Source of the DNA: a virus | Lineage: Duplodnaviria; Heunggongvirae; Uroviricota; Caudoviricetes | IMG/VR virus record: IMGVR_UViG_3300045988_009865 | Span: 1 to 64,000 of that record | Length of the DNA: 64,000 nucleotides | Direction: 5' to 3' (one strand) | In this document: positions 1 to 64,000 of the stretch, one piece after another | How positions within the stretch are numbered: the stretch's first letter is position 1 | How the letters are laid out: each line of letters opens with the position of its first letter | Notes under the pieces: model-generated | Databases searched by the model: none | Told to the model about the DNA's origin: nothing | Seen by the model: the letters and a program-made list of their open reading frames with translations, nothing else | Program-made: the position numbers and the translations under genes

Positions 1-427
1 TAAGTGCTCCACCTTCATTGACTGTTTGGTTTGTCGGTTGCTGAGTGATAACTGGTGGCTTAATGGCATCCTTCAACTTAGCATTCAACATTGAGAACGG
101 CTTAACTCTTGCCAACCATTCACAATACACTGTATCAACGTCTTTACCATTGATAATTGCATATTGTAAATCCATGAAGAAGTCAGAAGTTCTCATTTGA
201 GCACCGATGCTGTAAAGCAAATCATCACTAAAAGGTACTTTGTAGTCTGGTTTGTAGTCAAACTTCTCAACTTCTGCGATATCAGCTTCAGGCCAATATG
301 AACTATAGGTAAGTGGTAAAATAGCTTCTTGATATGTTCTAAAATCATATCTCTTACCAGCCTTTACATTTGCAATGAAACCCTTTACAAATTCTTTGAA
401 GTCTGGGTAAGTCTTTGCTTTAATCAT
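1..427 (-). CDS. hypothetical protein (N-terminal part; runs off window start), paralog of 424..795
   Basis: ATG at 427..425 overlaps upstream stop (ATGA); hand translation MIKAKTYPDFKEFVKG...FMDLQYAI shares motifs with the neighbouring product. Confidence 0.5.
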   Translation of the reverse strand, partial: MIKAKTYPDFKEFVKGFIANVKAGKRYDFRTYQEAILPLTYSSYWPEADIAEVEKFDYKPDYKVPFSDDLLYSIGAQMRTSDFFMDLQYAIINGKDVDTVYCEWLARVKPFSMLNAKLKDAIKPPVITQQPTNQTVNEGGAL

Positions 428-795
428 TTCTTTTTAGCCTCTAAACGTGCGTTTAATCTAAAATAACCTTTATGTTGTGGAGACACATCACTAACAACAA
501 TACCTTCAACTTTATAACCCTTACCAATTACATACTGGATATCCATGAGAAACGTACCAAGCCCGACAATGTGGAACATTGGGTATAGTAACTTATCTGA
601 ATCTGGGAGTTTAATTTCTGGGTTATAGGTGGGTTGTTCGGCAGTTGGTGTAATATCCTCTTCAGGCCATTTACTCATTCTCCATGTTAAAGGTGATGCA
701 ATAACATCGTTAAGATTGTATCTTTCACCATTCTCCACGGAGTGGATATAGGATTGTAGGAAGCAATAAAAGTCTTTTGCACTCTTAGCCTTCAT
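424..795 (-). CDS. hypothetical protein (tandem paralog)
   Basis: 123-aa ORF; shares K.(Y/F)....YQ..I...W.E.DI...LLY...FMD(I/L)QY motifs with 1..427 product. Confidence 0.55.
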   Translation of the reverse strand: MKAKSAKDFYCFLQSYIHSVENGERYNLNDVIASPLTWRMSKWPEEDITPTAEQPTYNPEIKLPDSDKLLYPMFHIVGLGTFLMDIQYVIGKGYKVEGIVVSDVSPQHKGYFRLNARLEAKKK

Positions 796-842
796 TAAAT
801 ATCCTTATAAACAGATAAAGGGGCATCAGCCCCTGTTTATAC

Positions 843-1433
843 TTAAGCTTTGGTCTTAAGTAGGTTCTTAAGTTTTTTGAGATTCATGCTCTCGTCAAAC
901 TTAAAACCAAATCCATTGACATAATCAATGAACTCGGATTTCTTGCTGAGTGATAGCGCGTAACTCATATCGAAGTTATTACTTGTTTCTGCGTCTGGAC
1001 TAGAGTTCACATCAAATGAAATTTCTGTAGGCTCTTGCTTGCTGTTTCTCATATTATCAATCAATAGACAGGTATAGTTTGCTGGATAGAAGTTAACACT
1101 ACCATCAACATATCCATACTTGTTATTGTGAATAAGGTTGGAAAATACCTTAAGAAATGTTTCTGAGTCGTGGCATACAAGTTTAAATTGACTGCATTCC
1201 CCAAGAGCCACTAAAGAGTAAGGGCTTTCACTATCAATGTCATAGTTTGGGTTTGATGTTGTAACCGTCACACGCATCAAGTTATTAGCAATAGTCTTCT
1301 GCTTGAAAGAATTTGGGACATAGTGAAGACCTCTATCACACTGATTAACTAACTCTTTCAATAGGTCATTTGCATATGGTGAATTAATTGATACAGAGCC
1401 ATCACTATTATAATTAAAACTTACTGTTAACAT
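843..1433 (-). CDS. hypothetical protein
   Basis: 196-aa ORF; AGGAGA RBS upstream of ATG on minus strand. Confidence 0.55.
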   Translation of the reverse strand: MLTVSFNYNSDGSVSINSPYANDLLKELVNQCDRGLHYVPNSFKQKTIANNLMRVTVTTSNPNYDIDSESPYSLVALGECSQFKLVCHDSETFLKVFSNLIHNNKYGYVDGSVNFYPANYTCLLIDNMRNSKQEPTEISFDVNSSPDAETSNNFDMSYALSLSKKSEFIDYVNGFGFKFDESMNLKKLKNLLKTKA

Positions 1434-1660
1434 TTTTCAGTTCTCCTGCGATTTATGATTTTGCTGCAATAGAGAAACGAAGTAAACTCACTGGAAGAAA
1501 CCATTAAGTGTTGTTCACTAGATTGAGCCATTGCCCTGAAATACATTCCAGTCAAAGCATCATAGTGACTATTCTTTCCAATTGAGGTTATATAGCCATG
1601 ACTCTTTGCAGTTTTATATAAATCTATAATATCTGCGATTTCTAATTGGGAACTACACAT
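1427..1660 (-). CDS. hypothetical protein
   Basis: 77-aa ORF; AGAGGA RBS; 7-nt overlap with downstream gene. Confidence 0.45.
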   Translation of the reverse strand: MCSSQLEIADIIDLYKTAKSHGYITSIGKNSHYDALTGMYFRAMAQSSEQHLMVSSSEFTSFLYCSKIINRRRTEKC

Positions 1661-1803
1661 AGATAATCCTCTTGTCTTCTGTAATTTTGAAAGAACAGGT
1701 ACAGACCAATTTCAGAGGATGAATAGTAGAGTAACTCTACCCTTTTTGATTCCTTACAGTGATTGGTATTTTTACCTTTCTTCGGGTTGTTTGATTTTCT
1801 CAT
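1642..1803 (-). CDS. hypothetical small basic protein
   Basis: ORF track start is TTG; internal ATG at 1803 has AAGGAGA RBS. Confidence 0.3.
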   Translation of the reverse strand: MRKSNNPKKGKNTNHCKESKRVELLYYSSSEIGLYLFFQNYRRQEDYLCVVPN

Positions 1804-1902
1804 TAAGTCTCCTTTGTAGAACAAGGCAGACCTACAGCTTTAAGTAAGATGGTACAGTAATCCATACAACAAGTCAAGAACTATTGCAAGTTAAAAAAGT
1901 TG

Positions 1903-1926
1903 TTGACAAAGGACTTGACAAGGTGT
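1903..1926 (+). promoter_or_regulatory. double-TTGACA element TTGACAAAGGACTTGACAAGGTGT preceded by A-rich tract
   Basis: near-identical 24-mer recurs at 44181..44204; upstream of first plus-strand early gene; no clean -10 at canonical spacing. Confidence 0.4.
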
Positions 1927-2052
1927 AGGCTTATAAATACTTAGAAGATAACTTAAAAGGTTCCTCTAAAAAGGCTATTTAAACAGATATCTTTCTGGAT
2001 ATCTATCTTTTATCTTAAAAGCCTTTTAAGAGGTCTTATAAGAGGCATACCA

Positions 2053-2424
2053 ATGAAAAACAGAACAAACAAAGGCCAGTTTAAAAAAGGACAGTCTGGT
2101 AACCCATCTGGAAGACCGAAAGGCTCTCGTAACAAAAGCTCACTTGTAAAAGCTCAACTGACCATTGATAATTCTGCTGAGTTTGCTGCAAAGTTGTTTG
2201 AGGCGATTGTTACAAGGGACGCTGCTAAGCTTGCAGAGTTCGGTTTAAACACAGATGACGTAACCATCAAGAGCATGATTGAGGTCGGTAAAACTATCAT
2301 GACTCACTCAGCAGGTGAGATGAAAGCAATTGCAGCAGATACTAAGAAAACCCCTGATAATGGTGGTCAACCACAGACAGATAACAAACCAACGTTCTCT
2401 GCTGTAGCGACTCTCAAAAAATAA
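2053..2424 (+). CDS. hypothetical basic protein (N-terminal GQSGNPSGRPKG motif)
   Basis: 123-aa ORF; Lys/Arg-rich N-terminus. Confidence 0.55.
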   Translation: MKNRTNKGQFKKGQSGNPSGRPKGSRNKSSLVKAQLTIDNSAEFAAKLFEAIVTRDAAKLAEFGLNTDDVTIKSMIEVGKTIMTHSAGEMKAIAADTKKTPDNGGQPQTDNKPTFSAVATLKK

Positions 2425-2436
2425 TTTTAAAAGGTG

Positions 2437-2466
2437 TTGACAGACTCTACAAAGTTGCTCTAAAGT
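2437..2466 (+). promoter_or_regulatory. sigma70-like promoter (TTGACA, 18-nt spacer, TAAAGT) with AAAGTTTTAAAAGG-type A/T tract upstream
   Basis: -35 2437..2442, -10 2461..2466; 9-bp inverted repeat TGACAGACT/AGTCTGTCA (2438..2446 / 2464..2472) overlaps it. Confidence 0.5.
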
Positions 2467-2504
2467 CTGTCACATCAAACAACAATGAGCGAAGAGAGTA
2501 AAAT

Positions 2505-3920
2505 ATGAGCGAGTTATTCAAACATGCGCACCTTCATGCAGGTCGAACTGAAAATGGTGCTGTAAACCATACTTCATCAATGTCTGCTCTGGTAGACTTT
2601 TACAAAGCCGCTGGCTCAAGCCGTAGCAATGTAGAAATCTTACCAGACCTGTTCTACAAAGCTTTGCGTGAGGATGTTGATGTTGCAGTTCGTATTTTAC
2701 TGCATATGCGAGATGTACGAGAAGGCATGGGTGAGCGTAAAGCTTTCCGAACTGTTTTACTTCAAGCGATTGAAGATAAGGTTTTAGAGCCTACACAGGT
2801 TCTTCGTATTATGGATAAGATTGCAGAACTTGGTCGTTTTGATGACTTCAAAATCTTCGTAGGTACTCGTTTTGAGACAGATGCCTTCAAACATTTAGAA
2901 GCAGCATTACTAGACCCTGCAACAGCAGGTTTAGCAGCTAAGTGGTTACCACGAGTAAAACCACGCCACAAACAGTTTGTAAAACGTTTCTGTAAGTTTG
3001 CAAACTTAAGCGAGAAAGAGTATCGCACACTGTTATCTGCACTGTCTGATACGGTTGAGCAAAAAATCTCTGCGAATGAGTTTGGTAAGATTGACTACAG
3101 CAAGATTCCTTCACTCGCTGCTGCACGTTACCAAAAACTCTTTAACCGTAAAGATGGAGAACGTTACAAAGCTTACATCGAATCACTATCAAAGGGTGAG
3201 GCTAAGATTAACGCTGGTGCTGTTTACCCATATGATGTGATTAAATCTATTAAGTATGGTAATGCAGATGTTGCTAATGAGCAGTGGAAAGCACTTCCAA
3301 ACTGGATGGCAGAAGGTGAAAACATCTTGTGTATGACTGATGTTTCAAGCTCAATGTCTTGGGTAAATCTTGGCTCAATTACTGCCCTTGATATTGGTGT
3401 ATCACTTGCCTTGTATGTAGCAGAACGCAATACAGGTTGCTTTAAAGATGAGTTAATGGTCTATTCAACAAACCCTCATTTCATTGAACTGAGTGGTGAT
3501 TTACGAAACCGTCATCGTCAGGTAATGCGTCATGTTGAATATGGTTCAACTAACTTACAAGCAGCTTTTGACCGTATTCTTGAGATAGGTAAGAGAAACA
3601 ACTTGACTCAGAAAGATATGCCAAGTAAGCTTATTATCTTCTCTGATATGGAGTTTAATCAGGTTGATGGTGCAAATGGTCGTACAAACTTTGAAGCAAT
3701 TCAGAGTAAGTACAAAAAAGCTGGATACGAAATGCCACAACTGGTATTCTGGTACTTAGCAAACCGTAATGGTACTTGCGAAGTATCCGTTAAGGATAAC
3801 GGTGTAGCAATGGTATCAGGGTTCTCTCCAGCCACTTTAAAAGCTCTGCTTGGTGGTGAGAAGTTTGACCCAATCAGCGTAATGCTCAAAGCAGTAATGA
3901 TTGACCGTTATATCTGGTAA
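2505..3920 (+). CDS. von Willebrand factor A (MIDAS) domain protein
   Basis: 471 aa; DxSxS MIDAS motif in MTDVSSSMSW; GAGAG RBS; N-terminal domain not recognised. Confidence 0.6.
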   Translation: MSELFKHAHLHAGRTENGAVNHTSSMSALVDFYKAAGSSRSNVEILPDLFYKALREDVDVAVRILLHMRDVREGMGERKAFRTVLLQAIEDKVLEPTQVLRIMDKIAELGRFDDFKIFVGTRFETDAFKHLEAALLDPATAGLAAKWLPRVKPRHKQFVKRFCKFANLSEKEYRTLLSALSDTVEQKISANEFGKIDYSKIPSLAAARYQKLFNRKDGERYKAYIESLSKGEAKINAGAVYPYDVIKSIKYGNADVANEQWKALPNWMAEGENILCMTDVSSSMSWVNLGSITALDIGVSLALYVAERNTGCFKDELMVYSTNPHFIELSGDLRNRHRQVMRHVEYGSTNLQAAFDRILEIGKRNNLTQKDMPSKLIIFSDMEFNQVDGANGRTNFEAIQSKYKKAGYEMPQLVFWYLANRNGTCEVSVKDNGVAMVSGFSPATLKALLGGEKFDPISVMLKAVMIDRYIW

Positions 3921-3938
3921 AAAGTTTTAAAAAGGGTA

Positions 3939-3967
3939 TTGACAATGTGTTTAATACCCTTTAATAT
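3939..3967 (+). promoter_or_regulatory. sigma70-like promoter (TTGACA, 17-nt spacer, TAATAT)
   Basis: -35 3939..3944, -10 3962..3967; 7-bp inverted repeat GGGTATT/AATACCC overlaps -35; TTTTAAAAAGGG tract upstream. Confidence 0.55.
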
Positions 3968-4028
3968 GTTCTACATAGAAACGAAATGAGAGCTTTTCTA
4001 AGATACTGAAAAATATTTTAAAAAGTTC

Positions 4029-4058
4029 TTGACAACCACTAAAAAATAATGTTAAAGT
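4029..4058 (+). promoter_or_regulatory. sigma70-like promoter for the tRNA cluster (TTGACA, 18-nt spacer, TAAAGT)
   Basis: -35 4029..4034; inverted repeat AACCACT/AGTGGTT overlaps spacer and -10; first tRNA begins about 27 nt downstream. Confidence 0.5.
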
Positions 4059-4084
4059 GGTTACATAGAGTTTGAAAAGTTTAT

Positions 4085-4161
4085 CTCTGTTTAGCTCAGC
4101 TTGGTAGAGCGTTCCGTTTGGGGCGGTAAGGCCGGAGGTTCAAGTCCTCCAACAGAGACCA
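4085..4161 (+). tRNA. tRNA-Pro (anticodon TGG)
   Basis: 7-bp acceptor CTCTGTT/AACAGAG, D-arm TAGCTCAGCTTGGTAGAGC, loop TTTGGGG, T-arm GGAGGTTCAAGTCCTCC, encoded CCA. Confidence 0.75.
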
Positions 4162-4168
4162 AATTAAT

Positions 4169-4246
4169 GTTCCAGTAGACAAAACGGTAAAGTCACCACT
4201 CTTTCAAAGTGGATATTTGAGGGTTCAAATCCCTTCTGGAACGCCA
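4169..4246 (+). tRNA. tRNA-Glu (anticodon TTC)
   Basis: acceptor GTTCCAG/CTGGAAC, anticodon arm CCACT-CTTTCAA-AGTGG, T-loop TTCAAAT, CCA. Confidence 0.8.
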
Positions 4247-4251
4247 GTTTT

Positions 4252-4327
4252 GACAGAAGACCAATTACAGCAAACTTAATCTTATTCATCTGACACGAAA
4301 TCGGACAAAGAAGAGATTTGGTCTGGT
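4252..4327 (+). repeat. covarying stem element copy 1 (CAGAAGACCAA ... TTGGTCTGG)
   Basis: AGACCAA 4258..4264 pairs with TTGGTCT 4318..4324; conserved ACAGCAA after 5' arm. Confidence 0.6.
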
Positions 4328-4337
4328 CATTAAGAAT

Positions 4338-4414
4338 TGCGGGTATAGAGAAAGGGCGTCTCACATGTCTCATTAGCATGGTATCGGCAGGTTCGACTCC
4401 TGCACCCGCCTCCA
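4338..4414 (+). tRNA. tRNA with CAT anticodon (Met or Ile2); register of acceptor ambiguous
   Basis: D-stem GAGA/TCTC, anticodon arm CATGT-CTCATTA-GCATG, T-arm GCAGGTTCGACTCCTGC, CCA; 1-72 mismatch or 6-bp acceptor. Confidence 0.5.
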
Positions 4415-4420
4415 ATTTTG

Positions 4421-4480
4421 CAGAAGACCGTATGCAGCAATAAACTACTTTTTGCGGATAAAAGAAAAAACACGGTCTGG
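4421..4480 (+). repeat. covarying stem element copy 2 (CAGAAGACCGT ... ACGGTCTGG)
   Basis: AGACCGT 4425..4431 pairs with ACGGTCT 4472..4478. Confidence 0.6.
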
Positions 4481-4491
4481 CAATGTATTAA

Positions 4492-4568
4492 GGTTAGGAA
4501 GCACATAAGGTATGTGCGGTCGCCTGTTAAGCGAATGGCACAGGGTTCGAATCCCTGACTAACCGCCA
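4492..4568 (+). tRNA. tRNA-Asn (anticodon GTT)
   Basis: acceptor GGTTAGG/ACTAACC (6/7), loop CTGTTAA, T-arm CAGGGTTCGAATCCCTG, CCA. Confidence 0.75.
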
Positions 4569-4577
4569 AATTTAAAT

Positions 4578-4665
4578 GTGTCGTTATCCCGTAGATGGTA
4601 GCGGTGGGGACTGTAAATCCCTTGTCATTGAGACTCGGTAGGTTCGACTCCTACACGGCACACCA
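4578..4665 (+). tRNA. tRNA-Tyr (anticodon GTA), long variable arm
   Basis: acceptor GTGTCGT/ACGGCAC, anticodon arm GGGGA-CTGTAAA-TCCCT, 15-nt variable arm, T-arm GTAGGTTCGACTCCTAC, CCA. Confidence 0.65.
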
Positions 4666-4671
4666 AATAAA

Positions 4672-4749
4672 GGTTATGTAGTTTAATCTGGTTAAAATAC
4701 TCCCCTGTCACGGGAGATGATGAGGGTTCAAATCCCTTCGTAACCGCCA
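4672..4749 (+). tRNA. tRNA-Asp (anticodon GTC)
   Basis: acceptor GGTTATG/CGTAACC, anticodon arm CTCCC-CTGTCAC-GGGAG, T-loop TTCAAAT, CCA. Confidence 0.8.
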
Positions 4750-4835
4750 AATTATAATAAGTATTTCAAGATGATGTTTTGAGAGGGCTATTTAGCCCCT
4801 CCCTTAAAGAGTTCTTACGAGTATTCTTTAAAGGA

Positions 4836-4910
4836 GCAGAAGACCAAATACAGCAAGTTACTTAAAATTTCAAGCCAATTTAATTTTGAAAAATTTAAAA
4901 CTTGGTCTGG
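4836..4910 (+). repeat. covarying stem element copy 3 (CAGAAGACCAA ... TTGGTCTGG) enclosing palindrome TTTCAAG..TTTTGAAA
   Basis: AGACCAA 4840..4846 pairs with TTGGTCT 4902..4908. Confidence 0.6.
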
Positions 4911-4923
4911 CTCAACAAATTTA

Positions 4924-5055
4924 CAGAAGACCGTTTACAGCAAAAACTAAACAATCTATTTCTCCGGTAAAGAAAAGGCGAAGGTTCGATTCCTTCACTC
5001 GGCAGATGTCGAGTTGGTGTAATGGTAGCACTTAAGATGATAAACAACGGTCTGG
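4924..5055 (+). repeat. covarying stem element copy 4 (CAGAAGACCGTT ... AACGGTCTGG) enclosing the permuted tRNA-like locus
   Basis: AGACCGTT 4928..4935 pairs with AACGGTCT 5046..5053 (8 bp). Confidence 0.6.
4959..5032 (+). pseudogene. circularly permuted tRNA-Thr(GGT)-like locus: 3' half, GAT linker, 5' half
   Basis: 3' half 4959..5004: anticodon arm TTTCT-CCGGTAA-AGAAA, T-arm GAAGG-TTCGATT-CCTTC, acceptor 3' ACTCGGC, A73; 5' half 5008..5032: acceptor 5' GTCGAGT (7/7 with one G.U), D-arm GTGT-AATGGTA-GCAC; C at position 33. Confidence 0.45.
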
Positions 5056-5062
5056 TAATTGT

Positions 5063-5194
5063 CTTTGTAGATAAGTTATTAAGCTTACCTGTGAGTATGC
5101 GACCACAAAGGGTGAAAGGGTAAATTCTAGATTTAAACCCAACAAGGCACATCGCTACAGACCTTAAGCAAGTCTGGGTAGCTTATCTACAAAG
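5063..5194 (+). ncRNA. long imperfect hairpin element (possible small structured RNA)
   Basis: 13-bp inverted repeat CTTTGTAGATAAG 5063..5075 / CTTATCTACAAAG 5182..5194 closing about 105 nt; no tRNA fold. Confidence 0.3.
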
Positions 5195-5204
5195 ATAATT
5201 TAAT

Positions 5205-5280
5205 GGAAGTGTAGCAGAATGGTGATGCGGCAGACTTTTAATCTGACAGGCGATGGGTTCGAATCCCTCCACTTCTACCA
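5205..5280 (+). tRNA. tRNA-Lys (anticodon TTT)
   Basis: acceptor GGAAGTG/CACTTCT (G1.U72), loop CTTTTAA, T-loop TTCGAAT, CCA. Confidence 0.7.
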
Positions 5281-5284
5281 ATAT

Positions 5285-5361
5285 GGTTCAGTCGCAGATA
5301 AGGTAATGCAGGGGTCTCATAAGCTCTATGAATGTGGGTTCGATTCCCATCTGAACCTCCA
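5285..5361 (+). tRNA. tRNA with CAT anticodon (Met or Ile2)
   Basis: perfect acceptor GGTTCAG/CTGAACC, loop CTCATAA, T-arm GTGGGTTCGATTCCCAT, CCA; anticodon stem has wobble pairs. Confidence 0.6.
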
Positions 5362-5362
5362 A

Positions 5363-5438
5363 GCTGGTATAGTTAAGAAGGTTATAACACTCCCCTGATA
5401 AGGGAACATCGGTGGTTCGATTCCACCTACCAGTACCA
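5363..5438 (+). tRNA. tRNA-Ile (anticodon GAT)
   Basis: acceptor GCTGGTA/TACCAGT, loop CTGATAA, T-arm GGTGGTTCGATTCCACC, CCA. Confidence 0.75.
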
Positions 5439-5453
5439 ATTTCAATAAAGTTG

Positions 5454-5482
5454 TTGACATTGAGATGCGACTACTTTATAGT
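5454..5482 (+). promoter_or_regulatory. sigma70-like promoter (TTGACA, 17-nt spacer, TATAGT)
   Basis: -35 5454..5459, -10 5477..5482; directly downstream of tRNA-Ile; drives region holding the tag-like mini-ORF and tRNA-like element. Confidence 0.55.
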
Positions 5483-5531
5483 AACCTTAGTTTTCGTTGC
5501 GTAGCGTCTATTTTGCAAATTTAAAATAAAT

Positions 5532-5567
5532 GCAAACGACAATGTTTTTCTGGCAGTAGCTTGATAG
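5532..5567 (+). other. tmRNA-tag-like mini reading frame GCA AAC GAC AAT GTT TTT CTG GCA GTA GCT TGA TAG (ANDNVFLAVA, double stop)
   Basis: starts with GCA and encodes an AND-initial, Ala-rich decapeptide with tandem stops, resembling tmRNA resume/tag frames; no ATG or RBS in frame. Confidence 0.3.
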
Positions 5568-5715
5568 GCTAAACACCAGTGAGGTCTTCCAATCCCTCAT
5601 CAAAGAATTTGGCGTACTAGCCCACGGTATGATTAATAAGGTGGGCAACATTCTAAAGGGTATCCCTTATGGGGCTTGGCTTAAATGCAATGAGTACCCT
5701 TTAAAATGTTAATTA

Positions 5716-5797
5716 CGGGGCGTATCTCAGCGGTCTTCTAAACCGCCGTTAACCGAGTAAGTGGAGTATGCGGGTTCGAGTCCTGCCGCCTCGACCA
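5716..5797 (+). ncRNA. aberrant tRNA-like structure: Ala-type acceptor (G3.U70, A73, CCA), Arg-type loop (CTTCTAA), no canonical D-arm, 23-nt extra segment
   Basis: acceptor CGGGGCG/CGCCTCG 7/7 with G3.U70; perfect hairpin GCGGT-CTTCTAA-ACCGC; T-arm GCGGG-TTCGAGT-CCTGC; only 7 nt between acceptor and anticodon-like stem. Confidence 0.5.
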
Positions 5798-5813
5798 ATT
5801 TTGGATGAAATCA

Positions 5814-6160
5814 TGAAAACTTGTATTAGGTGCAAACTTAGCAAGGATGAAAGTGATTTCTACATGAAAGATGGTAGGAGAACTCATTCATACTGTAAAA
5901 AGTGTGTTAATGAGCAAACCATAGAAAGACAAAGAGCACTTAAACTTTCAGCTATTGAGTACAAAGGTGGGATTTGTCATGATTGTGGTAAAAGGTATCA
6001 TCCAGCAGTGTATGACTTCCATCATTTGAATCCTTCAGAGAAAGATTTTAACATTGGTCATAGAAAAAGTCTTAAGTTCTCTCAGGAGCTAAAAGATGAA
6101 CTTGACAAATGTGTTTTGCTATGTTCAAATTGCCATAGGGTAAGACATGCAAAGTATTAG
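5814..6160 (+). CDS. HNH homing endonuclease
   Basis: CxxC...CxxC zinc motifs and YDFHHLNPSEKDFNIG...LLCSNCHR HNH core; ATG at 5814 preferred over track start 5768, which lies inside the tRNA-like element. Confidence 0.7.
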
Positions 6161-6297
6161 TTAGCAGATTGCTTAGACGACCTTATCGGGTCTCCGTGTA
6201 AGGAGGTGGTCTGTATCTCATGTTTTCCAGAACATGTAAATAATCTGAGAAGGGGCTTTACAGTGTTGCGAAAATACGGTAAGCTTCGAATTATAGT

Positions 6298-6380
6298 GTG
6301 GGACGATGTTAAGACTCTAAGGCATGAGCAACGGCCTCCAAAACCGTTTCAAAGGGGTTCAACTCCTCCGTCCCATGCCA
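6298..6380 (+). tRNA. tRNA-Trp (anticodon CCA)-like with about 7 extra nt in the D region
   Basis: acceptor GTGGGAC/GTCCCAT (G1.U72), loop CTCCAAA, T-arm AGGGGTTCAACTCCTCC, CCA; D region 26 nt rather than about 19. Confidence 0.45.
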
Positions 6381-6393
6381 AAGTCTTATTAGG

Positions 6394-6481
6394 GGTAGGT
6401 AGCGGCTAATGGCAGCCAAACAGTCTTGAAAACTGTTGCCACTGTAGAGATACGGTGAGGGTTCGACTCCTTTACTTACCG
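6394..6481 (+). tRNA. tRNA-Ser (anticodon TGA), long variable arm
   Basis: acceptor GGTAGGT/ACTTACC, anticodon arm ACAGT-CTTGAAA-ACTGT, about 20-nt variable arm, T-loop TTCGACT. Confidence 0.65.
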
Positions 6482-6637
6482 CCTAATAAGATTTAAAGCC
6501 AAGCTTCATTCGGATGTTGCTTTGGTATCCCTCGTGTATTGTCGTACACGCACAGTAAAGCACCTAGTAGGTGTCACGGAGAAGAGATAATATCAAGCTC
6601 TCCAAAGGTTCTAGTCACCGGATTAAACAAGACTATG

Positions 6638-6662
6638 CAAAGACCAATTTAGGTCTTTTTAG
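6638..6662 (+). terminator. hairpin AAAGACCAATTTAGGTCTTTTT (minimal AGACCAA/GGTCT unit plus T-run)
   Basis: stem AGACC/GGTCT followed by TTTTT; same AGACCAA word as stem elements 1 and 3. Confidence 0.4.
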
Positions 6663-6739
6663 AGGGCTTCTAAGGTTATTACAGCTTGTTGTGGAACCTT
6701 GTTGCTTAGGTTCTTAGAAGTTCTCTAAAAAGATTTAAT

Positions 6740-6817
6740 GGGAGATTGACGGTAATTGGTAAACCTACCATCCTTAGAAGTTGGTGTTTGAGGGTTCGAA
6801 TCCCTTGTCTCCTACCA
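6740..6817 (+). tRNA. tRNA with anticodon TAG (Leu-type anticodon) but short variable arm
   Basis: acceptor GGGAGAT/GTCTCCT, loop CTTAGAA, T-arm GAGGGTTCGAATCCCTT, A73, CCA. Confidence 0.5.
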
Positions 6818-6824
6818 AATTAAT

Positions 6825-6900
6825 GCAGGTGTAGCAAAATGGTTATGCGGCTGACTCTTAATCAGTAAGACGATGGGTTCAATTCCCTCCACCTGTACCA
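6825..6900 (+). tRNA. tRNA-Lys (anticodon CTT)
   Basis: acceptor GCAGGTG/CACCTGT, anticodon arm GCTGA-CTCTTAA-TCAGT, T-loop TTCAATT, CCA; body resembles the Lys(TTT) gene. Confidence 0.65.
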
Positions 6901-6906
6901 AACATT

Positions 6907-6982
6907 GGGGATGTAGTTTACATGGTTAAAACATAAGTTTTGCAAACTTAAGTACAGGGTTCAATTCCCTGCTTCTCCACCA
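6907..6982 (+). tRNA. tRNA-Ala (anticodon TGC)
   Basis: acceptor GGGGATG with G3.U70, anticodon arm TAAGT-TTTGCAA-ACTTA, T-arm CAGGGTTCAATTCCCTG, A73, CCA. Confidence 0.75.
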
Positions 6983-6988
6983 ATTAGT

Positions 6989-7063
6989 GCATCCATAGTT
7001 TAAACGGGAAAATTACAGTCTTCCAAACTGAGGTTGAGGGTTCGATTCCCTCTGGATGCTCCA
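6989..7063 (+). tRNA. tRNA-Gly (anticodon TCC)
   Basis: perfect acceptor GCATCCA/TGGATGC, loop CTTCCAA, T-loop TTCGATT, CCA. Confidence 0.8.
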
Positions 7064-7070
7064 AATTAAT

Positions 7071-7147
7071 GCTGCTTTCGTATAATTGGCTATTACACAT
7101 CCCTTGTAAGGATGGAAATGCAGGTTCGAGTCCTGTGAGCAGCACCA
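7071..7147 (+). tRNA. tRNA-Thr (anticodon TGT)
   Basis: acceptor GCTGCTT/GAGCAGC, anticodon arm CATCC-CTTGTAA-GGATG, T-loop TTCGAGT, CCA. Confidence 0.8.
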
Positions 7148-7242
7148 ATTCAGAGGTCAAGTGAAAGACCGCTGGTGTCAACTGAAGACCGTAACAAATT
7201 CCACGGAGTTGAGTTAGCGGCACAACTTCAGACCTCTTTCAT

Positions 7243-7317
7243 ACTCGCTTAGTTTATATGGTAAAACACCACCCTTACAAGATGAAGAAAAAGGTTCAAG
7301 TCCTTTAGTGAGTACCA
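7243..7317 (+). tRNA. tRNA, probably Val (anticodon TAC); anticodon stem weak
   Basis: acceptor ACTCGCT/AGTGAGT, D-stem GTTT/AAAC, loop CTTACAA, T-arm AAAGGTTCAAGTCCTTT, CCA. Confidence 0.5.
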
Positions 7318-7318
7318 T

Positions 7319-7396
7319 GTTCCAGTATCCCAATTGGCAGAGGATGCAAGCTCAAACCTTGTATTAGTGACGGTTCGAATCCGTCTTGGAACACCA
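7319..7396 (+). tRNA. tRNA with anticodon CAA (Leu-type anticodon) but short variable arm
   Basis: acceptor GTTCCAG/TTGGAAC, D-loop CAATTGGCAGA, anticodon arm GCAAG-CTCAAAC-CTTGT, T-arm GACGGTTCGAATCCGTC, A73, CCA. Confidence 0.55.
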
Positions 7397-7412
7397 ATTT
7401 TAGGAGAACACT

Positions 7413-7520
7413 ATGAGTGATAAGTCAATTGCAAAAAAGTTTATAGCGTCATTCAAAAATAGGCGTAAAAACAAAGATTGTGAAAAACTGTATGGTGTTC
7501 TTGTAGGTAAGCAGGATTAG
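7413..7520 (+). CDS. small hypothetical protein (35 aa) inside the tRNA cluster
   Basis: AGGAG RBS 7 nt upstream of ATG 7413; MSDKSIAKKFIASFKNRRKNKDCEKLYGVLVGKQD; stop overlaps 5' end of tRNA-Arg. Confidence 0.25.
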   Translation: MSDKSIAKKFIASFKNRRKNKDCEKLYGVLVGKQD

Positions 7521-7586
7521 TTCAAATGGATAGAGCAACAGTCTACGAAGCTGTTAATAGGGGTTCGAATCCCTTATCCTGCGCCA
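7511..7586 (+). tRNA. tRNA-Arg (anticodon ACG)
   Basis: perfect acceptor GCAGGAT/ATCCTGC, D-arm GTTCAAATGGATAGAGC, loop CTACGAA, T-loop TTCGAAT, CCA. Confidence 0.8.
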
Positions 7587-7605
7587 ATTTAAAGAGGCTA
7601 TTTAG

Positions 7606-8163
7606 ATGAGATATTTGAAGTATGCTTCATGGATTTTCTTAGCTTTGTTAGAGCCATTTGCAGCAATCTTAGCAGTTATCTTAGCACCTTTCGTAGTTCC
7701 ATTTTACAGTGAGAAGAAAGGACACTTACCTTTTGGATTCAGATGGATGGAGACATATGATAACCCAATTGATGGTGATAAAGGTCATGTCGAACGATGG
7801 GCTAAGATTAGAAAGGTTGGTAAGCTTGGTGTCTATTTGCAGAGAGTTGGATGGCTCTGGAGAAACAAAGCTTATAACTTCTCTTACCATGTGTTAGGAA
7901 GAGATGTAAAAGATGTTACTAAGTGGAAAGGTAATATCAACGTAAGTTCTGACCCTGAAGATAATCAGACAGGTTATCTCCTGATGTGGAACAGTAACGC
8001 TTGGGGATTATTCGCCTTTATCCCATCAATTAAAATCTTCGGTAAACAATTCTACTGGAGAATTTATGTTGGATGGAAACTTAAAAGTGTTGTCCCAGAA
8101 GAAAGAGCATTCTCAAGGGAAAGAGTTATGTTGGCATTCTTTATTCATCCACTAAGAAAGTAA
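7606..8163 (+). CDS. hypothetical membrane protein embedded in the tRNA cluster
   Basis: 185 aa; hydrophobic N-terminus; AAAGAGG RBS. Confidence 0.55.
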   Translation: MRYLKYASWIFLALLEPFAAILAVILAPFVVPFYSEKKGHLPFGFRWMETYDNPIDGDKGHVERWAKIRKVGKLGVYLQRVGWLWRNKAYNFSYHVLGRDVKDVTKWKGNINVSSDPEDNQTGYLLMWNSNAWGLFAFIPSIKIFGKQFYWRIYVGWKLKSVVPEERAFSRERVMLAFFIHPLRK

Positions 8164-8171
8164 AGATTTAA

Positions 8172-8247
8172 AGGGGATTAGTTTACAAGGTTAAAACCTC
8201 GGTCTTTGAAATCGAAGAAGTTGGTTCAATTCCAACATCCCCCGCCA
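8172..8247 (+). tRNA. tRNA-Gln (anticodon TTG)
   Basis: acceptor AGGGGAT/ATCCCCC (weak 1-72 pair), anticodon arm TCGGT-CTTTGAA-ATCGA, T-arm GTTGGTTCAATTCCAAC, CCA. Confidence 0.7.
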
Positions 8248-8249
8248 AT

Positions 8250-8328
8250 GCTCCATTACTCCAATTGGCAGAGAGGCCAGACTTAAAATCTGTGTTATGT
8301 ATCGGTTCGAATCCGATATGGAGTACCA
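8250..8328 (+). tRNA. tRNA with anticodon TAA (Leu-type anticodon) but short variable arm
   Basis: acceptor GCTCCAT/ATGGAGT, D-loop CAATTGGCAGA, anticodon arm CCAGA-CTTAAAA-TCTGT, T-arm ATCGGTTCGAATCCGAT, A73, CCA. Confidence 0.55.
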
Positions 8329-8333
8329 AATTT

Positions 8334-8409
8334 AGCGGTATAGCATAACTGGCAATGCAGCAGTCTCTGAAGCTGTCTTATTAAGGTTCAAATCCTTATG
8401 CCGCTGCCA
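8334..8409 (+). tRNA. tRNA-Gln (anticodon CTG)
   Basis: acceptor AGCGGTA/TGCCGCT, D-stem GCAT/ATGC, loop CTCTGAA, T-arm TAAGGTTCAAATCCTTA, CCA. Confidence 0.65.
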
Positions 8410-8440
8410 CTTCTAAGGGTTCTTACGAGAGTCCTTAAAT

Positions 8441-8516
8441 GTGGCCTTATCATAAAAGGTAATGACCCATGCTGTGAACATGGTCTATACGGGTTCAAAT
8501 CCCGTAGGTCACCCCA
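8441..8516 (+). tRNA. tRNA-His (anticodon GTG)
   Basis: acceptor GTGGCCT/AGGTCAC, perfect anticodon arm CCATG-CTGTGAA-CATGG, T-arm ACGGGTTCAAATCCCGT, CCA. Confidence 0.8.
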
Positions 8517-8521
8517 ATTTA

Positions 8522-8598
8522 TAGTCCAAGTAGCTTATATGGTTAAAGCGCGTGTCTGAAAAACATGAGAAGAGGGTTCAAATCCCACTGGACTACCA
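8522..8598 (+). tRNA. tRNA-Phe (anticodon GAA)
   Basis: acceptor TAGTCCA/TGGACTA 7/7, anticodon arm CGTGT-CTGAAAA-ACATG, T-loop TTCAAAT. Confidence 0.7.
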
Positions 8599-8614
8599 AT
8601 TTCAAAGGTGCTTA

Positions 8615-9349
8615 ATGAAAGAGATGACAGAACAAGGTAAGGAGATTTTTAATCTCTTAAAAACCGGTAGAGGGTTTTCTAATCCCCTTATTACTGGTGC
8701 AGCAGTTCTCGGTGGAACCGTAGCTGCCTCTACATCACTTGTAAGCTCTATTAGCTCTGTAACAGACCCTACAATGAAGGATAAGCTCATTGCTGCTGGA
8801 CTTACAACAGTTCTGCTTAGCAGCTTTACAACGAGTCTGACAAGCACTACATCAACCACTAAAACACTGACAGATTACGGTCAAAAGTCTATTGATGAGT
8901 TTTCATCACGTATGCAGGTAGCAAAAGGCTACTCCAATGTTATGGGTGCAGCAGGAGAGCAAGTTGGTTGTACACCATTTAGTGGTATTATGGGTGTTGC
9001 TACAGAGTATGGTCAAAAAGCTATTGACACAATTAACAGTGCACTAGACGGTGTTAATGATGTATTAAGTGACTTACAAGATGCTATTGATAAAGGTCTT
9101 GATACTGTTTCTGATTTAGCTAACCAAGCTGTTAGTAAGATTAATGAAGGTATCTCGAAGATTACAGCTTATGCAGATGAAGTTGTGCAGATGATTGAAG
9201 AAGAAGCTGCCCTTATTGCAGAGTACCTTAAAACGAATATCAATGGGTTCTTAGCAGGTATCTTACCAGACTGGTTTGATGATGCTTGTAAAACTGGTGT
9301 GATTGACACTATTGCAACACCAGAAATGAAGAACGCATTACAGAAATAA
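8615..9349 (+). CDS. hypothetical protein (Ser/Thr-rich N-terminal half)
   Basis: ATG at 8615 preferred over track GTG start 8552, which overlaps tRNA-Phe; AAAGGTG RBS. Confidence 0.5.
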   Translation: MKEMTEQGKEIFNLLKTGRGFSNPLITGAAVLGGTVAASTSLVSSISSVTDPTMKDKLIAAGLTTVLLSSFTTSLTSTTSTTKTLTDYGQKSIDEFSSRMQVAKGYSNVMGAAGEQVGCTPFSGIMGVATEYGQKAIDTINSALDGVNDVLSDLQDAIDKGLDTVSDLANQAVSKINEGISKITAYADEVVQMIEEEAALIAEYLKTNINGFLAGILPDWFDDACKTGVIDTIATPEMKNALQK

Positions 9350-9350
9350 T

Positions 9351-9443
9351 GGAAGATTAACCCTAAAAGGTAAGGGAGCAGTTTGCTAAACTGCCAGTAG
9401 CTGAGAAATCGGTGTACCAGTTCAAGTCTGGTATCTTCCTCCA
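9351..9443 (+). tRNA. tRNA-Ser (anticodon GCT), long variable arm
   Basis: perfect acceptor GGAAGAT/ATCTTCC, anticodon arm GCAGT-TTGCTAA-ACTGC, long variable arm, T-arm ACCAGTTCAAGTCTGGT, CCA. Confidence 0.75.
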
Positions 9444-9447
9444 ATTT

Positions 9448-9523
9448 GAATCCGTGACAGAAATGGCTATGTGCCTGTCTGCAAAACAGGTTTATAAGGG
9501 TTCGAGTCCCTTCGGATTCTCCA
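9448..9523 (+). tRNA. tRNA-Cys (anticodon GCA)
   Basis: perfect acceptor GAATCCG/CGGATTC, anticodon arm CCTGT-CTGCAAA-ACAGG, T-arm AAGGGTTCGAGTCCCTT, CCA. Confidence 0.8.
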
Positions 9524-9560
9524 AGTTATTTTACTCTCTCTCAATTAAAATAATAATAAT

Positions 9561-9620
9561 GCCCTGCTATGAGTATTCTTCCTTTCGCTACCGAAGAGTA
9601 TTTTTAGACAGGGCTTTTTT
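9561..9620 (+). terminator. rho-independent terminator closing the tRNA cluster
   Basis: stem GCCCTG 9561..9566 / CAGGGC 9609..9614 with internal CTTC/GAAG sub-stem, then TTTTTT. Confidence 0.6.
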
Positions 9621-9685
9621 ACAGAGCTATACTTTATAAGAAGCCTTATACAGTATGTCTCTGACGTACATTGTGGTTTCTCCTT

Positions 9686-9709
9686 GACGGTCTCTGTACC
9701 GTCTTTTTT
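9686..9709 (+). terminator. hairpin GACGGT-CTCTGT-ACCGTC followed by TTTTTT
   Basis: 6-bp perfect stem plus T-run upstream of structural module. Confidence 0.5.
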
Positions 9710-9745
9710 AAGGAGAAACATAATTAATTATTTGGAGAAAACATA

Positions 9746-9946
9746 ATGAGTGAGACCGTTTATAAAGAACTTTATGAAGCTAACAAAAAGCTGGAATTTA
9801 TGCAGAACACTATCATGGCAATTGCAGACAGATTATCTGTAGCAACAGGTATTGATATCAAAGAGGCATCTATGGATGCACTTCTTGATGCTGTTGATGC
9901 TAAATTCGAAGTTAAGAAAGAAGAGACTGCTACAGACTCTGAATAA
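9746..9946 (+). CDS. hypothetical small acidic protein at head of packaging operon
   Basis: 66 aa; GGAGAAAAC RBS; position immediately upstream of terminase large subunit. Confidence 0.45.
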   Translation: MSETVYKELYEANKKLEFMQNTIMAIADRLSVATGIDIKEASMDALLDAVDAKFEVKKEETATDSE

Positions 9947-9967
9947 TTCTATTTGCGGAGGTGCTTA

Positions 9968-11569
9968 ATGGACTTAAATGCTGTTAAGCAGAAGCGAGTG
10001 GAAGATGTTAGGAAAGTCCTAGCTGGAGAGTTGGGGCTTTCTGATGAAGTAAAAGAAATTATTAAATCATTCGGTAAAGACCCCTCTAAATTCCTTCCAA
10101 CTCAAATTCTGACTTTATTAAGATACACACCAGACCAAGTTAGACTTATCTTCAAATTAATGACTGATAAGAACTATGTAGCCCCTCAACCGGGTTCTCA
10201 AGAGGTGTTTTTAAATACTAATGCTGACTTGGTTTTATATGGTGGTGCTGCTGGTGCTGGTAAAACTGCTGCATTGTTAATGGACTCTTTAAGGTTTATT
10301 GAAGACCCTAACTATAATGCTGTATATTTCCGTCGAAATACAACACAGTTACAAGGTGGTTTATGGCCTGCTGCAAAGAAACTATTTGGTAAGTTTGGTG
10401 GGGTTCCTCACGAGCAGAAGATGACTATCACATTCCCTTCTGGGGCAACTATCAAGTTCACCTACCTAGAACTTGAAAAGCACGCTGAAGGTCATCAGGG
10501 TATTGAATACTCAGCTATCTACTTTGACGAAGGTACACACTTCTCTGCTTCACAGATTTCATACCTACAGACTCGTCTGCGTTCTGGCGCTGAAGGTGAC
10601 TCATACATGAAGATTTCCATGAACCCAGACAGAGACCACTTTATTTATGATTGGGTAGAGCCATTCTTAGATGAAGAAGGTTACCCAGACCCTGAGAAGT
10701 GTGGTCGTATCCGTTGGTATGTTATGAATGATGGTGTGATGGTTTCTGATTGGGAGAGAGACAAGATTCTTGAAATGTTTCCTCTTGAGATTCCTCAGAC
10801 ATACACCTTCATCTCTGGTACGATTGATGATAACCCAATTCTTGACTTCTTAGAACCTAAATATCGTGGTAAGTTGGAAAACAACACACCTGTAAACGTT
10901 GCAAGACTTCGTTTCGGTAACTGGAAGGCTCGTGCAGAAGGTTCAAACTATTGGCAAAGACAATGGTGTGAAATTGTTGATTCACTCCCAGAAGATGTGT
11001 TTGATGTCAGAGCATGGGACTTAGCAGCAACTTTACCATCTGAGATTAACCCTAATCCAGACTGGACAGCGGGTGTTAAGATGGGTAAATCTAAAAAAGA
11101 CGGTTGCTATTATATCATTGATGTAGTAAGATTTAGAGATAGACCCTCTGGAGTCGAAACACAAATTAATTTGACTGCTGAAAGTGACGGTAAGCGAACT
11201 GGTATTTTTATCCCTCAAGACCCAGGCGCTGCTGGTAAATCCTATGCAACATCCCTCATCAGGAAACTTGCCGAGAAAGGTTATCGCGCAAGAGCTAAAC
11301 CAACAAATAAAGATAAAGTTACCCGCTTTGCGGGATTTTCTGCTGCTTCTGAAGCTGGACTTGTAAAAGTCTTGAGAGGTAGTTGGAATGAAGCTTACTT
11401 TCAAGAACTTGAAGGTTTTTGTGGTGATGGCAAAACTAAAGATGACCAAGTGGATGCTACCAGTGATGCTTTCAACAGTCTTAACGAAGTTAAATTATTC
11501 AAGCCACCATCAATGGGTGCTCACACAGACTTAGTGAGAGGAAACCCATATGAGGGGCTTAGACGTTGA
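9968..11569 (+). CDS. terminase large subunit
   Basis: Walker-A-like LYGGAAGAGKT; size and position before portal; ATG 9968 with GCGGAGGTG RBS preferred over track TTG start 9953. Confidence 0.7.
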   Translation: MDLNAVKQKRVEDVRKVLAGELGLSDEVKEIIKSFGKDPSKFLPTQILTLLRYTPDQVRLIFKLMTDKNYVAPQPGSQEVFLNTNADLVLYGGAAGAGKTAALLMDSLRFIEDPNYNAVYFRRNTTQLQGGLWPAAKKLFGKFGGVPHEQKMTITFPSGATIKFTYLELEKHAEGHQGIEYSAIYFDEGTHFSASQISYLQTRLRSGAEGDSYMKISMNPDRDHFIYDWVEPFLDEEGYPDPEKCGRIRWYVMNDGVMVSDWERDKILEMFPLEIPQTYTFISGTIDDNPILDFLEPKYRGKLENNTPVNVARLRFGNWKARAEGSNYWQRQWCEIVDSLPEDVFDVRAWDLAATLPSEINPNPDWTAGVKMGKSKKDGCYYIIDVVRFRDRPSGVETQINLTAESDGKRTGIFIPQDPGAAGKSYATSLIRKLAEKGYRARAKPTNKDKVTRFAGFSAASEAGLVKVLRGSWNEAYFQELEGFCGDGKTKDDQVDATSDAFNSLNEVKLFKPPSMGAHTDLVRGNPYEGLRR

Positions 11570-11584
11570 TAGCTAGGTGAAAGA

Positions 11585-13051
11585 ATGGCAGAAATTACAG
11601 AAACACAAGAAAGCTTACCACCATTTAGAATGGGTGAAGTAGGTTCTTTGGGTCTGAAGGTTAAGAATGGTAGAATCTATGAAGAACCTCGTCAGGCACT
11701 AAGGTTCCCTGAAAGTATTAAAACTTTCCAATTAATGATGCGTGACCCTGCTGTAGCAGCATCTGTAAATATTATTAAGATGTTTGTCAGAAAAGTCAAC
11801 TGGAGATTTGTACCTCCAAAGGGAAAAGAGCAAGACCCTAAAATGCTTGAAAGAGCAGACTTCTTTAATTCTTTAATGGATGACATGGAGCATGATTGGG
11901 CAGATTTTATTAACTCTGTAATGTCATTCTGCACTTATGGATTCTGTGTTAACGAAAAGGTTTATAAGAAACGTCAGGGTAAAAAAGGAAAGTACCAGTC
12001 AAAATTTGATGATGGTCTAATTGGGTGGGCTAAATTACCAATCAGAAACCAGTCAACACTTGATAAGTGGTATTTTGACGAAGACTTTAGAAAAGTTACT
12101 GGTGTCAGACAAAATCTAAGAAATGTTTCACATATTGCTGGAGCAATTAATCTTGGAGAAAGACCACTAACAAGAAAACTTCCACGAGCTAAATTTATGT
12201 TGTTTAAGTATGATGATGAGTATGGTAACCCAGAAGGTCGTTCACCATTGCTTAATGCTTATGTACCGTGGAAGTATAAAGTACAGATTGAAGAGTATGA
12301 AGCTGTTGGTGTTTCAAGAGACTTAGTAGGTATGCCAAAGATTGGTTTACCACCAGATTATCTAGATGAAAATGCAGAACCTGAAAAGAAAGCTTTCGTA
12401 CAATACTGCAAAACTGTTGTTAATGACATGATTGCTAATGACAGAGCAGGTTTAATCTGGCCTAGATATATCGACCCAGATACTAAAGAGGATATTTTTG
12501 AGTTCTCATTAGTTTCTAGACAGGGTGCTAAAGCATATGACACAGGTTCTATCATTGACAGATATTCCAAGCAGATTATGATGGCATTTATGTCAGATGT
12601 TCTTGCTATGGGTCAATCAAAATATGGTTCATTCTCTCTTGCAGATTCTAAGACAAGCTTATTAGCAATGTCAGTAGATATTCTGCTGAAGCAAATTAAG
12701 AACGTAATTAACCGTGACTTAGTTGCACAGACTTATGCTCTTAACATGTGGGATGATGAAGAACATGTGCAAATCACATATGATGATATTGAAACTCCAG
12801 ACCTTGAAGCAATTGGTTCTTATATTCAGAAGACTGTTGCAGTAGGTGCTTTGGAAGTTGACAAAGAGCTATCTAACAAACTTAGAGAGCATATTGGTCT
12901 TCCTCCTGCTGATGAGTCTCAGCCAGTATCTGAAAAGCTTTCTCCGAATAGCCAAAGCCGTTCAGGAGATGGTTATAAGACCGCTGGAGAAGGTACTGCA
13001 AAGACACCTTCAGCGAAAGACCCAAGCACAGCAAATAAGGCAAATAAATAA
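11585..13051 (+). CDS. portal protein
   Basis: 488 aa directly after terminase; acidic/Ser-rich C-terminus. Confidence 0.6.
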   Translation: MAEITETQESLPPFRMGEVGSLGLKVKNGRIYEEPRQALRFPESIKTFQLMMRDPAVAASVNIIKMFVRKVNWRFVPPKGKEQDPKMLERADFFNSLMDDMEHDWADFINSVMSFCTYGFCVNEKVYKKRQGKKGKYQSKFDDGLIGWAKLPIRNQSTLDKWYFDEDFRKVTGVRQNLRNVSHIAGAINLGERPLTRKLPRAKFMLFKYDDEYGNPEGRSPLLNAYVPWKYKVQIEEYEAVGVSRDLVGMPKIGLPPDYLDENAEPEKKAFVQYCKTVVNDMIANDRAGLIWPRYIDPDTKEDIFEFSLVSRQGAKAYDTGSIIDRYSKQIMMAFMSDVLAMGQSKYGSFSLADSKTSLLAMSVDILLKQIKNVINRDLVAQTYALNMWDDEEHVQITYDDIETPDLEAIGSYIQKTVAVGALEVDKELSNKLREHIGLPPADESQPVSEKLSPNSQSRSGDGYKTAGEGTAKTPSAKDPSTANKANK

Positions 13052-13551
13052 TGGCTGAAGTTATCTCTATTTCAAATGCTACACGAGTGCATTCGTATAG
13101 GGGTGTCCTTATCATTACTGATAAGCTATCTGTAGAGGCTGGCTCAAGGGTCAGCCTTTCAGGTTATGTTAGTGATGGTGGAATCTCTGACGTTTTCACT
13201 ATTTGTAGGTTACTTGATGCACCAATGAGTGGAAAACCGTTTATTTCAGGAAATTGTAGTGAAATTGTTAAAATTCCATTTGACAGTTCATGCCTTTTGG
13301 GTGTAAAGTTATATAACTGCGAGAATAAACGTATCAATGTTAAAAGCATTGAAGCCGCTTTCATTACCCTCGACACTGCATTTCAATCTCCAATGACAGT
13401 TAATAAAGAAACAAACAGACTTGAATACATTTTTTCACAAAATGATTACAAAGTACTTGTCAAAGGTAAAGTATATGATATGATTGTAAATGTGGTAGAT
13501 GAATCTGGTAACCATTCAACAGTCCTTAAACAAAAAGTAAGGTTTAATTAA
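13051..13551 (+). CDS. hypothetical protein
   Basis: 166-aa ORF, ATGA overlap with portal stop. Confidence 0.5.
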   Translation: MAEVISISNATRVHSYRGVLIITDKLSVEAGSRVSLSGYVSDGGISDVFTICRLLDAPMSGKPFISGNCSEIVKIPFDSSCLLGVKLYNCENKRINVKSIEAAFITLDTAFQSPMTVNKETNRLEYIFSQNDYKVLVKGKVYDMIVNVVDESGNHSTVLKQKVRFN

Positions 13552-13883
13552 TGGGAACATTAACTATTGATGGTAAGAATAAAATCCTCGCCACGCTAAC
13601 CCCAACGACTATTATTTTACACAATGTAGACCCAACGGCAGACCCTACAGCAAATAAGGTTACTCAGCCAGTGGCTATTTATTTTTCTGAACCGGATAAT
13701 GGCTTAATTGCCTCAGAAGACACAGTTAATATTACTGTCCCAGCTTCTGCAACGGTCTCACACTATAGCTTGTGGGATGCTAACGATAAATGCGTGGCAA
13801 CTGGTGCTCTTAGCAAACCTCAATTCTTTGCTGAAGAAGGTATCTATGTTATCTCTTCAGTCTCTGTAGATTTAAACAAATAG
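13551..13883 (+). CDS. hypothetical protein
   Basis: 110-aa ORF, translationally coupled. Confidence 0.5.
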   Translation: MGTLTIDGKNKILATLTPTTIILHNVDPTADPTANKVTQPVAIYFSEPDNGLIASEDTVNITVPASATVSHYSLWDANDKCVATGALSKPQFFAEEGIYVISSVSVDLNK

Positions 13884-13894
13884 GGTGAGTAAAA

Positions 13895-15241
13895 ATGAGT
13901 TCGAATATCTTCAGACTTGCTGATAGATTATTCAACCAACCTTTACTAGCCACTGAATCATTAGCTCACTCAGCAGCAACTTATGTGAATAACAGATTGC
14001 TGGGTGATGTCCAAGCAGCAGTAAACTTTGATAAACCCAAAGGTGAAGCAAGAAGTCTTTTAAAAGTAAAAGATGACATTGCTATTATCCCTATTATGGG
14101 TGGTTTAACTCATCGTATGACATTCATTGATGCAATGTGTACAGGTGGTCTAAGCTCTTATGAAGGTTTACGTAGAGGCTTTGACGAAGCTTTAGCAGAT
14201 GAGTCAATTAAGACTATTGTTCTGCATATTGATTCTGGTGGTGGTGAAGCTTCAGGTTGCTTTGAATTAGCACGTCACATCATGGCTTCAAGAGGCCAAA
14301 AGAAAATTATTGCTTATGTAGATGAGTTCGCTTGTTCCGCTGCATATGCTCTTGCATCTTCTGCTGAAGAAATTATTGCATCACCAGATGCAGATGTTGG
14401 TTCTATTGGTGTAATCATGGTTCATCAGGAATTAACTAAGGCATTTGAAAAGAATGGCGTAACAATTAACGTCATCAAAGCTGGTGAGTTTAAAGGTATG
14501 GGTTCACCATTCCAAGCACTTTCAGAAGAAAGCAAAGAAAGACTTCAAAAGAGAATTAATGATACCTACGCAACCTTTACAGGTTTTGTAGCCGAATCTC
14601 GTAATCTCTCTGAAGAAGCTGTAAAGAATACTGAGGCGAATGTTTATTCTGCTCAGGAAGCTCTTGAACTTGGTTTAATTAACTCAATCATGTCTCAAGA
14701 TGATTTCTTAAATTACTTACAAGGTTCTGAAGAGGCTCCTGTAAGTTTAAACGTTAACAATTCAGGTGAAGAAATGACTGAACAAGAAAAGCAAGAACTA
14801 GAAGCTTTGCGTCTTCAGGTTGCTCAAATGAAAGCTAAAGAACAGGAAGCTGCTTTGTCAGATTTGACTAATAAGATTTCTGCTTCTGCTGAAGCTTTTG
14901 GATTTGATGCAAAAGAAGCTGCAACGACTATTTTAGGTGCTGGTCTTGATAACCCTCTGAGTGTTCTGTTTATGAATGCTATGGAAGGTGCTAACCAGAA
15001 ACTTAATGAAACTATCGCATCCCATGCTTCTGCAATGGAAGAAAAAGAATCAGAAATTACCAAGCTGAAAGAAACTGCTGGTGCTGTTCTTGAACATTCC
15101 AACGCTATGGAAGAAATGGGTAATGACGGCGAAGCTGATTTGGTTGAAGAAGAAAAAGAACCAGCTAAGAATGCTTCCGAAGACACCGCTGAACAACGCA
15201 AACTGGCTCTCCAGAATGCTCTAAAATCTCTTATCAAATAA
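13895..15241 (+). CDS. prohead protease (S49/ClpP-like) fused to coiled-coil scaffold-like C-terminal domain
   Basis: N-terminal IDSGGGEASG...SIGV motifs typical of S49 head-maturation proteases; C-terminal Glu/Lys/Ala-rich heptad region; position between portal and capsid. Confidence 0.65.
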   Translation: MSSNIFRLADRLFNQPLLATESLAHSAATYVNNRLLGDVQAAVNFDKPKGEARSLLKVKDDIAIIPIMGGLTHRMTFIDAMCTGGLSSYEGLRRGFDEALADESIKTIVLHIDSGGGEASGCFELARHIMASRGQKKIIAYVDEFACSAAYALASSAEEIIASPDADVGSIGVIMVHQELTKAFEKNGVTINVIKAGEFKGMGSPFQALSEESKERLQKRINDTYATFTGFVAESRNLSEEAVKNTEANVYSAQEALELGLINSIMSQDDFLNYLQGSEEAPVSLNVNNSGEEMTEQEKQELEALRLQVAQMKAKEQEAALSDLTNKISASAEAFGFDAKEAATTILGAGLDNPLSVLFMNAMEGANQKLNETIASHASAMEEKESEITKLKETAGAVLEHSNAMEEMGNDGEADLVEEEKEPAKNASEDTAEQRKLALQNALKSLIK

Positions 15242-15252
15242 GGAACACAATA

Positions 15253-15630
15253 ATGGCATATCAAGGTTTTACTAAGTTAGGTAAAAGAGAACCTCTGAAT
15301 GATATCATTCTTTGGGAACAGGTTACCCCAACAGGCCACTCTCGTAAAGAGTACACTCCAGTTGCTTCAACAGAATACCGTGTAGGTGAAGTTCTGAAAG
15401 CAGATGGTACTAAGGTACAAGCTGGAGAAGAAACTCAGGCTGATTCTGTATGTATCGTTAACTTTTATGCAGACCTACAACTGTCTTACCACGGTCAGTT
15501 GAAAGTTGTTGGTATTTACCGTGATGCAGAATTAAAAGACATGCTGACTCTTGAATCAAGCGTTGATGCTGCCGCAGTCAAGAAAGCTCTGGCTGCTAAA
15601 GGTATTGATTTCGTACCAACTGGCCTGTAA
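15253..15630 (+). CDS. hypothetical head protein
   Basis: 125-aa ORF between protease/scaffold and capsid; AAGGAA RBS. Confidence 0.5.
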   Translation: MAYQGFTKLGKREPLNDIILWEQVTPTGHSRKEYTPVASTEYRVGEVLKADGTKVQAGEETQADSVCIVNFYADLQLSYHGQLKVVGIYRDAELKDMLTLESSVDAAAVKKALAAKGIDFVPTGL

Positions 15631-15663
15631 TAACAATAATAAGACATTCTGGAGAATTTTACA

Positions 15664-16770
15664 ATGTTGACTAATTCTGAAAAAAGCAGATTTTTCCTTG
15701 CTGACCTGACTGGTGAAGTCCAGTCTATCCCAAATACTTATGGGTATATTTCCAACTTAGGTCTGTTCCGTTCAGCACCAATCACCCAAACTACTTTCCT
15801 TATGGACTTGACTGATTGGGATGTTAGCTTGCTTGATGCGGTAGACCGTGATAGCCGTAAAGCAGAGACTAGCGCACCTGAGCGTGTTCGTCAAATCAGC
15901 TTCCCAATGATGTACTTCAAAGAAGTTGAAAGCATCACTCCTGATGAAATTCAGGGTGTACGTCAGCCAGGCACTGCAAACGAACTGACTACTGAAGCTG
16001 TAGTACGTGCTAAGAAGCTGATGAAGATTCGTACCAAGTTCGATATTACTCGTGAGTTCCTGTTTATGCAAGCCCTGAAGGGTAAAGTTGTTGATGCTCG
16101 TGGTACGCTGTATGCTGACCTGTACAAGCAGTTCGATGTTGAGAAGAAGACTATTTACTTCGACCTTGATAACCCTAATGCGGATATCGACGCTTCTATC
16201 GAAGAACTGCGTATGCACATGGAAGATGAAGCTAAGACTGGCACTGTAATCAACGGTGAAGAAATTCACGTAGTTGTTGACCGTGTGTTCTTCAGCAAGC
16301 TGACTAAACACCCTAAGATTCGTGATGCTTATCTTGCACAGCAGACTCCACTGGCTTGGCAACAGATTACTGGTTCTCTGAGAACTGGTGGTACTGACGG
16401 CGTTCAGGCTCATATGAACACTTTCTACTACGGTGGTGTTAAGTTTGTCCAGTACAACGGTAAGTTCAAAGACAAGCGTGGTAAGGTTCACACTCTGGTG
16501 AGCATTGATAGCGTAGCAGACACTGTTGGTGTTGGTCATGCTTTCCCTAACGTTTCTATGCTGGGTGAAGCAAACAACATCTTCGAAGTTGCATATGGTC
16601 CATGTCCTAAGATGGGTTATGCAAATACACTTGGTCAGGAACTGTACGTATTCGAATACGAAAAAGACCGTGACGAAGGTATTGACTTCGAAGCTCACTC
16701 TTACATGCTGCCATACTGTACTCGTCCTCAGTTGCTGGTAGATGTTCGCGCTGACGCTCAAGGTGGCTGA
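15664..16770 (+). CDS. major capsid protein
   Basis: 368 aa; position after protease/scaffold; GGAG RBS. Confidence 0.6.
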   Translation: MLTNSEKSRFFLADLTGEVQSIPNTYGYISNLGLFRSAPITQTTFLMDLTDWDVSLLDAVDRDSRKAETSAPERVRQISFPMMYFKEVESITPDEIQGVRQPGTANELTTEAVVRAKKLMKIRTKFDITREFLFMQALKGKVVDARGTLYADLYKQFDVEKKTIYFDLDNPNADIDASIEELRMHMEDEAKTGTVINGEEIHVVVDRVFFSKLTKHPKIRDAYLAQQTPLAWQQITGSLRTGGTDGVQAHMNTFYYGGVKFVQYNGKFKDKRGKVHTLVSIDSVADTVGVGHAFPNVSMLGEANNIFEVAYGPCPKMGYANTLGQELYVFEYEKDRDEGIDFEAHSYMLPYCTRPQLLVDVRADAQGG

Positions 16771-16790
16771 TAAACTTAGGAGGGTTATGA

Positions 16791-17240
16791 ATGTGTTATA
16801 CAGGCGACCCAGCCAATAACCCTCTTGATAGAGTAAGAATCCTCTGCACAGACACCAATAATGATGAAATTCTTATTGAACAGTCTGTGCTAGAGTGGTT
16901 CTATCTAGAATCTGGAAAGGATGAAAAGAAAGCAGCCATCAAAGCTCTTAAATATTTACTCTTTCAAGTAGCCAAGATGGGAGATGAGAAGGTTGGTGGT
17001 GTTTATTTACGTAACTCTTCCAGATTCAAGTCTCTGAAAGCTGTTTATGACGACCTTGTTAAAAGCTCTGTTTCAGGACTACCCTATGCAGGTGGTATTA
17101 ACCAGTGCGACATTGACATGCGTCGTCAGAATCCTTGCTCTGTCAAGAAATACACAGAATATGGTGATGCTGCCAGATACGAAGGCAGAGATTACTGCAA
17201 CCGTGTTAATGGCGTATTTATTATCGAGCGAGATGAATAA
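16791..17240 (+). CDS. hypothetical head-completion protein
   Basis: 149-aa ORF, GGAGGG RBS. Confidence 0.5.
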   Translation: MCYTGDPANNPLDRVRILCTDTNNDEILIEQSVLEWFYLESGKDEKKAAIKALKYLLFQVAKMGDEKVGGVYLRNSSRFKSLKAVYDDLVKSSVSGLPYAGGINQCDIDMRRQNPCSVKKYTEYGDAARYEGRDYCNRVNGVFIIERDE

Positions 17241-17722
17241 TGGTTAAAAGGGTTATTCACCCCGCTAGAGCAAAATTAGTCGGGGCTATGAAGAACTTGC
17301 AAACGGCTAATGCTCAAGTTGGGTATTTTCAAGAACAAGGTCAACATAGCTCTGGTTTTTCTTATCCTGCTTTAATGTATTTGCAAGAAGTTATTGGGGT
17401 TCCTTCAGCTTCTGGTAAAGTATATCGTAGGTTGTTTGAAATCACTATGATGCTAAACAAACAGACCTTGTTAGAGCAGACTAAGAAGAATCTATATAAG
17501 CAACTTAGCAGTCTCAACACAGACCCTTCAAATACCTTAGAAGCATTTGCAAAGAATGCTCAGAAGGCAATTAAAAGAGGTTTTGGTAATTCTGCTATCC
17601 TCCCTCCTAACGCACCTTCCACAGTCAAGAAAAAAGGCTTTAATGCACCTCTTGTTGAGACAGGTGACTTAAGGGAGAACCTTGCTTATAAAATTTCTAC
17701 TAAGAAGGGTATTAAAAAATGA
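17240..17722 (+). CDS. hypothetical head-tail joining protein
   Basis: 160-aa ORF, start/stop overlap. Confidence 0.5.
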   Translation: MVKRVIHPARAKLVGAMKNLQTANAQVGYFQEQGQHSSGFSYPALMYLQEVIGVPSASGKVYRRLFEITMMLNKQTLLEQTKKNLYKQLSSLNTDPSNTLEAFAKNAQKAIKRGFGNSAILPPNAPSTVKKKGFNAPLVETGDLRENLAYKISTKKGIKK

Positions 17723-18120
17723 GACTCTTAAATAGACACAGCTTTGTAGTAAAGCGTAAAGTCTCTGAAGATGGTTATTATAATGATGATGGTGATTGGG
17801 TAGCTTCACAAAATATTGTAGAGGTTAATTGTAAAGGTAATATCCAGCCATATATCAAAGGTTCTGTAAAGAACGGTACACAGATTGCTTTACCGGAAGG
17901 TATTAGACTTACTGATACAAGAATCCTGTATACCACATATAAACTTAGAACTTCAGATGATGTAGAGTGGAATGAGTCTGACATTGTTATGATTGATGGT
18001 CATGAGTATGAAGTATTTATGACTATGGATTGGTCACAGCAATTAGCCCATACGTCCCATTATGAATATATCATTATTAGAAGGGATAAAATGAATGCAG
18101 TTAGAAACAGCAGAACTTGA
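17719..18120 (+). CDS. hypothetical protein
   Basis: 133-aa ORF, overlapping start. Confidence 0.5.
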   Translation: MRLLNRHSFVVKRKVSEDGYYNDDGDWVASQNIVEVNCKGNIQPYIKGSVKNGTQIALPEGIRLTDTRILYTTYKLRTSDDVEWNESDIVMIDGHEYEVFMTMDWSQQLAHTSHYEYIIIRRDKMNAVRNSRT

Positions 18121-18694
18121 AAAAGGTCTAGTTAGAACCTTAGTGGATGTTATTGGTCACAGACTAGCTCGTGATAAGAATAATAGACCAAACGTAATTA
18201 GAGCTTACCCTTCTGATAACTCAAATGACAAAGGTTTAAAACCTGACCAGCCATTTATTACCGTATATTGTCAAGATGCTGCAACACCTTATGGTTGGGT
18301 TCTTGATAAATTTGTTGAGGATGATGTAGTTTGCTACAGAATTGCTTTTCAGATTCCAGTATTGATTACGGTGAATGGTAAAGGTGCTCACAGTATTATG
18401 CTTGAGCTTAAACAACGATTAGAGATGAGTTCAGTCAGAGATTTAATCCTTGAAGAAACAGGAGCTACAGTACTAGACACTGGAGCAATCCCGAATGATT
18501 ACACTTATCTCAATACAGATTTCGAAAATTCTGCACCTCTTGTTGTAACTCTTGTAAAAAACTCAGTCCTGAAAGATGAACGTGGAAGTATTATTGAGCG
18601 TGTCATTGTTGATGGTGAGTTGGTTTATGAAGAAGGACAAGAGCCACCAGAATATACTATCCATCTAGATGTAGACTCCAAAGGGGTAAAATAA
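18095..18694 (+). CDS. hypothetical tail-completion protein
   Basis: 199-aa ORF. Confidence 0.5.
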   Translation: MQLETAELEKGLVRTLVDVIGHRLARDKNNRPNVIRAYPSDNSNDKGLKPDQPFITVYCQDAATPYGWVLDKFVEDDVVCYRIAFQIPVLITVNGKGAHSIMLELKQRLEMSSVRDLILEETGATVLDTGAIPNDYTYLNTDFENSAPLVVTLVKNSVLKDERGSIIERVIVDGELVYEEGQEPPEYTIHLDVDSKGVK

Positions 18695-20047
18695 ATGTGG
18701 AATCCAATTGTTAATGTAGATATTACATTGAACACCGCAGGAACTACAAGAGAAGGTTTTGGTTTACCACTATTCTTAGCTTCAACAGATAACTTTGAAG
18801 AAAGAGTGCGTGGCTACACTTCCTTAACTGAAGTTGCTGAAGATTTCGATGAGAAGACTGCTGCATATAAGGCTGCTAAACAACTTTGGAGTCAGACTCC
18901 TAAAGTAACTCAGCTTTATATTGGTAGACGTGCTATGCAGTACACTGTATCAATTCCTGATGCCGTTACCGAAAGTACAGACTACTCGATTGCTGTAGCT
19001 GCTGGTGGTGGAATTTCTCAACCATACCAGTATACAGCGCAAGACTCAGACACTGCTGAAGTGGTGTTGCAACAGTTTAAAACACAGATTGAAGCTGACC
19101 CAACAATCAAAGATAAGGTTTCTGTGAACGTAACTGGTAGCAATGGTTCTGCCACAATGATTATCACTAAAGCTGGTGACAATGATTTTGTGAAGGTAAC
19201 CACTACAGCACAAACTGTATCTATTGCAAGCACAACTGCTGATACAGCATCAACTGCTCTGGCAGCTATTGAAGCTTATTCTACCGACTGGTATTTCATT
19301 GCAGCAGAAGACAGAACTCAACAGTTTGTCTTAGCAATGGCTTCTGAGATTCAGGCTCGTAAGAAGATTTTCTTTACAGCTAACTCTGATGTAACAGCAC
19401 TACAAGGCACAGAATTAGCTAGTGCAAATGATGTTCCAGCACAGCTTGCTAAGAGTCAGTACACTCGTACCGTTTGCTTGTGGCATCACACAGCATCAGA
19501 AGACTACCCAGAAATGGCATACATTGCTTATGGTGCTCCATATGATGCAGGTTCGATTGCTTGGGGTAATGCACAGTTAACTGGTGTAGCTGCTTCTCTA
19601 CAGCCAGCTAATAAGAGACCTCTGACAAGTATTCAGAAGTCAGCTTTAGATGTACGCCACTGTAACTTTATTGACCTTGATGGTGGTGTTCCAGTGGTTC
19701 GTAGAGGTATTACTTCTGGTGGGGAATGGATTGATATCGTCCGTGGTGTTGACTGGTTAGAATCAGACCTGAAAACTTCTCTGAGAGACTTGCTAATTAA
19801 CCAGAAGGGTGGTAAGATTACTTATGATGATACTGGTATTACCCGTATTCGTCAAGTCATTGAAACCTCTCTACAAAGAGCAGTCAACAGAAACTTCCTG
19901 TCATCTTACACAGTTAATGTTCCTAAAGCCTCTCAAGTTGCTTTGGCAGACAAGAAAGCTCGTATCCTGAAAGATGTTACCTTCGCAGGTATCTTAGCAG
20001 GGGCTATCTTGGATGTTGACTTGAAAGGTACAGTGGCTTACGAATAA
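18695..20047 (+). CDS. tail sheath protein (by position and size)
   Basis: 450 aa immediately upstream of a 148-aa tube-sized protein; gpV/W/J-like baseplate genes downstream. Confidence 0.5.
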   Translation: MWNPIVNVDITLNTAGTTREGFGLPLFLASTDNFEERVRGYTSLTEVAEDFDEKTAAYKAAKQLWSQTPKVTQLYIGRRAMQYTVSIPDAVTESTDYSIAVAAGGGISQPYQYTAQDSDTAEVVLQQFKTQIEADPTIKDKVSVNVTGSNGSATMIITKAGDNDFVKVTTTAQTVSIASTTADTASTALAAIEAYSTDWYFIAAEDRTQQFVLAMASEIQARKKIFFTANSDVTALQGTELASANDVPAQLAKSQYTRTVCLWHHTASEDYPEMAYIAYGAPYDAGSIAWGNAQLTGVAASLQPANKRPLTSIQKSALDVRHCNFIDLDGGVPVVRRGITSGGEWIDIVRGVDWLESDLKTSLRDLLINQKGGKITYDDTGITRIRQVIETSLQRAVNRNFLSSYTVNVPKASQVALADKKARILKDVTFAGILAGAILDVDLKGTVAYE

Positions 20048-20062
20048 TAGAGGTAAATTGGA

Positions 20063-20509
20063 ATGGCTATGTATCAGCAATATTCCCCTAAAGACGTTGT
20101 ATGTAGCTGGAACGGCATTGCTATTGAAGGCTTTGCTCCAGATTCATTCTTACGTCTACAGAGAACATCACCACTTATTACACCAGTTGTAGGTGCAGGT
20201 GGTCAGGTTGCTCTGACAAGAAATGCAGACAAGACAGGTACTATTGAGATTGAGCTAATGCAGACTTCTCTCTCTAATCAGATGCTTTCTGCAATTCAAG
20301 CTAAACAAGACAATATGGAACTTGAAGAAGATATCTCTTCTAACTTCGTAATCTACGACCCATCAGGCTCTGTTCTGGCAACTGGTATTAATGCTTGGTT
20401 GCAGGAATTACCACAGATTGAACTTGGTCGTGACCAGAACTCTAAAACTTGGATTTTTGGTTGTGAGAAGCTAGACTACACTTCAACAATTCCAGCGTCA
20501 AGTGTTTAA
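20063..20509 (+). CDS. tail tube protein (by position and size)
   Basis: 148 aa; GAGG RBS; followed by strong terminator. Confidence 0.5.
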   Translation: MAMYQQYSPKDVVCSWNGIAIEGFAPDSFLRLQRTSPLITPVVGAGGQVALTRNADKTGTIEIELMQTSLSNQMLSAIQAKQDNMELEEDISSNFVIYDPSGSVLATGINAWLQELPQIELGRDQNSKTWIFGCEKLDYTSTIPASSV

Positions 20510-20521
20510 TAAATCCTATAA

Positions 20522-20556
20522 GGGGGAGACTTTAAAAGGTCTTCCCCTTTTTTGTT
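20522..20556 (+). terminator. rho-independent terminator after sheath/tube genes
   Basis: GGGGGAGAC-TTTAAAA-GGTCTTCCCC then TTTTTT. Confidence 0.7.
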
Positions 20557-20582
20557 TCTTTTAAAAGTATTAAGGAATCACA

Positions 20583-20981
20583 ATGAAAACAGAATCTAGA
20601 GTAATTAATGGTAAGAAAGTAAATATCGTTCTGCTTGGGGCAAGAGATGGTATTAAGATGTCTATGAAGTTGGGTAAAATTGTTGTTCCAACTTTTGCAC
20701 AGATGCTATCAAGTCTGACTGATAAAGATAAGAAAGAAGCTCCAATGGTTCCATTTAAAGAACTTGTTGAAGCTTGTTTTGACAGAATTGAAGAAATTAA
20801 CCTTGAAGAAATGGCTACCCTATTATTTCAAGGGGCAACTGTTGATGACTTCCCACTTAATATTGATACATACTTCCAAGCAAACTATGGTGAATTTATT
20901 GATTACTTAGCATTTGCGCTGGAGGCAAATTTCGGAAGTTTTTTCGAAGCAAGCATTTTCAAAAGCCTAACTTCTCAGTAA
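20583..20981 (+). CDS. tail assembly chaperone (gpG-like)
   Basis: 132 aa between tube and tape measure; contains slippery site. Confidence 0.55.
   Translation: MKTESRVINGKKVNIVLLGARDGIKMSMKLGKIVVPTFAQMLSSLTDKDKKEAPMVPFKELVEACFDRIEEINLEEMATLLFQGATVDDFPLNIDTYFQANYGEFIDYLAFALEANFGSFFEASIFKSLTSQ
20939..20945 (+). other. -1 programmed ribosomal frameshift slippery heptamer T TTT TTC
   Basis: in zero frame of 20583..20981 as X XXY YYZ; -1 frame is open from here through ORF 20984..21223. Confidence 0.55.
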
Positions 20982-20983
20982 AC

Positions 20984-21222
20984 ATGGGTAACACTCTACA
21001 GACACCACTAACTGATGCTGCTGTAGAGGCAACCTATGAAGAAGCAGACGAGATGAAATTTGTGCTTGCTATTTATGGTATGGAAGGGTGTAAAGAAACA
21101 CTTGACCAACTCTTTGCTATGACATTCTCTGATTTATTATCATTGAGACAATTTCTTGAGATTCAGAGGTCGTATAAAGAGGAAATTGCTTACAACGAAC
21201 TTAGAAGAGCAGGAAAAATGTA

Positions 21223-21223
<1 letters not shown>
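20984..21223 (+). CDS. tail assembly chaperone C-terminal extension (gpGT-like), probably made by -1 frameshift from 20583..20981
   Basis: 79-aa ORF in -1 frame relative to upstream chaperone, ends where tape measure starts. Confidence 0.5.
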
Positions 21224-29239
<8,016 letters not shown>

Positions 29240-29241
29240 TA

Positions 29242-30429
29242 ATGGCAGTAGGTGAAATTCAAATTAGTGCCTTGCCTCAAGCAGCCTTACCAATTGACCT
29301 TAGTGATATCTTCCATCTTAAGCAGGGTATTGAGGATAAGAGATGTACTCTTGAGCAATTACTTGCTCCACACTCAAGCCTAAAAAATAACCCTCATGGT
29401 GTTACTAAAACACAAATTGGTTTAGATAATGTTATTAATGCTCTTCAGTTAGTTGCTGCAAATAACTTATCAGATATTGTTAATGTAGCTGAGGCAAGAG
29501 CAAATCTACAGATTATGTCTTCAGAAGAGGTTAATAACCTTGTCCAGCAACATATCAAGGACAAGAGTAACCCACACAATACAACTAAGGCACAGGTTGG
29601 TTTAAGTAATGTTCAGAACTGGACAACATCTAACCTGTATAATGAAGATGCAGATAAGTATGCTACAGCAAGAGCAGTAAATAACTTGTACAAGGCTGTT
29701 CAGGCTTCTTATCCAGTAGGTACTATCCATCTTTCTATGAACTCTGCAAACCCTTCTACATACTTAATTTGTGGAGGTACTTGGGAGTTAGTTTCAAAAG
29801 GTAGGGCATTGGTTGGTTATGACTCTGATACAAGGCCAGCAGGTTCTGTATTTGGTGCTTCAACTGTCACTTTGTCAGTTAATAATATGCCTCAACACTC
29901 ACACTCTGTGTCTCTCAGTGGTGGTGGTCACACTCATAATGCAACTGTTTCAATCTCAGCTTTTGACTATGGAACAAAGACTACCAACTCTTTTGACTAT
30001 GGAACAAAGACCACTAACACAACTGGTAACCACAATCACGTTGGTAGTGGGTCAACAAGTGCTGCTGGTGCTCACAACCACAGATTGACTTATGAAGCAG
30101 GTGGTGGTCTGTCGGAAAGACCTGCAATGGTTTGGTCTACAAGGAATGACCAATCGTGGTACTCAGCAGATGCTGTCTGCGAAGTCGCTGGTTCGCACAC
30201 CCACTCTTTTAGCGTTACCACTAACACAACTGGTAACCACAATCACACAGTGGGTATTGGTGCTCATAGCCATACAGTTGGTATTGGTTCACATACACAC
30301 AACGGTACTGTGACAGTTTCTTCTTCTGAGCATACACATAGTGGAAACACGAATAGTGTTGGTGGTGGACAAGCTTTCAACATTGAGCAGCCATCATTCG
30401 TACTGTATGTATGGCAGAGAACAGCTTAA
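29242..30429 (+). CDS. tail fiber protein with His-rich (HxH) C-terminal repeats
   Basis: 395 aa; tandem SFDYGTKTTN repeats; HSHSVSLSGGGHTHN, GNHNHVGSGSTSAAGAHNH, GAHSHTVGIGSHTHNG motifs; shares C-terminal module with 30476..32854. Confidence 0.6.
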   Translation: MAVGEIQISALPQAALPIDLSDIFHLKQGIEDKRCTLEQLLAPHSSLKNNPHGVTKTQIGLDNVINALQLVAANNLSDIVNVAEARANLQIMSSEEVNNLVQQHIKDKSNPHNTTKAQVGLSNVQNWTTSNLYNEDADKYATARAVNNLYKAVQASYPVGTIHLSMNSANPSTYLICGGTWELVSKGRALVGYDSDTRPAGSVFGASTVTLSVNNMPQHSHSVSLSGGGHTHNATVSISAFDYGTKTTNSFDYGTKTTNTTGNHNHVGSGSTSAAGAHNHRLTYEAGGGLSERPAMVWSTRNDQSWYSADAVCEVAGSHTHSFSVTTNTTGNHNHTVGIGAHSHTVGIGSHTHNGTVTVSSSEHTHSGNTNSVGGGQAFNIEQPSFVLYVWQRTA

Positions 30430-30438
30430 TTTCTTTAC

Positions 30439-30460
30439 AGGGGCTTTATAGCCCCTTTTA
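30439..30460 (+). terminator. hairpin AGGGGCT-TTAT-AGCCCCT then TTT
   Basis: between the two fiber genes; short T-run. Confidence 0.5.
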
Positions 30461-30475
30461 AGAGGATAATATATA

Positions 30476-32854
30476 ATGGCAGATTACAAATTGAGTGAAT
30501 TAAACTCAATCGATACAATCCGTTCAGATGACCTTCTTCATGTCAGAGTTAAAAAGAGACCTGAAATGCTGGGTGATGAAGACCGTCGAATGACCTATCA
30601 AGACTTCTTAGCATCTTTTAAGCTTGAGAGATTTGTTCAGATTATTGGTAGTACCATGACGGGTGATTTAGGGATTGTTAAGTTACTTTATGGTGGTAAG
30701 GTAGTATTTAACCCGACAGGCTCTTCTGAGATTAATATCGGGGATGTTTTAAAGACTTTTAAAATTAACGCAAACGGTCTTAAACTAACTGTTGCAGATG
30801 CTTCAAGGTCAGCAACTGTTTACCATACTCTGAATAAACCAAGTCCTAATGAGCTTGGGATGAGAACTAATGAAGAGAATGATGCGAGATACTCAAGATT
30901 AGCTGCAAATAACATCTTTACCTTCCAACAGGTTATTCAAGCAAATGGCGAAGCTATTAGACTAAAAAACTCTTCTGAGAACTCACCGTTGTATATTAGA
31001 GGTCAGGACAGCACTGGTGCTAATAGGTGGTATGTAGGTAATGGTTCAGGGAATGATGATGTTATTATCCACAACTACAAGACAGGTTGTGAAGTTAATC
31101 TGTCTAGTGTTGCTGCTATTAGCAAAACACTAAGAATCACTGGTCAAGTTCAACCATCTGACTTCTCTAACTTAGATGCTAGATATTTTACTCAGACAGT
31201 AGCTAATCAGAGATTTGCACAGTTAGCTGGTAATAATACATTTAGTGGCTCTAATATTTTCACTAACTTTGTTGTTAAGAAGAATGCTAATGCTATTACT
31301 CTTCAAAATGTAGATACCACTGCGGCTTTGTATATCCAAGCAAGAAAATCAGATGGAACTAATAAGTGGTACATTGGTAATGACGGTGATGAGAACATTG
31401 TAAACATCTATAACTATTTAGCAAAAACACAAATCTCATTAGGCAACACCATTACCATGAGCAGAACAGTCCAAATTGGTGGTCAAGTTCAACCTTCTGA
31501 TTGGTCTAACATTGACTCTAGATACATTCCAGCAGCTACTTTGAGTAATCTTGCTAAACTTAATGTGGCAAACACTTTTACAAATGTGCAGACTATTGTA
31601 TCGAACAATGAAGGCGTAGTATTAAGAAACTTAACACAGGGGCAGCCACAATATATCCGTGGTGTTGATACTGCGAACGTATCTAGGTGGTGGGTAGGTG
31701 TAGGTGGTACAAATTCTACTGATGTAGCCTTAAACAACAGCTTTTCTGGGACTCAAATTACTCTTATGACTTCAGCGATTAAGGCCAATAAGAGTCTAAC
31801 CATCACTGGTCAAGTTCAACCTTCTGATTGGTCTAACTTGGATGCTAGATATTTTGTTAAAACTCAGTTATTAAATCAATCCTTAATGACTGTCTCTGTA
31901 GATAACCTTGAAAACCCTTCAGCATTTAATCTTGGATATTCAGGTTTTGTCAGAAACAACAGTGTGACTAGTGGTCTGAAAGAGTTGGCAATTCATGTTG
32001 CTCACTCTAGTAAGTCTGCTGCACATGCAAGGGGTATCTCTTTTGTATACGGTTCAAACGGTTTGGCAACATTCACCTATGCCTATGACAAAAATGGTGA
32101 CTATGCCGGAGAAGCACAACTTTATACAACTGATTTTAAACCAACCCCTTCAGATATCGGTGCATACACTAAAGCTGAAACTGACCAGAAGATTGCACAG
32201 GCAGTAAGTGACTCTACAGACCTTAACAAAATCTATCCAGTTGGCATTGTAACGTGGTTTAACAGTAATGTTGACCCTAACACAGTGTTGCCTGGGTTAA
32301 CTTGGACGTACCTGAACAATGGTGTTGGTAGGACTATCAGAATCGCAGCAGCAAATGGTTCAGATGTTGCTACAACTGGTGGTTCAGATTCTGTAACGTT
32401 AGCTGTTGGTAACTTACCATCACACACTCACAGTTTCTCTGCTACCACTTCATCTTTTGATTATGGTACAAAGGGAACTAATAGTACTGGTGGTCATACT
32501 CACTCTGTAAGTGGTACAACAAGTGCTGCTGGTAACCACGCGCACCACTTAGGTCTGCTATTAGTTAACGGTGGTGACGCTTTGTACGGGTATACAACCG
32601 TTGGTAACAAGAAGACAAGGACTCTTGACTGGCTTGACAGAACTGATAACAAGTTTCCTAACACTAACACAACTGGTAACCATACACATACATGGTCTGG
32701 TACTACAAGCGGTGCTGGCGACCATTCCCACTCTGTAGGTATTGGTGCTCATAGCCATACAGTTAGTGGTAACACCGGTAGCACAGGTTCTGGTTCAGCA
32801 TTTAGTGTTACTAACCAGTTCTACAAGTTAATGGCTTGGGTAAGAACTGCTTAA
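30476..32854 (+). CDS. long tail fiber protein with internal repeats and His-rich C-terminal module
   Basis: 792 aa; three ITGQVQPSD(F/W)SNLDARYF repeats; C-terminal [21 protein letters not shown]...GNHTHTWSG...[18 protein letters not shown]. Confidence 0.6.
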
Positions 32855-32861
32855 TCCCTTA

Positions 32862-32890
32862 TTGACTGATTGTTAAGATGGTGTTAATAT
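32862..32890 (+). promoter_or_regulatory. sigma70-like promoter (TTGACT, 17-nt spacer, TAATAT)
   Basis: -35 32862..32867, -10 32885..32890; 7-bp inverted repeat GATGGTG/CACCATC (32877..32883 / 32906..32912) overlaps it. Confidence 0.5.
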
Positions 32891-32932
32891 TCTTTAGGGT
32901 ATTCTCACCATCTTGGCTGATGAGGTGATTAA

Positions 32933-33130
32933 ATGCCTACAATCCTAGCAATTCTTCTAAAAAATCTAGGTAGCTTCTTCTGGAAACTCATTTTATCCCT
33001 TCTAAGTGAATACATGATTGAGAAAGTGTTCTTTAGGCTTGCAAGATACCTTGCGAGTAAAACAGACACACCTATTGATGATGAGTTCGTAGATAACTTA
33101 GAAAAAGCTTTTAAGGGGGAGAATAAATGA
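32933..33130 (+). CDS. small membrane protein
   Basis: 65 aa, hydrophobic N-terminal half. Confidence 0.45.
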   Translation: MPTILAILLKNLGSFFWKLILSLLSEYMIEKVFFRLARYLASKTDTPIDDEFVDNLEKAFKGENK

Positions 33131-33498
33131 AGTGGCTAGAGGAAGCTTTTAAAAATAATATTGGTGCAATTGTAGTTGGTATTTTTAGTGTTATTGGGAT
33201 GTATACCACCATGCAAGTTTCGGATGGTAAACAAGAAGTGTCTATCACAACAAAGTTACAGCAGTTGGATAATTATTCCAAAAGTAATTATTCAGCTATC
33301 CGTGATTTACAGTCTGATATGAGGTTGCTTCAGCTAGGGATGGAGAACCAGAAAGTCCAGTTAGAGAATGTTAAGGGTGAGAACGCAAAACTTACTAAGA
33401 CTCTTGATAAATTCTCTGATAGTGTGAATAATCTGGCTCAATCAGTATCAGCCCTCCAAGCTATTACTGAAAAGAACACAAAGAATACTGAAAAGTGA
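33127..33498 (+). CDS. membrane-anchored coiled-coil protein
   Basis: 123 aa; N-terminal TM segment then heptad-rich region. Confidence 0.45.
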   Translation: MKWLEEAFKNNIGAIVVGIFSVIGMYTTMQVSDGKQEVSITTKLQQLDNYSKSNYSAIRDLQSDMRLLQLGMENQKVQLENVKGENAKLTKTLDKFSDSVNNLAQSVSALQAITEKNTKNTEK

Positions 33499-33503
33499 AG
33501 TTT

Positions 33504-33534
33504 AAGGCTCCCGTAAAAAGGAGCCTTTTTTGTT
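33504..33534. terminator. bidirectional terminator between convergent modules
   Basis: AGGCTCC-CGTAAAAA-GGAGCCT then TTTTTT on plus strand; lies between plus gene end 33498 and minus gene end 33535. Confidence 0.6.
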
Positions 33535-34434
33535 TTATTTACCTACTGACAAAGGTGCTTCAATCTTTCCTGCATGTTGGTAATTATCAATACCACCAAT
33601 AAAGTCACTTGCAGTGAGATGTTTTAAGTCACTTAAAGTGTTAAGTGGGATACCAATCTCAAAAGTTGGTGCATGGAACTCTTCATTGTTCATCAGTTCA
33701 TAAACCTGCTTCATATGGTTCTGATAAATCTGGGTATCTCCAAAAACACCTATCAAGTACCGTGGAGTGTATCCAGTCATCTTACAAAGAACTTCCAGAA
33801 TAAAGCCATAAGATGCAATGTTAAAGGGAAGTCCTAAAAAGGTGTCTACAGAACGCTGATACCATTGTAAGTCAACTTCACCCTCGTTAGTGATATAAAT
33901 CTGAAACAGAACATGACAAGGTGCTAAAGCCATTGAGTTAGCTGCAATATCTGCTGCATTCCAAGCATTAACAAGCATGTAACGGTCTGTGATATCACCC
34001 TTCATCTTCGTTACTAAGGTATCTAACTGGTCTACAACACAACCATTATGACCTTCAAAGTTTCTCCACTGAACCCCATAAATCCTTCCACCTGCATCTT
34101 CTAACCAATCTTGTTCAGAAGAATAATTAGAGCTTAACCAGCGTTTGAAATCATCTGACCAGATTGTCCAACGTTCTCCGTCATTTTCACCCCAAGTACG
34201 GTAACGGAGTTCACCCAGTTTATTCTCACCGTTCAGGAACCATAAAGCTTCCCCAATAACTTGCCGTGTAAACACCTGTTTAGATGTTAAAAGTGGGAAA
34301 CCAGTTCTCATATCAAAACGAAATTGTGGTGGAGCAAATGCAGAGATAACATCTCCAGTTCGTGTAGTACGCAGTTCACCGACTGATAAAACATGGTTCA
34401 GGATATTTTTGTAACTTGTATCTGCTTGTGACAT
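33535..34434 (-). CDS. thyA: thymidylate synthase
   Basis: 299 aa with active-site PCH motif (ALAPCHVLFQ) and overall ThyA-like sequence. Confidence 0.85.
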   Translation of the reverse strand: MSQADTSYKNILNHVLSVGELRTTRTGDVISAFAPPQFRFDMRTGFPLLTSKQVFTRQVIGEALWFLNGENKLGELRYRTWGENDGERWTIWSDDFKRWLSSNYSSEQDWLEDAGGRIYGVQWRNFEGHNGCVVDQLDTLVTKMKGDITDRYMLVNAWNAADIAANSMALAPCHVLFQIYITNEGEVDLQWYQRSVDTFLGLPFNIASYGFILEVLCKMTGYTPRYLIGVFGDTQIYQNHMKQVYELMNNEEFHAPTFEIGIPLNTLSDLKHLTASDFIGGIDNYQHAGKIEAPLSVGK

Positions 34435-34435
34435 A

Positions 34436-34981
34436 TCAAAAGTGTCCTTTTACTTGTGGAACATAAATTTCAAAGGTTGCTTTACCATCCTCTGATGGTT
34501 TTGACTGTACCTTTGTAAATACACGGTTATCATACAGCTTCTCAAAGAAGTTTTCAAAAGGTAAATGCACAGTGGCCTCTTCAGTAACTTTATGGAAAAC
34601 TGTATGGAAAACTACACCAGCATACGGTAAAGCATTGACAAGGACACCTGCACCACCAATTACAAATACATCTTCATCAATAGAGCTATCAAGATAGTTC
34701 AAAAATGCTCCAAAGGATTCTTTGCTGGCCTTAGCATACATTACATCATCTTTGCCAAAATCTATGCCTAAATATGGTACAGAGTTTGTTAAGATGAGGT
34801 TTGCACGTTCTGGTAAAGGTTTACTTCCCAGAGTCTTGAAAGTTTCATTACCCATCACTACTAAGTTGTTTTTAGTGAGTCTCTTAAACTCTTGCATATC
34901 TTGCTTATGTCGAGGCCACGGCATACCAGTTGGAGTACCAAACTCACCATTTTCACCACTTGCAAAGATTAATTTAATCAT
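34436..34981 (-). CDS. dihydrofolate reductase
   Basis: 181 aa; N-terminal MIKLIFA...MPW DHFR signature. Confidence 0.8.
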   Translation of the reverse strand: MIKLIFASGENGEFGTPTGMPWPRHKQDMQEFKRLTKNNLVVMGNETFKTLGSKPLPERANLILTNSVPYLGIDFGKDDVMYAKASKESFGAFLNYLDSSIDEDVFVIGGAGVLVNALPYAGVVFHTVFHKVTEEATVHLPFENFFEKLYDNRVFTKVQSKPSEDGKATFEIYVPQVKGHF

Positions 34982-35238
34982 TTTGTAAAACCTTTCTTAA
35001 TGAACCAGTTGATAACAGTCTTCACAGCTTTATTGCTATGGTAGATTAAGTGTGGTACAGGTTGGTATGAACCATAAGCCCAGAAAGCAATAATTTCACT
35101 ACACTCTGTACACCTTGTACTCTCTTCAGCAATATGACCATTGACTATTTCACTTACCTCGCCTTGTAAGTCTGTGCATCCACAATGCGGACAACGGATA
35201 GGTGCTCCGTCAGACTCATAGCAGTGTTCAATTTTCAT
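34978..35238 (-). CDS. zinc-ribbon protein
   Basis: 86 aa; CPHCGC ... CTEC motifs. Confidence 0.5.
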   Translation of the reverse strand: MKIEHCYESDGAPIRCPHCGCTDLQGEVSEIVNGHIAEESTRCTECSEIIAFWAYGSYQPVPHLIYHSNKAVKTVINWFIKKGFTK

Positions 35239-35754
35239 TTATTTAACCTCAAAAACTGGTTCAAGAACCAATATAAAATCTACACAGTCATCTTCTTCAT
35301 CCAGAATACCATCAAAGTTCTTAGGAACGAAGTCGAAGAGGCTCATAACAAAGCAGTCAAAAGTAACCCTGATAGTTCCTCCCATATTCTCTACAGTCAA
35401 CACTGTACGACTTTCTTTTACCTCTCTCAGAAGATTACTCACAAAGTCATCTAAGAAGTACTTCATCAGTGACTTAAAGCCTTTAGGGTAATCTGTACCA
35501 GAGTATGTTTCAATCTGAGGTACAAGCTTAACATTTATGCTAGTCTTTGTTAAGAATGTGCTAGAGAACATACTATCAGGTAACTTACAAACAGTCTTTC
35601 CAGTACCTTCATGCTCAATCTCAACAAAACCAGCTTCGTCGCCACATGTAACTATTTTAAAAGATGCTTCATTCTCATACTGTGAAGCCATAAACTTTTT
35701 AAGCATTTCTTTAAGGAAGTCTGCATGAGCATCTTGTAAGTAGATATCAATCAT
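35239..35754 (-). CDS. hypothetical protein
   Basis: 171-aa ORF, coupled. Confidence 0.5.
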   Translation of the reverse strand: MIDIYLQDAHADFLKEMLKKFMASQYENEASFKIVTCGDEAGFVEIEHEGTGKTVCKLPDSMFSSTFLTKTSINVKLVPQIETYSGTDYPKGFKSLMKYFLDDFVSNLLREVKESRTVLTVENMGGTIRVTFDCFVMSLFDFVPKNFDGILDEEDDCVDFILVLEPVFEVK

Positions 35755-35767
35755 AGTTAATCACCTA

Positions 35768-36127
35768 TTATGGGAACAAGCACTTAATGTCATCGTTTTT
35801 GAAAACAAAACTTGTGTAGTTGTGACCGTCAACATCCAGCCAAACAGCCTGAACATCCACACCATCAAGATTGTGGTAAAGTTCTTTGATGAAGTGGTCT
35901 TTCACAATCTGGCTGCTAGTTGTTTCCAGCTTAATGTTCGAGATTGCTGAACCTACAGCCATATAGCCCATGACCCGTTTCTTCTCAGTATGCTTAATCT
36001 TACCATCTTTGTAAGCCATAATGAGATTGGAAAGAATTTTTACACCATAATACTTTTCAAGGTGAGTAGGTACACCATAAAAGCCTAATGCGAAGTTTTC
36101 AGAGTGGATAATGTTTTCACGTTTCAT
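35768..36127 (-). CDS. hypothetical protein
   Basis: 119-aa ORF. Confidence 0.5.
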   Translation of the reverse strand: MKRENIIHSENFALGFYGVPTHLEKYYGVKILSNLIMAYKDGKIKHTEKKRVMGYMAVGSAISNIKLETTSSQIVKDHFIKELYHNLDGVDVQAVWLDVDGHNYTSFVFKNDDIKCLFP

Positions 36128-36128
36128 A

Positions 36129-36458
36129 TTAATCTGCCAACCTTAAATTGAAATTAACACCAAATTTTTCGCATACTTCCAACATAAACTCAAGAGAGAC
36201 ATTACCAGTGAGATTAATTATGTTGGATACACGAGCCTGAGAGATACCACAAATTTTAGCAACTTGCTCTTGAGAAAGACCTCTGGATTTAATCTCTCTC
36301 TTAAAACGATGTGCAACGAAGTCTCTCATTTCGTCTACATCCATTGGACAAACATAACTCTCCATTTCAGCCTCTCTGTCAGCCTCCCAATCATCTTGTG
36401 GAGCATAAGGGTCAAAAACCTCATTCATCTTTCTTCTTCCGTTTACGTGAAGTGTCAA
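36129..36458 (-). CDS. HTH (XRE-like) transcriptional regulator
   Basis: C-terminal helix-turn-helix LSQEQVAKICGISQARVSNI. Confidence 0.6.
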   Translation of the reverse strand: MTLHVNGRRKMNEVFDPYAPQDDWEADREAEMESYVCPMDVDEMRDFVAHRFKREIKSRGLSQEQVAKICGISQARVSNIINLTGNVSLEFMLEVCEKFGVNFNLRLAD

Positions 36459-36633
36459 TCAATGAATCTATGTTTGTAGCCCTAACCTTTTCACGTTCAT
36501 CGTTGAGATAATCGTCAAGAGCCTTCTCAATCTGTGAATCATCTTGACAGATAACTGTAAAGACTGTAAAGCCGTCTGTATCGTCAATTATCTTACCATA
36601 ACCGCTTCTGGGATGTAACTTTTTAAGAGCCAT
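36421..36633 (-). CDS. hypothetical protein
   Basis: 70-aa ORF; overlaps downstream gene by 38 nt so start uncertain. Confidence 0.4.
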   Translation of the reverse strand: MALKKLHPRSGYGKIIDDTDGFTVFTVICQDDSQIEKALDDYLNDEREKVRATNIDSLIDTSRKRKKKDE

Positions 36634-36634
36634 A

Positions 36635-37018
36635 TCAAATACCTGTGCAGCTTCTGTTTTCTAAGAAATACTCAACACCATACATAGCTTTTTGCATCAA
36701 ATCTTCTTTAAACTGGATACGATGGTTGAGCATAGCCTGTACATCAATATCATCACGGTGTTTCTCTTTAATGTTTGCAGATTGAAGGAAATACTCTGCA
36801 AGAACACGATACTGATAGTCAGTTACCTTATCCGTCATCTCTGTCAAAGACTCTTCAGAGATTGGTTTAAGCAACTCACCATTAGATAGAGCAACACCTT
36901 TAACAATCTGACAAGTGTCTTCTGGAACACCTGATAAGTCCACATTTGGAAGTTCTGTTGCATTGACTGGTAAATTTATTGCCATAACCATTGCAGCAGC
37001 TAATAAAATCTTTTTCAT
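36635..37018 (-). CDS. secreted protein (N-terminal signal peptide)
   Basis: MKKILLAAAMVMAINLPVNA signal-like N-terminus; GAGGT RBS. Confidence 0.55.
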   Translation of the reverse strand: MKKILLAAAMVMAINLPVNATELPNVDLSGVPEDTCQIVKGVALSNGELLKPISEESLTEMTDKVTDYQYRVLAEYFLQSANIKEKHRDDIDVQAMLNHRIQFKEDLMQKAMYGVEYFLENRSCTGI

Positions 37019-37062
37019 AATGACCTCAAAGTTATATTAAATTTTGTATTACGTTGAGTATA

Positions 37063-37091
37063 AAAATAAGCTATAACACCTGACTTGTCAA
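37063..37091 (-). promoter_or_regulatory. candidate minus-strand promoter (TTGACA, 17-nt spacer, TATTTT) inside 8-bp palindrome
   Basis: plus-strand TGTCAA 37086..37091 and AAAATA 37063..37068; inverted repeat AAGCTATA/TATAGCTT (37070..37077 / 37100..37107). Confidence 0.4.
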
Positions 37092-37126
37092 CAGATTTTA
37101 TAGCTTATTTGGCAGATTTTTTATAA

Positions 37127-37213
37127 GGCTACTGCCATCCTTCCATACATTACCTTACCTTACCTCACCTGACCTGACCTGACCCTACCTAACATTACCG
37201 TGCCACACCTCAC
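37127..37213. repeat. pentanucleotide tandem-repeat block A1 (ACC every 5 nt on plus strand)
   Basis: TTACC TTACC TTACC TCACC TGACC TGACC TGACC CTACC TAACA TTACC GTGCC ACACC; plus strand nearly G-free. Confidence 0.8.
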
Positions 37214-37243
37214 TTAAGAACCCTCTTAAAAGACTCTTAAGTG
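37207..37243. repeat. conserved hairpin CACTTAAG-AACCCTCTTAAAAGACT-CTTAAGTG
   Basis: 8-bp inverted repeat; near-identical copy at 38749..38787. Confidence 0.6.
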
Positions 37244-37270
37244 ATGTAATCGAATTTTTATGTAGCTCCG

Positions 37271-37336
37271 ATTAACTACCCATACCTCACCTCATCCAAC
37301 CATACCATGCCTTACCAGACCGCACCTTACCTTACT
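37271..37336. repeat. pentanucleotide tandem-repeat block A2
   Basis: period-5 CNNAC pentamers (CATAC CTCAC ... CTTAC CTTAC) preceded by ATGTAGCTCCGATTAACTACCCATACC, which has a counterpart before block B2. Confidence 0.75.
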
Positions 37337-37354
37337 AAAAGACCCTGTTTAAAG

Positions 37355-37386
37355 ACCTTTTAAAAAGGAGCCTCCGAAGAGGCTAC
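37355..37386 (-). terminator. rho-independent terminator for minus gene 37396..37836
   Basis: AGCCTC-CGAA-GAGGCT followed on minus strand by CTTTTT; preceded by 31-nt conserved AAAAGACCCTGTTTAAAGACCTTTTAAAAAGG. Confidence 0.5.
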
Positions 37387-37395
37387 CTAGTCAAC

Positions 37396-37836
37396 TTAGA
37401 AAGGTTTTCTACGTTGCTTGTTAATGTTAGCTTTCATAGCAGCTAAATGGTTTTGCTGTTCAATCAGTCGTGAACGTTCTTGATGACTAAGTGCCATAGT
37501 GTTCACATTCTCAATCGCTTGAGTGGCTTGCTTTAAAGCTCGACCAATCTTGCCAGACATTTTACGTTTTGCAATAGTTGCTTGATGCTTAGGTTCAACC
37601 ACACGATAACCAACACCCATTGAAGCAACCAGATAAATCTTCTCTTCTTTAAGAAGCTTCTCAATAAACTTCTCAAGTCGGTTTAGACGTGTAAGCGCAT
37701 AAGCCTTCATTTCATCTTCGTACTTAACAATGTCACCTTGATAAGTTGGCTTCACAATACCTAAGAAGGTATCCATCTCAGAATGTGATACAGTGTCACC
37801 GTAACTAAACTTTGCTGCTAATGCTTTTGTATTCAT
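37396..37836 (-). CDS. hypothetical protein
   Basis: 146-aa ORF. Confidence 0.5.
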   Translation of the reverse strand: MNTKALAAKFSYGDTVSHSEMDTFLGIVKPTYQGDIVKYEDEMKAYALTRLNRLEKFIEKLLKEEKIYLVASMGVGYRVVEPKHQATIAKRKMSGKIGRALKQATQAIENVNTMALSHQERSRLIEQQNHLAAMKANINKQRRKPF

Positions 37837-37838
37837 AA

Positions 37839-38444
<606 letters not shown>

Positions 38445-38517
38445 TTAGTTTATTGTTAAGTTGTTTGTAAAGAACCCTCAACAGAAGACTCTTTAGAAAC
38501 TTGGTAGATTTTTAATG

Positions 38518-38600
38518 TGGCTACTACCATCCACCCATACCTCACAACACCATGCCATACCCGACCGGACAAGACCAGACCCTACCGCGCCAGACCTCAT
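38518..38600. repeat. pentanucleotide tandem-repeat block B1
   Basis: ACCNN pentamers (ACCTC ACAAC ACCAT ... ACCAG ACCCT ACCGC); preceded by GGCTACTACCATCC (A1 has GGCTACTGCCATCC). Confidence 0.75.
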
Positions 38601-38620
38601 TAAAAGACCCTATTTAAAGA

Positions 38621-38662
38621 CCTTTTAAAAAGGTAAGTCTCATTTTAATGTAGCTGAGACTA
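38621..38662 (-). terminator. hairpin AGTCTCA...TGAGACT with T-run on minus strand, between blocks B2 and B1
   Basis: 7-bp stem 38636..38642 / 38655..38661, then TACCTTTTT on minus strand; adjacent 31-nt conserved sequence shared with region A. Confidence 0.45.
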
Positions 38663-38752
38663 ACTACCCATACCCTACTTTACCTTACCGTACCGTACTT
38701 TACCCGACCGTACCGGACAATACTTAACCCTACCTCACCCGACCGGACATCA
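38657..38752. repeat. pentanucleotide tandem-repeat block B2
   Basis: about 19 tandem NNACC/NNGAC pentamers (TTTAC CTTAC CGTAC CGTAC TTTAC CCGAC CGTAC CGGAC ...). Confidence 0.8.
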
Positions 38753-38787
38753 CTTAAAAACCCTCTTAAAAGACTCTTAAGTGATGC
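38749..38787. repeat. conserved hairpin ATCACTTAA-AAACCCTCTTAAAAGACTC-TTAAGTGAT
   Basis: 9-bp inverted repeat; copy of 37207..37243. Confidence 0.6.
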
Positions 38788-38816
38788 TGGTGAGTACCCG
38801 TTGGTTTATGCTGCTC

Positions 38817-38844
38817 AGTATACTCACCAAATTTTCTATGTCAA
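38817..38844 (-). promoter_or_regulatory. minus-strand sigma70-like promoter (TTGACA, 16-nt spacer, TATACT) pointing into block B2
   Basis: plus-strand TGTCAA 38839..38844 and AGTATA 38817..38822; 8-bp inverted repeat GGTGAGTA/TACTCACC overlaps -10; immediately after ligase stop. Confidence 0.5.
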
Positions 38845-38850
38845 CAACTT

Positions 38851-39987
38851 TTATTCATAATCTCGTATAACCAGCCCAACAGGGAACTGTAAAGACCCCT
38901 TACGAGTCATCTTCTGGAACTGAACCGTTAAAGGCTTCCCGATAAACTCTTCAGGATGCTCAGCAAGATACTGTTTCTTCTCATGAGTAGTCTTCCATGA
39001 GACATCTACAAAGACATTAGGAAGAGTCTCTACAACGAACTTGCCATGACCACGTTTATCTGTCTTTACACCAGTCACTTTAAACTCTTCAGTGTGCATC
39101 TTCTTGTGCTTAATCAAGAAGTATGAACGGTGACAACACTCATAGAAGGAGTCTTCAGAGATTGAACGGTACATTGCACCTTCAAACTTAGCTTCAACCC
39201 ACTTATCATGAGCTTCATCAAACTCTTCCCAAGAATTTACACGACGAGACTTAACAGGAACAACTTTACAGCCGTCTCTGAAGTCATTCAATGGTGAAGT
39301 CTCAATAATATCTCTACGCTCAGGCCACGTCATAGTACTGTCACAGATATCGTACCAGTAGAACTGGAGTAGATGTCGGTCTGGATTGTCAGCATTCTTA
39401 ATCATAGACACAATATCTTCTAAGTCCCAACCATGAGCATAAATCTCACCATCAAAGTCTTCGACTTGTGGATGCAATTTAAGCAACAAAAGCAAATCTG
39501 GGGTTAGTTCTTCTGGGACGTTGTAAATAGTATTCTCACGAGAATAAGCCGTGAAGTTAACTAAATCAGCATCTCTTGAAATCCTACAACGGACACCATC
39601 AAGTTTCGGTTGAGCATCAGCAGGGAACTTCAGATACTTTGCGTGACTAACCTTTGCAGCATCATGAGCAAGCTGTACACCTACCTTTTCAGTATTCTGT
39701 GCAGACTCTTTTGTGTAAGCATAACCTTTACGGTCAACTTGCTTTTTATACTTAGCAGCAACTTCAAAGAGAGCTTGCTGTTCAGCGTTACGCTCATTCT
39801 TTTTACCGATGTTTTTAGGTTCTGCTGTATACTCTTCAAACATCATCTTGCCATTTTCTTTGCCATACGTGGTAACAACTTTGTCACCTACAGCGACACA
39901 TGACCAGACGTTAAAAGAGCCATCTTTATTTTGTTTATACAGTATTGTCATTTTATTCCTCTGAGTGATACCAAGTATTGCAAGCAT
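38851..39987 (-). CDS. ATP-dependent DNA ligase
   Basis: adenylation motif I KLDGVR (PKLDGVRCRI); 378 aa. Confidence 0.7.
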   Translation of the reverse strand: MLAILGITQRNKMTILYKQNKDGSFNVWSCVAVGDKVVTTYGKENGKMMFEEYTAEPKNIGKKNERNAEQQALFEVAAKYKKQVDRKGYAYTKESAQNTEKVGVQLAHDAAKVSHAKYLKFPADAQPKLDGVRCRISRDADLVNFTAYSRENTIYNVPEELTPDLLLLLKLHPQVEDFDGEIYAHGWDLEDIVSMIKNADNPDRHLLQFYWYDICDSTMTWPERRDIIETSPLNDFRDGCKVVPVKSRRVNSWEEFDEAHDKWVEAKFEGAMYRSISEDSFYECCHRSYFLIKHKKMHTEEFKVTGVKTDKRGHGKFVVETLPNVFVDVSWKTTHEKKQYLAEHPEEFIGKPLTVQFQKMTRKGSLQFPVGLVIRDYE

Positions 39988-40144
39988 TACATGCGTAAAG
40001 CTCTAAGTCATTTTTGTCTGGTTTATGAAAACAGTTTGCTCTGCAGTGGCAACGAAACGGCTTTCCACCAACTGTCAGGATGAAGGATTGAACCTTTCCA
40101 TCAGGAGTCCGTACAGCATTTTTATGCTTGTCTTCTTTATTCAT
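39953..40144 (-). CDS. small Cys/His-rich protein
   Basis: 63 aa; CHC...CFH...CNACNTWYH; overlaps ligase start. Confidence 0.4.
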   Translation of the reverse strand: MNKEDKHKNAVRTPDGKVQSFILTVGGKPFRCHCRANCFHKPDKNDLELYACNACNTWYHSEE

Positions 40145-40300
40145 TTGTGCTATTGCCTTTGTCAGATTTCATATAGGACATGTTACTATGCCTTTTAATA
40201 AAATGTACAACGCATTTTGGTGTATCTTTTGGGTCTTTGATGTGCAATCTATCGAAACTGTGTACTGTGAAGGTTGCATCTGTCATTGTCTGCTTAGGTT

Positions 40301-40507
40301 TCATTTTCTCTTACCACCAATCTCTACGTCAATGACTTGAACATCACCAGCAACATCAAACTTATGAATGATGCTTTCCACAGTGTAAGTCCAACCCTCG
40401 ATTCGAACCAACTCACCTTCTCGTGGGACGATTGGGTTACGTTGAGCTACGGTTGTAGTGGAGTGCACAACATCATAACAGTAGATATAGTTTACTAGGA
40501 CTTCCAT
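40301..40507 (-). CDS. hypothetical protein
   Basis: track ORF 40301..40606 overlaps neighbour; internal ATG (MEVLVNYIY...) preferred. Confidence 0.35.
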   Translation of the reverse strand: MEVLVNYIYCYDVVHSTTTVAQRNPIVPREGELVRIEGWTYTVESIIHKFDVAGDVQVIDVEIGGKRK

Positions 40508-40517
40508 CTTGAACACC

Positions 40518-40778
40518 TCACTCAATAACAGTAGTGTGTGATTGACCATTTTTACCATAGCTATAAGATGTTGTTGTTTGAGAGTTTGGACATCTGACAA
40601 CAACAATGTCTCTGCTTATGGCATCACCATGTAACTTATAGACTTTGCAATCTTGCATCTCTGGTGGGAAGCTATAAGAAGCGTTTTTGTCCTCGTAAGA
40701 GGGATTACAGCCAGATAGAAAGATAACACTAAGCACAATTACTGCTTTCCACATAATACTTCTCCTATTACTGTTCAC
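40518..40778 (-). CDS. putative lipoprotein
   Basis: signal peptide plus lipobox (VIFLSGC); AGGAGA RBS. Confidence 0.5.
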   Translation of the reverse strand: MNSNRRSIMWKAVIVLSVIFLSGCNPSYEDKNASYSFPPEMQDCKVYKLHGDAISRDIVVVRCPNSQTTTSYSYGKNGQSHTTVIE

Positions 40779-40923
40779 GATGTTCTACTTCTCTGTACGT
40801 TCGTCGATAGTTTATAATAAGCTGTGCTAACTCGTTGCTTTTAACATCTGAACGTAGGAGTTGCCAATCAAAACCTTTACCGACTCTTCCATATAAACTA
40901 AAGAATTTTACTTTGCGTTTCAT
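40768..40923 (-). CDS. small hypothetical protein (50 aa)
   Basis: hand-translated MKRKVKFFSLYGRVGKGFDWQ...; GGAGATA RBS within repeated junction motif. Confidence 0.4.
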   Translation of the reverse strand: MKRKVKFFSLYGRVGKGFDWQLLRSDVKSNELAQLIINYRRTYREVEHREQ

Positions 40924-40930
40924 TTTGGTA

Positions 40931-40953
40931 TCTCCAATACTCAGATGTCAATG
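40931..40953 (-). repeat. repeated gene-junction motif copy 1 (minus-strand ATTGACATCTGAGTATTGGAGATA)
   Basis: near-identical to 41163..41183; spans stop of upstream gene, RBS and start of next gene. Confidence 0.5.
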
Positions 40954-41153
40954 CTAATACGTTCACCCTTAAGGACTCCTGTACGGTCCCTTGCAATCTT
41001 ACCGTCAACAATAAGGATATGTGCAGACCTTAAAGATTCGCCATTAAAAGCTTTTACGAACTTACAAGGCATTACCACAATAGACATCTCCTGAATCAAC
41101 TCTGGAGTATAGCAATTGTCGTGAAGTTGCTGAATAACGTCTGCAAGTGTCAT
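40941..41153 (-). CDS. hypothetical protein
   Basis: track start is TTG at 41168; ATG at 41153 with GGAGA RBS preferred; ATGA overlap with upstream stop. Confidence 0.45.
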   Translation of the reverse strand: MTLADVIQQLHDNCYTPELIQEMSIVVMPCKFVKAFNGESLRSAHILIVDGKIARDRTGVLKGERISIDI

Positions 41154-41359
41154 TTTTGATGTCTCCAATACTCAATGTCAATAAGTTCTTGTGCAATGCT
41201 TTTCAGATTGCCTTTCAAGAAAACCTTCTCAGAACCTGAAAGAGATGAATTGTCAATTAGCCTGTTCATTCTCTCAAACAACTTCTGCTTACGATTCTTG
41301 ATAGTCTCCTTTGAAGCACCTTTCATCATCGCTGCATGGGTTCTTCCACGGTGGCTCAT
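41150..41359 (-). CDS. hypothetical protein
   Basis: 69-aa ORF. Confidence 0.45.
   Translation of the reverse strand: MSHRGRTHAAMMKGASKETIKNRKQKLFERMNRLIDNSSLSGSEKVFLKGNLKSIAQELIDIEYWRHQK
41163..41183 (-). repeat. repeated gene-junction motif copy 2 (minus-strand ATTGACATTGAGTATTGGAGACA)
   Basis: differs from copy 1 by a 1-nt indel that changes where the upstream frame terminates. Confidence 0.5.
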
Positions 41360-41420
41360 AAGCCCTCCTATATAAGATATTGTATAAGGTACTCTTCCAT
41401 GAGCACCTTGTCAATACTAA

Positions 41421-44120
41421 TTAGTGTACTTCAAGCCAGCTTTTACCAACCTTACCAGTACCTGTAACAAGTGTTTCTTTCTTAAGACCTAAGTTTTTAG
41501 AAGCTTGTCCATAATACCAGTCAGTAACTGCTTTCACATCTGCCGTCATACTTTCTGGACATTCCCAACTCGTCTCATCGTGATATGCGCAGAGCAAACG
41601 AGCACCAATAGCTGGTTGACGACCATTCAACTTCATCAAACCTTCGTCAATCATACGACGGCAAGCAAGGTTAATTGCCTCATTCTGAATTTGAGCCTCT
41701 GAACCCATCAAAAGATAGTTCAACAGTTTGTGTGGAGATTTACACCACAACCAAGCTCCAGCAACCTTTACAAAACCCCCTTTAGAGATTGCAGCAGTCT
41801 TACCAAACACCTCTTCAAGTGCTTTTTTAGTTGCTTTGTAGTCAGCTTCCAAGTCATCAAGTAGCTTCTTAATCTTAGGCAAACGAATAAAGTAAGTCTG
41901 TTTAGTTAGTGCACCTTCCTGAGTAGTTGCAGCTTTAATCGTCTTAGCAAACTTCTCATCACCTGCACCGAACAGTAGTGCATAGATACCATTCTTAGCT
42001 TTCTTACGACCCTTGCTAATCTCATGAAGAAGGTTCTCATCCTGAGTAGCTCGACAAGTCAAGATATCCTGCTCATCATTCAAGCTAAAGTAAATACTGT
42101 TCAGTGTGTGTGCATCAGTCCCTGAATAGACAACGTAAAGGTCATTCTCAGAGTCATAGCGTAGGTACTTATCAACCTCTGGATTGAGGTACTCATCAAA
42201 GTGTTTGCAGTAATAGCGTCCATCTTCTTGACGAATAAACTCAATCTCTTCTTTACCTTGCGTTACCGCTTTGGTGAAGTCTTTGTCACCCATAAAGTTA
42301 CAAAGAAGGACTAGCTGGGCTGAGTTCATGTCTACAGAGACAACGTTAGTACCTTCTTCACAAATCCACACTGCCCTCATTGGTTCCCCATAGACAGCAG
42401 CACCAGACGGTACGTTTACAATACCATACTGTGTCATACGTCCAGTTGAAGTACCAAATACCATTGCACCAGCACTAAGGCGACCATCAGGACGAATCTG
42501 GTTCAGCCAACCTTTTTCATCATCCTTTGAGTTCTCAATAGTTCTGCGTCGGTGCATCAAAGTATAGTACTTAGCAATCTTCTGTCCAAGCTCACCTTCA
42601 ATCGTATCATAAGATGATTCAGTAAGTTTTGGTGAAGTACGGATTAAGCAAGGCTCAAGCAAATCTGTGTACTTCTTCACAGACCAGTTATGTTCAATGT
42701 ACTGGACACCTTCATGTTCAACATAACTCAAACCACACCGTTCCACCATCTCATCCCACTTAGGATGTTTTGTAATCATCTTTTTGTTGTCTTTGAAGCG
42801 ACAAACCTTAACAGGACGACCATCAGAGTCTTTCTTATAGTTCCAGTCATCTGGAATCCAACCAACTGATTTCAAGTAGTCTTTAACAACTGCTACCTGA
42901 GTCATACGAGAAACTTCGAACTCAATTGGTGTATATGGTGCATCAATCAAACCTGTGTAGCGACTTGACTCAAGCTCAAAGTGGTTAACAACATGGCTGT
43001 TATAGTACTTCACAGTCTTAACTGTTTTTACTGGCTTCCAGTCTTTGCACTTCTTACCAATCTTTGCATTCAACTCATTGCAAATTGCACGAGCATCCTT
43101 CATTGCTACAAAGCCTTCCTTGTACTCTTCGCCAGTTACAGAGTTGGTTGGTGTATAGCAATTCCGCTTTTCAATGTTAAAAATCTTGGTAGTTGGTTTA
43201 CCAAATGGCTTGATTTCATATGTCTGCATCTCACCGTTACGTACCTGTTGACGATACTTTGTCTTAGGGTACTTGGTAATTCTCTTCAGTCCATCTGCAT
43301 GACCGAATGCTTCAACATACTCATTCCAAGCTTTTGCAAACTCTTCTCCAGTGACTTTACCTTTGGTCTTAATAGTTGGAGGAAGATGTGGTTCAACTTC
43401 TGAAGCAAGCTCATTAGTCAATTTGTCAAGTTCCTTTACATGAAACTCCATAAGCTCTTTATCAGCTTTCCAACCATTGATAGCCTGTTGACTCATCCAG
43501 AAAGATGTTTCTTTAGCTCGCATGTAGGTTTCATAAGTGTCTATGCCACACTTCTTTAGCTTGAGATATTCATTATCCAGTGCACGTTTAGTTTTGGCGT
43601 TAATACGGATGTCTTCTACAACACGAGTGAAGATTTCTGCATTCCACACACCCCAATGTTCAATCTCTGGTTTACGTACACCAACACGAGCACCCCATGC
43701 AGCCAATCCATGAGCACCTTTATAGCCCTTTGGAGTTGGTCTATCCATCCACTGAACACGAGACTGGATAAGAGAATCCTGAAAGAAATTACTCCACGGC
43801 TTACACTTTGGATTATCAAAGTTCCACAAATCAGGTGCAATGTGATTGAAAACCCACCAGTCATACCCTAAACCATTATGGATGCAAAGTCGTTTTGCCT
43901 TTAACGCAAACTCAATACCTTCACGCAAACCACCCTTAATGTACTTGGTATACTTGTGACCGAGGATAGGTTCATCTGTAAAGACCCATACAGGTGGCTC
44001 TTCATCGTCAGATTTATAGTCTGCGAAAGCCATTACGTGCACCTTAGTGAACTCAAGGAGTAAACCATCAGTTTCTGTATCACCAACTAAATGTAAGTTT
44101 TTAAAATCTACGTTTTCCAT
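41421..44120 (-). CDS. DNA polymerase, family A, with 3'-5' exonuclease domain
   Basis: exo motif VGDTETDGL; Pol A motif A-like VVSVDMNSAQL, motif B-like K..GIYALLFGAG, motif C LLCAYHDE; ATG 44120 with AGAGGGAG RBS preferred over 44150. Confidence 0.85.
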   Translation of the reverse strand: MENVDFKNLHLVGDTETDGLLLEFTKVHVMAFADYKSDDEEPPVWVFTDEPILGHKYTKYIKGGLREGIEFALKAKRLCIHNGLGYDWWVFNHIAPDLWNFDNPKCKPWSNFFQDSLIQSRVQWMDRPTPKGYKGAHGLAAWGARVGVRKPEIEHWGVWNAEIFTRVVEDIRINAKTKRALDNEYLKLKKCGIDTYETYMRAKETSFWMSQQAINGWKADKELMEFHVKELDKLTNELASEVEPHLPPTIKTKGKVTGEEFAKAWNEYVEAFGHADGLKRITKYPKTKYRQQVRNGEMQTYEIKPFGKPTTKIFNIEKRNCYTPTNSVTGEEYKEGFVAMKDARAICNELNAKIGKKCKDWKPVKTVKTVKYYNSHVVNHFELESSRYTGLIDAPYTPIEFEVSRMTQVAVVKDYLKSVGWIPDDWNYKKDSDGRPVKVCRFKDNKKMITKHPKWDEMVERCGLSYVEHEGVQYIEHNWSVKKYTDLLEPCLIRTSPKLTESSYDTIEGELGQKIAKYYTLMHRRRTIENSKDDEKGWLNQIRPDGRLSAGAMVFGTSTGRMTQYGIVNVPSGAAVYGEPMRAVWICEEGTNVVSVDMNSAQLVLLCNFMGDKDFTKAVTQGKEEIEFIRQEDGRYYCKHFDEYLNPEVDKYLRYDSENDLYVVYSGTDAHTLNSIYFSLNDEQDILTCRATQDENLLHEISKGRKKAKNGIYALLFGAGDEKFAKTIKAATTQEGALTKQTYFIRLPKIKKLLDDLEADYKATKKALEEVFGKTAAISKGGFVKVAGAWLWCKSPHKLLNYLLMGSEAQIQNEAINLACRRMIDEGLMKLNGRQPAIGARLLCAYHDETSWECPESMTADVKAVTDWYYGQASKNLGLKKETLVTGTGKVGKSWLEVH

Positions 44121-44180
44121 TTTTACTCCCTCTAAAATCATTAACCTCATACATTACTGCAAAAAATTATAAAAAGCAAG

Positions 44181-44204
44181 TTGACAATGTACTTGACAAG
44201 GTGT
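44181..44204 (+). promoter_or_regulatory. double-TTGACA element TTGACAATGTACTTGACAAGGTGT in divergent region
   Basis: matches 1903..1926 at 22 of 24 positions; followed by repeated ACTTAAAAG words up to gene start 44378. Confidence 0.4.
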
Positions 44205-44377
44205 TAATCTTTGCGAAGTGGGTTTTTACTTAAAAGGTTACTTAACAGTTTAACTATACAGATACTTTAAAACTCTTAAAAGATTATTTAATAGCTTTTA
44301 AAAAGCTTTAAAGTATAACGTATAGAATACGTTAAGATAAAAGATTAAAACTTAATAGTTACTTAAAAGAGGCTTAC

Positions 44378-44800
44378 ATGCAGAAAATGTTTGTTCACCC
44401 AGACATAGCTGACTTTGTTAGAGCTTTGCAGAAGTTGGAAGAACTTGACATTGCTGCTCAACGGGAATATGCTCACCATCACAGGAGAATGGTTGATATA
44501 CAACATGAAATAGAGTTGTCTGAAAACTATGAAGATGACTTAAAATGCTCTGTATTTGAGCATATGAAAGATGTTGCTACAGCGAGGCGTAAAGCTAAAG
44601 ACACAGTTGCTTTACTAGATTCTCTTAAAAAGAGGTTGCAAAGTGGTACAGACCTGTGTAATCTAGCGTCACTGATTAACGATGTTGAAACTTCTTGGGA
44701 TAGACATTACTATCCACGTTCTGAAAAGACACTTGACTTTTCTTCATCAGAAAACTTAAAATGTTCTAGAAAGAAACTTAACCAACTGAGAGAGAAATAA
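44378..44800 (+). CDS. hypothetical protein
   Basis: 140-aa ORF, first gene of plus module. Confidence 0.5.
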   Translation: MQKMFVHPDIADFVRALQKLEELDIAAQREYAHHHRRMVDIQHEIELSENYEDDLKCSVFEHMKDVATARRKAKDTVALLDSLKKRLQSGTDLCNLASLINDVETSWDRHYYPRSEKTLDFSSSENLKCSRKKLNQLREK

Positions 44801-44801
44801 T

Positions 44802-45602
44802 ATGAATATCGATGTAGAAAAGATGCTTGAAGAAAAAGGTGTTGACGAAGCGTTCTTAATCAATGCCGTAGAAAGCATGGCTATGATTCTTCGTGGCAAC
44901 AACTACACAGAACAGTTTATGCCTGCAAGCTATAACTTGTCTGAAGACAAGTCTGATAACGGTGCTTTTGCAGAACAGGTTAACATGATGTTGACAGACA
45001 CTACACTTGCTCTGGCATCTATTGCGGTTGGTGTTGATGCACTTGCTGAGTTCATTTTTTATGAAATGCAAAAGAATGACTATATCAGAATGTCAGACGA
45101 AGATAAGGAACTGTTGCTGACTAAGGACACTGATTTCATTATTGATACGCTTATCTCATCAACGAGTGCTGTTATGGCTGTTCTTGAGAAGCGTATGGAA
45201 GAGAAACTTTCACGATATGAAAAACTTGATTGGGGCGTAGAAGAATTAAACCCACGAATCAAAGAGATTATCCAGCAAACTAAAGAGTCTTTGGAAGAAG
45301 CTGTTGAAAATGACTCTGTAGCTGATATTGAACCACTTCAGGTGAAAGTTGCACTGATGATTCCAGCTATCTCTACGATGATGAATATCGTTGCACTAAT
45401 CCAACTGTCACAGATGATGGGTGTGAGTATTGAGTTCATTGAGGAAATGACTGGTGGCGTTAGTATGCAAGCAATCAATGATGTTTTGGTGAACATTGGT
45501 GCTTCAATCATTGAAGAGAAACTACGCATTAACTTCGGTGATGATTTTGTGAAGCAAATCTCAGCTATGGCTGAAAAAGAGTCTGCTGAGCAACTGCACT
45601 AA
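44802..45602 (+). CDS. hypothetical acidic protein
   Basis: 266-aa ORF. Confidence 0.5.
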   Translation: MNIDVEKMLEEKGVDEAFLINAVESMAMILRGNNYTEQFMPASYNLSEDKSDNGAFAEQVNMMLTDTTLALASIAVGVDALAEFIFYEMQKNDYIRMSDEDKELLLTKDTDFIIDTLISSTSAVMAVLEKRMEEKLSRYEKLDWGVEELNPRIKEIIQQTKESLEEAVENDSVADIEPLQVKVALMIPAISTMMNIVALIQLSQMMGVSIEFIEEMTGGVSMQAINDVLVNIGASIIEEKLRINFGDDFVKQISAMAEKESAEQLH

Positions 45603-45619
45603 GTCTTTATAAATCTTAC

Positions 45620-45646
45620 AAGCCTCCTTAGTTGGGGGCTTTTTAG
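45620..45646 (+). terminator. hairpin AAGCCTCC-TTAGTT-GGGGGCTT then TTTTT
   Basis: imperfect GC stem plus T-run. Confidence 0.45.
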
Positions 45647-45663
45647 TAATTAAGGGAGATAAA

Positions 45664-46407
45664 ATGAGTAATATTATCGCATTTACTGGAAAGGCACGTT
45701 CTGGAAAAGACACCTCATGTTCTATTGTGAAGAACATCTTAGAGGATGAGTATGGCTACAATGTTGCTGTAATGGCCTTTGCAGACAACCTTAAACTATC
45801 TGCATCAAAGATATTTGACTTGACTTGGAATGACCTGTACGGTGAAACTAAAGAGACTCCACAGGTATTTGACTTATCATATCATGAACTGATGTTTAAA
45901 GTTACGGAAGCTATGGAGTTCACCTTCAGAGATGAACGTTATCATATGGACTTCAAGCTTATGTCAGAGTTAACCGGACGATTAATCATGGAGCTTAAGA
46001 AGGTTGCTAAACCTACCATACTAACACGTCTGGGATTTAGTAAAAAGTATAAATTCTCATCAAGACAAATTCAACAAATTTGGGGTACTGAAGTTGTCCG
46101 TAAGGTAATGGGCGACAAGTTCTGGTCTAAAGACCTTGAAAAAAGAATGGTTAGATTCCATGAAATGTGCTCACTTAGAAATCAGTATGGTTTTGTCTTA
46201 ATCAGTGATTTAAGATTTGACTCTGAAGCTGAATGGCTGAGTAGATTTGCACACCAAACTATTGAAGTAAAAAGAGACAATGTGGACAAAGTTTCATCAC
46301 ATGTTTCAGAAAATGGGATTTCTACAAAATATGAGCGTGACATTATTCATAATAATGGTACTCTTGCAGACCTTGAGAACAAGCTAAGAGCCATCATTAA
46401 AGTTTAA
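45664..46407 (+). CDS. P-loop nucleotide kinase (dNMP kinase-like)
   Basis: N-terminal Walker A FTGKARSGKDT; GGGAGA RBS. Confidence 0.5.
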   Translation: MSNIIAFTGKARSGKDTSCSIVKNILEDEYGYNVAVMAFADNLKLSASKIFDLTWNDLYGETKETPQVFDLSYHELMFKVTEAMEFTFRDERYHMDFKLMSELTGRLIMELKKVAKPTILTRLGFSKKYKFSSRQIQQIWGTEVVRKVMGDKFWSKDLEKRMVRFHEMCSLRNQYGFVLISDLRFDSEAEWLSRFAHQTIEVKRDNVDKVSSHVSENGISTKYERDIIHNNGTLADLENKLRAIIKV

Positions 46408-46415
46408 AAGAGAGA

Positions 46416-46616
46416 ATGAAGATGAGAGTAAAAGACAATTTTAAAGTTATTGACCACCGTTTAGTGGAACTCTCATCTCTTTCCAATGAGGTAATGATTG
46501 AACGTCTTAAGAGAGTTGAATCACGAAGGAAAGAGATTGCAGATGAAATTCATGAACTGGACAAGATTGAAAATGGATTGAAGGCAGAACTACAACGAAG
46601 AGGTGCTAATGTCTAA
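46416..46616 (+). CDS. hypothetical small protein
   Basis: 66-aa ORF, coiled-coil-like. Confidence 0.4.
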   Translation: MKMRVKDNFKVIDHRLVELSSLSNEVMIERLKRVESRRKEIADEIHELDKIENGLKAELQRRGANV

Positions 46617-48594
46617 AGGTCGTAAATTGAAAGAGGCTGGTCAGTTTGTTGGTCATTGCGCATGTCCACGTTGTGGTTCATCAGATGCTGGTTCAATCTA
46701 TCATCATGACGATGATTCTTATTCAATGACTTGCTTTAGTTGTAACAAAGGTTTCCCAGAGTGGGATTTTGATAAAGGACAAATCGTGAGCACTTATTCT
46801 ACTGGTTCAGACAATAAAAACCGTACTTTCCGTGGAATGGATTTAGACGATGTGAAAGAAAACCTTGAAGCAATGGACTTGAAAGACAGGAAGATTCCTG
46901 CAAAAGTTCTTGAGCGTTTGGGTATTAAGGTTGACATTGACAGTGATGGTGAAATTGATGCGCATTTCTATCCAACTTACAAACGTAATGAAGATGGTAA
47001 GCTAGAGCACGTTGGCTACCGTGTTCGTCACCGTTACCCAGAAGACCATCCAAAAGAACACCTACGAGGTAAGCTAAAAGACTTCTCAGGCGGTGTTGGA
47101 GACATTAAAGGTGAACTGGCGATGTTCGGTTCATGGATTGCTCCAGAAGGTGGTAACCGTCTATTCATCTGGGAAGGTGAGATGGAATGTGCGACAGCAA
47201 TCTACATGACTTCTTTGGCGATTAAAGATAAATCTCGTCGTAAGAATTACTGTCACGTATCTGTTCCATCAGGCGCAAACATTAAATCTATCAAAGACAA
47301 CTATCAGTACATCACATCATTTGATGAGATTTACTTGTGCTTTGATAACGATGAAGCTGGTGCTAAAGCTACCAAAGAGGCTGCTGGTATCCTACCTATT
47401 GAGAAGGTTCGTTTATTCCAGTATCCAGAAGGTGTAAAAGACCTTAATGAATGGTGGACAAAGTTCTATAAAGAGAAAGACACAGTTCTGGAAGGATTTA
47501 AGCAGCGTATCTACAATGCACCTCGTTACTGCCCTGCTGGTATCAAGAACTTTGCAGACGGTTTTGAGGCAATGAAGAATCGTGGTCAGATTCCATTGAT
47601 TCCTTTCCCAGAGTCTTTCGGGGATTTGAACAGGCTGACTTATGGTGGTTATGGTTTAGGTGAGATTACAACTATTGCAGCACCATCTTCAGTAGGTAAG
47701 TCAGCTTACACTCGTGAGATGATTTATTCAGCTTGGAAAGAAACTGATTACAATATCGGTGTAATTCCTGTAGAAGATACCTATGAAGAGTTGATGGAGA
47801 TGCTCTGTGCAATTCACCTAAGCAAGCAGATTTCTGAGATTCCTTATGATGAACGGGATTGGGATGAACTAAAAGGAGCACACGCAGAACTATCTAAAGG
47901 TCGTCGTATCCATATCGTTGACCATCAAGGGGCAATTGACCAAGATAACCTGCTAGAGTTTGTTGACTATCTTGTTAATAGTTTAGACTGTAAGATTATC
48001 ATCCTTGACCCTATTACGTTGGCTCTGTCACGTTCAGATACGGATGAAGAGGAAGTTTTGTCTGAGCTATTGCGTCGTTGCAAACGCTACCAGTATGCGC
48101 AGGTAAACGTGTGTCACGTTCGTAAGAGTGCAGGTGGTCAGAAAGCCAACTCTGAAGGTGGAGATATCTCTGAAGAGGATATTAAGGGTTCTGGTGCATA
48201 CTTCCAGATTTCCATGAATAATATTTTGTTAATGCGTAACAAGGTTGACCCAGACCCTGTTAAGAAAAACTTGACAAAAATCAAGTTAACTAAATGTCGT
48301 CGTCATGGTAAGTCAACAGGTATTGCTGGTCATACTTGGTACAATCCAGATACAGGACGTCTTATCAAAGCTTCTGGATGTGGTGTTGATATTGATGGTG
48401 CAGCAGAAAATATTCGTCAACAGTTTGGTATTGGTGAAGCTGAAGACCATTACGATGACTCTTTACCTCATTATGAGGATGAAGTGTTTGACCGTGAGAC
48501 TGGTGAAGTCTATACTGAAGAACAACGTCAAAGCTCAACAATTCCACCTGTATTAAGTGAGGATGCAGATGACTGCCCGTTTGAAACTGAGTGA
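46603..48594 (+). CDS. bifunctional DNA primase-helicase (T7 gp4-like architecture)
   Basis: N-terminal zinc ribbon CPRCGS...CFSCNKG, central TOPRIM-like region, C-terminal Walker A APSSVGKSAYT. Confidence 0.8.
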   Translation: MLMSKGRKLKEAGQFVGHCACPRCGSSDAGSIYHHDDDSYSMTCFSCNKGFPEWDFDKGQIVSTYSTGSDNKNRTFRGMDLDDVKENLEAMDLKDRKIPAKVLERLGIKVDIDSDGEIDAHFYPTYKRNEDGKLEHVGYRVRHRYPEDHPKEHLRGKLKDFSGGVGDIKGELAMFGSWIAPEGGNRLFIWEGEMECATAIYMTSLAIKDKSRRKNYCHVSVPSGANIKSIKDNYQYITSFDEIYLCFDNDEAGAKATKEAAGILPIEKVRLFQYPEGVKDLNEWWTKFYKEKDTVLEGFKQRIYNAPRYCPAGIKNFADGFEAMKNRGQIPLIPFPESFGDLNRLTYGGYGLGEITTIAAPSSVGKSAYTREMIYSAWKETDYNIGVIPVEDTYEELMEMLCAIHLSKQISEIPYDERDWDELKGAHAELSKGRRIHIVDHQGAIDQDNLLEFVDYLVNSLDCKIIILDPITLALSRSDTDEEEVLSELLRRCKRYQYAQVNVCHVRKSAGGQKANSEGGDISEEDIKGSGAYFQISMNNILLMRNKVDPDPVKKNLTKIKLTKCRRHGKSTGIAGHTWYNPDTGRLIKASGCGVDIDGAAENIRQQFGIGEAEDHYDDSLPHYEDEVFDRETGEVYTEEQRQSSTIPPVLSEDADDCPFETE

Positions 48595-48850
48595 TAGTTA
48601 TAAAAGAGAGGGGTTCATACCCTTCTTTGAAGAAAAAAGTTTAAATGAATTTCAGGAAGAGTGTTTGACAAAGGTTGATAGGTTCTATAGAATGCTCTAC
48701 ATGAAATGTGATGGAGGCGTTGAGGTAGAAGAAAAGTTCCATCACAGTATGATAACAGTCACTATTACTATACCTCGACATAATATTGGTTGGTTGTTTA
48801 TAATTAAAGAAAATGTGTTTGAATATCAAGTATATCGGAGAATATCATGA
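48557..48850 (+). CDS. hypothetical protein (uncertain)
   Basis: 97-aa ORF overlapping primase-helicase 3' end. Confidence 0.3.
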   Translation: MRMQMTARLKLSDSYKREGFIPFFEEKSLNEFQEECLTKVDRFYRMLYMKCDGGVEVEEKFHHSMITVTITIPRHNIGWLFIIKENVFEYQVYRRIS

Positions 48851-48996
48851 AACACTCTAAAGCATTTGAAAAAGTTTTTGGGGATTCCTTAAAAGCCACT
48901 GCTGGTAAACCAGCAAAATACTATGAAGAGAAGCGTGTAAGAACTGGAAAAACTGCACGTAAAGCAGCTTCTAAAGATAAGCACAACTTCCAGTAA
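48847..48996 (+). CDS. small basic protein (49 aa)
   Basis: GGAGA RBS; MKHSKAFEKVFGDSLKATAGKPAKYYEEKRVRTGKTARKAASKDKHNFQ. Confidence 0.3.
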   Translation: MKHSKAFEKVFGDSLKATAGKPAKYYEEKRVRTGKTARKAASKDKHNFQ

Positions 48997-49002
48997 TTAA
49001 TG

Positions 49003-49031
49003 TTTGACAATAGAGTATCAACAAATTAGAA
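49003..49031 (+). promoter_or_regulatory. sigma70-like promoter (TTGACA, 17-nt spacer, TAGAAT)
   Basis: -35 49003..49008, -10 49026..49031; 6-bp inverted repeat AGAGTA/TACTCT (49011..49016 / 49035..49040) overlaps it. Confidence 0.5.
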
Positions 49032-49068
49032 TTGGTACTCTTCATAAATTGAGATAGAGGTTTAAATA

Positions 49069-49926
49069 ATGTCTAAAGTTGTTAAAATGAAAGCTCCGGT
49101 AGAGAAGTACAACGGTACTGAACGTCAAACTCTGCGTTACCTGCTGAAAGATGTCTGGTTTTATTACCTGAATACTTCACCACGTCCGGGAAAAGGTAAA
49201 TCTATCGATAAGAAATTCCCAGGCAAAGACTGTAACTACAGTGTTTCAATTCTGGCAGAAGATGGTAACAAACTGTTTAAAGAGTTTACTAAGTCTAAGA
49301 AAAACCCAGAAGGTTGGGATAAAGTTACTACTGAAGCAGTTGATGCAGATGACTTCGAAGAGAAGTTTGGTTGCAAACCACCATTTGAAGCAGACACTTA
49401 CTACATCTTGAAAGTAAGTCGTGCAGCAGCTTATAAGGATGGTGCTGTGTGGACAGCTAAACAGTCATTCCCTGTAATGCTGATTGAAGAAGTAAACGGT
49501 AAGCGTGTAGCTGTTAAACAGCCGATGAAGAAAATCAAAGCTCAAGCATCTGACAAACATGAAGATGACAAGAACTATGATGTAATTCATCCAGATATTG
49601 CAGTTGGTAACGGTTCTTTTGGTAGTGTGATTCTTTCTACTCACTTCTACACTTTTGAGAACAATGTTCTGACAAAACCTATTCAGGAACAGTTTATCAT
49701 TGATACCCTTGTACCTTACACTGGTGGTAACGGTGCTAACGGCGAACCTGAACTGGATGAAGATGAACTGGCTATGCTTGGTCTTGATGGTGTTGAAGAT
49801 AATGGTGAAATCACTGAAGAAGACGCAACAGACCACAAACCTTCGAATAATTCTGATGATGGTGACGATGAAGACTTGCCAGACCCAGATGACGAAGAAG
49901 ATGAAGACTTCGATACAGAAGACTAA
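49069..49926 (+). CDS. putative single-stranded DNA-binding protein (acidic C-terminal tail)
   Basis: 285 aa; C-terminus DDGDDEDLPDPDDEEDEDFDTED; replication-module context. Confidence 0.5.
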   Translation: MSKVVKMKAPVEKYNGTERQTLRYLLKDVWFYYLNTSPRPGKGKSIDKKFPGKDCNYSVSILAEDGNKLFKEFTKSKKNPEGWDKVTTEAVDADDFEEKFGCKPPFEADTYYILKVSRAAAYKDGAVWTAKQSFPVMLIEEVNGKRVAVKQPMKKIKAQASDKHEDDKNYDVIHPDIAVGNGSFGSVILSTHFYTFENNVLTKPIQEQFIIDTLVPYTGGNGANGEPELDEDELAMLGLDGVEDNGEITEEDATDHKPSNNSDDGDDEDLPDPDDEEDEDFDTED

Positions 49927-49944
49927 TCTCTAAAAGTTACTTTA

Positions 49945-49973
49945 AAGCCCTGTACTTAGTATGGGGCTTTTTC
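49945..49973 (+). terminator. hairpin AAGCCC...GGGGCTT then TTTTT
   Basis: after SSB-like gene. Confidence 0.5.
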
Positions 49974-49988
49974 ATATGGAGAGTCACA

Positions 49989-51035
49989 ATGGAGAAGTAC
50001 ACATTAAAAAAACTTCCCGATTCAGTTACACATGTCTTTATTGACTCTGATAGTATTGCCTATAAAGGTGCTTGTGTAGTTGAGAAAGCAAAATATAAAT
50101 ATGTCAATAAACTCACAGCAGAAGAATCTGAACCATTTGATAATGCAAAAGATGCTGCAAGATGGTTAGCAGACCAGAGAATCCTTGTAGAAGAGCTTGG
50201 CCTAGCATTTGATGAAGATGAATGGGACAGACAGACTTGGAAAGAAGCTAAGAGTGAAAAAGAAGCTATCATGGCTACTCAGCAGGTTCTTCAGGAATGG
50301 CTTAAGGTTGTTGGTAAAGAAAGAACTTGGGTAGGTTACTTAACAGAGAAGGGTGTACATAAACATAAAGACGTTAAAGGTCTTGAGCACCAATATCAAG
50401 GTAACCGTAAAGATGCTGTCACACCAACACACTTAGTTGCTTGTCGTGAATATCTTTTATCCAGACCAGAGTTCAAACTCTTAAGGGGCGGCTTCGAAGC
50501 CGATTCAATTGTAATTGCTAAAGCTGAAAAGATGGGTAAGAAAGCTGCTCTTATGAGTATTGACAAAGACCTTCGACAAGCTGAAGGGACTTATTGTATT
50601 GATATGACTTATGAAAAGTCACCACTAATTTTTATTGCTGATAATAACGTTGGTAATATCTGGGATTGTCCTATTAAATCAAAACCAAAAGCTGCAAAAA
50701 CAGTTGGCGTAGGTTTTAAATTTTTGTGTTATCAGGCTGTTGCTGGAGATAATGCAGACAACTACTTCGGCCTTAAAGGTGCTGGAAAAGTAGCTGTGAT
50801 GAATGCTTTAGATGGTAAAGAGACTTATAAAGAATGTCTTGATGCTATCTATGAACTCTATGCTAAAAAAGACTCTTATACCTATGTGTCATGGGATGGA
50901 CAGACTGTCACAAAGACACCATTAGAGTTAATGGAACAACATTTCTTCCTAGCTTATCAAGAGCGAAATAAATCAGATATTTTTTCATTTGAAAAGTATG
51001 GTTGGACTCCAAATGTTGACTCAGCAGACACTTAA
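49989..51035 (+). CDS. 5'-3' exonuclease / flap endonuclease
   Basis: N-terminal acidic cluster VFIDSDSIAY and H3TH-like AVAGDNADNYFGLKGAGKVAV. Confidence 0.65.
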   Translation: MEKYTLKKLPDSVTHVFIDSDSIAYKGACVVEKAKYKYVNKLTAEESEPFDNAKDAARWLADQRILVEELGLAFDEDEWDRQTWKEAKSEKEAIMATQQVLQEWLKVVGKERTWVGYLTEKGVHKHKDVKGLEHQYQGNRKDAVTPTHLVACREYLLSRPEFKLLRGGFEADSIVIAKAEKMGKKAALMSIDKDLRQAEGTYCIDMTYEKSPLIFIADNNVGNIWDCPIKSKPKAAKTVGVGFKFLCYQAVAGDNADNYFGLKGAGKVAVMNALDGKETYKECLDAIYELYAKKDSYTYVSWDGQTVTKTPLELMEQHFFLAYQERNKSDIFSFEKYGWTPNVDSADT

Positions 51036-51513
51036 AGAATATCTACACTATGACCCCGAAACAGGGGTCTTTACGTGGATAAAGAAATCAGCTAACAGAA
51101 CAGTTATAGGCTCCATTGCAGGTACACCACATAAGCGAGGTTATATTAGGATAAAAATTAAAAGAAAATTCTATATGGCTCATGATTTAGCAATCCTGTA
51201 CACAGACGGTTTCCTACCTAACAGAGTAGACCATCGCAACGGTATTACGAATGATAATCGTAGATTAAATCTAAGGGTTTGCACACAAGCTGAAAACTCT
51301 TGGAATAGAAGAACACACTCCAACAACACATCTGGAGTTAAGGGTGTATCTTTCTATAAGGCTAACCAAAAATGGAAGGCCAGAGTTATGGCACACGGGG
51401 TATCTCACTTTCTGGGGTATTTTGACAGTATTGAAGATGCCAAAGATGCAGTTACAAAGAAAAGAGAAGAACTACATAAAGAGTTTTCAAATCACGGAGA
51501 AGCTTATGAATGA
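50989..51513 (+). CDS. HNH homing endonuclease with AP2-like DNA-binding domain
   Basis: YDPETGVFTW, HNH core NRVDHRNGITNDNRRLNLRVCTQAENSWN, C-terminal VKGVSFYKANQKWKARV; start may be the later in-frame ATG. Confidence 0.65.
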   Translation: MKSMVGLQMLTQQTLKEYLHYDPETGVFTWIKKSANRTVIGSIAGTPHKRGYIRIKIKRKFYMAHDLAILYTDGFLPNRVDHRNGITNDNRRLNLRVCTQAENSWNRRTHSNNTSGVKGVSFYKANQKWKARVMAHGVSHFLGYFDSIEDAKDAVTKKREELHKEFSNHGEAYE

Positions 51514-52007
51514 AGATTAAAGGATTTGGCAATTGTCCTACCTATGGTCATTGGGTATCTTTATGTGGGGAAGTTGACCCCACTAAACATTTTGGTTTTG
51601 TCTATTTAGTATACTGTAAGAAAACCGGACAATATTATATTGGAAAGAAACAGCTTAATAGCGTGACCAAAAGAAAAGTTGCTGGCAAGACTCGGAAGAA
51701 GGTAGTCACTAAGGAGAGTGATTGGATGACTTATGAGACTTCTTCTGAGTATATTAAAAAAGATATTGAGAGCTTTGGAAAAGAATTTTTTGACTTTTAC
51801 ATTATCCAAACCTACTACACAAAAGGTGGTCTAGTTTATGGTGAAGCAAACCTCCAACATAAATTCGATGTAATGACAAAAAGGATTGACTCTAAGCTCA
51901 GACTCTTCTACAATGCCAACATTGCAGCAATTAAGTTTATCACTAAAGAAACTTATGAAGATGCTGAAAAAAGAATCCATAAGGTAATGAAAGCAAACTG
52001 TGCTTGA
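51510..52007 (+). CDS. putative GIY-YIG-like endonuclease (weak)
   Basis: FVYLVYCKKTGQYYIGKK resembles GIY...YIG but is not at the extreme N-terminus. Confidence 0.35.
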   Translation: MKIKGFGNCPTYGHWVSLCGEVDPTKHFGFVYLVYCKKTGQYYIGKKQLNSVTKRKVAGKTRKKVVTKESDWMTYETSSEYIKKDIESFGKEFFDFYIIQTYYTKGGLVYGEANLQHKFDVMTKRIDSKLRLFYNANIAAIKFITKETYEDAEKRIHKVMKANCA

Positions 52008-52028
52008 TAACTATTGAGAGAGAATAAA

Positions 52029-52277
52029 ATGTTTAACAAAAGTAAAGCTGTGAGTCATGTAGCAAAGGTTGACAGCAAGATTGAAGAACTTGAGCGCATT
52101 CTTGCAAATGCCAGAGAGTCAATAATTAAAGAAGTTGAAGCTGTTGAATCTCAAATGCAGCACCTAATGCTCAAACGTCAAGAGTTACGTGAGCATCTGG
52201 AATATATTGAAACACGAGAGCTAAAGGTTAACAGATATTTTAAGGAGTCCGAATGTTTAACTCAAGAGAATCAGTAA
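52029..52277 (+). CDS. hypothetical coiled-coil protein
   Basis: track start is TTG at 52014; ATG 52029 with GAGAGA RBS preferred. Confidence 0.45.
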   Translation: MFNKSKAVSHVAKVDSKIEELERILANARESIIKEVEAVESQMQHLMLKRQELREHLEYIETRELKVNRYFKESECLTQENQ

Positions 52278-53008
52278 AAAACTGGAATCTTCGTTGCGGA
52301 AACACCCAAAAGCAACCTTACAGTGATGAGTATTGGGAATCTTTGAAATCCCAGTCTCTGTGTATGCTTGAAGAAGCAAAAGAGCTTGTAAAAGCAATTG
52401 AAGAGAAAGACCCCATTGAGACACTGGATGCTCAGGCAGATTTGCAATATGTTCTTGACGGTCTAATTTATCTGTCACAACATGACCACAATGGCGCTAT
52501 GGAAGCTGTTTGCCATAATAATGACCTGAAGTATACAGACGACTATGAAGAAGCTTTAAAACGTCTTGCAGATGTTGAGAAGCGTACTGGTCAAGAGTGT
52601 GTTATCAGAATGTCAGTAGTTGATGGTAAAGAGTGGTATGCAATTGTTCGTGCAGCCGATGGGAAGATTATGAAGCAATCAAATCTCCCTAAAGTACAGC
52701 TTGGTGAATACATTGTAGAGCTTGAAAGCCAAGAACTTTTTGTGGTAGTATCTGAGACATGCGTTATCTGCAAAGGTATTGTAGGTAGCTTAAAGGATTT
52801 GGGTGTAGATGGTTTTGTAGAAGTTAATCCAATTACCTCTAAAGCAGATAAAGATTTCTGTAAAGAGAATGGACTATGGATTGCAGATATTGTCTACTAC
52901 GATGGTGAGCAGTTCCATGTAACCTCATACCCGAAACTGAATTATGATGCTAATAACCTGAAGTGCTGGTTAAAAGGGGTTGGTTATAATGGATTCACAG
53001 AACATTAA
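52253..53008 (+). CDS. hypothetical protein
   Basis: 251-aa ORF. Confidence 0.5.
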   Translation: MFNSRESVKNWNLRCGNTQKQPYSDEYWESLKSQSLCMLEEAKELVKAIEEKDPIETLDAQADLQYVLDGLIYLSQHDHNGAMEAVCHNNDLKYTDDYEEALKRLADVEKRTGQECVIRMSVVDGKEWYAIVRAADGKIMKQSNLPKVQLGEYIVELESQELFVVVSETCVICKGIVGSLKDLGVDGFVEVNPITSKADKDFCKENGLWIADIVYYDGEQFHVTSYPKLNYDANNLKCWLKGVGYNGFTEH

Positions 53009-53312
53009 TAAAGAAGGTGTGGCTCAGAAGAGCCACTTCTCAAACTACAATATCTCTATGACGGTGTTTATGTATGACCCGTTACTTGAGAAGTATGGTG
53101 AGACTCCAGATACACTTCTGGATAATGAACAAGTTTTAAAAGCAGTTCTGTACAAATACGGGATTGATATTGAGAAAGAGTATTCTTTTGAAATCTGTCA
53201 ACACAGGAATACTTTTGGTAAAGTTGTAATGGCTCCACTCTTCATGGGTGTAGAAAGAACTGACTATGGTTGGTTATATCTAAAAAGAAACTTGGAGAAA
53301 TACCGTGTCTAA
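52980..53312 (+). CDS. hypothetical protein
   Basis: 110-aa ORF, overlapping start. Confidence 0.45.
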   Translation: MVIMDSQNINKEGVAQKSHFSNYNISMTVFMYDPLLEKYGETPDTLLDNEQVLKAVLYKYGIDIEKEYSFEICQHRNTFGKVVMAPLFMGVERTDYGWLYLKRNLEKYRV

Positions 53313-53643
53313 AGCAAAAAAGCTATCTTATGATGACATTATCTCAGGTGCTAAATTAGGTGTTGATAGTATCGGACAAGATGTTAAGCACGGAGACACA
53401 GTTATGTACTGTGATGACCGAAGAGGGAGAAGTGCAATCTTGTTTGGAAGAATTGTTTGCAAGATGCGAGGTAATTACGTTGTTGCAGACATGGATGTGA
53501 ACGTTACACAAAAACTTGAAACACTTATGGATGATAATACATCATCATGGTTCTTCCTGAATTGTATGCACACTTCTTCAGTCACAAAAGTAAGTGATAA
53601 GTTTTACGATATGTGGCAGAATGAGCAAATTTTCAAGATTTAA
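53305..53643 (+). CDS. hypothetical protein
   Basis: 112-aa ORF. Confidence 0.45.
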   Translation: MSKAKKLSYDDIISGAKLGVDSIGQDVKHGDTVMYCDDRRGRSAILFGRIVCKMRGNYVVADMDVNVTQKLETLMDDNTSSWFFLNCMHTSSVTKVSDKFYDMWQNEQIFKI

Positions 53644-53649
53644 ACTAGG

Positions 53650-53671
53650 GAGCCTCTTCGGAGGCTCTTTT
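53650..53671 (+). terminator. rho-independent terminator GAGCCTC-TTCG-GAGGCTC then TTTT
   Basis: perfect 7-bp GC-rich stem, tetraloop, T-run. Confidence 0.7.
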
Positions 53672-53689
53672 CACCTGTAGGATTTAAAA

Positions 53690-55924
53690 ATGATTAAGAC
53701 AATTAAAAAATCAAACGGTACAGTAGTAAGCTTTGACCCAGAAAGACTGAATAAGTGGGCATCATGGGCAGATAAGCGTGGTATTATTTGGTCAGAAGTC
53801 ACTATGGAAGCCATGAAACGTGTCTATGAAGGTTGCACTACAAAAGAGATGCACCAAGCTATGATTGATGTTTGTGTTGATAAACAAACTCAAGAGTACT
53901 CAGACATGGCTGGACGGCTACTTCTAGGGATTATCTACAAAGAAGCCTTTGGAGGCTTTACTAAGGTTCCTACGCTGGTTACCTTCGTTAAAAATATGGA
54001 GAGAGCAGGACTTTGGGAGAAGATGGACTATTCTCAGGAAGAGCTTGAATACCTGCAAGGATACATTGTGCACTCAAAAGATATCTCTTATGGTTATGCA
54101 GTCCTGAAACAGTTCAGAGACAAGTATGGTATCCGTGATATTAAAACGGGAAGACTTTTTGAGTCACCACAGTTTATGTTTATGGGTATGGCTATGAAAG
54201 CCTTTGAGAAGCAACCAAAGCACCGTAGACTGCAAGATGTTATCAAGCTATACACTTACCTATCTGACCTTAAGATTAATGCTCCTACGCCTTATCTGAA
54301 TGGTTTAAGAGCTACTAAATCAGGTTATGCGTCATGCTGTTTGATTAAAGCAAACGACACTGCTGAGTCACTTGGTATTGCTGCAAAGGTTGCTTATGAT
54401 ATGACCACAAAGCAAGCTGGTATTGGTATGCTGATGGAGACTCGCACTATTGGTGATGGTATCCGTCAAAACACTATCGAACACATGGGTAAACTACCTT
54501 ATTACAAGCTTGTACGTTCATCTGTAGAGGCAAACAAACAGAAGAGCCGTGGTGGTTCAGCTAACAACTTCTACACCGCTCTAGACCCGCAGATTGAAGA
54601 TTTACTGCGTTTGAAGCACCCTACAACGGTTCCTTCGAAACGTATTAACGAGATGGACTACTCATTTGGTACAAATGATTATTTCTGGCAGTGTGTTCAA
54701 TATGATACAGACTGGTTGCTATTCTCTTACAAGGATGCACCAAAGCTCTATGACATGTTCTACACAGCATCTGCTGATGAGTTTGCTATGGCAGTTGGTC
54801 ATGCAGTACATTCAGGTGTTAAGCACAGACGGGTGAAGGCTCGTGAAATTGCTAAACTGTTTATCCAGCAGCGTTATGCAACAGGCCGTGTGTATCCATT
54901 CTTCACAAATAATGCAAACACACATACACCATTTAAAGAGCCTTTGAAGATGTCAAACCTTTGTATGGAAATTGTGTTGCCAGTGTACGGCTTTGAGAAA
55001 GAGACAGACCTTTACAGAGATGATGCTGTGAAAGAGGATGGTGAGGTAGCTCTTTGCTTCCTAGCTAGTTTGGTTGCAGGGAGAATTTCAGAAGATGAAT
55101 ACGCTGACGTTGCTTATTATGCTCTTGCAATGGTTGACTCCGTTATTGACCTTATGGATTATCCGTATCCGTCAATGCGTAACCATGTTCAGAAGCGTCG
55201 TTCTGTTGGTATTGGCCTTACAAATGTGGCTCATTACCTTGCAAAAAACTACGTGAACTACTCTTCAAGAGCAGGTAAGACGAAGCTTCATGAGCTTGCT
55301 GAAATGCACTCTTACTACTTACACGAAGCTTCTTTAAGACTTGCTAAAGAACGTGGTGTACCTGAGTATATGAAGTTCACTAAGTATCCTGAAGGTTGGG
55401 TTCCTCCGAAGACAGCTAACAGGAAGATTGATGAGAAGCATGATGCAAAACTTCGTTATGATTGGGATGACTTAGCACAACGTATTAAAGAAAATGGTGG
55501 AATCCGTAACTCTGTATTAGAAGCTTACATGCCTAATGAGAGTTCTTCACTGGCAACTAATACGACAAATGGCTTGTATCCAATTCGTGACTTTATTTTA
55601 ACTAAAAAGTCTGCAACTGGTAACGTGCTGTTTATTGTTCCAGATTATGAAGAGTTGAAGTATGTCTATGAAATTGCTTGGGATATTGACACCTTTGACC
55701 TGATTGATTGTTATGCAATTGTTCAAAAGTTCACTGGTCAAGCTATCTCTTCAGATTTCTATGTTGACTACGCAAAAGCTAAGAAGGTATCATTGGCTCA
55801 AGCTTTGAAGTACATGATTTATGCCAACTCAGTAGGTATGAAAACCATGTACTACCTTAACAGTCGCATTGGTGTAGGTAAATCTGCACTACAAGATGCT
55901 TATTGCGAGGGTTGTGGTGTTTAG
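53690..55924 (+). CDS. nrdA: ribonucleotide reductase class Ia large subunit
   Basis: 744 aa; N-terminal ATP-cone-like region; C-terminal Cys pair (YCEGCGV); followed by nrdB. Confidence 0.85.
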   Translation: MIKTIKKSNGTVVSFDPERLNKWASWADKRGIIWSEVTMEAMKRVYEGCTTKEMHQAMIDVCVDKQTQEYSDMAGRLLLGIIYKEAFGGFTKVPTLVTFVKNMERAGLWEKMDYSQEELEYLQGYIVHSKDISYGYAVLKQFRDKYGIRDIKTGRLFESPQFMFMGMAMKAFEKQPKHRRLQDVIKLYTYLSDLKINAPTPYLNGLRATKSGYASCCLIKANDTAESLGIAAKVAYDMTTKQAGIGMLMETRTIGDGIRQNTIEHMGKLPYYKLVRSSVEANKQKSRGGSANNFYTALDPQIEDLLRLKHPTTVPSKRINEMDYSFGTNDYFWQCVQYDTDWLLFSYKDAPKLYDMFYTASADEFAMAVGHAVHSGVKHRRVKAREIAKLFIQQRYATGRVYPFFTNNANTHTPFKEPLKMSNLCMEIVLPVYGFEKETDLYRDDAVKEDGEVALCFLASLVAGRISEDEYADVAYYALAMVDSVIDLMDYPYPSMRNHVQKRRSVGIGLTNVAHYLAKNYVNYSSRAGKTKLHELAEMHSYYLHEASLRLAKERGVPEYMKFTKYPEGWVPPKTANRKIDEKHDAKLRYDWDDLAQRIKENGGIRNSVLEAYMPNESSSLATNTTNGLYPIRDFILTKKSATGNVLFIVPDYEELKYVYEIAWDIDTFDLIDCYAIVQKFTGQAISSDFYVDYAKAKKVSLAQALKYMIYANSVGMKTMYYLNSRIGVGKSALQDAYCEGCGV

Positions 55925-55979
55925 TTTTAATAACTATGAGGGTCGTAAAAGACCCTCTAAAATTAACTTTGGAGAAACT

Positions 55980-56237
55980 ATGAAAGACCTAATAGAAAAA
56001 CATGAGAGGCCAATATACTTATTCTACAAACCCCGCAAAACATTATACTACGTGAGCAGCACAGGCATCATGATAAAGCAGAATGATGACTTATGGGTCA
56101 CTGGAGCCTCTTACATCTCTACAGCAGATGGTAAAATCTACGCAAGACCTTATGAGATGTTCAATGAAGAAAATTGGGAAGTTTTAGACAGAAAACAAGC
56201 CTTAGAGATGATAAAGAAAGGAGAAATCACGCTATGA
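55980..56237 (+). CDS. hypothetical protein between nrdA and nrdB
   Basis: ATG 55980 with GGAGA RBS preferred over track start 55896 inside nrdA. Confidence 0.4.
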   Translation: MKDLIEKHERPIYLFYKPRKTLYYVSSTGIMIKQNDDLWVTGASYISTADGKIYARPYEMFNEENWEVLDRKQALEMIKKGEITL

Positions 56238-57307
56238 TTAACCAACACCCAATCTTTTTAGGTGGTGAGAGAAAAACATTCGACTCACTTAATAAGCACT
56301 ACCCAAAAATCTTTGAGCTATATAAACAACAAAAAGCACAAGACTGGTCAGAAGATGAGTTCCCTTTTGAACAATCACGCCTTGATTTTGAGAGTGTACC
56401 AGCATCAATGTCAGGTGTAATGCTTGAGATTCTTAAGTGGCAGTGGGAAGCAGATACCCAAGTTGCTAAGAGTCTAGCGTTTGCCTTTGCGCCATTCATC
56501 TCTGATGACATTTATGCAACTGCAATTATGAAGCAGTCTGAGATTGAAAACCTACATGCTCTTACTTACTCGGAGATTGTCAGACAATGTATTAAAAATC
56601 CTGAAACAATCTTAGATGAGATTAACCAGAACATTGCTGTACAAGACCGATTAAAAACTGTGAATCGTGTTCTTGAAGAATTACTAGATGAAGGCATAAA
56701 CTATCGTCTGAGTTATGTCCGTGACTCGCTTCTGGACAAAGACCCTTTACACTTCCATAAAGTGATTCTAAAAGGTCTATTTGCAGTGACTGCACTTGAA
56801 GGCATTTCTTTTATGGCATCCTTTGCATGTACTTTTGCACTTGATGCTCAAGATAAATTTCAAGGTATTGCTCAAGCTGTCCAGAAAATTATGCTTGACG
56901 AAATCCTTCACACTAAAATTGATATTGAAGTTTTAAAAGAAACTTTAAGAGATGATGAGTGGCAAAAAGCTTTCCAACAAATTCTTCCAGAGATTAAAGT
57001 AATCTTAGATGAAGTAGTTGAAAGTGAAGAGAAATGGTCGTATTATATCTTCTCCGAAGGACGTGCTGTAGTTGGGTTAAATACAAAGCTTCTTCATGAG
57101 TGGGTTTACTATAATGCTGCCCCACTGTATGATATGTTTGGCATTCCCAGAGATTTTGTAGCTCCTAAAGAACCACCTTTGAAGTATATGATTAAGAAGA
57201 TGGAAATTGATAAAGAGCAGAATGCTAATCAGGAGCAACAGAACGGTGCGTATTTATTGAATACTGTTGTAGATGATTTGAATAGTGGATTTTTAGAGGT
57301 TCCTTAA
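56234..57307 (+). CDS. nrdB: ribonucleotide reductase class Ia small subunit
   Basis: about 357 aa from ATG 56234 (AAAGGAG RBS); di-iron ligand-like E/H pattern; ATGA coupling with upstream gene. Confidence 0.8.
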   Translation: MINQHPIFLGGERKTFDSLNKHYPKIFELYKQQKAQDWSEDEFPFEQSRLDFESVPASMSGVMLEILKWQWEADTQVAKSLAFAFAPFISDDIYATAIMKQSEIENLHALTYSEIVRQCIKNPETILDEINQNIAVQDRLKTVNRVLEELLDEGINYRLSYVRDSLLDKDPLHFHKVILKGLFAVTALEGISFMASFACTFALDAQDKFQGIAQAVQKIMLDEILHTKIDIEVLKETLRDDEWQKAFQQILPEIKVILDEVVESEEKWSYYIFSEGRAVVGLNTKLLHEWVYYNAAPLYDMFGIPRDFVAPKEPPLKYMIKKMEIDKEQNANQEQQNGAYLLNTVVDDLNSGFLEVP

Positions 57308-57549
57308 TGACTTATGTAATTTACTCCAAAACTGGATGCCCTCAGTGTGAGACTGCAAAGAATTTTGCGAAAGCTCGTGGTATTGACCATGTTGTGAGAA
57401 TGTTAGGGCAGGATTATGAACTGTCAGACCTGATGGATATTGCACAGATGCCAGTTCGTCAGATGCCATTCATCATGAAAACTGATGGTCAAAATCTAAA
57501 ACCTGTTGGAACGCTACAGAATTTTATGGCAGAGGTGAACAATGCTTAA
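57307..57549 (+). CDS. glutaredoxin-like protein
   Basis: 80 aa with CPQC active site near N-terminus. Confidence 0.7.
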   Translation: MTYVIYSKTGCPQCETAKNFAKARGIDHVVRMLGQDYELSDLMDIAQMPVRQMPFIMKTDGQNLKPVGTLQNFMAEVNNA

Positions 57550-57748
57550 ACGCCTTTGGGAAGGTTTGGTTGTTGATGCACCAGCCATTGTGATTGGTAT
57601 GCTTGTTGTTAACCTATTTACTGATTTTGAACAAGGTTCATTGTTTGGAGCCATGTTACTATGGGTTATCTTTGAAATATTAGAGATACAGCTAGGCATT
57701 ACTGAAAAACTAAGAAAACTTGTTTCGAAGTTTTCTAAAAAGATTTAA
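57542..57748 (+). CDS. small membrane protein
   Basis: 68 aa, hydrophobic. Confidence 0.4.
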   Translation: MLKRLWEGLVVDAPAIVIGMLVVNLFTDFEQGSLFGAMLLWVIFEILEIQLGITEKLRKLVSKFSKKI

Positions 57749-57755
57749 AATGAAA

Positions 57756-57777
57756 GGGTCTCTTCGGAGACCTTTTT
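57756..57777 (+). terminator. rho-independent terminator GGGTCTC-TTCG-GAGACC then TTTTT
   Basis: GC-rich stem, tetraloop, T-run. Confidence 0.7.
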
Positions 57778-57796
57778 AGCATGTAAAGGGGCAATA

Positions 57797-59941
57797 ATGA
57801 ACAAAGTACAGATTATTAAAAAGAACGGCTCACTTGAAGAACCTGATATCAAAAAAGTTTTAGCAGCAGTAACTAAGTCAGCTAACAGGGTTGGGTATAA
57901 AGAACTCCCACCAGATGTTACCCAAGCTCTTGAGTCAGCATTTATGAGGATTCTGGTAAAGTCCACTAAGCAGAATAATTTACTCATCTCGGTAAATGAT
58001 ATTCACAGCATCGTTGAAGGTGCTTTGGCAGAAGTCAATCACGAGATTTATGAGTCTTACTCAACATACAGAAATTACCGTAAAGAGGTTGCTCAAAATT
58101 GGGATGAGCTTTACCAAAAGACTAAAGACACACTCTTCTTAGGTGACCGTGAAAACGCTAACTTTGACAGTAGTTTAATTTCTACAAAAGGCTCAATTAT
58201 TCGTGGTTACCTGACTAAAGAAATCTTTAAACAGTACCATTTAACACCAGAGGAACTTGAAGCCATTGAAAAAGGGTTTATCTATATCCATGACTTAAGA
58301 GACCTAATTTTTGGTGGTATCAACTGTTGCCTGTTTGACATTGGTAAAGTACTGAAAGGTGGCTTTGAAATGTCTGGCATCGAATACTGTGAACCGAAAT
58401 CTGTACTGTCAGCCTTACAGGTTATCGGTGATGTAGTTCTTTCAGCAACTGCACAGCAATTTGGTGGTTTTACTTTAGCAGAGATTGATAAGGTGCTTGT
58501 ACCGTATGCTAAGAAGTCTCTACGATATCATGCTGAGAAAGCAGCATCTTACGGTATTCCTAAAGAACATTACCACAATTATGTCATGGAGCAGCTACAG
58601 CTTGAATTAACTCAGGGTTTCCAGTCACTCGAAATGAAACTAAATACTGTACCTTGTAGCCGTGGTGATTTCGCATTTACAACTTTGACATTCGGATTAC
58701 TTGACTCAGATATGTCTAATGAAGACAACCGACTGCAATATATGATTGCAAACACCATTCTTGATGTTCGCATGAATGGACAAGGTAAGAGTAAGAAGCC
58801 TGTTGTATTCCCTAAACTGGTTTATATTCATGACCAGAAGAGACACGATGAGAATATCTGTCAAGGCCAACTGTACAGCAAAGCTATTGAGTGTTGCTCT
58901 AAAGCTATGTATCCAGATTTCTTAAGTGTATCTGGTCATGGTGCTGTAGCAGAGGCTTTTGAGCGTTCTGGCAAGGTAATTTCACCGATGGGTTGCAGAG
59001 CTTTCTTGTCTCCATATCTTAATGAGGATGGGGAAGAGTTCTACGTTGGTCGTGCTAACATTGGTGCTGTATCTTTGAACTTACCAATGATTTACCAGTA
59101 TTCTAAAGAGAATGGTTTAGATTTCTGGAAAGAGCTTGATAAGTACCTAGAAATGATTCGCAGCTTCCATAAGAAACGTTATGAAATGATTGCCAATATG
59201 CCAGCAAGTTCTAACCCTCTTGCATTCACACAAGGCGGTCTGTATAAAGGGACTAAGAAGCCTACTGACAAGGTTGGTTGGGATATTGTGAAGTCCTTCA
59301 CAGCTTCTTTTGGGGTTACTGCTCTTGATGAGTTATCTGTTCTTGCTGAAGGTAAACGACTTCATGAAGTTGGAAGTTCTAGTTTTGCATACGATGTTCT
59401 AGCATACATTAACATGAAAACTGAAGAGTTTAAGAATGAAGATGGCTTCCTGTATGCAGTATATGGCACTCCAGCAGAGTCATTGTGTGGAACTCAGCTA
59501 AAACAGTTCAGAGATATGTTTGGTGTTATTAAAGGCGTTTCTGACAAGGAATACTTTACAAACAGTTTCCATATGAATGTTGCAGCAAACATCTCACCAT
59601 TTGAGAAGCAGGACTTAGAAGAGCCATTCTTCCATATCTGTAGAGGTGGCAGAATCCAGTATGTAAGGGTAGCTAACCCAGAAAACTTACCAGCACTTAA
59701 AAGTTGTATTACCAGAGGTATGTTGAAAGGTTTTTATCAGGGACTTAACTTTGACTTAGCAATCTGCGAACATTGTGGCAACAGACCAAAGGCTGATGTT
59801 GAAGAATGTGAGGTTTGCCATTCACATGACATCTCTGTGATTAACAGAGTGTGTGGGTATCTTGGGTGGACTAAGATTAAAGGTGAATCCCGAATGAATG
59901 ATGCAAAAATTGCTGAGATTCGTGACAGGGTTTCTATGTAA
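57797..59941 (+). CDS. nrdD: anaerobic ribonucleoside-triphosphate reductase (class III)
   Basis: 714 aa; C-terminal Cys cluster CEHCGN...CEVCHS and glycyl-radical motif RVCGYLG. Confidence 0.8.
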   Translation: MNKVQIIKKNGSLEEPDIKKVLAAVTKSANRVGYKELPPDVTQALESAFMRILVKSTKQNNLLISVNDIHSIVEGALAEVNHEIYESYSTYRNYRKEVAQNWDELYQKTKDTLFLGDRENANFDSSLISTKGSIIRGYLTKEIFKQYHLTPEELEAIEKGFIYIHDLRDLIFGGINCCLFDIGKVLKGGFEMSGIEYCEPKSVLSALQVIGDVVLSATAQQFGGFTLAEIDKVLVPYAKKSLRYHAEKAASYGIPKEHYHNYVMEQLQLELTQGFQSLEMKLNTVPCSRGDFAFTTLTFGLLDSDMSNEDNRLQYMIANTILDVRMNGQGKSKKPVVFPKLVYIHDQKRHDENICQGQLYSKAIECCSKAMYPDFLSVSGHGAVAEAFERSGKVISPMGCRAFLSPYLNEDGEEFYVGRANIGAVSLNLPMIYQYSKENGLDFWKELDKYLEMIRSFHKKRYEMIANMPASSNPLAFTQGGLYKGTKKPTDKVGWDIVKSFTASFGVTALDELSVLAEGKRLHEVGSSSFAYDVLAYINMKTEEFKNEDGFLYAVYGTPAESLCGTQLKQFRDMFGVIKGVSDKEYFTNSFHMNVAANISPFEKQDLEEPFFHICRGGRIQYVRVANPENLPALKSCITRGMLKGFYQGLNFDLAICEHCGNRPKADVEECEVCHSHDISVINRVCGYLGWTKIKGESRMNDAKIAEIRDRVSM

Positions 59942-59943
59942 AA

Positions 59944-59955
59944 CTTGACAAGGTG
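59944..59955 (+). promoter_or_regulatory. third copy of 12-mer CTTGACAAGGTG
   Basis: identical to 1914..1925 and 44192..44203; immediately after nrdD stop and forming 5' arm of a hairpin. Confidence 0.35.
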
Positions 59956-59989
59956 GTGTGAGTCTTGATAGGCTTACATCACCTTTTTT
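59951..59989 (+). terminator. hairpin AGGTG...CACCT with large loop then TTTTTT
   Basis: after nrdD; stem overlaps the CTTGACAAGGTG motif. Confidence 0.45.
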
Positions 59990-60095
59990 ATTGGATGTTA
60001 GATATGGCAGAGAGCATCATTGGCCTGTTCATAGGTTCTGTCTTACTGGGGTTCTTTTTAGGACTCTCTTATTGTGAGTTGAGAGATAAGTTAAA

Positions 60096-60296
60096 ATGTT
60101 TAAAATATCAAAAACGTTGATATACATACTTCACATTCTAATCTTCTTTTTTGGAGTTAGTGTTATGGTATGGGGTTTTTCAGACCCACAATGGAGTTTC
60201 GCATATCATGGTCAGATGGATTTATGGTCATGCTTCAAACCATTTTTAGGGTTAGCTATAGCATTCAGTGCATTACCAACTAAGGTGAAATTATGA
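60096..60296 (+). CDS. small membrane protein
   Basis: 66 aa, two hydrophobic segments. Confidence 0.4.
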   Translation: MFKISKTLIYILHILIFFFGVSVMVWGFSDPQWSFAYHGQMDLWSCFKPFLGLAIAFSALPTKVKL

Positions 60297-60688
60297 TTAA
60301 GTTGAGCAAAAAACAGTTAGAGTGGATTAAAGATTACGCCTCAGAGTGTGGCTCTTGCGAAAAGAATCACGTAAGATACTCAACATTCCATACAACCTTC
60401 ACATTGTACATCAGTGACAACGTTCTAAGTGATTCCATAGAAGATGGTGTAGCGTTGCCTAATGAATTGCTTGACAAATTAGCTGTAGTCACTGGAACTT
60501 GGTCTGAAGAAGACGGTCATGAATTATCTGACGATGTTGTCTTCTACAGTCTTGAAAATATTATGAATCCAGAGTACATCATGCTAATGACTTGTGCACA
60601 AGACTGTGTTCCATTACAAAACTTCATTAAAGAGCACTGTGAGGAGTTTATTACTAAACAGGTTCCTTGTCAGGTAGTGTTTGAATGA
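60293..60688 (+). CDS. hypothetical protein
   Basis: 131-aa ORF, ATGA overlap. Confidence 0.45.
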   Translation: MIKLSKKQLEWIKDYASECGSCEKNHVRYSTFHTTFTLYISDNVLSDSIEDGVALPNELLDKLAVVTGTWSEEDGHELSDDVVFYSLENIMNPEYIMLMTCAQDCVPLQNFIKEHCEEFITKQVPCQVVFE

Positions 60689-60723
60689 GTAAAACAATTA
60701 AATAATATTGGTGAGGTAACTAG

Positions 60724-61209
60724 ATGAATTACATGGAGATTCGACCATTTGACACAGCTAATGGTGAAGGGGTTCGTGTAAGCCTCTTCGTAGCTGGTTG
60801 TAAACATCACTGTGAAGGCTGCTTTAACAGGGAGTCTTGGAAGTTTAATGCTGGTAAAGAGTTTACTTATGCAAACCTCTACGGCATCATTAAGTTAATG
60901 GATGATAAGGCCATTAGTGGGTTGTCAATACTTGGTGGAGAGCCTCTTGATGATAGAAACATTCAAGAGGTCACCAACATATGTAAACGTATTAAAACTG
61001 TTTACCCAGAAAAATCTATCTGGCTCTGGACAGGTTTTCAGTTACACGAAAAAATCCACCTAGATGTGATGAAATATGTTGACGTGGTGATTGATGGTAA
61101 GTATGATTCATCTAAACCAACAGTTAAACCATATCGTGGTTCTGATAACCAAAACCTCTGGAGAAAAGAGTATGGGTGGCAAGGTGATTGTCAATGGCGA
61201 GCAGAGTGA
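60724..61209 (+). CDS. nrdG: anaerobic ribonucleotide reductase activating protein (radical SAM)
   Basis: CKHHCEGC (CxxxCxxC) cluster near N-terminus; 161 aa. Confidence 0.75.
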   Translation: MNYMEIRPFDTANGEGVRVSLFVAGCKHHCEGCFNRESWKFNAGKEFTYANLYGIIKLMDDKAISGLSILGGEPLDDRNIQEVTNICKRIKTVYPEKSIWLWTGFQLHEKIHLDVMKYVDVVIDGKYDSSKPTVKPYRGSDNQNLWRKEYGWQGDCQWRAE

Positions 61210-61246
61210 ATCTCGTCGTAAAATTGGCTACGGGAAAGGTGAGATA

Positions 61247-61549
61247 ATGATTATCTCTTTTAATAGTGCTTTATTAGGCACTTATAAGGTTAAGACCGAA
61301 CTCCTTGATGAGTGGAAAAAGTATACAAACTCACTTTTCGGTAATGTTGGGATGGAAGCCTTAGCAGAGATTGAGAAGGCTGGAACATTCGAAGTTGTTG
61401 GTAAAGGCCACTTTACAATGTTCTACAAAACAAATTTAAACGTTGGTGACAGTGTTGTTGGTGTCACTGAAGAAGAACTCAAAACATTTTGTGAAAAGAT
61501 TGAGAGAGATACTAAATGGGAATCTGGAATAGTTTTAAATCAAAAGTAA
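61247..61549 (+). CDS. hypothetical protein
   Basis: ATG 61247 preferred over track start 61091 inside nrdG. Confidence 0.4.
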   Translation: MIISFNSALLGTYKVKTELLDEWKKYTNSLFGNVGMEALAEIEKAGTFEVVGKGHFTMFYKTNLNVGDSVVGVTEEELKTFCEKIERDTKWESGIVLNQK

Positions 61550-61773
61550 AAGCAGCACTGGCATCACTAGGTATGCTTACTGGTGTTGACGTGACTCATC
61601 TCATGCAGAACTTCAAGATGGATGAGAAACTAGCTAATGAGATTATGAAAAGCATCTATGTAGGTCGTGGCAAAGGTGGTAAAAAACAAGCACATCGACC
61701 AACTGGTGCAGCAGCAATTAAACGTGCAGCTAAGAAAGCTCGTAACCGTAAACGTAACAAGAAGGCTAAATAA
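61516..61773 (+). CDS. hypothetical protein with basic C-terminus
   Basis: 85 aa; KRAAKKARNRKRNKKAK tail. Confidence 0.4.
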   Translation: MGIWNSFKSKVKAALASLGMLTGVDVTHLMQNFKMDEKLANEIMKSIYVGRGKGGKKQAHRPTGAAAIKRAAKKARNRKRNKKAK

Positions 61774-61775
61774 TC

Positions 61776-62096
61776 ATGAACAAAGTTTATAATACTCGTA
61801 AATTACAGATTTTCGTACTGTGCCAGTTTATGGCTAAAGAGTATAACTACTACTATTGTGGTACAGGGTTCATTAGTGACAATGACGGCTCATATCTACC
61901 ATTTAAAGAGGCTGTAAAACTCTTCAATGAAGAGAAAAGCTCTAAGAAAGATATTGAAAAGGTTAAGCTAACCTACAGCAAGAAAGATAAGAAGATTATC
62001 TGCCTAGATAACTTTGTAAAAGTTACTGGAGAAGCAAAAGAGTTTATGGATGAGAGTGAAATCTCATTTACAAGCATCTTGAAAGTAGCTCAGTAA
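61776..62096 (+). CDS. hypothetical protein
   Basis: 106-aa ORF. Confidence 0.45.
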   Translation: MNKVYNTRKLQIFVLCQFMAKEYNYYYCGTGFISDNDGSYLPFKEAVKLFNEEKSSKKDIEKVKLTYSKKDKKIICLDNFVKVTGEAKEFMDESEISFTSILKVAQ

Positions 62097-62109
62097 ACAG
62101 ATACTATAA

Positions 62110-62134
62110 GGGGACTGTAAAGGTTCCCTTTTTA
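62110..62134 (+). terminator. hairpin AGGGGAC-TGTAAA-GGTTCCC then TTTTT
   Basis: imperfect stem plus T-run. Confidence 0.45.
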
Positions 62135-62147
62135 TTTTGGAGATAAT

Positions 62148-62663
62148 ATGTATCTGTCAAATCTGAAACGTTCTGCTGCAATGTCTGTCCTAAGACTGAG
62201 CTTTGATGAACGTCAAGAGTTCATTGACTCCCACCAATACGACCCTTCTAACTCTAATCACATGATTCTCTGGAATCGTGACAGTACTCGTGAAAGAGCA
62301 CTATTCCGCTATTACCCATATTACACCATAGATAATCTGTATGAATGTTTTGTTGTGAAGAACACCATTGTAGTGCTCAATAAGCTTTGTAGATACACAG
62401 GTAACCAGTCCTTCACATTAGGTCACCACAAGCCTGTTACAAAAGGTGGTGAACATCACTGTGCAAACTGGTTTATCCAGACTAAAGCTGATAATCAGAA
62501 GCAAGGAGATAACCTTCTAAGTACTCCTAAGATGACCTATGAAGAGCAAGAGAAATATATCAAAAATAATATGCCAGATGTGCTTGACAACAACTATACA
62601 GATTTGGCAATATCTCTCCTGTTGAAGTTTGAGACAGTTTATAGGGCAACTTACAATGGCTAA
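62148..62663 (+). CDS. HNH endonuclease-like protein
   Basis: GHHKPVTKGGEHHCANWFIQTKADNQKQG resembles HNH core (HH..P...GG......N). Confidence 0.5.
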   Translation: MYLSNLKRSAAMSVLRLSFDERQEFIDSHQYDPSNSNHMILWNRDSTRERALFRYYPYYTIDNLYECFVVKNTIVVLNKLCRYTGNQSFTLGHHKPVTKGGEHHCANWFIQTKADNQKQGDNLLSTPKMTYEEQEKYIKNNMPDVLDNNYTDLAISLLLKFETVYRATYNG

Positions 62664-62934
62664 AGCAGATTGGGAAATAAAAGACCTAATAAGTGATGCT
62701 GGAAATGGTTGTGAGATGTATATGATTCGTGGTCATGTACCAGACCCATTAGCTCTTGAGATGATTGACCATCACACAAATGGATTCTACAAAGAACTAG
62801 GTGAACCAAATGTTGAACGCACTTGGACAAAACCAGTACCAGATAGCACAGGCAACTGTTCAGTCCTCTATCACATTGTGAATCCACAAAAATGCAAAAC
62901 AGCTATGGCTGTGACATTCGTAACTTTTGATTGA
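62656..62934 (+). CDS. hypothetical protein
   Basis: ATG 62656 (MAKADWEIK...) overlapping upstream stop; track start 62629 is non-ATG. Confidence 0.4.
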   Translation: MAKADWEIKDLISDAGNGCEMYMIRGHVPDPLALEMIDHHTNGFYKELGEPNVERTWTKPVPDSTGNCSVLYHIVNPQKCKTAMAVTFVTFD

Positions 62935-62946
62935 GAGAGAAAAACT

Positions 62947-63828
62947 ATGAAAACATCTATCCGTGTTATAATTCATTCACCGACAAAAGGGTCTCATGAA
63001 GAAGAGTTTAACATCATCCAGTTCCCTTCTGGTGAGATTGGTGGACACTTTTCACAAGAGCTTGTTGACTTTACTGCTCACGCAGCATCATCCATCAACA
63101 ATGTGATTATGATTGTAAAAGGCTATGATAAAGACACATTGTTTGCTGTGGCACTTGCTAAAGAAGCAATTGATGATTTAGTTCCTCATGAATATGCCTT
63201 AAAGACTGTCATCTTTTACTACTTACCAAATGCACGATATGACCGTCACATGTTTAAAGGTGATGCAGCAGCTTTGAAGGTTTTTGCTAAACAGGTTAAT
63301 GCAATGGGGTTTGGTGCGGTCTGTGCAGTTGACCCTCACAGTTATGTGCCAGATAACCTGTTTAACTGCTTCCAAAGTATTCCTCAAAATGAAATTGCAG
63401 TCCACTATGCAAATGACCCACTGGTTGATTACTTAGTAGCCCCAGATGCAGGTGCTTCTAAGAAGATTGCAGAGTCTGCTAAAGAGGTGGATAAACCATA
63501 TATCACAATGTCTAAAGTACGTAACCTTAAGACTGGTGAAATTACTGGTATGCGAATCCTTGATGATGTTGATTTGACAGATAAAACTGTTATGATTCTG
63601 GATGATATCTGTGATGGTGGTCGAACCTTCATAGAAGCAGCTAAACATCTTCGTGAAGCAGGTGCAAAACGTGTAGAACTCTATGTAACACATGGTATCT
63701 TTTCTAAAGGTGTTGAAAACCTTCTTGACAATGGTATTGACCACATCTACACTACAAACTCTTTAGGAGAAGCTAAAGACCGTGGCTTAACACATTATGG
63801 TCAAGTTACTGTAGCAAACCTTGATTAA
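62947..63828 (+). CDS. ribose-phosphate pyrophosphokinase (PRPP synthetase)-like protein
   Basis: 293 aa; PRPP-binding-like loop MILDDICDGGRT; directly upstream of NAMPT-like gene. Confidence 0.7.
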   Translation: MKTSIRVIIHSPTKGSHEEEFNIIQFPSGEIGGHFSQELVDFTAHAASSINNVIMIVKGYDKDTLFAVALAKEAIDDLVPHEYALKTVIFYYLPNARYDRHMFKGDAAALKVFAKQVNAMGFGAVCAVDPHSYVPDNLFNCFQSIPQNEIAVHYANDPLVDYLVAPDAGASKKIAESAKEVDKPYITMSKVRNLKTGEITGMRILDDVDLTDKTVMILDDICDGGRTFIEAAKHLREAGAKRVELYVTHGIFSKGVENLLDNGIDHIYTTNSLGEAKDRGLTHYGQVTVANLD

Positions 63829-63836
63829 AACTTTAT

Positions 63837-63859
63837 AGGGGCTTAAAAGCCCCATTTTG
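63837..63859 (+). terminator. hairpin GGGGCT-TAAA-AGCCCC then ATTTT (weak T-run)
   Basis: between PRPP-synthetase-like and NAMPT-like genes. Confidence 0.45.
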
Positions 63860-63873
63860 AGAGAGATTAAAAG

Positions 63874-64000
63874 ATGACTAAATCACTTTATGCAGTCCCA
63901 GCAGGTTTAAAAGCAGATGCTTACAAATCTGGTCACATTTACCAGTACCCTAGTGCAACAGAATACTTGATGTTCAACCTGACACCACGTAGTGATAAGT
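63874..64000 (+). CDS. nicotinamide phosphoribosyltransferase-like protein (N-terminal fragment; runs off window)
   Basis: GAGAGAG RBS; N-terminus MTKSLYAVPAGLKADAYKSGHIYQYP resembles NAMPT N-terminal D.YK..H..QYP motif. Confidence 0.6.
   Translation, partial: MTKSLYAVPAGLKADAYKSGHIYQYPSATEYLMFNLTPRSDK

Follow-up and report, generated by a model that had tools for sequence, protein, structure and literature searches.

The window, by which we mean the whole 64,000-nucleotide stretch of DNA analysed here, derives from a Felix O1-like E. coli phage (Felixounavirus), with 97–98% identity to Felixounavirus phages. It contains two related 24-mers, TTGACAAAGGACTTGACAAGGTGT at 1903–1926 and TTGACAATGTACTTGACAAGGTGT at 44181–44204 (sites 1 and 2). 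As the original prediction had stated, they are identical at 22 of 24 positions, although their flanks differ, and each follows an A-rich tract in a divergent intergenic region that heads a plus-strand gene block (ATG at 2053 and 44378). Each 24-mer carries the hexamer TTGACA twice, as box 1 and box 2. The 12-mer CTTGACAAGGTG occurs exactly at 1914, 44192 and 59944, the last copy lying, as had also been noted, right behind nrdD. A fourth near-copy, ATTGACAAGGTG, is found on the minus strand at 41404–41415, directly past the DNA polymerase stop codon. A search for both motifs, proposed with the original prediction, was run on the window. The degenerate 24-mer was found at two sites only (0.01 expected), while the 12-mer had five matches at one mismatch or fewer (0.5 expected), a number reached in 0 of 100 shuffles. 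These counts rule out chance as the origin of the repeats. TTGACA by itself is not enriched in the window (69 found, 69 expected). A third double-box locus of the same design, locus A, lies outside the window, at 13453 of phage AYO145A. The features of the four sites in the window are as follows.

1849–1877, minus strand: leftward promoter candidate of site 1, TTGACT-N17-TACCAT, from a consensus scan; fully conserved in relatives
1893–1898, plus strand: site 1 A-tract AAAAAA, a candidate proximal UP-element subsite 4 nt 5′ of box 1
1903–1908, plus strand: site 1 box 1, TTGACA, the putative functional −35 hexamer; 0/6 columns vary; TAnnnT at N17
1915–1920, plus strand: site 1 box 2, the second TTGACA, in the spacer at about −23 to −18; 0/6 columns vary
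1926–1931, plus strand: site 1 −10 hexamer, TAGGCT, N17 from box 1
1938–2052, plus strand: predicted 5′ leader of site 1, ~115 nt, nearly invariant in relatives; fold z = −3.45
41386–41414, minus strand: fourth copy, TTGACA (41414–41409) with a 9-bp hairpin; dG −16.3, z = −3.7
44151–44179, minus strand: leftward promoter candidate of site 2 for DNA polymerase, TTGCTT-N17-TAATGT; in all relatives
44161–44175, plus strand: two phased A-tracts of site 2, AAAAAA (44161–44166) and, 4 nt on, AAAAA (44171–44175), 5′ of box 1; candidate UP element
44181–44186, plus strand: site 2 box 1, TTGACA, the putative functional −35 hexamer; invariant; TGtTAATCT at N18
44193–44198, plus strand: site 2 box 2, the second TTGACA, in the spacer; invariant
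44202–44210, plus strand: site 2 extended −10, TGt TAATCT, N18 from box 1
44217–44377, plus strand: predicted 5′ leader of site 2, ~160 nt, with ACTTAAAAGGTT at 44228–44239 and a hairpin at 44316–44334
59945–59994, plus strand: third copy, a single TTGACA (59945–59950) abutting the nrdD intrinsic terminator; dG −23.7 kcal/mol, z = −5.8

Sites 1 and 2 have the layout of sigma70 promoters. Such promoters are defined by a −35 near TTGACA, a −10 with T-12, A-11 and T-7 at a distance of 17 ± 1 nt, and a position upstream of a gene or operon. Both sites have a perfect TTGACA that is invariant in relatives, followed by TAGGCT at N17 or by TGtTAATCT at N18, and both face plus-strand gene blocks. TAnnnT at N17 or N18 from box 1 is present in all nine double-box loci from the window, AYO145A, Moogle and phiEa21-4, and in the window it follows 15 of the 69 TTGACA hexamers at these distances (4.3% expected). 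Within the Ounavirinae, only positions 3–5 of the −10 vary, with the T, the A and the final T, which RNA polymerase contacts, invariant across genera. Site 1 reads TAGGCT, TAGCCT, TAAGTT or TAGTGT among relatives, and site 2 TAATCT or TAGTCT with TGt or TGg; the site 2 alignment of relatives was made with three unrelated contigs (L086, L089 and L095) left out. The original prediction had found no −10 at a consistent spacing. This holds for canonical TATAAT, but not for TAnnnT. Because these hexamers match TATAAT at only 3/6 positions, they had escaped the first reading, and standard or stricter consensus scans miss them as well. It was from this mistaken premise that the 24-mer was proposed to bind a phage or host factor instead of acting as a simple promoter. 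Given TAnnnT, UP-like A-tracts and genes downstream, sigma70-type promoters are indicated instead; the part of the proposal that survives is that box 2, which is invariant, lacks a −10 of its own and recurs in an independent lineage, goes beyond a simple promoter.

We consider it fairly probable (about 0.6) that the 24-mers form the core of strong promoters dependent on sigma70 and used by unmodified host RNA polymerase, with box 2 as a separately selected −35-like hexamer. Each promoter would combine an A-tract UP-like element, a perfect −35 (box 1), a 17- or 18-nt spacer and a weak TAnnnT −10, to which site 2 would add a TGn extension. The A-run of site 1 is kept in all relatives, and the relatives of site 2 retain AAAAA-N5/6-AAAAAGCAAG. 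The AAAAAG-N3-TTGACA context of site 1 is also present at other promoter-like sites in the window. We infer promoter activity, with transcript starts at ~1938 and ~44217. Site 1 would then drive the rightward unit from DUF5681 through an RNA-binding protein and the tRNA cluster onward, and site 2 a rightward unit of replication and nucleotide-metabolism genes. The depositors of the AYO145A GenBank record had annotated promoters at these loci by similarity, at site 2 over the equivalent of 44181–44210. On the opposite strand, the leftward candidate of site 2 stands back-to-back with box 1, its −35 only 1 nt away, and its −10 reads TAATGT, TAGTGT or TAGGGT among relatives.

Starts at these positions imply long conserved leaders. 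The site 1 leader is 91% identical to that of Citrobacter phage Moogle, while the CDS that follows is 79% identical. It contains the 12-mer ACTTAAAAGGTT (1951–1962), a hairpin at ~1984–2005 and the palindrome CTTAAAAGcCTTTTAAG (2014–2030). ACTTAAAAGGTT is common to both leaders, starting at 1951 and 44228, that is, 48 and 47 nt past the starts of the 24-mers. The pairing of the site 2 leader hairpin is kept in Moogle through compensatory changes. Only tRNAs reached Rfam gathering scores over the window, so no known RNA family was detected in the leaders. A T4-late-type TATAAATA at 1932–1939 was discarded as unconserved, relatives having TAATAAATA or TAATAAAACA in its place. We also discarded CTTAAAAG as a single regulatory word. 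It is over-represented (19 found, 5.4 expected), but its contexts are unrelated, namely hairpin stems, terminator loops and coding sequence, with a consistent position only at about +12 of the leaders.

The Felix O1 genome paper reports that the phage encodes neither an RNA polymerase nor a known specificity factor. Between genes 96 and 97 its authors had anticipated divergent early promoters but found none; Felix O1 has the site 2 element in this interval. Box 1 of site 1 is the −35 of their published promoter P41, for which the spacing given is impossible. Counting against the promoter reading, genes 41, 42, 96 and 97 are maximal at 25 min and not at 5 min in the RT-PCR table of that paper, although these data are coarse. 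We found no start-mapping or RNA-seq study that maps transcript 5′ ends of any Felix O1-like phage in the searchable literature.

The two boxes are more constant than the bases between them. Among distinct Ounavirinae sequences, 0/18 columns vary in box 1 and 0/18 in box 2, against 12/19 in the inter-box spacer, which includes all six columns at site 1 (1909–1914) and four of six at site 2. The distance from box 1 to the −10 is constant at 17–18 nt, whereas box 2 floats 5, 6 or 7 nt after box 1. TAnnnT at N15–19 from box 2 was found in none of the nine double-box loci. Judged from these patterns, box 2 is an extra selected element and not a second promoter. Selection is indicated by its invariance next to variable inter-box bases and by its retention in an independent phage lineage. 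Promoters as such appear able to do without box 2, as those at the phiEa21-4 loci in synteny with sites 1 and 2 have a single box.

The independent lineage consists of T4-like phages. We compiled 60 distinct environmental loci by their adjacent late-sigma gene, independently of the motif. Some of the contigs are small and were considered as microviruses, but Pfam shows that they are T4-like phage fragments. Box 1 is perfect in 55 of the 60 loci, and a perfect TTGACA lies in the spacer of 52, with four more a single mismatch off. As these loci were picked by a neighbouring gene and not by the motif, this conservation is further evidence that box 2 is selected. In nearly all of them the spacing is 17, and good −10s occur, TATAGT and TAAAGT among them. 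Measured from box 2, no −10-like hexamer recurs consistently at a set distance. The double box stands back-to-back with the late-sigma gene, whose divergent start codon is 10–23 nt from box 1. It points antisense into the upstream gene without an obvious product, and no terminator that could mark the end of a small RNA was found within 360 nt downstream. This orientation leaves room for a function other than mRNA production.

The double-box architecture was also found in other contigs and in some bacterial MAGs. Motif scans of IMG/VR, whose counts describe samples and not censuses, gave TAnnnT at N16–18 in 35 of the 117 matches listed for the 12-nt-period motif (~8% by chance). Two matches, L265 and L295, are sense-oriented textbook cases with TATAAT, a ribosome-binding site and ATG; a BLAST search for the L265-type promoter against cultured phages gave no match. 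Among the matches listed for the 13-nt-period pattern, locus A was the only one from the Ounavirinae, and a 13-nt T4-like variant was also present. In bacterial genomes the signal was weak (TAnnnT in 13 of the 120 matches listed).

The copies at 59944 and 41414 (minus strand) differ from sites 1 and 2. The original prediction had counted the copy at 59944 as a third instance of the same element. Instead, it is a single −35 box that begins 3 nt past the nrdD stop codon (59939–59941) and abuts an intrinsic terminator with a 16-bp stem (59950–59965/59970–59985) and a T-run from 59984. A putative −10, TGaTAGGCT (59966–59974), falls in the loop and 3′ arm, at N18. This site is conserved in AYO145A and Moogle, where changes in the 5′ arm preserve G-U or A-U pairs. 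The fourth copy lies between the DNA polymerase stop codon (41421–41423) and the ATG of the next gene (41359), with a hairpin at 41409–41401/41394–41386 and TACCTT in its 3′ arm at N17. The AYO145A depositors annotate a promoter at this position, and the hairpins of both sites are conserved in Moogle. By their layout, these two copies (sites 3 and 4) are a separate class of predicted single-box promoters, nested in the terminator or hairpin of the preceding large gene, in which AAGGTG forms the 5′ arm of the stem.

This layout resembles the promoter-early stem-loop (PeSL) cassettes of T4-type phages RB49 and phi1 (Arbiol et al. 2010, PMC2839356). By the description of that layout, sites 3 and 4 share with PeSLs an upstream stop codon, AT-rich bases and a sigma70-like −35. 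In the commonest form, which they also match, a stem-loop lies between −35 and −10 or over the −10, followed by the Shine-Dalgarno sequence and start. Thus a sigma70-like promoter, AT-rich upstream sequence and a stem-loop at or before the −10 are all found between stop codon and Shine-Dalgarno sequence. PeSLs, which mediate recombination or mini-circles, belong to hyperplastic regions flanking ORFans, whereas sites 3 and 4 follow the core genes nrdD and DNA polymerase, are syntenic in Moogle and have stems that are not of the G-run/C-run type. Sites 1 and 2 differ from PeSLs in having a double box without a stem-loop, as no terminator-like hairpin was found in or beside the 24-mers. The two boxes of the 24-mers can pair with each other only as 3 + 3 bp around an A-A mismatch. 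A further example of the PeSL layout in the window is found at 3931–3967.

Repeats of this kind may also be read as mobile or recombining promoter cassettes, homogenised by exchange as for PeSLs, with box 2 as a functionless passenger. In T4-type phages, PeSLs combine repeated sigma70-like promoters with stem-loops and bring about modular shuffling; sites 3 and 4 share this architecture, and the Felix O1 paper reports other promoter-containing intergenic repeats. The identity of sites 1 and 2 at 22/24 positions between differing flanks would fit as well. However, gene conversion would homogenise the whole tract, whereas the 6 nt between the boxes differ by locus and genome, and box 2 is kept in an unrelated lineage at varying offsets. 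Fixed boxes with a variable linker and varying offsets are the signature of selection on the hexamer itself, and we regard the cassette explanation as distinctly unlikely. Somewhat less doubtful, though still unlikely, is that boxes 1 and 2 form the operator of a phage-encoded regulator that switches early promoters off or on, for instance the HTH_3 protein encoded at 36129–36458 on the minus strand (PF01381, E = 5e-11; phrog_1373). The direct repeat TTGACAA-N5-TTGACAA, with its ~12-nt period, extends over the core of the promoter and is conserved around a linker that varies, and the 12-mer common to both leaders at about +12 could be another site. The phage does encode such an HTH regulator, and the Felix O1 paper gives the mechanism of temporal control as unknown. 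Yet box 2 is the exact sigma70 −35 consensus, its offset floats over 5–7 nt, a leeway that suits a rigid dimer site poorly, and a Felix O1-type regulator is unlikely in the T4-like phages, other contigs and bacterial MAGs that share the architecture.

Two perfect −35 hexamers 12 nt apart might instead be tandem overlapping promoters, with box 2 serving a second promoter that starts ~12 nt downstream. Site 1 does offer AATACT at N15 and TACTTA at N17 from box 2, but the corresponding hexamers are AAGTGG at site 2 and GGGGGT at locus A. Together with the missing TAnnnT at the nine loci and the lack of a consistent −10-like hexamer behind box 2 in the T4-like set, this makes tandem promoters very improbable. 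We give equally little credence to the idea that the boxes serve the opposite strand, where TTGACAA reads TTGTCAA, as −35s of divergent leftward promoters. Sites 1 and 2 are divergent regions, and site 1 has a promoter-like minus-strand match, TTGTCA (1909–1904)-N18-TGcAATAGT. Against this, the conserved leftward promoter of site 2 has its own −35, TTGCTT, adjoining box 1, and the better-conserved leftward candidate of site 1 (TTGACT-N17-TACCAT) lies further away. In addition, locus A, L265 and L295 have no divergent gene, and only 10–23 nt separate box 1 from the divergent start codon in the T4-like set. Several known elements were rejected outright. A sigma54 promoter (TGGCAC-N5-TTGCA, with GG and GC 10 nt apart) does not fit boxes that lack the GG/GC pair and have a 12-nt period. 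A T4 middle MotA-dependent promoter was rejected, as the sites have TTGACA twice, no TGCTTtA and a genuine −35 at the normal distance. Pho box, FNR/CRP sites and sigma32 were dropped by eye for unfit spacing or key bases.

Among known systems, sites 1 and 2 are close to the strong sigma70-dependent early promoters of virulent coliphages. Like them, T5 PN25, T7 A1 and the RB49/phi1 'Pearly' promoters have an A-tract, a perfect TTGACA and a 17–18-nt spacer. Further likenesses are a TAnnnT hexamer, in some cases extended by TGn, conservation of the first transcribed bases and placement at operon heads, as well as, for this Felix O1-like phage, the lack of an own polymerase. Sites 1 and 2 differ from these in their much weaker −10 and in the second TTGACA in the spacer, which is under selection. 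We know of no description of a spacer-embedded −35 for early coliphage promoters such as PN25, T7 A1 or Pearly. Sites 1 and 2 are predicted promoters with an undescribed conserved variant, and their novelty is modest.

If the promoter reading is correct, the reader of box 2 is most likely region 4 of the host polymerase's sigma70, rather than a separate protein. Region 4 may take box 2 as a second docking site 11–13 bp downstream of box 1, which could favour capture of the polymerase or smooth the hand-over when it escapes the promoter, and would make these promoters unusually dependent on region 4. We know of no RNA polymerase contact that reads bases at −24 to −17, so the proposed role has no structural precedent at this position. 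Nickels et al. in 2002 and Devi et al. in 2010 reportedly described sigma70 region 4 re-binding a −35-like element in promoter-proximal pausing at lambda PR′. The concept of region 4 re-binding a downstream −35-like element is present in the literature, and lambda PR′ resembles our proposal in its second −35-like hexamer, in region 4 as the reader once the polymerase has moved forward and in tolerating variable spacing. It differs in that the Q protein and a −10-like pause element, located in the initially transcribed region, cooperate with the hexamer. Sites 1 and 2 have no TAnnnT at the corresponding place, and their second box lies 11–13 bp from the first, within the spacer.

T4 middle promoters combine a MotA box centred at −30 with a TAnnnT-type sigma70 −10 and depend on sigma appropriation by AsiA and MotA. 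They share with sites 1 and 2 a weak TAnnnT −10 and a conserved upstream or spacer element, and both belong to a phage temporal programme that relies on the host's polymerase. No known MotA/AsiA-type factors exist in the Felix O1 group, according to the Felix O1 paper. Sites 1 and 2 further differ in having TTGACA, not (a/t)(a/t)(a/t)TGCTTtA, and a genuine −35. The Pho box, CTGTCAT-N4-CTGTCAT with an 11-nt period, is a direct-repeat response-regulator site overlapping the −35. Sites of this type are like the double box in placing two direct repeats of 6–7 nt in the −35/spacer region, separated by roughly one turn of the helix. In the double box, by contrast, the period varies between 11 and 13 nt and the repeated sequence is none other than the sigma70 consensus; the phages that carry it presumably infect very different hosts, and no host regulator is linked to it.

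Our results place predicted promoters that the Felix O1 genome paper had missed, in a group of phages widely used in Salmonella typing and biocontrol. Box 2 is conserved, floating and recurrent in an unrelated lineage, and current models of sigma70 promoters have no place for it. If it is without effect, the finding would amount to the correct annotation of ordinary phage promoters only. If it alters capture, escape or anti-sigma sensitivity, both transcription biochemists and those who design strong or switchable promoters would find use for it. A bolder idea, which we put forward tentatively and think rather unlikely, is that a 'double −35' is a distinct promoter element adopted by unrelated virulent phages, in which a region 4 landing site 11–13 bp downstream creates a region-4-dependent switch. 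This distance is about that moved at promoter escape, and the second box would tune capture, escape or sigma retention. Such promoters would be built-in switches that turn off once phage or host inactivates region 4, and in T4-like phages the switch would govern the adjoining late-sigma gene.

Two 5-kb pieces of the window share 97-98% identity with many Felixounavirus phages of Escherichia, Salmonella and Shigella, the Felix O1-like myophages of about 88 kb, and the gene order of the window is that of vB_EcoM_AYO145A. The original prediction of two nearly identical 24-mers, each carrying two TTGACA boxes (box 1 and box 2), was borne out, with agreement at 22 of 24 positions, as was that of a third copy of the 12-mer: CTTGACAAGGTG occurs exactly three times in the window. 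With up to one mismatch allowed, the 12-mer has five matches in the window where 0.5 are expected, a number that none of the shuffles reached. TTGACA alone is not enriched in the window. One of the additional one-mismatch matches, ATTGACAAGGTG (41404-41415, minus strand), is a genuine fourth member. The sites are as follows, N17 or N18 giving the number of nucleotides between a TTGACA and a -10-type hexamer (TAnnnT).

1903-1926, plus strand: site 1, double-TTGACA 24-mer in the divergent region of Felix O1 genes 40/41
44181-44204, plus strand: site 2, double-TTGACA 24-mer flanked by the leftward gene 96 (DNA polymerase) and the rightward gene 97
59945, plus strand: site 3, single TTGACA abutting a hairpin with a 16-bp stem and then a T-run, the nrdD terminator
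41414, minus strand: site 4, TTGACA followed by a 9-bp hairpin, with TACCTT at N17 in its 3' arm
AYO145A 13453: locus A, a third double box in a genome part outside the window, reading A-tracts, TTGACA, 7 nt, TTGACA, TGgTAACTT

At site 1, TAGGCT lies at N17 from box 1, and at site 2 TAATCT lies at N18, directly preceded by the TGt of an extended -10. Both hexamers match TATAAT at only three of six positions, which is why a consensus scanner rejects the sites and why no -10 was seen originally. Comparative data settle the question. The site 1 hexamer is TAGGCT, TAGCCT, TAAGTT or TAGTGT in sequences from Felixounavirus, Mooglevirus and Suspvirus-like phages, and the site 2 hexamer is TAATCT or TAGTCT; positions 1, 2 and 6 (T, A and T) are constant while the middle three change. 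These constant positions are the ones of greatest importance for sigma70. We therefore predict that sites 1 and 2 are sigma70-type promoters with box 1 as their -35, ordinary-looking in position and logic, and A-tracts occur at both loci where an UP element would sit. The suggestion of a factor-binding site rather than a simple promoter was thus half right: the promoters look ordinary, but a conserved second -35 box is embedded in their spacer. The activity of these promoters, their start sites and their timing are likewise predictions. We found no mapped transcript 5' ends for the Felix O1-like group in the literature, and RT-PCR in Felix O1, which gives coarse timing, placed the maxima of genes 41, 42, 96 and 97 at 25 min.

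TAnnnT hexamers at N17/18 follow 15 of the 69 TTGACA in the window, against 4.3% expected. Many of these 15 share the context AAAAAG-N3-TTGACA, so the phage would carry about a dozen such promoters. Sites 1 and 2 also have ACTTAAAAGGTT in common, at +48 and +47 from the respective 24-mer start (1951-1962 and 44228-44239), which corresponds to about +12 to +14 in each predicted transcript. The 12-mer may belong to a conserved initially transcribed region or serve as the site of a regulator; CTAAAAGG occupies the equivalent position in locus A.

Both loci had already been loosely annotated. The Felix O1 genome paper, which describes a phage without an encoded RNA polymerase or known specificity factor, predicted 'P41' as TTGACA(N15)TATAGG; the Felix O1 sequence itself identifies this as site 1 box 1, which TAGGCT follows at N17. 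The same paper expected early divergent promoters in the 96-97 region and found none there, and the Felix O1 sequence does contain all of the site 2 element between these genes. The depositors of AYO145A annotated promoters by similarity at both places, their site 2 feature being TTGACA-N18-TAATCT and their site 1 feature giving a spacer of impossible length. The second -35 box inside the spacer appears to be undescribed so far.

A leftward candidate for the DNA polymerase gene supplies the other member of the divergent promoter pair that the Felix O1 paper expected, but did not detect, at 96/97.

44151-44179, minus strand: TTGCTT-N17-TAATGT, candidate promoter of the DNA polymerase gene

Its -10 reads TAATGT, TAGTGT or TAGGGT in relatives, and its -35 stands back-to-back with site 2 box 1, separated by 1 nt. 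Within 44118-44150, translation of the polymerase more probably begins at an in-frame ATG at 44120, which is preceded by a strong Shine-Dalgarno sequence (GAGGGAG), than further upstream at the mechanical ORF start (44150) or at the equivalent of the AYO145A-annotated start (44141).

The non-coding leader of site 1 (1938-2052) is better conserved than the surrounding genes, being 91% identical to Citrobacter phage Moogle where the CDS that follows reaches 79%. Its predicted fold is more stable than those of shuffled sequences (z = -3.45), no Rfam family matches it, and it contains two elements.

~1984-2005, plus strand: hairpin
2014-2030, plus strand: 17-nt palindrome, CTTAAAAGcCTTTTAAG

In the site 2 leader, a hairpin at 44316-44334 (TAACGTAT-aga-ATACGTTA) retains its pairing in Moogle despite changes on both sides (TATGTAT...ATACATA), which suggests a selected RNA structure. 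Elsewhere, the minus-strand operon has a near-identical repeat of ~36 nt, CACTTAA(G/A)AACCCTCTTAAAAGACTCTTAAGTGATG, in a pair of large gaps between its genes (~37211-37246 and ~38751-38786), in which CACTTAAGA and TCTTAAGTG could form a hairpin.

The third and fourth copies of the 12-mer are a class distinct from sites 1 and 2. At site 3, the AAGGTG of the supposed 12-mer is the beginning of the 5' arm of the nrdD terminator (dG -23.7 kcal/mol, z = -5.8), and TGaTAGGCT lies at N18 within the loop and 3' arm; a transcript started there would therefore lack the 5' arm and escape termination. Sites 3 and 4 are both kept in Moogle, where changes in the 5' arm preserve G-U or A-U pairs. Their layout is identical to the commonest one among the PeSL cassettes of phages RB49 and phi1, namely stop codon, AT-rich bases, -35, stem-loop, SD and start, with the stem-loop overlapping the -10 or placed between it and the -35 (PMC2839356). 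Unlike those cassettes, sites 3 and 4 come after core genes and not ORFans. The AAGGTG that follows TTGACA at all four sites is only partly explained: at sites 3 and 4 it belongs to the stem, and at site 2 part of it is the TG of the extended -10. Another PeSL-like promoter-in-stem-loop, at 3931-3967 just ahead of the tRNA cluster, has a 12-bp stem, contains TTGACA (3939) with TAATAT at N17 and corresponds to Felix O1 terminators t42/t43.

AYO145A, a close relative with a complete genome sequence, contains exactly three double-box sites, and at locus A TAACTT lies at N17 from box 1. All three also occur, in synteny, in Moogle, which belongs to another genus. In the distantly related Erwinia phage phiEa21-4 there is only one double box (16494, TAAAGT at N17), and the syntenic counterparts of sites 1 and 2 are single-box promoters. 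Among distinct Ounavirinae sequences, none of the 18 box 2 columns is variable, and likewise none in box 1, against 12 of 19 inter-box columns. Box 1 keeps a constant distance of 17-18 nt to the -10 in the Ounavirinae loci, and box 2 begins 6 or 7 nt past box 1 and 4-6 nt ahead of the -10. A role for box 2 as the -35 of a second promoter was ruled out, as TAnnnT follows it at N15-19 in none of nine loci. Box 2 is under selection though there is no second promoter. In phiEa21-4 the double-box promoter opens onto a 1.2-kb stretch without an annotated gene (L054, 16494-17660), filled with TTCTAAAC(C/A)G-type repeats; the corresponding part of AYO145A is a 1.5-kb unannotated gap (14878-16434).

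The second -35 box recurs in T4-like phages, an independent lineage. Among the IMG/VR matches listed for the 12-nt-period motif, 35 of 117 show TAnnnT at N16-18 from box 1, roughly fourfold the number expected by chance, and many are from one contig family that encodes Gp23, UvsY and UvsW and hence represents environmental T4-like phages. The gene adjoining the motif is a T4-type late sigma factor (phrog_234, E 8e-62). We collected its homologues and read their upstream regions, the motif itself not being a selection criterion, which gave 60 distinct sequences (75-100% protein identity). Box 1 is perfect in 55 of the 60 and the spacer TTGACA in 52, with four others one mismatch off; a -10 (TATAGT, TAAAGT or similar) lies at spacing 17 in nearly all. 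Box 2 starts 5 or 6 nt past box 1 with a variable linker, and a 7-nt variant appeared in a separate IMG/VR scan. When the T4-like promoter was blasted against cultured phages, only Felixounavirus site 1 promoters matched (91-94% over about 34 nt).

In these environmental phages (L345-L424; L235, L258) the double-box sigma70 promoter is conserved and stands back-to-back with the late sigma gene (gp55 family), as in this example.

L345 363-391, minus strand: T4-like double box, 10-23 nt from the late sigma start codon across the family

It is predicted to fire antisense into the upstream DUF6561 gene, with no terminator within 360 nt downstream, and might time late-sigma expression by interference. 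Contigs L265 and L295 carry a sense-oriented double box with a perfect TATAAT, RBS and ATG. In bacterial genomes the signal was weak among the matches listed; Clostridia MAG contigs (L445, L468, L483, L499) with AAAAAG-N3-TTGACA-N6-TTGACA-N5/6-TATAAT indicate that the double -35 design is found outside phages too.

What reads box 2 can be weighed from these patterns. It might be part of an operator for a phage regulator, and the phage does encode an HTH_3 protein; it might also be carried along as a passenger when promoter cassettes recombine. Both readings are less probable and agree less well with the variable linker and with conservation across lineages. The protein in question (36129-36458, minus strand) is a 109-aa Cro/C1-type HTH protein (PF01381) with a sub-threshold match to Sigma70 region 4 (E 3e-4, under Pfam's cut-off) and is a candidate regulator of phage promoters. 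The simplest reader would be sigma70 region 4 itself, with box 2 as a second docking site, since the sequence is its exact target, the phages are unlikely to share regulators and the position floats by a base or two. No structure known to us shows bases being read specifically at -24 to -17. Because the 11-13 bp offset is close to the travel of the enzyme at promoter escape, box 2 could conceivably act in capture or in a hand-over as the enzyme escapes, or could make the promoter rely heavily on region 4.

Follow-up and report, generated by a model that had tools for sequence, protein, structure and literature searches.

Inverted repeats are superimposed on sigma70-like promoters in the intergenic gaps of an E. 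coli phage, a Felixounavirus (Felix O1-like myophage), and this association is not due to chance. On balance, the resulting structures are best interpreted as composite promoter/stem-loop intergenic elements of the PeSL (promoter-early stem-loop) type, which would mark the 3' end of the upstream message and restart transcription. All seven repeats named in the original prediction were found in the window, i.e. the whole stretch of 64,000 nucleotides that was analysed, and all overlap sigma70-like sites in intergenic gaps with a same-strand gene or tRNA cluster downstream. The elements are listed below, with their RNA folds and shuffle P values.

P2437, 2433..2476, plus strand: promoter-in-hairpin that follows the DUF5681 gene (stop 2424) and precedes the 471-aa DUF2828/vWA gene (start 2505); -35 TTGACA 2437-2442, -10 TAAAGT 2461-2466; perfect 9-bp repeat 2438-2446 / 2464-2472, with GGTGT/ACATC extending the arms; fold -15.6 kcal/mol, z -3.4; P 0.002.
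P3939, 3931..3967, plus strand: promoter-in-hairpin 10 nt past the stop at 3920; -35 TTGACA 3939-3944 (in left arm and loop), -10 TAATAT 3962-3967; 10-bp repeat 3931-3940 / 3953-3962 (AAAGGGTATT / AATACCCTTT); z -3.9; P 0.007.
P4029, 4029..4062, plus strand: tRNA-cluster promoter, first tRNA at 4085; -35 TTGACA 4029-4034, -10 TAAAGT 4053-4058; 7-bp repeat 4034-4040 / 4056-4062 (AACCACT / AGTGGTT); not significant alone (z -1.7; P 0.24).
P5454, 5445..5482, plus strand: eighth case, beginning 6 nt past tRNA-Ile; -35 TTGACA 5454-5459, -10 TATAGT 5477-5482; 7-bp repeat 5445-5451 / 5473-5479 and an inner stem; fold -10.1 kcal/mol, z -2.4; P 0.075.
P32862, 32862..32917, plus strand: two-tier hairpin after the tail-fibre gene (stop 32854) and before a 65-aa gene and then a putative holin; -35 TTGACT 32862-32867, -10 TAATAT 32885-32890; outer stem 32872-32883 / 32906-32917 with a perfect 9-bp core 32875-32883 / 32906-32914, inner stem 32886-32892 / 32897-32903; fold -22.7 kcal/mol, z -6.2; P 0.004.
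P37091, 37063..37110, minus strand: promoter, annotated as such in the ASO1B record, with the -35 and most of the spacer in the loop; -35 TTGACA 37091-37086, -10 TATTTT 37068-37063; perfect 13-bp repeat 37110-37098 / 37076-37064; fold -17.8 kcal/mol, z -4.6; P <0.001.
P38844, 38787..38844, minus strand: promoter and hairpin 7 nt past the DNA ligase stop; -35 TTGACA 38844-38839, -10 TATACT 38822-38817; 9-bp repeat 38829-38821 / 38796-38788; fold -15.3 kcal/mol, z -2.9; P 0.005.
P49004, 49004..49041, plus strand: -35 TTGACA 49004-49009, -10 TAGAAT 49027-49032; stem 49012-49021 / 49032-49041 of 10 bp counting one U.G, with a perfect 6-bp core 49012-49017 / 49036-49041; z -3.1; P 0.42 for the perfect core.
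30433..30462, plus strand: cassette-like element in the gap between a gene end (30429) and a gene start (30476); TTTACA, at once the hairpin GGGGCT-TTAT-AGCCCC, then TTTT, with no good -10.

The repeats at 2438/2464 and 4034/4056 have full perfect lengths of 9 bp and 7 bp; those at 3931 (7, now 10), 32875 (7, now 9), 37064 (8, now 13) and 38788 (8, now 9) had been called too short; the 6-bp repeat placed at 49011/49035 exists, with coordinates off by one. The list had omitted P5454.

Association of the repeats with promoters

The best perfect repeat with a loop of 3-30 was determined for repeats overlapping sites with at least 10 of 12 hexamer positions matched. The lengths at intergenic sites (n=10) were 4, 5, 5, 6, 7, 7, 9, 9, 10 and 13, whereas the best repeat at coding sites (n=30) never exceeded 6 (Mann-Whitney p=0.001). 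Repeats of at least 9 bp occur at 40% of the intergenic promoters (4/10), in 5.4% of intergenic non-promoter windows and in 0.7% of coding windows. When both hexamers were held fixed in 1000 shuffles, the five sites observed with repeats of at least 9 bp (one 9/12 site included) compared with a shuffle mean of 0.13 and were matched in 0/1000 shuffles, a frequency above background. The per-site shuffle P values thus show five of the seven repeats to be individually non-random; those at 4029 (7 bp) and 49004 (6 bp) are not so by length alone, and support for the latter comes from compensatory changes in relatives, not from repeat length. Good intergenic promoter-like sites without a repeat are present at 48665, 48775 and 9605, and no repeat enrichment was seen at the four strong promoter-like sites in the first half of the Erwinia phage genome.

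The identification of these sites as promoters is credible, as the -35 and the T/A/T of the -10 are fixed in relatives and the spacers vary. The recurring architecture that had been proposed is likewise a shared, selected feature, as judged by the enrichment, the shuffles and the conservation of the arms.

Conservation of the arms and repeated cassettes in relatives

Variation was observed at 25/178 (14%) of the paired non-hexamer positions and 9/96 (9%) of the hexamer positions, against 28/74 (38%) of the unpaired positions within the hairpins (Fisher 7e-5 vs paired) and 94/293 (32%) of the flank positions (Fisher 1e-5 vs paired). Judged from these counts, the arms are under selection, with variation about as low as that of the -35/-10 hexamers. 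Across 35 haplotypes of P2437 the arms are nearly fixed, with arm changes leading to G.U, and the spacer is highly variable; the arms of P32862 are invariant across 19 haplotypes, and a nearly invariant core of ~105 nt at P38844 has highly variable flanks on both sides. The Moogle-group relatives carry a different 7-bp repeat at P4029 (AACACTA / TAGTGTT), anchored on the same left arm.

Compensatory changes were observed at two window sites. At P49004, ~78%-identical relatives show A-T changed to G-C, the adjacent T.T to G-C or A-T and T.G to C-G, and at P32862 one compensatory C-G to U-A and one U.G to C-G change are present. Over all sites pooled, pairing is retained in 17/28 variant pair states; where a transition altered only one side of a Watson-Crick pair, the outcome was G.U in 10 cases and A.C in 5, which is not significant. 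RNA fold z values range from -2.4 to -6.2 in 7/8 elements. A strand asymmetry of the kind that would point to RNA is pronounced only at P32862 (four G.U pairs; antisense fold only -12.4) and in the Erwinia cassettes; P2437, P4029 and the E. coli-phage cassettes show none, or one in the opposite direction.

A ~88-nt cassette, in which a TTTACA-17-TAnnnT promoter lies inside a two-tier hairpin, is present 7 times or more in relatives; EF202P1 contains at least 7 instances of TAAAGTACTTTACAgGGGGCTTAA-N11-TTAAGCCCCAGATAAAGAGCTTTA, and homologous copies are found in Erwinia phage Pistou, which belongs to a different genus. The cassette-like element at 30433..30462 has the same -35/stem junction, and the gap of Pistou equivalent to P32862 contains TTGACA and then a canonical hairpin with a T-run. 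In the joint cassette alignment no variation is seen in the -35 or in the T, A and final T of the -10; pairing is kept in 97.3% of cells, 4 pairs are changed on both sides, and the covariation across the two genera exceeds 500/500 shuffles and all slid controls. Cassettes also bound indels: copies lie at the bounds of two gene segments present only in EF202P1, and the alignment blocks on either side of these segments share 90 and 68 nt at the single Felix O1 cassette. Where many copies share sequence, they would also act as sites of homologous recombination by which genes are gained or lost. No indels bounded by window elements were seen in close relatives at 48.0-49.3 kb or 2.4-4.1 kb, and the window copies cannot be recombination sites, since their arms are unique.

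Position of the hairpin and its possible modes of action

The hairpin begins 6-20 nt past the upstream stop codon or tRNA at 6/8 sites, and its left arm precedes the predicted start site at 8/8 (inside or upstream of -35/spacer/-10). The promoter's own transcript therefore has the right arm at most and cannot fold, which argues against the RNA 5'-end structure proposed earlier; the hairpin can form only if RNA reads through from the unit upstream or if the DNA is extruded. In the PeSL-type interpretation, a host sigma70 promoter in a short gap between transcription units would start the downstream unit, and the inverted repeat superimposed on it, beginning a few nt past the upstream stop codon, would draw its loop from the AT-rich spacer plus the -10 or -35 and its stem from unique flanking bases. 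The hairpin, probably acting as RNA, would mark the 3' end of the upstream message, with attenuation/termination, RNase III-type processing and 3'-end protection from exonucleases as candidate routes. Searches of the literature found no start-site or 3'-end data for the Felix O1-like group and no paper describing a promoter-in-hairpin design in these phages.

Neither an RNA polymerase nor sigma-modifying proteins are encoded by the phage (PMC3185647), so a timing device free of such factors would be useful to it. A switch at the DNA level, the promoter occlusion suggested in the original prediction, would be one such device: supercoiling, negative or transcription-driven, would extrude the repeat as a cruciform, remove the -35/-10 geometry and silence or time the promoter without a repressor. 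It would accord with the perfect Watson-Crick cores of 9-13 bp, as DNA pairing needs, with the hexamers bracketed by or included in the arms and with the lack of a consistent sense/antisense energy bias. However, cruciform extrusion with 12-24 bp between the arms is kinetically very unfavourable, and the inter-arm spacers here are 12-24 bp. The extended stems also need G.T pairs (four at P32862; U.G in 4/4 Erwinia cassettes), which are A.C mismatches on the other strand, and the hairpins lie at gene ends, like RNA 3' structures. A cruciform-controlled promoter was reportedly presented by Horwitz and Loeb in Science in 1988, and there too the repeat lies over the -35/-10 region, where extrusion would abolish promoter geometry; that repeat was reportedly engineered with a short spacer, whereas the window spacers are long and the G.T-dependent extensions argue for RNA. 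Such a switch is unlikely.

A role as bidirectional or antisense terminators is quite improbable. Here the hairpin and the upstream A-rich UP-like tract, a T-run on the other strand, would stop convergent or antisense transcription, and the promoter overlap would be incidental. Read on the other strand, TTTTTAAAAC comes directly after the P3939 hairpin and TTTTAAAATTATTTTTT after the extended P2437 hairpin, and at P2437 and P4029 the fold of the antisense strand has a slight advantage in stability. The Felix O1 genome paper had listed the P3939 hairpin as t42/t43, both rho-independent terminators, with t43 on the complement strand (PMC3185647). The sites, however, lie within long co-directional gene blocks with no antisense units evident, and a T-run is missing from both strands of the repeated cassettes, P32862, P38844 and P49004. 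Like intrinsic terminators in general, the hairpins lie directly past gene ends, and the DR_4 hairpin (38786-38748), directly after P38844, has a terminator annotation in ASO1B. Most of them are nevertheless poor intrinsic terminators, with AT-rich stems and loops of 12-24 nt, far above the usual 3-8 nt; a T-run, even partial, is present only at P3939 and P37091, and a terminator scan flagged only 3931-3962 (1/8 elements).

Binding of each palindrome by a dimeric phage or host regulator is very unlikely, even though promoter-overlapping palindromes are the classical operator layout and one HTH_3 regulator is encoded (36129-36428, minus strand). It is the only one in the window and the arms differ, so a common repressor is improbable, as had been argued from the differing repeats; no half-site is common to the eight arm sequences, centre-to-centre spacing varies between 22 and 34 bp, placement relative to the hexamers is different at every site, and the covarying pairs (G-C to U-A, A-T to G-C) keep pairing, not a recognition sequence. 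A neutral by-product of quasi-palindrome (template-switch) mutation or chance, tolerated in non-coding DNA, is disfavoured as highly improbable: intergenic DNA is in general richer in repeats of at least 9 bp (11 vs 5 in coding DNA) and the 6- and 7-bp repeats fall within chance, but promoter enrichment is ~8-fold over the intergenic background, the arms are conserved like the promoter hexamers where loops and flanks drift, and compensatory changes are present.

Comparison with known systems

The early genes of phage T7 are separated by RNase III processing hairpins that are not known to overlap promoters. Intergenic helices of ~20 bp broken by an internal loop are also found here, in P32862 (12+7 bp) and the two-tier cassettes (11+9 bp, 3x3 loop), but the window sites overlap promoters and their cleavage is putative. 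Dispersed copies of a conserved terminator were reportedly described in Erwinia phage phiEa21-4 by Lehman et al. in AEM in 2009, as terminators only; they are not known to have been presented as hairpins with promoters inside. Like the present elements, they are hairpins that recur between the genes of a Felix O1-like phage, and those found in Pistou may include them.

The design already has a name, which the original prediction had missed. PeSLs are known from the T4-type phages RB49/phi1, PST and nt-1 (Arbiol et al. 2010, PMC2839356; Comeau et al. 2014, PMC4122927) and comprise a sigma70-like early promoter with an AT-rich upstream region and a stem-loop that lies between the -35/-10 boxes, overlaps them or flanks them, with both promoter and terminator activity shown (PMC2839356); the nt-1 stem type is A3-4G3-loop-C3T3-4 (PMC4122927). 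The window elements share the intergenic sigma70-like promoter with its AT-rich upstream tract, the stem-loop between -35 and -10, over either box or just outside, and the placement after the upstream stop codon and before the downstream Shine-Dalgarno and start codon. AAAGGG...CCCTTT of P3939 resembles the nt-1 stem type, and in the variable region of relatives repeated copies bound gene indels. They differ in belonging to a phage of the Ounavirinae, not T4-like, with no resemblance suggesting homology in an informal sequence comparison; in their unique arms, long loops (12-24 nt) containing hexamers and lack of the GGGG/CCCC motif; and in the location of several of them in conserved late or replication regions, not hyperplastic regions. 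The design nevertheless matches the PeSLs of T4-like phages and is of an already known kind, here in another phage subfamily, where the embedded promoter would re-initiate transcription and each unit would thus be insulated from the preceding one.

Inverted repeats at the predicted promoters

Over 10 kb the window shares 95-98% identity with the Felix O1-like myophages of E. coli and Salmonella (Felixounavirus, Ounavirinae), which include KEP1, EF202P1 and Felix O1. It carries four co-directional gene blocks (minus strand to 1803, plus strand 2053-33498, minus strand 33535-44150 and plus strand from 44378) and 25 tRNA genes at 4085-9523. An Rfam scan of the entire window returned tRNAs only and no known RNA family at the promoter-hairpin sites. 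A weak Rfam tRNA match at 5716-5794 (31.7 bits, barely over the gathering score, and not called by ARAGORN) overlaps the beginning of the ORF at 5768-6160.

The original prediction had listed seven sigma70-like promoters, each overlapped by a different perfect inverted repeat. All seven repeats were found in the window sequence; five are longer than originally given, and the coordinates of one pair, correctly 49012/49036, had been shifted by one. Each repeat overlaps an intergenic sigma70-like site with a same-strand gene or tRNA cluster downstream, and an eighth overlap, absent from that list, was identified at P5454. The elements are named by the position of the -35 box, and the two halves of each repeat are referred to as arms.

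Promoter-in-hairpin elements of the window, with the full length of the perfect inverted repeat and the per-site shuffle probability
P2437, plus strand: 9 bp, P = 0.002
P3939, plus strand: 10 bp, P = 0.007
P4029, plus strand: 7 bp, P = 0.24 (not significant)
P5454, plus strand: the eighth promoter-repeat overlap
P32862, plus strand: 9 bp, P = 0.004
P37091, minus strand: 13 bp, P < 0.001
P38844, minus strand: 9 bp, P = 0.005
P49004, plus strand: 6 bp, P = 0.42 (not significant)

The association between promoters and repeats is non-random. Of the perfect repeats that measure 9 bp or more, with a loop of 3-30 nt, 11 fall in the non-coding 11% of the window and 5 in the coding 89%. Among promoter-like sites with at least 10 of the 12 hexamer positions matched, the longest overlapping repeat measures 4-13 bp at intergenic sites (n=10) and at most 6 bp at coding sites (n=30; Mann-Whitney p=0.001). 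The share of test windows overlapped by a repeat of at least 9 bp is 0.7% in coding sequence, 5.4% at intergenic non-promoter positions and 40% at intergenic promoters. The shuffled-sequence test proposed with the original prediction bears out the association: with both hexamers fixed, the shuffles give on average 0.13 sites with a repeat of 9 bp or more, and the window has five. Folding as single-stranded RNA gave z values of -2.4 to -6.2 for seven of the eight elements and -1.7 for P4029. The intergenic promoter-like sites at 48665, 48775 and 9605, which are good matches, have no such repeat and fold no better than shuffles.

Conservation was examined in about 45 relatives (Felixounavirus, Mooglevirus and Suspvirus) collected from IMG/VR and metagenomes, with flanking proteins 85-100% identical. 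The -35 box and the T, A and T positions of the -10 box are fixed in the alignments while the spacers drift, which is the pattern expected for real promoters. With the eight elements pooled, variable positions amount to 9/96 in the hexamers, 25/178 among paired non-hexamer positions, 28/74 among unpaired positions within the hairpins and 94/293 in the 20-nt flanks. Paired positions are thus less variable than unpaired ones (Fisher p=7e-5), and the arms are therefore under purifying selection beyond the constraint on the promoter hexamers; a neutral origin of the repeats is disfavoured and appears highly improbable. Changes in the arms mostly keep the pairing: 10 go from Watson-Crick to G.U, 6 from G.U to Watson-Crick and 1 is a double change, whereas 5 produce A.C and 5 some other mismatch. 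The ratio of G.U to A.C among one-sided transitions, 10 to 5, is without significance.

At P32862 the innermost C-G pair is replaced by U-A in relatives and one U.G by C-G. In a group about 78% identical at P49004, the shortest repeat, one A-T pair has become G-C, a neighbouring T.T has become G-C or A-T and a T.G has become C-G, and variation in the -10 box is confined to its middle; these pair changes were read by eye and not counted by a tool, the automatic alignment having misplaced a 1-nt deletion. In the Moogle group the repeat of P4029 is lost and another 7-bp repeat is found, anchored on the same left arm. Taken together, these sites are very probably genuine promoters with selected hairpin-forming elements lying across them.

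Possible roles of the hairpins

The original interpretation holds as regards credible promoters, differing repeats and a shared, selected architecture, and fails in its suggestion of an RNA 5'-end structure. A hairpin in the 5'-UTR of the promoter's own transcript needs both arms past the start, and at all eight sites the left arm lies within the -35 box, spacer or -10 box or further upstream, and so ahead of the predicted +1. The promoter's own RNA would therefore be unable to form the hairpin, which could arise only in a transcript reading through from the upstream unit or in extruded DNA.

On balance we favour the view that the hairpin acts on RNA reading through from the upstream unit, with transcription started again by the promoter embedded in it. 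Where the upstream unit ends, the read-through transcript would fold into the hairpin, which may serve in attenuation, processing or 3' protection of the upstream message, and the downstream unit would be transcribed anew from the embedded promoter. A role in RNA is favoured by the position of the hairpin, which starts 6-20 nt past the upstream stop codon or tRNA end at six of the eight sites, and by the stronger sense fold at P32862 (-22.7 kcal/mol for sense RNA against -12.4 for antisense, with four G.U pairs) and in the related repeated promoter-hairpin units of Erwinia phage Pistou, where the sense fold is likewise by far the more stable of the two.

At sites other than these, sense and antisense energies and G.U counts show no strand bias, and for this reason two rivals are retained: a role of the repeat at the DNA level, as a cruciform or by promoter occlusion, which is unlikely, and the less likely possibility that the hairpins are antisense terminators. 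About as unlikely is a factor-free timing device, in which the element would be folded, in nascent RNA or in extruded DNA, by read-through transcription or the supercoiling that it generates, and the embedded promoter would thereby be turned off or on. If true, early, middle and late expression could be put in order by cis structures alone in a phage that has no gene for an RNA polymerase or a sigma factor. According to the Felix O1 genome paper, the passage of transcription through the many terminators, and its timing, are unknown (PMC3185647); such a device would answer its question on the temporal regulation of transcription.

Intrinsic termination, which calls for a T-run after a GC-rich stem with a loop of 3-8 nt, was also considered. 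A terminator scan flags only 3931-3962; the loops of the eight elements measure 12-24 nt as against 3-8 nt for intrinsic terminators, and T-runs are missing at P2437, P4029, P32862, P38844 and P49004. That the palindromes are operators, for instance a set bound by one dimeric protein, is highly improbable: the arms have no common half-site, spacing and position differ from site to site, and covariation preserves pairing and not sequence. A single common repressor, already held unlikely in the original prediction, is thereby excluded. The window encodes a single HTH_3 protein.

A ProQ/FinO protein, sought as a candidate hairpin binder, is present in Pistou only and was not detected in the three ORFs immediately following a 593-aa ORF of an E. 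coli phage relative, that ORF being taken as the nadV counterpart by position only. The Pistou protein (19191-19649 of the compared stretch; Pfam E=3e-18) is a ProQ/FinO-family RNA chaperone that could bind structured 3' hairpins.

Other structured intergenic regions

Several further structures were observed. A 9-bp repeat at 48707-48746, downstream of the promoter-like site at 48665, resembles a 5'-UTR hairpin; its substitutions are mostly spaced by 3 nt and break the pairing, so that it probably lies within a small ORF starting at 48701. This apparent ORF has its ATG only about 8 nt past the -10 box of the 48665 site and would be almost leaderless, and the differences among relatives within 48701-48850, again mostly 3 nt apart, suggest coding.

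Two paralogous, module-built intergenic regions of the early operon, 37019-37395 and 38427-38850 (minus-strand reading), contain long degenerate GGT-rich runs with a period of about 5-6 nt (e.g. ggtcaggtcaggtcaggtgaggtaaggtaagg), which are hypervariable among close relatives. They have in common a TTTTAAAAGGTCTTTAAAyAGGGTCTTTTA block and a GGGTAGTTAnTCnnAGCTAC hairpin, and a further hairpin shows a compensatory difference between the copies (TGGCAG/CTGCCA versus TGGTAG/CTACCA). The two regions may serve as an origin or as a protein-binding array, or may give rise to a non-coding RNA transcribed from P38844. The hairpin element CATCACTTAAGAGTCTTTTAAGAGGGTTnTTAAGTGA occurs twice, at 37210-37244 and 38748-38786; its sense RNA folds at -17 to -21 kcal/mol into a stem of about 19 bp that includes G.U pairs, and the antisense fold is weaker. 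It is annotated as DR_4 in wV8 and as a "terminator" in ASO1B, and is without a T-run.

The motif TTGACAAGGTG occurs four times against 0.07 expected by chance, at 1915, 44193 and 59945 on the plus strand and 41414 on the minus strand. At 1903/1915 and 44181/44193 it lies within a tandem TTGACAannnacTTGACAAGGTGT, in both divergent-transcription gaps, and at 59945 a strong terminator hairpin follows it immediately. The motif could represent a promoter class of its own or a site for a regulator. Two additional two-tier hairpins have a long outer inverted repeat around a canonical GC-rich terminator.

Two-tier hairpins around canonical terminators
9676-9719: outer GTTTCTCCTT...AAGGAGAAAC around GACGGTCTCTGTACCGTC-TTTTTT
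806-841: outer TATAAACAG...CTGTTTATA around AGGGGC...GCCCCT

In the first of these, a Shine-Dalgarno-like AAGGAG lies in the outer 3' arm at 9710. In Pistou, positions 2455-2600 of the compared stretch, 3' of the P2437 orthologue, are non-coding, as against a 471-aa DUF2828/DUF7788/vWA gene in the window; they hold a tRNA-like T-arm (GAGGGTTCGAGTCCCTTCACC) inside a long stem GAGAGCTTCAGAG...CTCTGAAGG, have no tRNA call in ARAGORN-style annotation and may represent a structured RNA.

Repeated cassettes in relatives and the comparison with PeSLs

Promoter-hairpin units are found in repeated form in relatives, outside the window. The comparison covered 11.5-17.7 kb of the near-identical genome EF202P1 against Felix O1, and 31-35 kb of Pistou (Kolesnikvirus). 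The gaps of about 88 nt in the small-gene region of EF202P1 are copies of one cassette, TAAAGTACTTTACAgGGGGCTTAA-N11-TTAAGCCCCAGATAAAGAGCTTTA, a TTTACA-17-TAnnnT promoter within a two-tier hairpin of about -24 kcal/mol. [quoted passage not shown] The two families, with at least seven and six copies in EF202P1 and two and three in Felix O1, both lie between small early genes. Homologous cassettes with the inner stem GGTGTTTA/TAAGCACC occur in Pistou, where the conserved architecture is restricted to the small-gene region and strong promoter-like sites of the first half of the genome have no long perfect repeats.

The joint cassette alignment shows no variation in CTTTACA or, within the -10 box, in the T, the A and the final T. 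In it 97.3% of cells pair and four pairs have changed on both sides; the covariation exceeds that of all 500 shuffles and collapses with slid partners. Two gene segments found in EF202P1 and not in Felix O1 are bounded by cassette copies, and the alignment blocks flanking them overlap by 90 and 68 nt on a single Felix O1 cassette, a signature of recombination between cassette copies. The 57- and 39-bp "direct repeats" reported for Felix O1 (PMC3185647) are the two cassette types.

[quoted passage not shown] The window's elements likewise have TTGACA or TTGACT and a TAnnnT -10 box 16-18 nt apart, with ATTTTAAAAAG-type AT-rich tracts upstream of P2437, P3939 and P4029. Their stem-loops lie between, over or immediately beside the boxes, as seen from the arm coordinates, the fold z values of -1.7 to -6.2 and the enrichment over controls. 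The PeSL position, from the upstream stop codon to the downstream Shine-Dalgarno sequence or start, is shared by the six hairpins that closely follow a stop codon or tRNA, which end 16-46 nt ahead of the next start.

PeSLs are a repeated motif, whereas the arms of all eight elements in the window differ, and a search of the window for the relatives' cassette gave no copy except a partial one at 30433; repetition is seen outside the window, in the cassettes of EF202P1, Felix O1 and Pistou. Similarly, the repeated cassettes border indels, namely the two EF202P1-only segments, and no indels bordered by the window's own elements were found among close relatives at 48.0-49.3 kb or 2.4-4.1 kb. The sole hint of one is in Pistou, where the 471-aa gene and P3939 are missing between the P2437 and P4029 orthologues. 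As for terminator activity, the Felix O1 genome paper lists the P3939 hairpin as terminators t42/t43 and shows ttgaca within its loop (PMC3185647); in the window's elements the sequence signs of termination are weak, the loops being long and the T-runs weak or mostly absent. The same paper names five promoters (PMC3185647). Literature searches found no published link between PeSLs and Felix O1-like phages, and no start-site or transcriptome data for Felixounavirus.

The window's elements are best classed as PeSL-like composites of promoter and stem-loop, here in a phage of the Ounavirinae. The PeSL design, in which a compact intergenic cassette unites promoter and stem-loop and is also able to drive gene shuffling, is thereby extended beyond the T4-like phages to a myophage subfamily unrelated to them, and the separately published "direct repeats", "terminators" t42/t43 and handful of promoters of Felix O1 are reinterpreted together. 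In practical terms, the analysis lists where boundaries of transcription units, and joints of recombination, are likely to lie in phages widely used for typing and biocontrol of Salmonella and E. coli, and supplies specific hairpins whose compensatory mutants are testable. The recurrence of the design suggests a convergent, general solution for compact lytic phages that use the host RNA polymerase.

Follow-up and report, generated by a model that had tools for sequence, protein, structure and literature searches.

We find that a FelixO1-like phage carries, within its tRNA cluster, four elements that appear to be small structured RNAs of a previously undescribed family. Members of this family lie beside the gene for a Ro60-like protein across phages and are therefore probably the RNA partners of that protein. 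We consider it likely that the four elements are phage RNAs with a Y RNA role, their partner being a divergent ring protein of the Ro60-like type (DUF2828 plus vWA) whose gene lies just upstream of them.

The elements were located in the window, the complete 64-kb stretch of DNA analysed, whose region from 3900 to 9700 is 95–97% identical to Escherichia phage KEP1, Salmonella phage FelixO1 and others. The window contains 25 tRNA genes, which are clustered on the + strand from 4085 to 9523, and a homing endonuclease gene is found within this cluster. The first element starts 331 nt past the stop codon of the Ro60-like gene, on the same strand. Two promoter-like sequences in between would drive a transcript containing tRNAs and elements; taken overall, the region is no richer in promoter-like sites than shuffles are. 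The features are as follows.

2505..3920, + strand: gene for the Ro60-like protein (471 aa; DUF2828 N-terminal helical domain plus vWA/DUF7788), the proposed partner of the RNAs
3939-3967 and 4029-4058, + strand: two sigma-70-like promoters (TTGACA-17-TAATAT and TTGACA-18-TAAAGT; 10/12 each, consensus matches only)
4251..4329, + strand: element 1 (79 nt), between tRNA-Glu and tRNA-Met; outer helix 4251-4254/4326-4329, AGA 4255-4257, inner helix 4258-4264/4318-4324, CAGCAA 4268-4273, unpaired G 4325
4418..4483, + strand: element 2 (66 nt), between tRNA-Met and tRNA-Asn; outer helix 4418-4421/4480-4483, inner helix 4425-4431/4472-4478, CAGCAA 4435-4440, G 4479
4834..4913, + strand: element 3 (80 nt); outer helix 4834-4837/4910-4913, inner helix 4841-4847/4902-4908, CAGCAA 4851-4856, G 4909
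4921..5058, + strand: element 4 (138 nt), YrlA-like; outer helix 4921-4924/5055-5058, inner helix 4928-4935/5046-5053, CAGCAA 4938-4943

The pattern AGAAGACC-N3-5-RCAGCAA has exactly four matches in the window, all on the + strand (4255, 4422, 4838 and 4925), and does not occur in 100 dinucleotide-preserving shuffles, in agreement with the shared four-copy architecture of the original prediction. The complementary NNGGTCTGG, with its complement end GGTCTGG, follows downstream in all four copies, and a scan of the 64 kb returned no element copy outside 4251–5058. Elements 1 and 2 begin 3–4 nt past the CCA end of a tRNA. The copies had been assigned to four separate tRNA spacers, which is correct for copies 1 and 2, whereas copies 3 and 4 share one 455-nt gap reaching from tRNA-Asp to tRNA-Lys.

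Single-sequence folds of the four elements reveal a common arrangement comprising, from the outside in, a 4-bp outer helix, an internal loop (AGA on the 5′ side, a single G on the 3′ side), a 7-bp inner helix (AGACCNN/NNGGUCU, extended to 8 bp in element 4) and a single-stranded NNN-CAGCAA. The inner helix closes 53, 40, 54 and 111 nt in elements 1, 2, 3 and 4, respectively, and its innermost two pairs covary, being AA/UU in copies 1 and 3 and GU/AC in copies 2 and 4; the covarying RNA stem of 7–8 bp that had been proposed is thus present. The outer helix has a different sequence in each copy and is always paired (UGAC/GUCA, UUGC/GCAA, GAGC/GCUC and UUAC/GUAA). The stem also holds up when the copies are aligned with relatives: in an alignment of the four window copies and three variants from close relatives, standard pairs are found in 77/77 cells (11 pairs), five pairs change on both sides, the covariation score is reached by none of 500 shuffles, and sliding of the register lowers pairing to 19–47%. 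This covariation shows that each RNA is closed by pairing of its two ends into a bipartite stem, made up of the outer helix, the AGA/G loop and the 7-bp inner helix. A "minimal version" of the element had been placed at 6638–6662, but this site is a plain 7-bp hairpin (AAAGACC-AAUUU-GGUCUUU followed by UU) with neither CAGCAA nor an AGA/G loop, has no G after its 3′ strand, folds with a z-score of -1.2 and is not a family member. The outer helix, a tRNA-like domain in copy 4 and the link to the gene at 2505–3920 had been missed in the earlier description.

Element 4 encloses a permuted tRNA-like domain devoid of an anticodon arm, and minimum free energy (MFE) and centroid folds agree on its arms.

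4959-4975, + strand: V-like hairpin of element 4, in MFE and centroid folds
4980-4996, + strand: T-arm of element 4 (GAAGG-UUCGAUU-CCUUC)
4997-5014, + strand: acceptor stem of element 4 (7 bp, 3′ strand first, AGAU closing loop)
5016-5032, + strand: D-arm of element 4 (GUGU-AAUGGUA-GCAC)

The T-then-D order was confirmed by script, and the place of the anticodon arm is taken by the element's own terminal stem. We rejected element 4 as a canonical tRNA: ARAGORN makes no call, the arms are circularly permuted and an anticodon arm is missing. No Rfam family, the tRNA model included, matches the element at E ≤ 1. A T-arm, a closed acceptor stem and a D-arm, together with paired RNA ends, define the topology of bacterial YrlA Y RNAs (PMC4201824).

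The ORF at 2505–3920 is recognized by Pfam as DUF2828 (2.9e-29) and DUF7788 (2.4e-43), with a weak VWA_2 match and no TROVE domain, and it corresponds to PHROG 850, "RNA-binding protein" (8e-184). We compared an AlphaFold (AF2) model of the protein (pLDDT 85.9, pTM 0.85, built on 36 homologues) with the PDB using Foldseek. The best 12 matches are all Ro60/Rsr/TROVE structures aligned over the full length (515–555 aligned columns, E 4e-8 to 3e-6, TM up to 0.68, probability 1.00); they comprise Xenopus Ro60, human Ro60, Deinococcus Rsr and Ro60 from Thermus phage phiLo (9KOP, 9L5Y). The next matches, isolated vWA domains, are four orders of magnitude weaker. The predicted structure has the overall Ro60 fold, with a helical-repeat domain and a C-terminal vWA domain. 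A sequence/profile search of the PDB with the protein returned nothing significant, Ro60 appearing only at E 0.5–0.8 and over the vWA part, and the Ro60 relationship is therefore seen by fold comparison only. Asp-279, Ser-281, Ser-283, Thr-349 and Asp-381 are invariant in the alignment of the protein family and would fit an intact MIDAS site. Homologues are present in at least 710 sequenced phage genome records, where they are annotated only as "hypothetical", "RNA-binding protein" or "Ro-like", and they include genes of several model and therapeutic phages. A literature search for DUF2828 returned only plant and tardigrade papers.

We surveyed 80 diverse viral contigs encoding homologues of this protein, most of them 39–48% identical. 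The design recurs with different helices in four tRNA-cluster spacers of a contig whose homologue shares 48% identity (L006; helices AGAGCAC/GTGCTCT, AGAGCAG/CTGCTCT with a T-arm inside, and AGGACAC/GTGTCCT). Across the 80 viral loci, the sequence-only motif [AT]G[AG]N7CAGCAA is found 131 times on the gene strand versus 11 times on the other strand (∼14 per strand are expected, assuming uniform base composition). A 7/7 complementary strand lies 25–230 nt downstream in 101 of the 131 gene-strand sites, versus 22% in shuffles; 94 of these paired sites are within 2.5 kb of the gene and none is inside it, and at least one paired element is present in 59 of the 80 loci. Under a stricter rule, in which the 3′ strand has to be followed by G, 109/174 gene-strand sites and 0/22 sites on the other strand are retained, compared with 6% in shuffles. 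We repeated the analysis on 80 loci of assembled bacterial and archaeal genomes, most of these being metagenome bins; the loci were fetched by protein profile after the motif had been fixed and were not used for defining it. The stem-plus-G rule again selects the gene strand (53/96 versus 0/21 sites; 30 loci positive). No element was found within the flank examined in 21/80 viral and 50/80 genome loci; the negative genome loci comprise most of the Clostridia-type loci. Exact motif matches in one viral locus (L073) were set aside as chance, since they fall inside a coding region that by our own reading of the sequence resembles a ClpP-type protease.

The family consensus reads A-A-[A/U]G[G/A]N[U]NN - N-U-A - CAGCAA ... 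A-rich ... NN[A]N[Y]C[U/A] - G. The inner helix occurs in 44 distinct sequences, with 6/7 pairs changing on both sides and the second pair always G-C; pairing had been used to select the elements, which inflates these pair-change counts, and the strand and shuffle controls provide the real test. A general outer helix is unsupported across the family (mean longest flank helix 4.85 versus 4.52 ± 0.13 in flank-swapped controls), and the fraction of elements with a flank helix of at least 5 bp is no higher than in these controls. Only the Felix-like copies and some others truly possess it. The 97 unique elements comprise 64 short hairpins (32–80 nt, mode ∼58) and 33 longer RNAs of up to 225 nt, and they occur in tandem sets of 2–5 copies. 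In Felix-like phages with 97–100% identical protein, the interiors of elements 1–3 are replaced or resized, and the ends and CAGCAA are unchanged, as would be expected if the ends were the functional part.

tRNA-like modules are found in many of the elements. A T-arm was flagged in 14 of the 33 longer ones using a simple pattern, although the flag appears spurious for at least one element, in L028, and the permuted T-then-D order is seen in 7 of the 8 T-arm elements in which a D-arm was also detected. Modules with a T-arm, a closed acceptor stem and a D-arm are also present in L010 (two copies), L058 and Mycobacterium phage Rumpelstiltskin, and by eye in an element of L052 (at 7422), which in addition encodes CCA after the discriminator position; the arm order of element 4 holds in L010, L058 and L083. 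Another L052 element (at 5734) contains an almost complete tRNA whose parts follow the usual order, scoring 52.9 bits with the Rfam tRNA model.

Rfam 15 contains no covariance model matching 4247–5060 at E ≤ 1. Searches of five related loci at the gathering threshold gave only tRNAs, and four further phage loci searched at E ≤ 0.1 gave nothing on the elements. In public records the window elements are unannotated, or element 4 is covered by an antisense "hypothetical protein". Spurious ORFs are found over such RNAs in these records, as exemplified by the 85-aa antisense ORF over element 4. The RNA family appears to be undescribed, as it has no Rfam family, is unannotated in public records and carries a motif unlike that of known Y RNAs, with the qualification that some elements of cluster-L mycobacteriophages may be listed in the supplement of Chen et al. 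2014. A covariance model of our own (R1), derived from "mini" elements trimmed to 39 columns, gave an E value of 0.17 for element 1 and noise elsewhere; it was dropped because it did not span the natural inserts, and explicit motif-plus-pairing scans with strand and shuffle controls were used instead.

The smallest family members are hairpins of 32–37 nt with the full signature; in four loci (L007 5954, L013 1764, L020 2859 and L061 5907) such a hairpin stops 1–15 nt short of the gene's own ribosome-binding site. Their position fits a protein-binding site and suggests that the Ro60-like protein binds the minimal hairpin and may autoregulate. It has to be considered, then, whether all elements are operators, with stem and CAGCAA being bound in cis on the protein's own or neighboring transcripts to control translation or stability and with no stable free RNA being made. 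We judge this unlikely, as the window elements are located downstream of the gene and behind two further promoters, no such hairpin precedes the window gene, the elements come in tandem sets, and the tRNA-like modules in many of them would be superfluous for an operator. Operator function complements a role as RNA partners rather than excluding it.

In every isolated phage that we opened, covering phages of Listeria, Mycobacterium, Campylobacter and Staphylococcus, the gene has tandem elements next to it. Listeria phage cka8 has three elements upstream of the gene, and the same three are found in CKA15, between CKA15_056 and CKA15_055. Three elements are downstream in Mycobacterium phage Rumpelstiltskin, whose homologue carries the annotation "Ro-like RNA binding protein"; one of the three has a T-then-D tRNA-like domain. 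Campylobacter phage CPX has two elements, flanked by a tRNA cluster on one side and the gene on the other, and Staphylococcus phage 6ec has three downstream of the gene. These arrangements bear on the idea, among those offered by the original prediction, that the elements are RNA-processing sites of the tRNA cluster, that is, punctuation signals that RNase III or RNase E would cut in a polycistronic tRNA transcript, no partner protein being involved. The window elements do lie in tRNA spacers, a few nucleotides past a CCA end, and in several other phages the tRNA cluster starts directly after the gene. However, the element follows the gene into phages with no tRNA gene within 6 kb (L009, L011, L016 and L022), it adjoins the gene in Rumpelstiltskin (no tRNA is annotated in the region fetched) and in 6ec, most tRNA spacers of the window have no element, and neither the invariant single-stranded CAGCAA nor the tRNA-like insert is a feature of RNase III sites. 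We therefore regard a pure processing signal as quite improbable. Miniature mobile or recombination elements spreading between spacers at the DNA level, likewise proposed originally, would account for several copies with conserved ends and variable interiors, for copy numbers that differ among close relatives (four copies in L001, a fifth motif at 10600 in L003) and for the homing endonuclease gene in the cluster, yet they are very improbable given that the copies are locked to the strand and neighborhood of one gene (no stem-plus-G match on the opposite strand in either set, no window copy outside the element region), that the helix arms covary with G-U pairs, which is sensible only in + strand RNA, and that no target-site duplications were seen by eye. 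Small stable RNAs, the remaining option, comes closest to our results, and the covarying stem itself stands.

If the elements act as RNA partners of the Ro60-like protein, they would share a transcript with the first tRNAs, initiated at the 3939 and 4029 promoters, and RNase P together with 3′-end trimming of the flanking tRNAs may release RNAs of ∼66–138 nt with paired ends. The conserved inner helix starting with [A/U]-G-[G/A], the single-stranded NUA-CAGCAA and the unpaired G after the 3′ strand would form the recognition surface for the protein. The interior would then be a swappable module, a plain A/U-rich loop in the short copies and the tRNA-like domain in copy 4, which could present the particle to tRNA-recognizing enzymes or nucleases, as is thought for YrlA. 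By analogy with Ro60–Y RNA–PNPase particles, the RNAs may gate or tether the ring, and the particle would probably act in RNA surveillance or in counter-defense during infection. Binding of the RNAs by the Ro60-like protein is what we infer from their conserved association.

More broadly, and with slightly better than even confidence, we propose that these phages encode a second, sequence-distinct class of Ro60–Y RNA particle, which would be far commoner in phages than the canonical class. Here, a DUF2828-vWA ring would read the 7-bp stem and CAGCAA both as a handle common to all the RNAs, onto which plain loops, permuted tRNA mimics or whole tRNA-like bodies can be fitted interchangeably, and as an operator on its own mRNA, forming part of the tRNA and counter-defense toolkit of Felix O1, P100/A511, KVP40-like, Campylobacter, staphylococcal and cluster-L mycobacterial phages. 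If true, the Ro60–Y RNA principle would also apply to a clade of proteins that shows no link to Ro60 in sequence searches, with tRNA mimicry putatively arising repeatedly on a common protein-binding handle.

Two previous studies of homologues had asked where the corresponding RNAs are, and our analysis supplies concrete Y RNA candidates, for which exact coordinates are given along with a simple signature and a minimal version of 32 nt. In Bas63, a Felixounavirus, gp130 is Ro60-like and encoded directly upstream of tRNAs (PhageMaP preprint, PMC11482910); from its position and fold we infer that it is orthologous to the window ORF. Expressed alone, from a plasmid or from T7, gp130 counters the Ppl defense system (PMC11482910), and at least that activity is thus independent of phage RNAs. 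The authors of that study suppose that some annotated tRNA genes are Y RNAs, which were not identified there. For the homologue CKA15_055 of a Listeria phage, Y RNAs were guessed to be nearby and the protein was found in virions (PMC12282133); by position and fold, both this protein and Bas63 gp130 appear to belong to the same family as the ORF at 2505–3920. The Listeria study pointed to hyper-abundant transcripts as candidates and did not identify the RNAs. Its strongest candidate transcript is a ROOL RNA and not the three CAGCAA elements: we considered the hyper-abundant non-coding transcript at 26,236–26,727 of CKA15 and rejected it, as the elements lie ∼700 nt further downstream.

Y RNAs of the YrlA/YrlB type are bound by Ro60 (Rsr) and carry the conserved motif GNCGAAN0-1G (Chen et al. 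2014, PMC4201824). Like these, the window elements are found as several paralogous RNAs per locus within a few kilobases of a Ro60-fold gene and on its strand, a terminal stem with an internal loop joins their 5′ and 3′ ends and adjoins a short conserved motif, and one or more RNAs of a locus may contain a domain with a T-arm, a closed acceptor stem and a D-arm. The 7-bp acceptor stem of element 4 is reminiscent of Mycobacterium smegmatis YrlA, which is cleaved by RNase P. Several features set the family apart. In place of GNCGAAN0-1G, it has NUA-CAGCAA directly following the 5′ strand and an unpaired G following the 3′ strand; neither GNCGAAN0-1G nor the animal Y RNA motif GGUCCGA is found near the 5′ end of the elements, and the invariance of CAGCAA, with no CGAA in the corresponding place, speaks against the Y RNA reading. 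The partner is a DUF2828 rather than a TROVE protein by sequence and is Ro60-like by fold only. Most family members are bare hairpins of ∼58 nt, and the window elements are embedded in a tRNA operon and have no Rfam counterpart. The closest parallel in a phage is the Ro60 of Thermus phage phiLo with its RNAs Yrl1 and Yrl2 (PMC12135203). PhiLo encodes a recognizable Ro60 homologue and RNAs with the CGAA motif, for which binding and recruitment of PNPase have been shown; in phiLo as in the window, a phage Ro60-fold protein is accompanied by stem-bulge-stem RNAs that adjoin its gene.

The RNA family defined by a 7-bp stem and a CAGCAA motif includes minimal hairpins of 32–37 nt in four viral contigs that carry homologues of the Ro60-like gene:

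L007, 5954–5986: minimal stem and CAGCAA hairpin
L013, 1764–1795: minimal stem and CAGCAA hairpin
L020, 2859–2890: minimal stem and CAGCAA hairpin
L061, 5907–5943: minimal stem and CAGCAA hairpin

In all four, the Ro60-like gene has its ribosome-binding site directly 3′ of the hairpin, an arrangement that suggests translational autoregulation of this gene. In a further viral contig, L052, the family member at 5734–5833 encloses a near-complete tRNA in normal order (52.9 bits with the Rfam tRNA model, UGU triplet in the anticodon loop), and the stem of the element partly substitutes for the tRNA acceptor stem.

A second type of RNA is found near the Ro60-like gene in two Listeria phages:

cka8 locus (L082), 2427–2978: ROOL RNA (RF03087)
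CKA15 locus (L086), about 1487–1978 (record 26,236–26,727): ROOL RNA (RF03087)

The Listeria phage ROOL RNA scores 86.7 bits (E = 3e-16), slightly below the gathering score, and is separated by ∼650 nt from the Ro60-like gene that lies downstream. Its position is that of the ‘CKA15_059–061’ region, for which a share of up to 67% of phage transcripts has been reported.

In the window, a 149-nt stretch (5056–5204, + strand) adjoins the 3′ side of element 4, the longest of the four family copies. It is predicted to fold into a multi-branched RNA with a 24-bp closing stem (MFE −48.3 kcal/mol, z = −6.0; equal stability in 0 of 200 shuffles), and it has neither an Rfam match nor an annotation. Two open reading frames are located in this part of the window:

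4895–5152, − strand: 85-aa ORF, antisense to element 4
5813–6160, + strand: small HNH-type endonuclease ORF (weak Pfam HNH match, E = 0.0085)

The former, annotated as “hypothetical protein” in relatives (e.g. AYO145A_047), is probably spurious. The latter lies within the tRNA cluster, and relatives are annotated as HNH homing endonucleases.

The cluster also contains two aberrant tRNA-like sequences (6300–6374 and 5716–5794, + strand), neither of which is called by ARAGORN. In one, a CCA (Trp) triplet is placed in a loop of 9 nt and the D region is unusual. This sequence scores 23 bits with the Rfam tRNA-Sec model; Trp is otherwise absent among the 25 tRNAs called in the window. The other scores 31.7 bits with the Rfam tRNA model. 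The region's best promoter match (TTGACA-17-TATAGT, 11/12) is found in 5454–5715 (+ strand), followed by ∼230 nt of non-coding sequence and the odd tRNA at 5716; this segment gives a sub-threshold permuted tmRNA match (27.6 bits versus a gathering score of 47).

The 98-nt spacer between tRNA-Thr and tRNA-Val (7146–7243, + strand) is predicted to form a long hairpin with the closing stem AGAGGUC/GACCUCU (z = −3.1). Compared with the stem and CAGCAA family, this hairpin is without the CAGCAA motif and the trailing G, but the start of its stem is alike.

Follow-up and report, generated by a model that had tools for sequence, protein, structure and literature searches.

The DNA analyzed here (the window, 64,000 nt or 64 kb in length) comes from a Felixounavirus (FelixO1-like) genome, in which ARAGORN located 25 tRNAs clustered over positions 4085–9523. 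Directly upstream of this tRNA/non-coding RNA cluster lies a (+)-strand gene (2505 to 3920) for a 471-aa protein with a predicted Ro60 fold (DUF2828 and DUF7788/vWA), and a consensus scan predicted two sigma-70-like promoters ahead of the cluster on the same strand (3939–3967 and 4029–4058, each matching at 10 of 12 positions). Within the cluster, the 9-mer CAGAAGACC occurs four times, versus 0.5 occurrences expected by chance in the whole window, and each copy is followed by CAGCAA 14 nt later and by GGTCTGG another 50–125 nt on. The stem elements marked in this way all lie on the (+) strand: copy 1 at 4251–4329, copy 2 at 4418–4483, copy 3 at 4834–4913, and copy 4, a putative RNA of ~140 nt that contains a permuted tRNA-like module, at 4921–5058. 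Copy 1 constitutes the whole spacer between tRNA-Glu (ending at 4246) and tRNA-Met (starting at 4338), copy 2 that between tRNA-Met (ending at 4414) and tRNA-Asn (starting at 4492), and copies 3 and 4 form a tandem pair. A search for a fifth copy over 3900–9800, using a covariance model with filters off, returned only the four known ones.

The four paralogous copies are alike in a terminal handle and unlike in their middle parts. The handle common to all of them comprises a 4-bp outer helix, a 3 × 1 internal loop, an inner helix of 7–8 bp, and an unpaired UUACAGCAA; specifically, the loop sets A-N-A opposite a purine, the inner helix opens with A-G, and an unpaired U-N-N-CAGCAA follows. On the (+) strand of copy 4, these parts correspond to 4921–4924/5055–5058 (outer helix), 4925–4927 opposite 5054 (internal loop), and 4928–4935/5046–5053 (inner helix), with the conserved motif UUUACAGCAA directly 3′ of the 5′ strand of the inner helix at 4934–4943. 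We built two models of the handle, R1 and R2, which were used to search DUF2828 loci; R2 scores copies 1 to 4 at 65.7, 63.9, 79.6, and 51.6 bits, respectively. We aligned 14 short copies, taken from Felix-like phages and from P778, a Yersinia phage with a Ro-like protein of 53% identity. In this alignment the handle helices proved 98.1% paired, with 8 of 11 pairs changed on both sides; none of 500 shuffles reached as high, and slid partners were only 21%–42% paired. CAGCAA is invariant across all 14 aligned elements, and the conserved motif is also present in distant phages. The unconstrained minimum-energy fold of 4895–5065 consists of a closing stem and four hairpins, and its energy is unexceptional (z = −0.14), so that the support for the element is comparative rather than thermodynamic. 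An earlier reading of this DNA, made from the sequence only, had placed the permuted locus inside copy 4 of a repeated stem element, and our data bear this out.

The permuted locus itself (4959–5032, (+) strand) begins with the hairpin TTTCT-CCGGTAA-AGAAA (4959–4975), which the sequence-only reading called an anticodon arm and which corresponds to the V region of YrlA RNAs (see below). An AGGC joint (4976–4979) leads to the T arm GAAGG-TTCGATT-CCTTC (4980–4996), which is aligned to the T arm in both the tRNA and the YrlA models. Next come the acceptor 3′ strand ACTCGGC (4997–5003), a single A (5004), GAT (5005–5007), the acceptor 5′ strand GTCGAGT (5008–5014), TG (5015–5016), and the D arm GTGT-AATGGTA-GCAC, which includes G18 and G19 (5017–5031). 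The two acceptor strands and the four bases between them form a closed acceptor-like stem-loop, ACTCGGC-AGAT-GTCGAGT (4997–5014). A 3′ half, GAT, and then a 5′ half is the order of a circularly permuted tRNA, and base by base this is the arrangement that had been read before. The prediction that the rejoined halves would give a cloverleaf was likewise borne out by the proposed check, as ARAGORN called tRNA-Thr(ggt) in every tested rearrangement of 5008..5032 + 4959..5004 and in 0 of 1,000 mononucleotide shuffles of the rearranged 71-mer. In the native order, ARAGORN reported no tRNA gene on 4900–5079, and the Rfam tRNA model RF00005 matched the 3′ part alone (22 bits against a cut-off of 29; model positions 15–71). 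The native 4900–5079 region does not contain the contiguous cloverleaf by which RF00005 and ARAGORN recognize a tRNA, and at gathering thresholds Rfam found only tRNAs in the whole window. In the copy 4 module, the Levitt pair 15–48 would be a non-canonical A-C, which counts against the tRNA-mimic reading given below. An intron-containing or split tRNA was also considered and rejected, as no second matching half is present upstream or downstream of the locus.

The locus is widespread, with 461 bases around it matching 252 phage records, mostly at 95%–99% identity. We compared copy 4 among 15 distinct sequences from 32 Felix-like sources (31 loci and the window), with 11 distinct Ounavirinae sequences entering the pair counts. 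Among these 11, the T arm is near-invariant (one substitution in one sequence), the D arm has an invariant stem and a loop that varies at one position, and all pairs are preserved in the closed acceptor-like stem (100% paired), although 3 of the 7 differ on both strands. The forms of this stem are ACTCGGC/GTCGAGT, ACACGT/GCGTGT, and ACCCTTC/GAAGGGT, and three Ounavirinae lineages show compensatory changes in it. The “anticodon” loop, by comparison, varies in both length and sequence (CCGGTAA, CGGTAA, CTGGTAA, CTATGAA, and, on another stem, GGGTA). It has 6 nt in many Felixounaviruses (L002, L004, L005, L007, L008, L011, and L014), has 5 nt on a different stem in L019 and L020, and reads CTATGAA with an “anticodon” of ATG in L022; ARAGORN assigned the rearranged relatives to ???, Thr, SeC, His, or Arg. 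A 7-nt loop whose identity is kept among orthologues is thus not found, and the acceptor end of copy 4 is closed by the 4-nt loop AGAT, without CCA.

Several claims of the sequence-only reading can be judged against this comparison. It had taken the C at position 33 as a sign of decay, and it was right in so far as a working tRNA would not have such an anticodon loop. It had also suggested that the locus may be either a decayed pseudogene or a permuted gene for a decoding tRNA-Thr. Decay is at odds with an element present in 252 records, with compensatory acceptor-stem changes in three Ounavirinae lineages, and with recurrence in an unrelated phage and an IMG/VR contig (see below), and a drifting pseudogene is very unlikely. 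The 6-nt loops, the His, SeC, and Arg “anticodons,” and the closed acceptor without CCA speak against a decoding tRNA-Thr, which the variable “anticodon” hairpin and the closed acceptor make very unlikely. It is improbable that the 4959–5032 locus is a decoding tRNA, or that it is a relic.

Permuted tRNA genes, which occur in Cyanidioschyzon merolae, other algae, and some archaea, and two-piece permuted tmRNA place the 3′ half first and have a short spacer at the acceptor end; such genes yield functional RNAs, which decode or tag, through a bulge-helix-bulge and splicing endonuclease or through two-piece cleavage. Copy 4 has the layout of a permuted gene, with its 3′ half upstream of its 5′ half and complementary acceptor strands. 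At its termini, however, there is no 3-4-3 bulge-helix-bulge motif, and the break at positions 26/27 instead runs via linkers of 23 nt and 14 nt into the 8 + 4-bp helix with its 3 × 1 loop. Copy 4 differs from algal and archaeal permuted tRNA genes in these termini and in its anticodon, which is not conserved.

A closer likeness is provided by YrlA RNAs, whose genes in bacteria and mycobacteriophage neighbour Ro60 and share its strand. Their two ends come together in the Ro-binding stem, and between them lie, in this order, the V region, the T arm, a loop-closed acceptor stem, and the D arm (PMC4201824). Like this family (RF02553), copy 4 has a variable region, a T arm, a closed acceptor, and a D arm, and its ends are joined in a stem. 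The sequence-only reading knew of no phage precedent and noted that bacteria lack the splicing endonuclease used for permuted genes elsewhere, but it missed these bacterial and mycobacteriophage Y RNAs, which are tRNA mimics in the identical permuted order; a splicing endonuclease is therefore unnecessary. Also as with YrlA, a Ro60-fold gene lies within ~1 kb on the same strand (3920 is the last position of the ORF and 4921 the first of the RNA, the strand being (+) for each), and the window contains paralogues without the full tRNA module, comparable to YrlB. By position, the gene qualifies as the Ro60 orthologue expected within 4 kb of a YrlA on the same strand, but its product is a DUF2828 protein and not Pfam TROVE. 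Copy 4 further differs from YrlA in being embedded in a tRNA operon and in its handle, which has the A-N-A/R internal loop and UUACAGCAA in place of the GNCGAAN0-1G of YrlA. We rejected membership in the YrlA family, as the Rfam YrlA model, which aligned with the T arm, closed stem, and D arm of copy 4 in its native order, scored it at 17.4 bits (model positions 25–83; cut-off 69) and the handle does not contain GNCGAAN0-1G; a 7-kb scan with this model gave no match at E ≤ 10. Because copy 4 follows the YrlA order but falls below its score and does not have its motif, we read it as a putative functional analogue of YrlA, i.e., a tRNA mimic on a Y-like RNA with a different handle.

Three other candidates for a known motif were rejected. 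GGCGAAG at 4977–4983, considered as a Ro motif, is situated at the V/T junction and reads GGAGAAG in L004, L005, and L017, so we regard it as a coincidence. When compared with the handle by eye, loop A of the hairpin ribozyme (AGAA / A-GUC) and the helix of vertebrate Y RNAs (GGUCCGA / UUGACU) both misfit in strands and registers. Thermus phage phiLo offers a further parallel, as structures are available of its Ro60 with Yrl1 and Yrl2 (PDB 9KOP/9L5Y), and the particle has been proposed to act on host RNA decay or defence (PMC12135203). As in the window, a phage Ro60-fold ring protein is there accompanied by several small RNAs; unlike in the window, the RNAs carry the CGAA motif, the protein is a true TROVE protein, and no tRNA-like module or CAGCAA is described.

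Analysis of the protein encoded at 2505–3920 with Pfam (E ≤ 0.01) yielded DUF7788 (2.4e-43), DUF2828 (2.9e-29), and a weak VWA_2 match, with no others and specifically no TROVE, and phmmer against the PDB found nothing at E ≤ 1. The protein matches PHROG 850, named “RNA-binding protein,” and its mycobacteriophage homologues are annotated as “Ro-like RNA binding protein.” An AF2 model based on 45 homologues (pLDDT 87, pTM 0.88) was compared with the PDB by Foldseek, and the best 11 matches were all Ro60/TROVE, over the full length (E of ~1e-7; TM up to 0.66). These include Xenopus Ro60, the Deinococcus Ro60 orthologue Rsr, and the Thermus phage phiLo Ro60, with 515–566 aligned columns, and identity to the Ro60 structures is only 10%–15%. 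The predicted model has the architecture of Ro60, a HEAT-repeat ring with a C-terminal vWA domain. The protein family comprises 5,779 clusters at 50% identity (E ≤ 1e-3) and extends to giant viruses and eukaryotes, and DUF2828 genes often adjoin tRNA clusters and genes for RNA repair (RtcB, RNA ligases, and CCA-adding enzyme). A 2024 preprint reports that Bas63 gp130, encoded directly upstream of tRNAs in a Felixounavirus, is structurally similar to Ro60 and counters the Ppl defence, and it offers the guess that gp130 “possibly” acts with Y RNAs hidden among tRNA genes. Judging from position and fold, gp130 presumably corresponds to the ORF at 2505–3920. We propose the protein encoded there as the partner to which the four stem-element RNAs would bind.

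The association of handle RNAs with DUF2828 genes across phages is strong and strand-specific. In phages of Listeria, Staphylococcus, Aeromonas, Yersinia, and Mycobacterium, R1 and R2 located copies beside the DUF2828 gene; the handle lies on the strand of the DUF2828 gene in Listeria phage LP-048 and Staphylococcus phage 6ec, as do the seven copies in Aeromonas phage 4_4572 and a weak match in Mycobacterium phage Rumpelstiltskin. A set of 84 distant loci (mostly from IMG/VR, with proteins 29%–48% identical) contained 55 handle matches at E ≤ 1, 54 of which share the strand of the gene (binomial p = 3e-15); 40 matches, in 35 of the 84 loci, fall within 400 nt of the gene. In 80 GTDB loci, 43 of 44 matches have the same orientation as the gene and most of them immediately precede it, which brings the count for all distant loci scanned (~160 in total) to 97 of 99. 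In about half of the distant DUF2828 loci the search for the RNA drew a blank, and no match was obtained at E ≤ 1 in Vibrio ValKK3, Campylobacter CPX, or L028–L031. Adjacency of genes does not in itself prove a protein-RNA complex.

The middle parts of these RNAs are modular, ranging from full permuted tRNA modules through T-arm-only versions to unrelated conserved modules. The full permuted module occurs together with the handle in the unrelated Cronobacter phage S13 (Straboviridae), whose RNA we compared by segmentation, and twice in the IMG/VR contig L117. The RNA of S13 and one L117 copy have A-CCA in the acceptor loop, and the other L117 copy has a GAAA tetraloop. The T arm alone is kept in Yersinia phage P778, L069, L081, and L027.

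The handle also resembles the Class I RNAs of dictyostelids (RF01414), which were reportedly treated in Aspegren 2004 and Avesson 2011 as well. The phage RNAs read A-A-G, stem, (C/U)UUACAGCAA, ..., stem, CUG(U/G). Class I RNAs, said to be found only in dictyostelids (PMC7919456, Kjellin 2021), open with a 5′ AAG and close with a 3′ CUGU; their two ends are held together by a 6-bp stem, whose 5′ strand is followed by the 11-nt motif CCUUACAGCAA and then by a variable remainder. Their stem starts with G-C and varies by compensatory changes, and U3, C6, C9, A10, and A11 of the motif are near-invariant (PMC7919456). The phage handle likewise has a short end-joining stem with a G-C start and compensatory variation, an unpaired (C)CUUACAGCAA directly after the 5′ strand, and a modular variable remainder, and the conserved motif UUUACAGCAA equals the core of the dictyostelid 11-mer. 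At the five near-invariant positions, copies 1 and 4 read U, C, C, A, and A, and in copies 2 and 3 the third base is A; L050, L053, L054, L058, and L064 contain the 11-mer unchanged. Where Class I RNAs have their ends, the sequence reads AAG ... CUGG in the window copies and AAG ... CUGU in most distant phages and runs on into the outer helix.

At low stringency, the RF01414 model aligned with all four window copies over its full length at 19.2, 18.0, 15.3, and 12.9 bits (copies 1 to 4, respectively; cut-off 41.5), and the metagenomic copy in L058 reached 25.4 bits (E = 0.0035), also below the 41.5-bit cut-off. For copy 1, RF01414 is the top Rfam match of all, and for the single distant phage element that was tested it outranks every non-tRNA family; for copy 2 it is outscored only by tRNA-related models lying on the neighbouring tRNA genes, and the matches of copies 3 and 4 are weaker. 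A descriptor based solely on the window's copies accepted 25 of the 34 curated Class I RNAs of D. discoideum and none of 6,800 shuffles of them, against a background of 0.2 sites per shuffled 64-kb window. The phage RNAs differ from Class I RNAs in their extra outer helix and internal loop, in the CUGG end of the window copies, and in having no DUSE promoter; Class I RNAs have a DUSE promoter ~60 nt upstream and are expressed in eukaryotes, features that are inapplicable to a phage. [quoted passage not shown]

At the level of sequence and predicted pairing, phage handle RNAs and Class I RNAs have a signature in common, which may reflect either homology or convergence. We tentatively suggest that the stem elements represent a large new family of phage RNAs that partner DUF2828-type Ro60 proteins and that Class I RNAs could be its eukaryotic branch, a proposal we rate as possible and short of probable. 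If it is true, there would be a second Ro-like particle with Class I RNAs as its “Y RNAs,” and tRNA mimicry would rank among several modules that can be swapped. Class I RNAs, regarded since 2004 as exclusive to social amoebae and of unknown mechanism, would gain a first relative outside the amoebae and a candidate mechanism, with the likeness being one of signature and the scores lying below the cut-off.

We consider it likely that 4959–5032 is not a tRNA gene but the tRNA-shaped effector module of a ~140-nt phage non-coding RNA with a Ro-like protein partner. The promoter-like sites at 3939 and 4029 may drive transcription of the four RNAs along with that of the tRNAs, and the enzymes that trim the adjacent tRNAs may release them; copies 1 and 2 fit their spacers exactly. 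The upstream Ro60-fold ring protein would then bind the handle, in the way that Y RNAs are held at their closing stem by Ro60/Rsr, and the variable middle part would choose what the particle engages. In copy 4, the middle part (hairpin, T arm, closed acceptor, and D arm) could fold into the L shape of a tRNA. With no conserved anticodon, copy 4 would be unable to decode, and CCA is not free at its acceptor end; its role would therefore be that of a tRNA mimic. It might tether the Ro-like protein to a tRNA-recognising factor or serve as a decoy for a tRNA-targeting host enzyme or defence nuclease, following the logic proposed for Rsr-YrlA. This recasts the scrambled tRNA as part of a candidate RNP, made up of a Ro60-like protein (linked to Ppl escape in Bas63) and four candidate RNAs, one of them a tRNA mimic, and it supplies the very large DUF2828 family, whose function is unknown, with a candidate RNA ligand that has a defined motif.

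As regards mechanism, the chief alternative, which we regard as unlikely, varies this explanation only in the state of the acceptor end: RNase P would cut the acceptor loop at 5007/5008, the 3′ end would be trimmed to A5004, and CCA would be added, giving a two-piece tRNA-like RNA that is held together by the handle and perhaps charged. [quoted passage not shown] The loop in the window, however, is only AGAT without CCA, the sister lineages L017, L021, and L022 have a 6-bp stem with a 4-nt loop, and one of the two L117 copies ends in the GAAA tetraloop. It is rather improbable that, instead of being free-standing RNAs, the stem elements serve the tRNA precursor in cis as signals for processing or stability (RNase entry or stop sites) and are unrelated to the upstream protein. 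Their place inside a tRNA operon, where copies 1 and 2 occupy the inter-tRNA spacers exactly, would suit such signals, but the elements of Listeria and Staphylococcus phages, of Aeromonas phage, and of most metagenomic loci flank a DUF2828 gene and not tRNAs, and the strand bias is 97 of 99; nor would an invariant single-stranded 9-mer and modular inserts be expected of mere spacers.

Two further readings address the origin of copy 4 and its possible decoding, and we give them still less weight than a tRNA mimic or a processing signal. A functionless relic, left by tandem duplication of a tRNA and subsequent loss of the outer halves, is very improbable, even though duplication and loss is a simple route and may well be the evolutionary origin of the module. 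The C at position 33 and the T-arm-only versions in P778, L069, L081, and L027, which look like erosion, would fit such a relic; the near-invariant T and D arms, the closed stem that changes by compensatory pairs, the invariable position of the module within a conserved handle, and its recurrence in phages whose Ro-like proteins are just ~40% identical would not. Scarcely credible is a working circularly permuted tRNA-Thr(GGU) gene whose product is processed or rejoined and decodes ACC/ACU. ARAGORN does accept the rearranged sequence, and U33 is present and GGU kept in the L017, L018, and L021 lineages, but many Felixounaviruses have 6-nt loops, L022 has ATG, and L019/L020 have a 5-nt loop on another stem. 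Moreover, the break at 26/27 is joined to the 12-bp handle by long linkers without a bulge-helix-bulge, the acceptor end is closed, and a normal tRNA-Thr(UGU) is encoded at 7071–7147. GenBank record MZ726792 does carry a tRNAscan-SE “tRNA-Thr-GGT” over the region, but we regard this call as an artefact, as it spans 129 nt and joins an unrelated 5′ strand to the real 3′ half; a database correction would be in order, since the locus is labelled tRNA-Thr(GGT) in one or more deposited genomes.

The handle (an outer helix, a 3x1 internal loop, an inner helix and an unpaired motif containing CAGCAA) was found around more than one kind of middle module. The handle RNAs of four IMG/VR contigs (L047, 2269-2379; L048, 2732-2842; L052, 144-286; and L065, 2728-2837) have in common a different conserved module, CCUUUC(U/C)GGAGGGGAAAG ... 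AAAAACUCGCCAA, while a further one, GGUGAG-UUUCGAUU-UCUCAC, is common to the handle RNAs of L093 and L118. These two sets of modules suggest that the effector modules of handle RNAs may be exchangeable.

In Cronobacter phage S13 (L036), two "tRNAs" of 121 nt (7895-8015) and 113 nt (8025-8137), which scored 57 and 41 bits, respectively, with the Rfam tRNA model, both carry an insert of ~65 nt in place of the anticodon region. This insert includes GUAUUCAGCA, which nearly reproduces the handle motif, and the permuted tRNA-like RNA of S13 (8147-8297) lies directly downstream of both "tRNAs". Another tRNA-like sequence with a large insertion was found in Yersinia phage vB_YenM_P778 (PP693300; L033, about 7998-8140), within a region (6440-11100) that contains 24 tRNAs by ARAGORN and three handle RNAs and is annotated with tiny hypothetical ORFs only. 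GenBank record MZ726792.1 lists positions 27251-27379 (129 nt; L032, 3108-3236), at the locus of the permuted module, as "tRNA-Thr-GGT; detected by tRNAscan-SE"; because this call joins the genuine 3′ half to an unrelated stretch upstream, it is a mis-annotation.

Between tRNA-Lys and copy 4 (the handle RNA of the window that carries the permuted tRNA-like module), we found a distinct conserved structured RNA (5057-5200), which had no match in Rfam. Its long closing stem has arms of 22 nt that are 91% complementary, and across Ounavirinae, 11 predicted pairs remain paired despite two-sided changes. The apical hairpin, ACAGAC-CUUAAGCAA-GUCUGG (relatives have CUUUAGCAA), looks in its sequence like the handle motif in miniature.

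The tRNA cluster of the window also contains a repeated hairpin (4797-4832 and 8408-8440) with a conserved GGTTCTTACGAG-like center (cttaaagagttcttacgagtattctttaaag and ctaagggttcttacgagagtccttaaa); Yersinia phage P778 shares this hairpin (L033, about 7722-7760). Two more inverted repeats lie between tRNAs (7140-7242 and 6649-6738), neither of which was matched by the covariance model of the handle: one member of the pair is TTCAGAGGTC ... GACCTCTTTCA, enclosing GAAGACCGT, and the other is a hairpin with arms of 26 nt that are 85% complementary. The Rfam permuted tmRNA model gave a weak match (27.6 bits versus a cut-off of 47) at 5380-5564, which overlaps tRNA-Ile and a promoter-like site at 5454 and is probably due to chance. 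At 5716-5794, where the Rfam tRNA model scored 31.7 bits, barely over the cut-off, and ARAGORN called no tRNA, there is an atypical tRNA-like gene. Immediately 3′ of it, still within the cluster, lies a small ORF (5813-6160) with a weak match to HNH endonucleases (E = 0.0085), which probably encodes a homing endonuclease.
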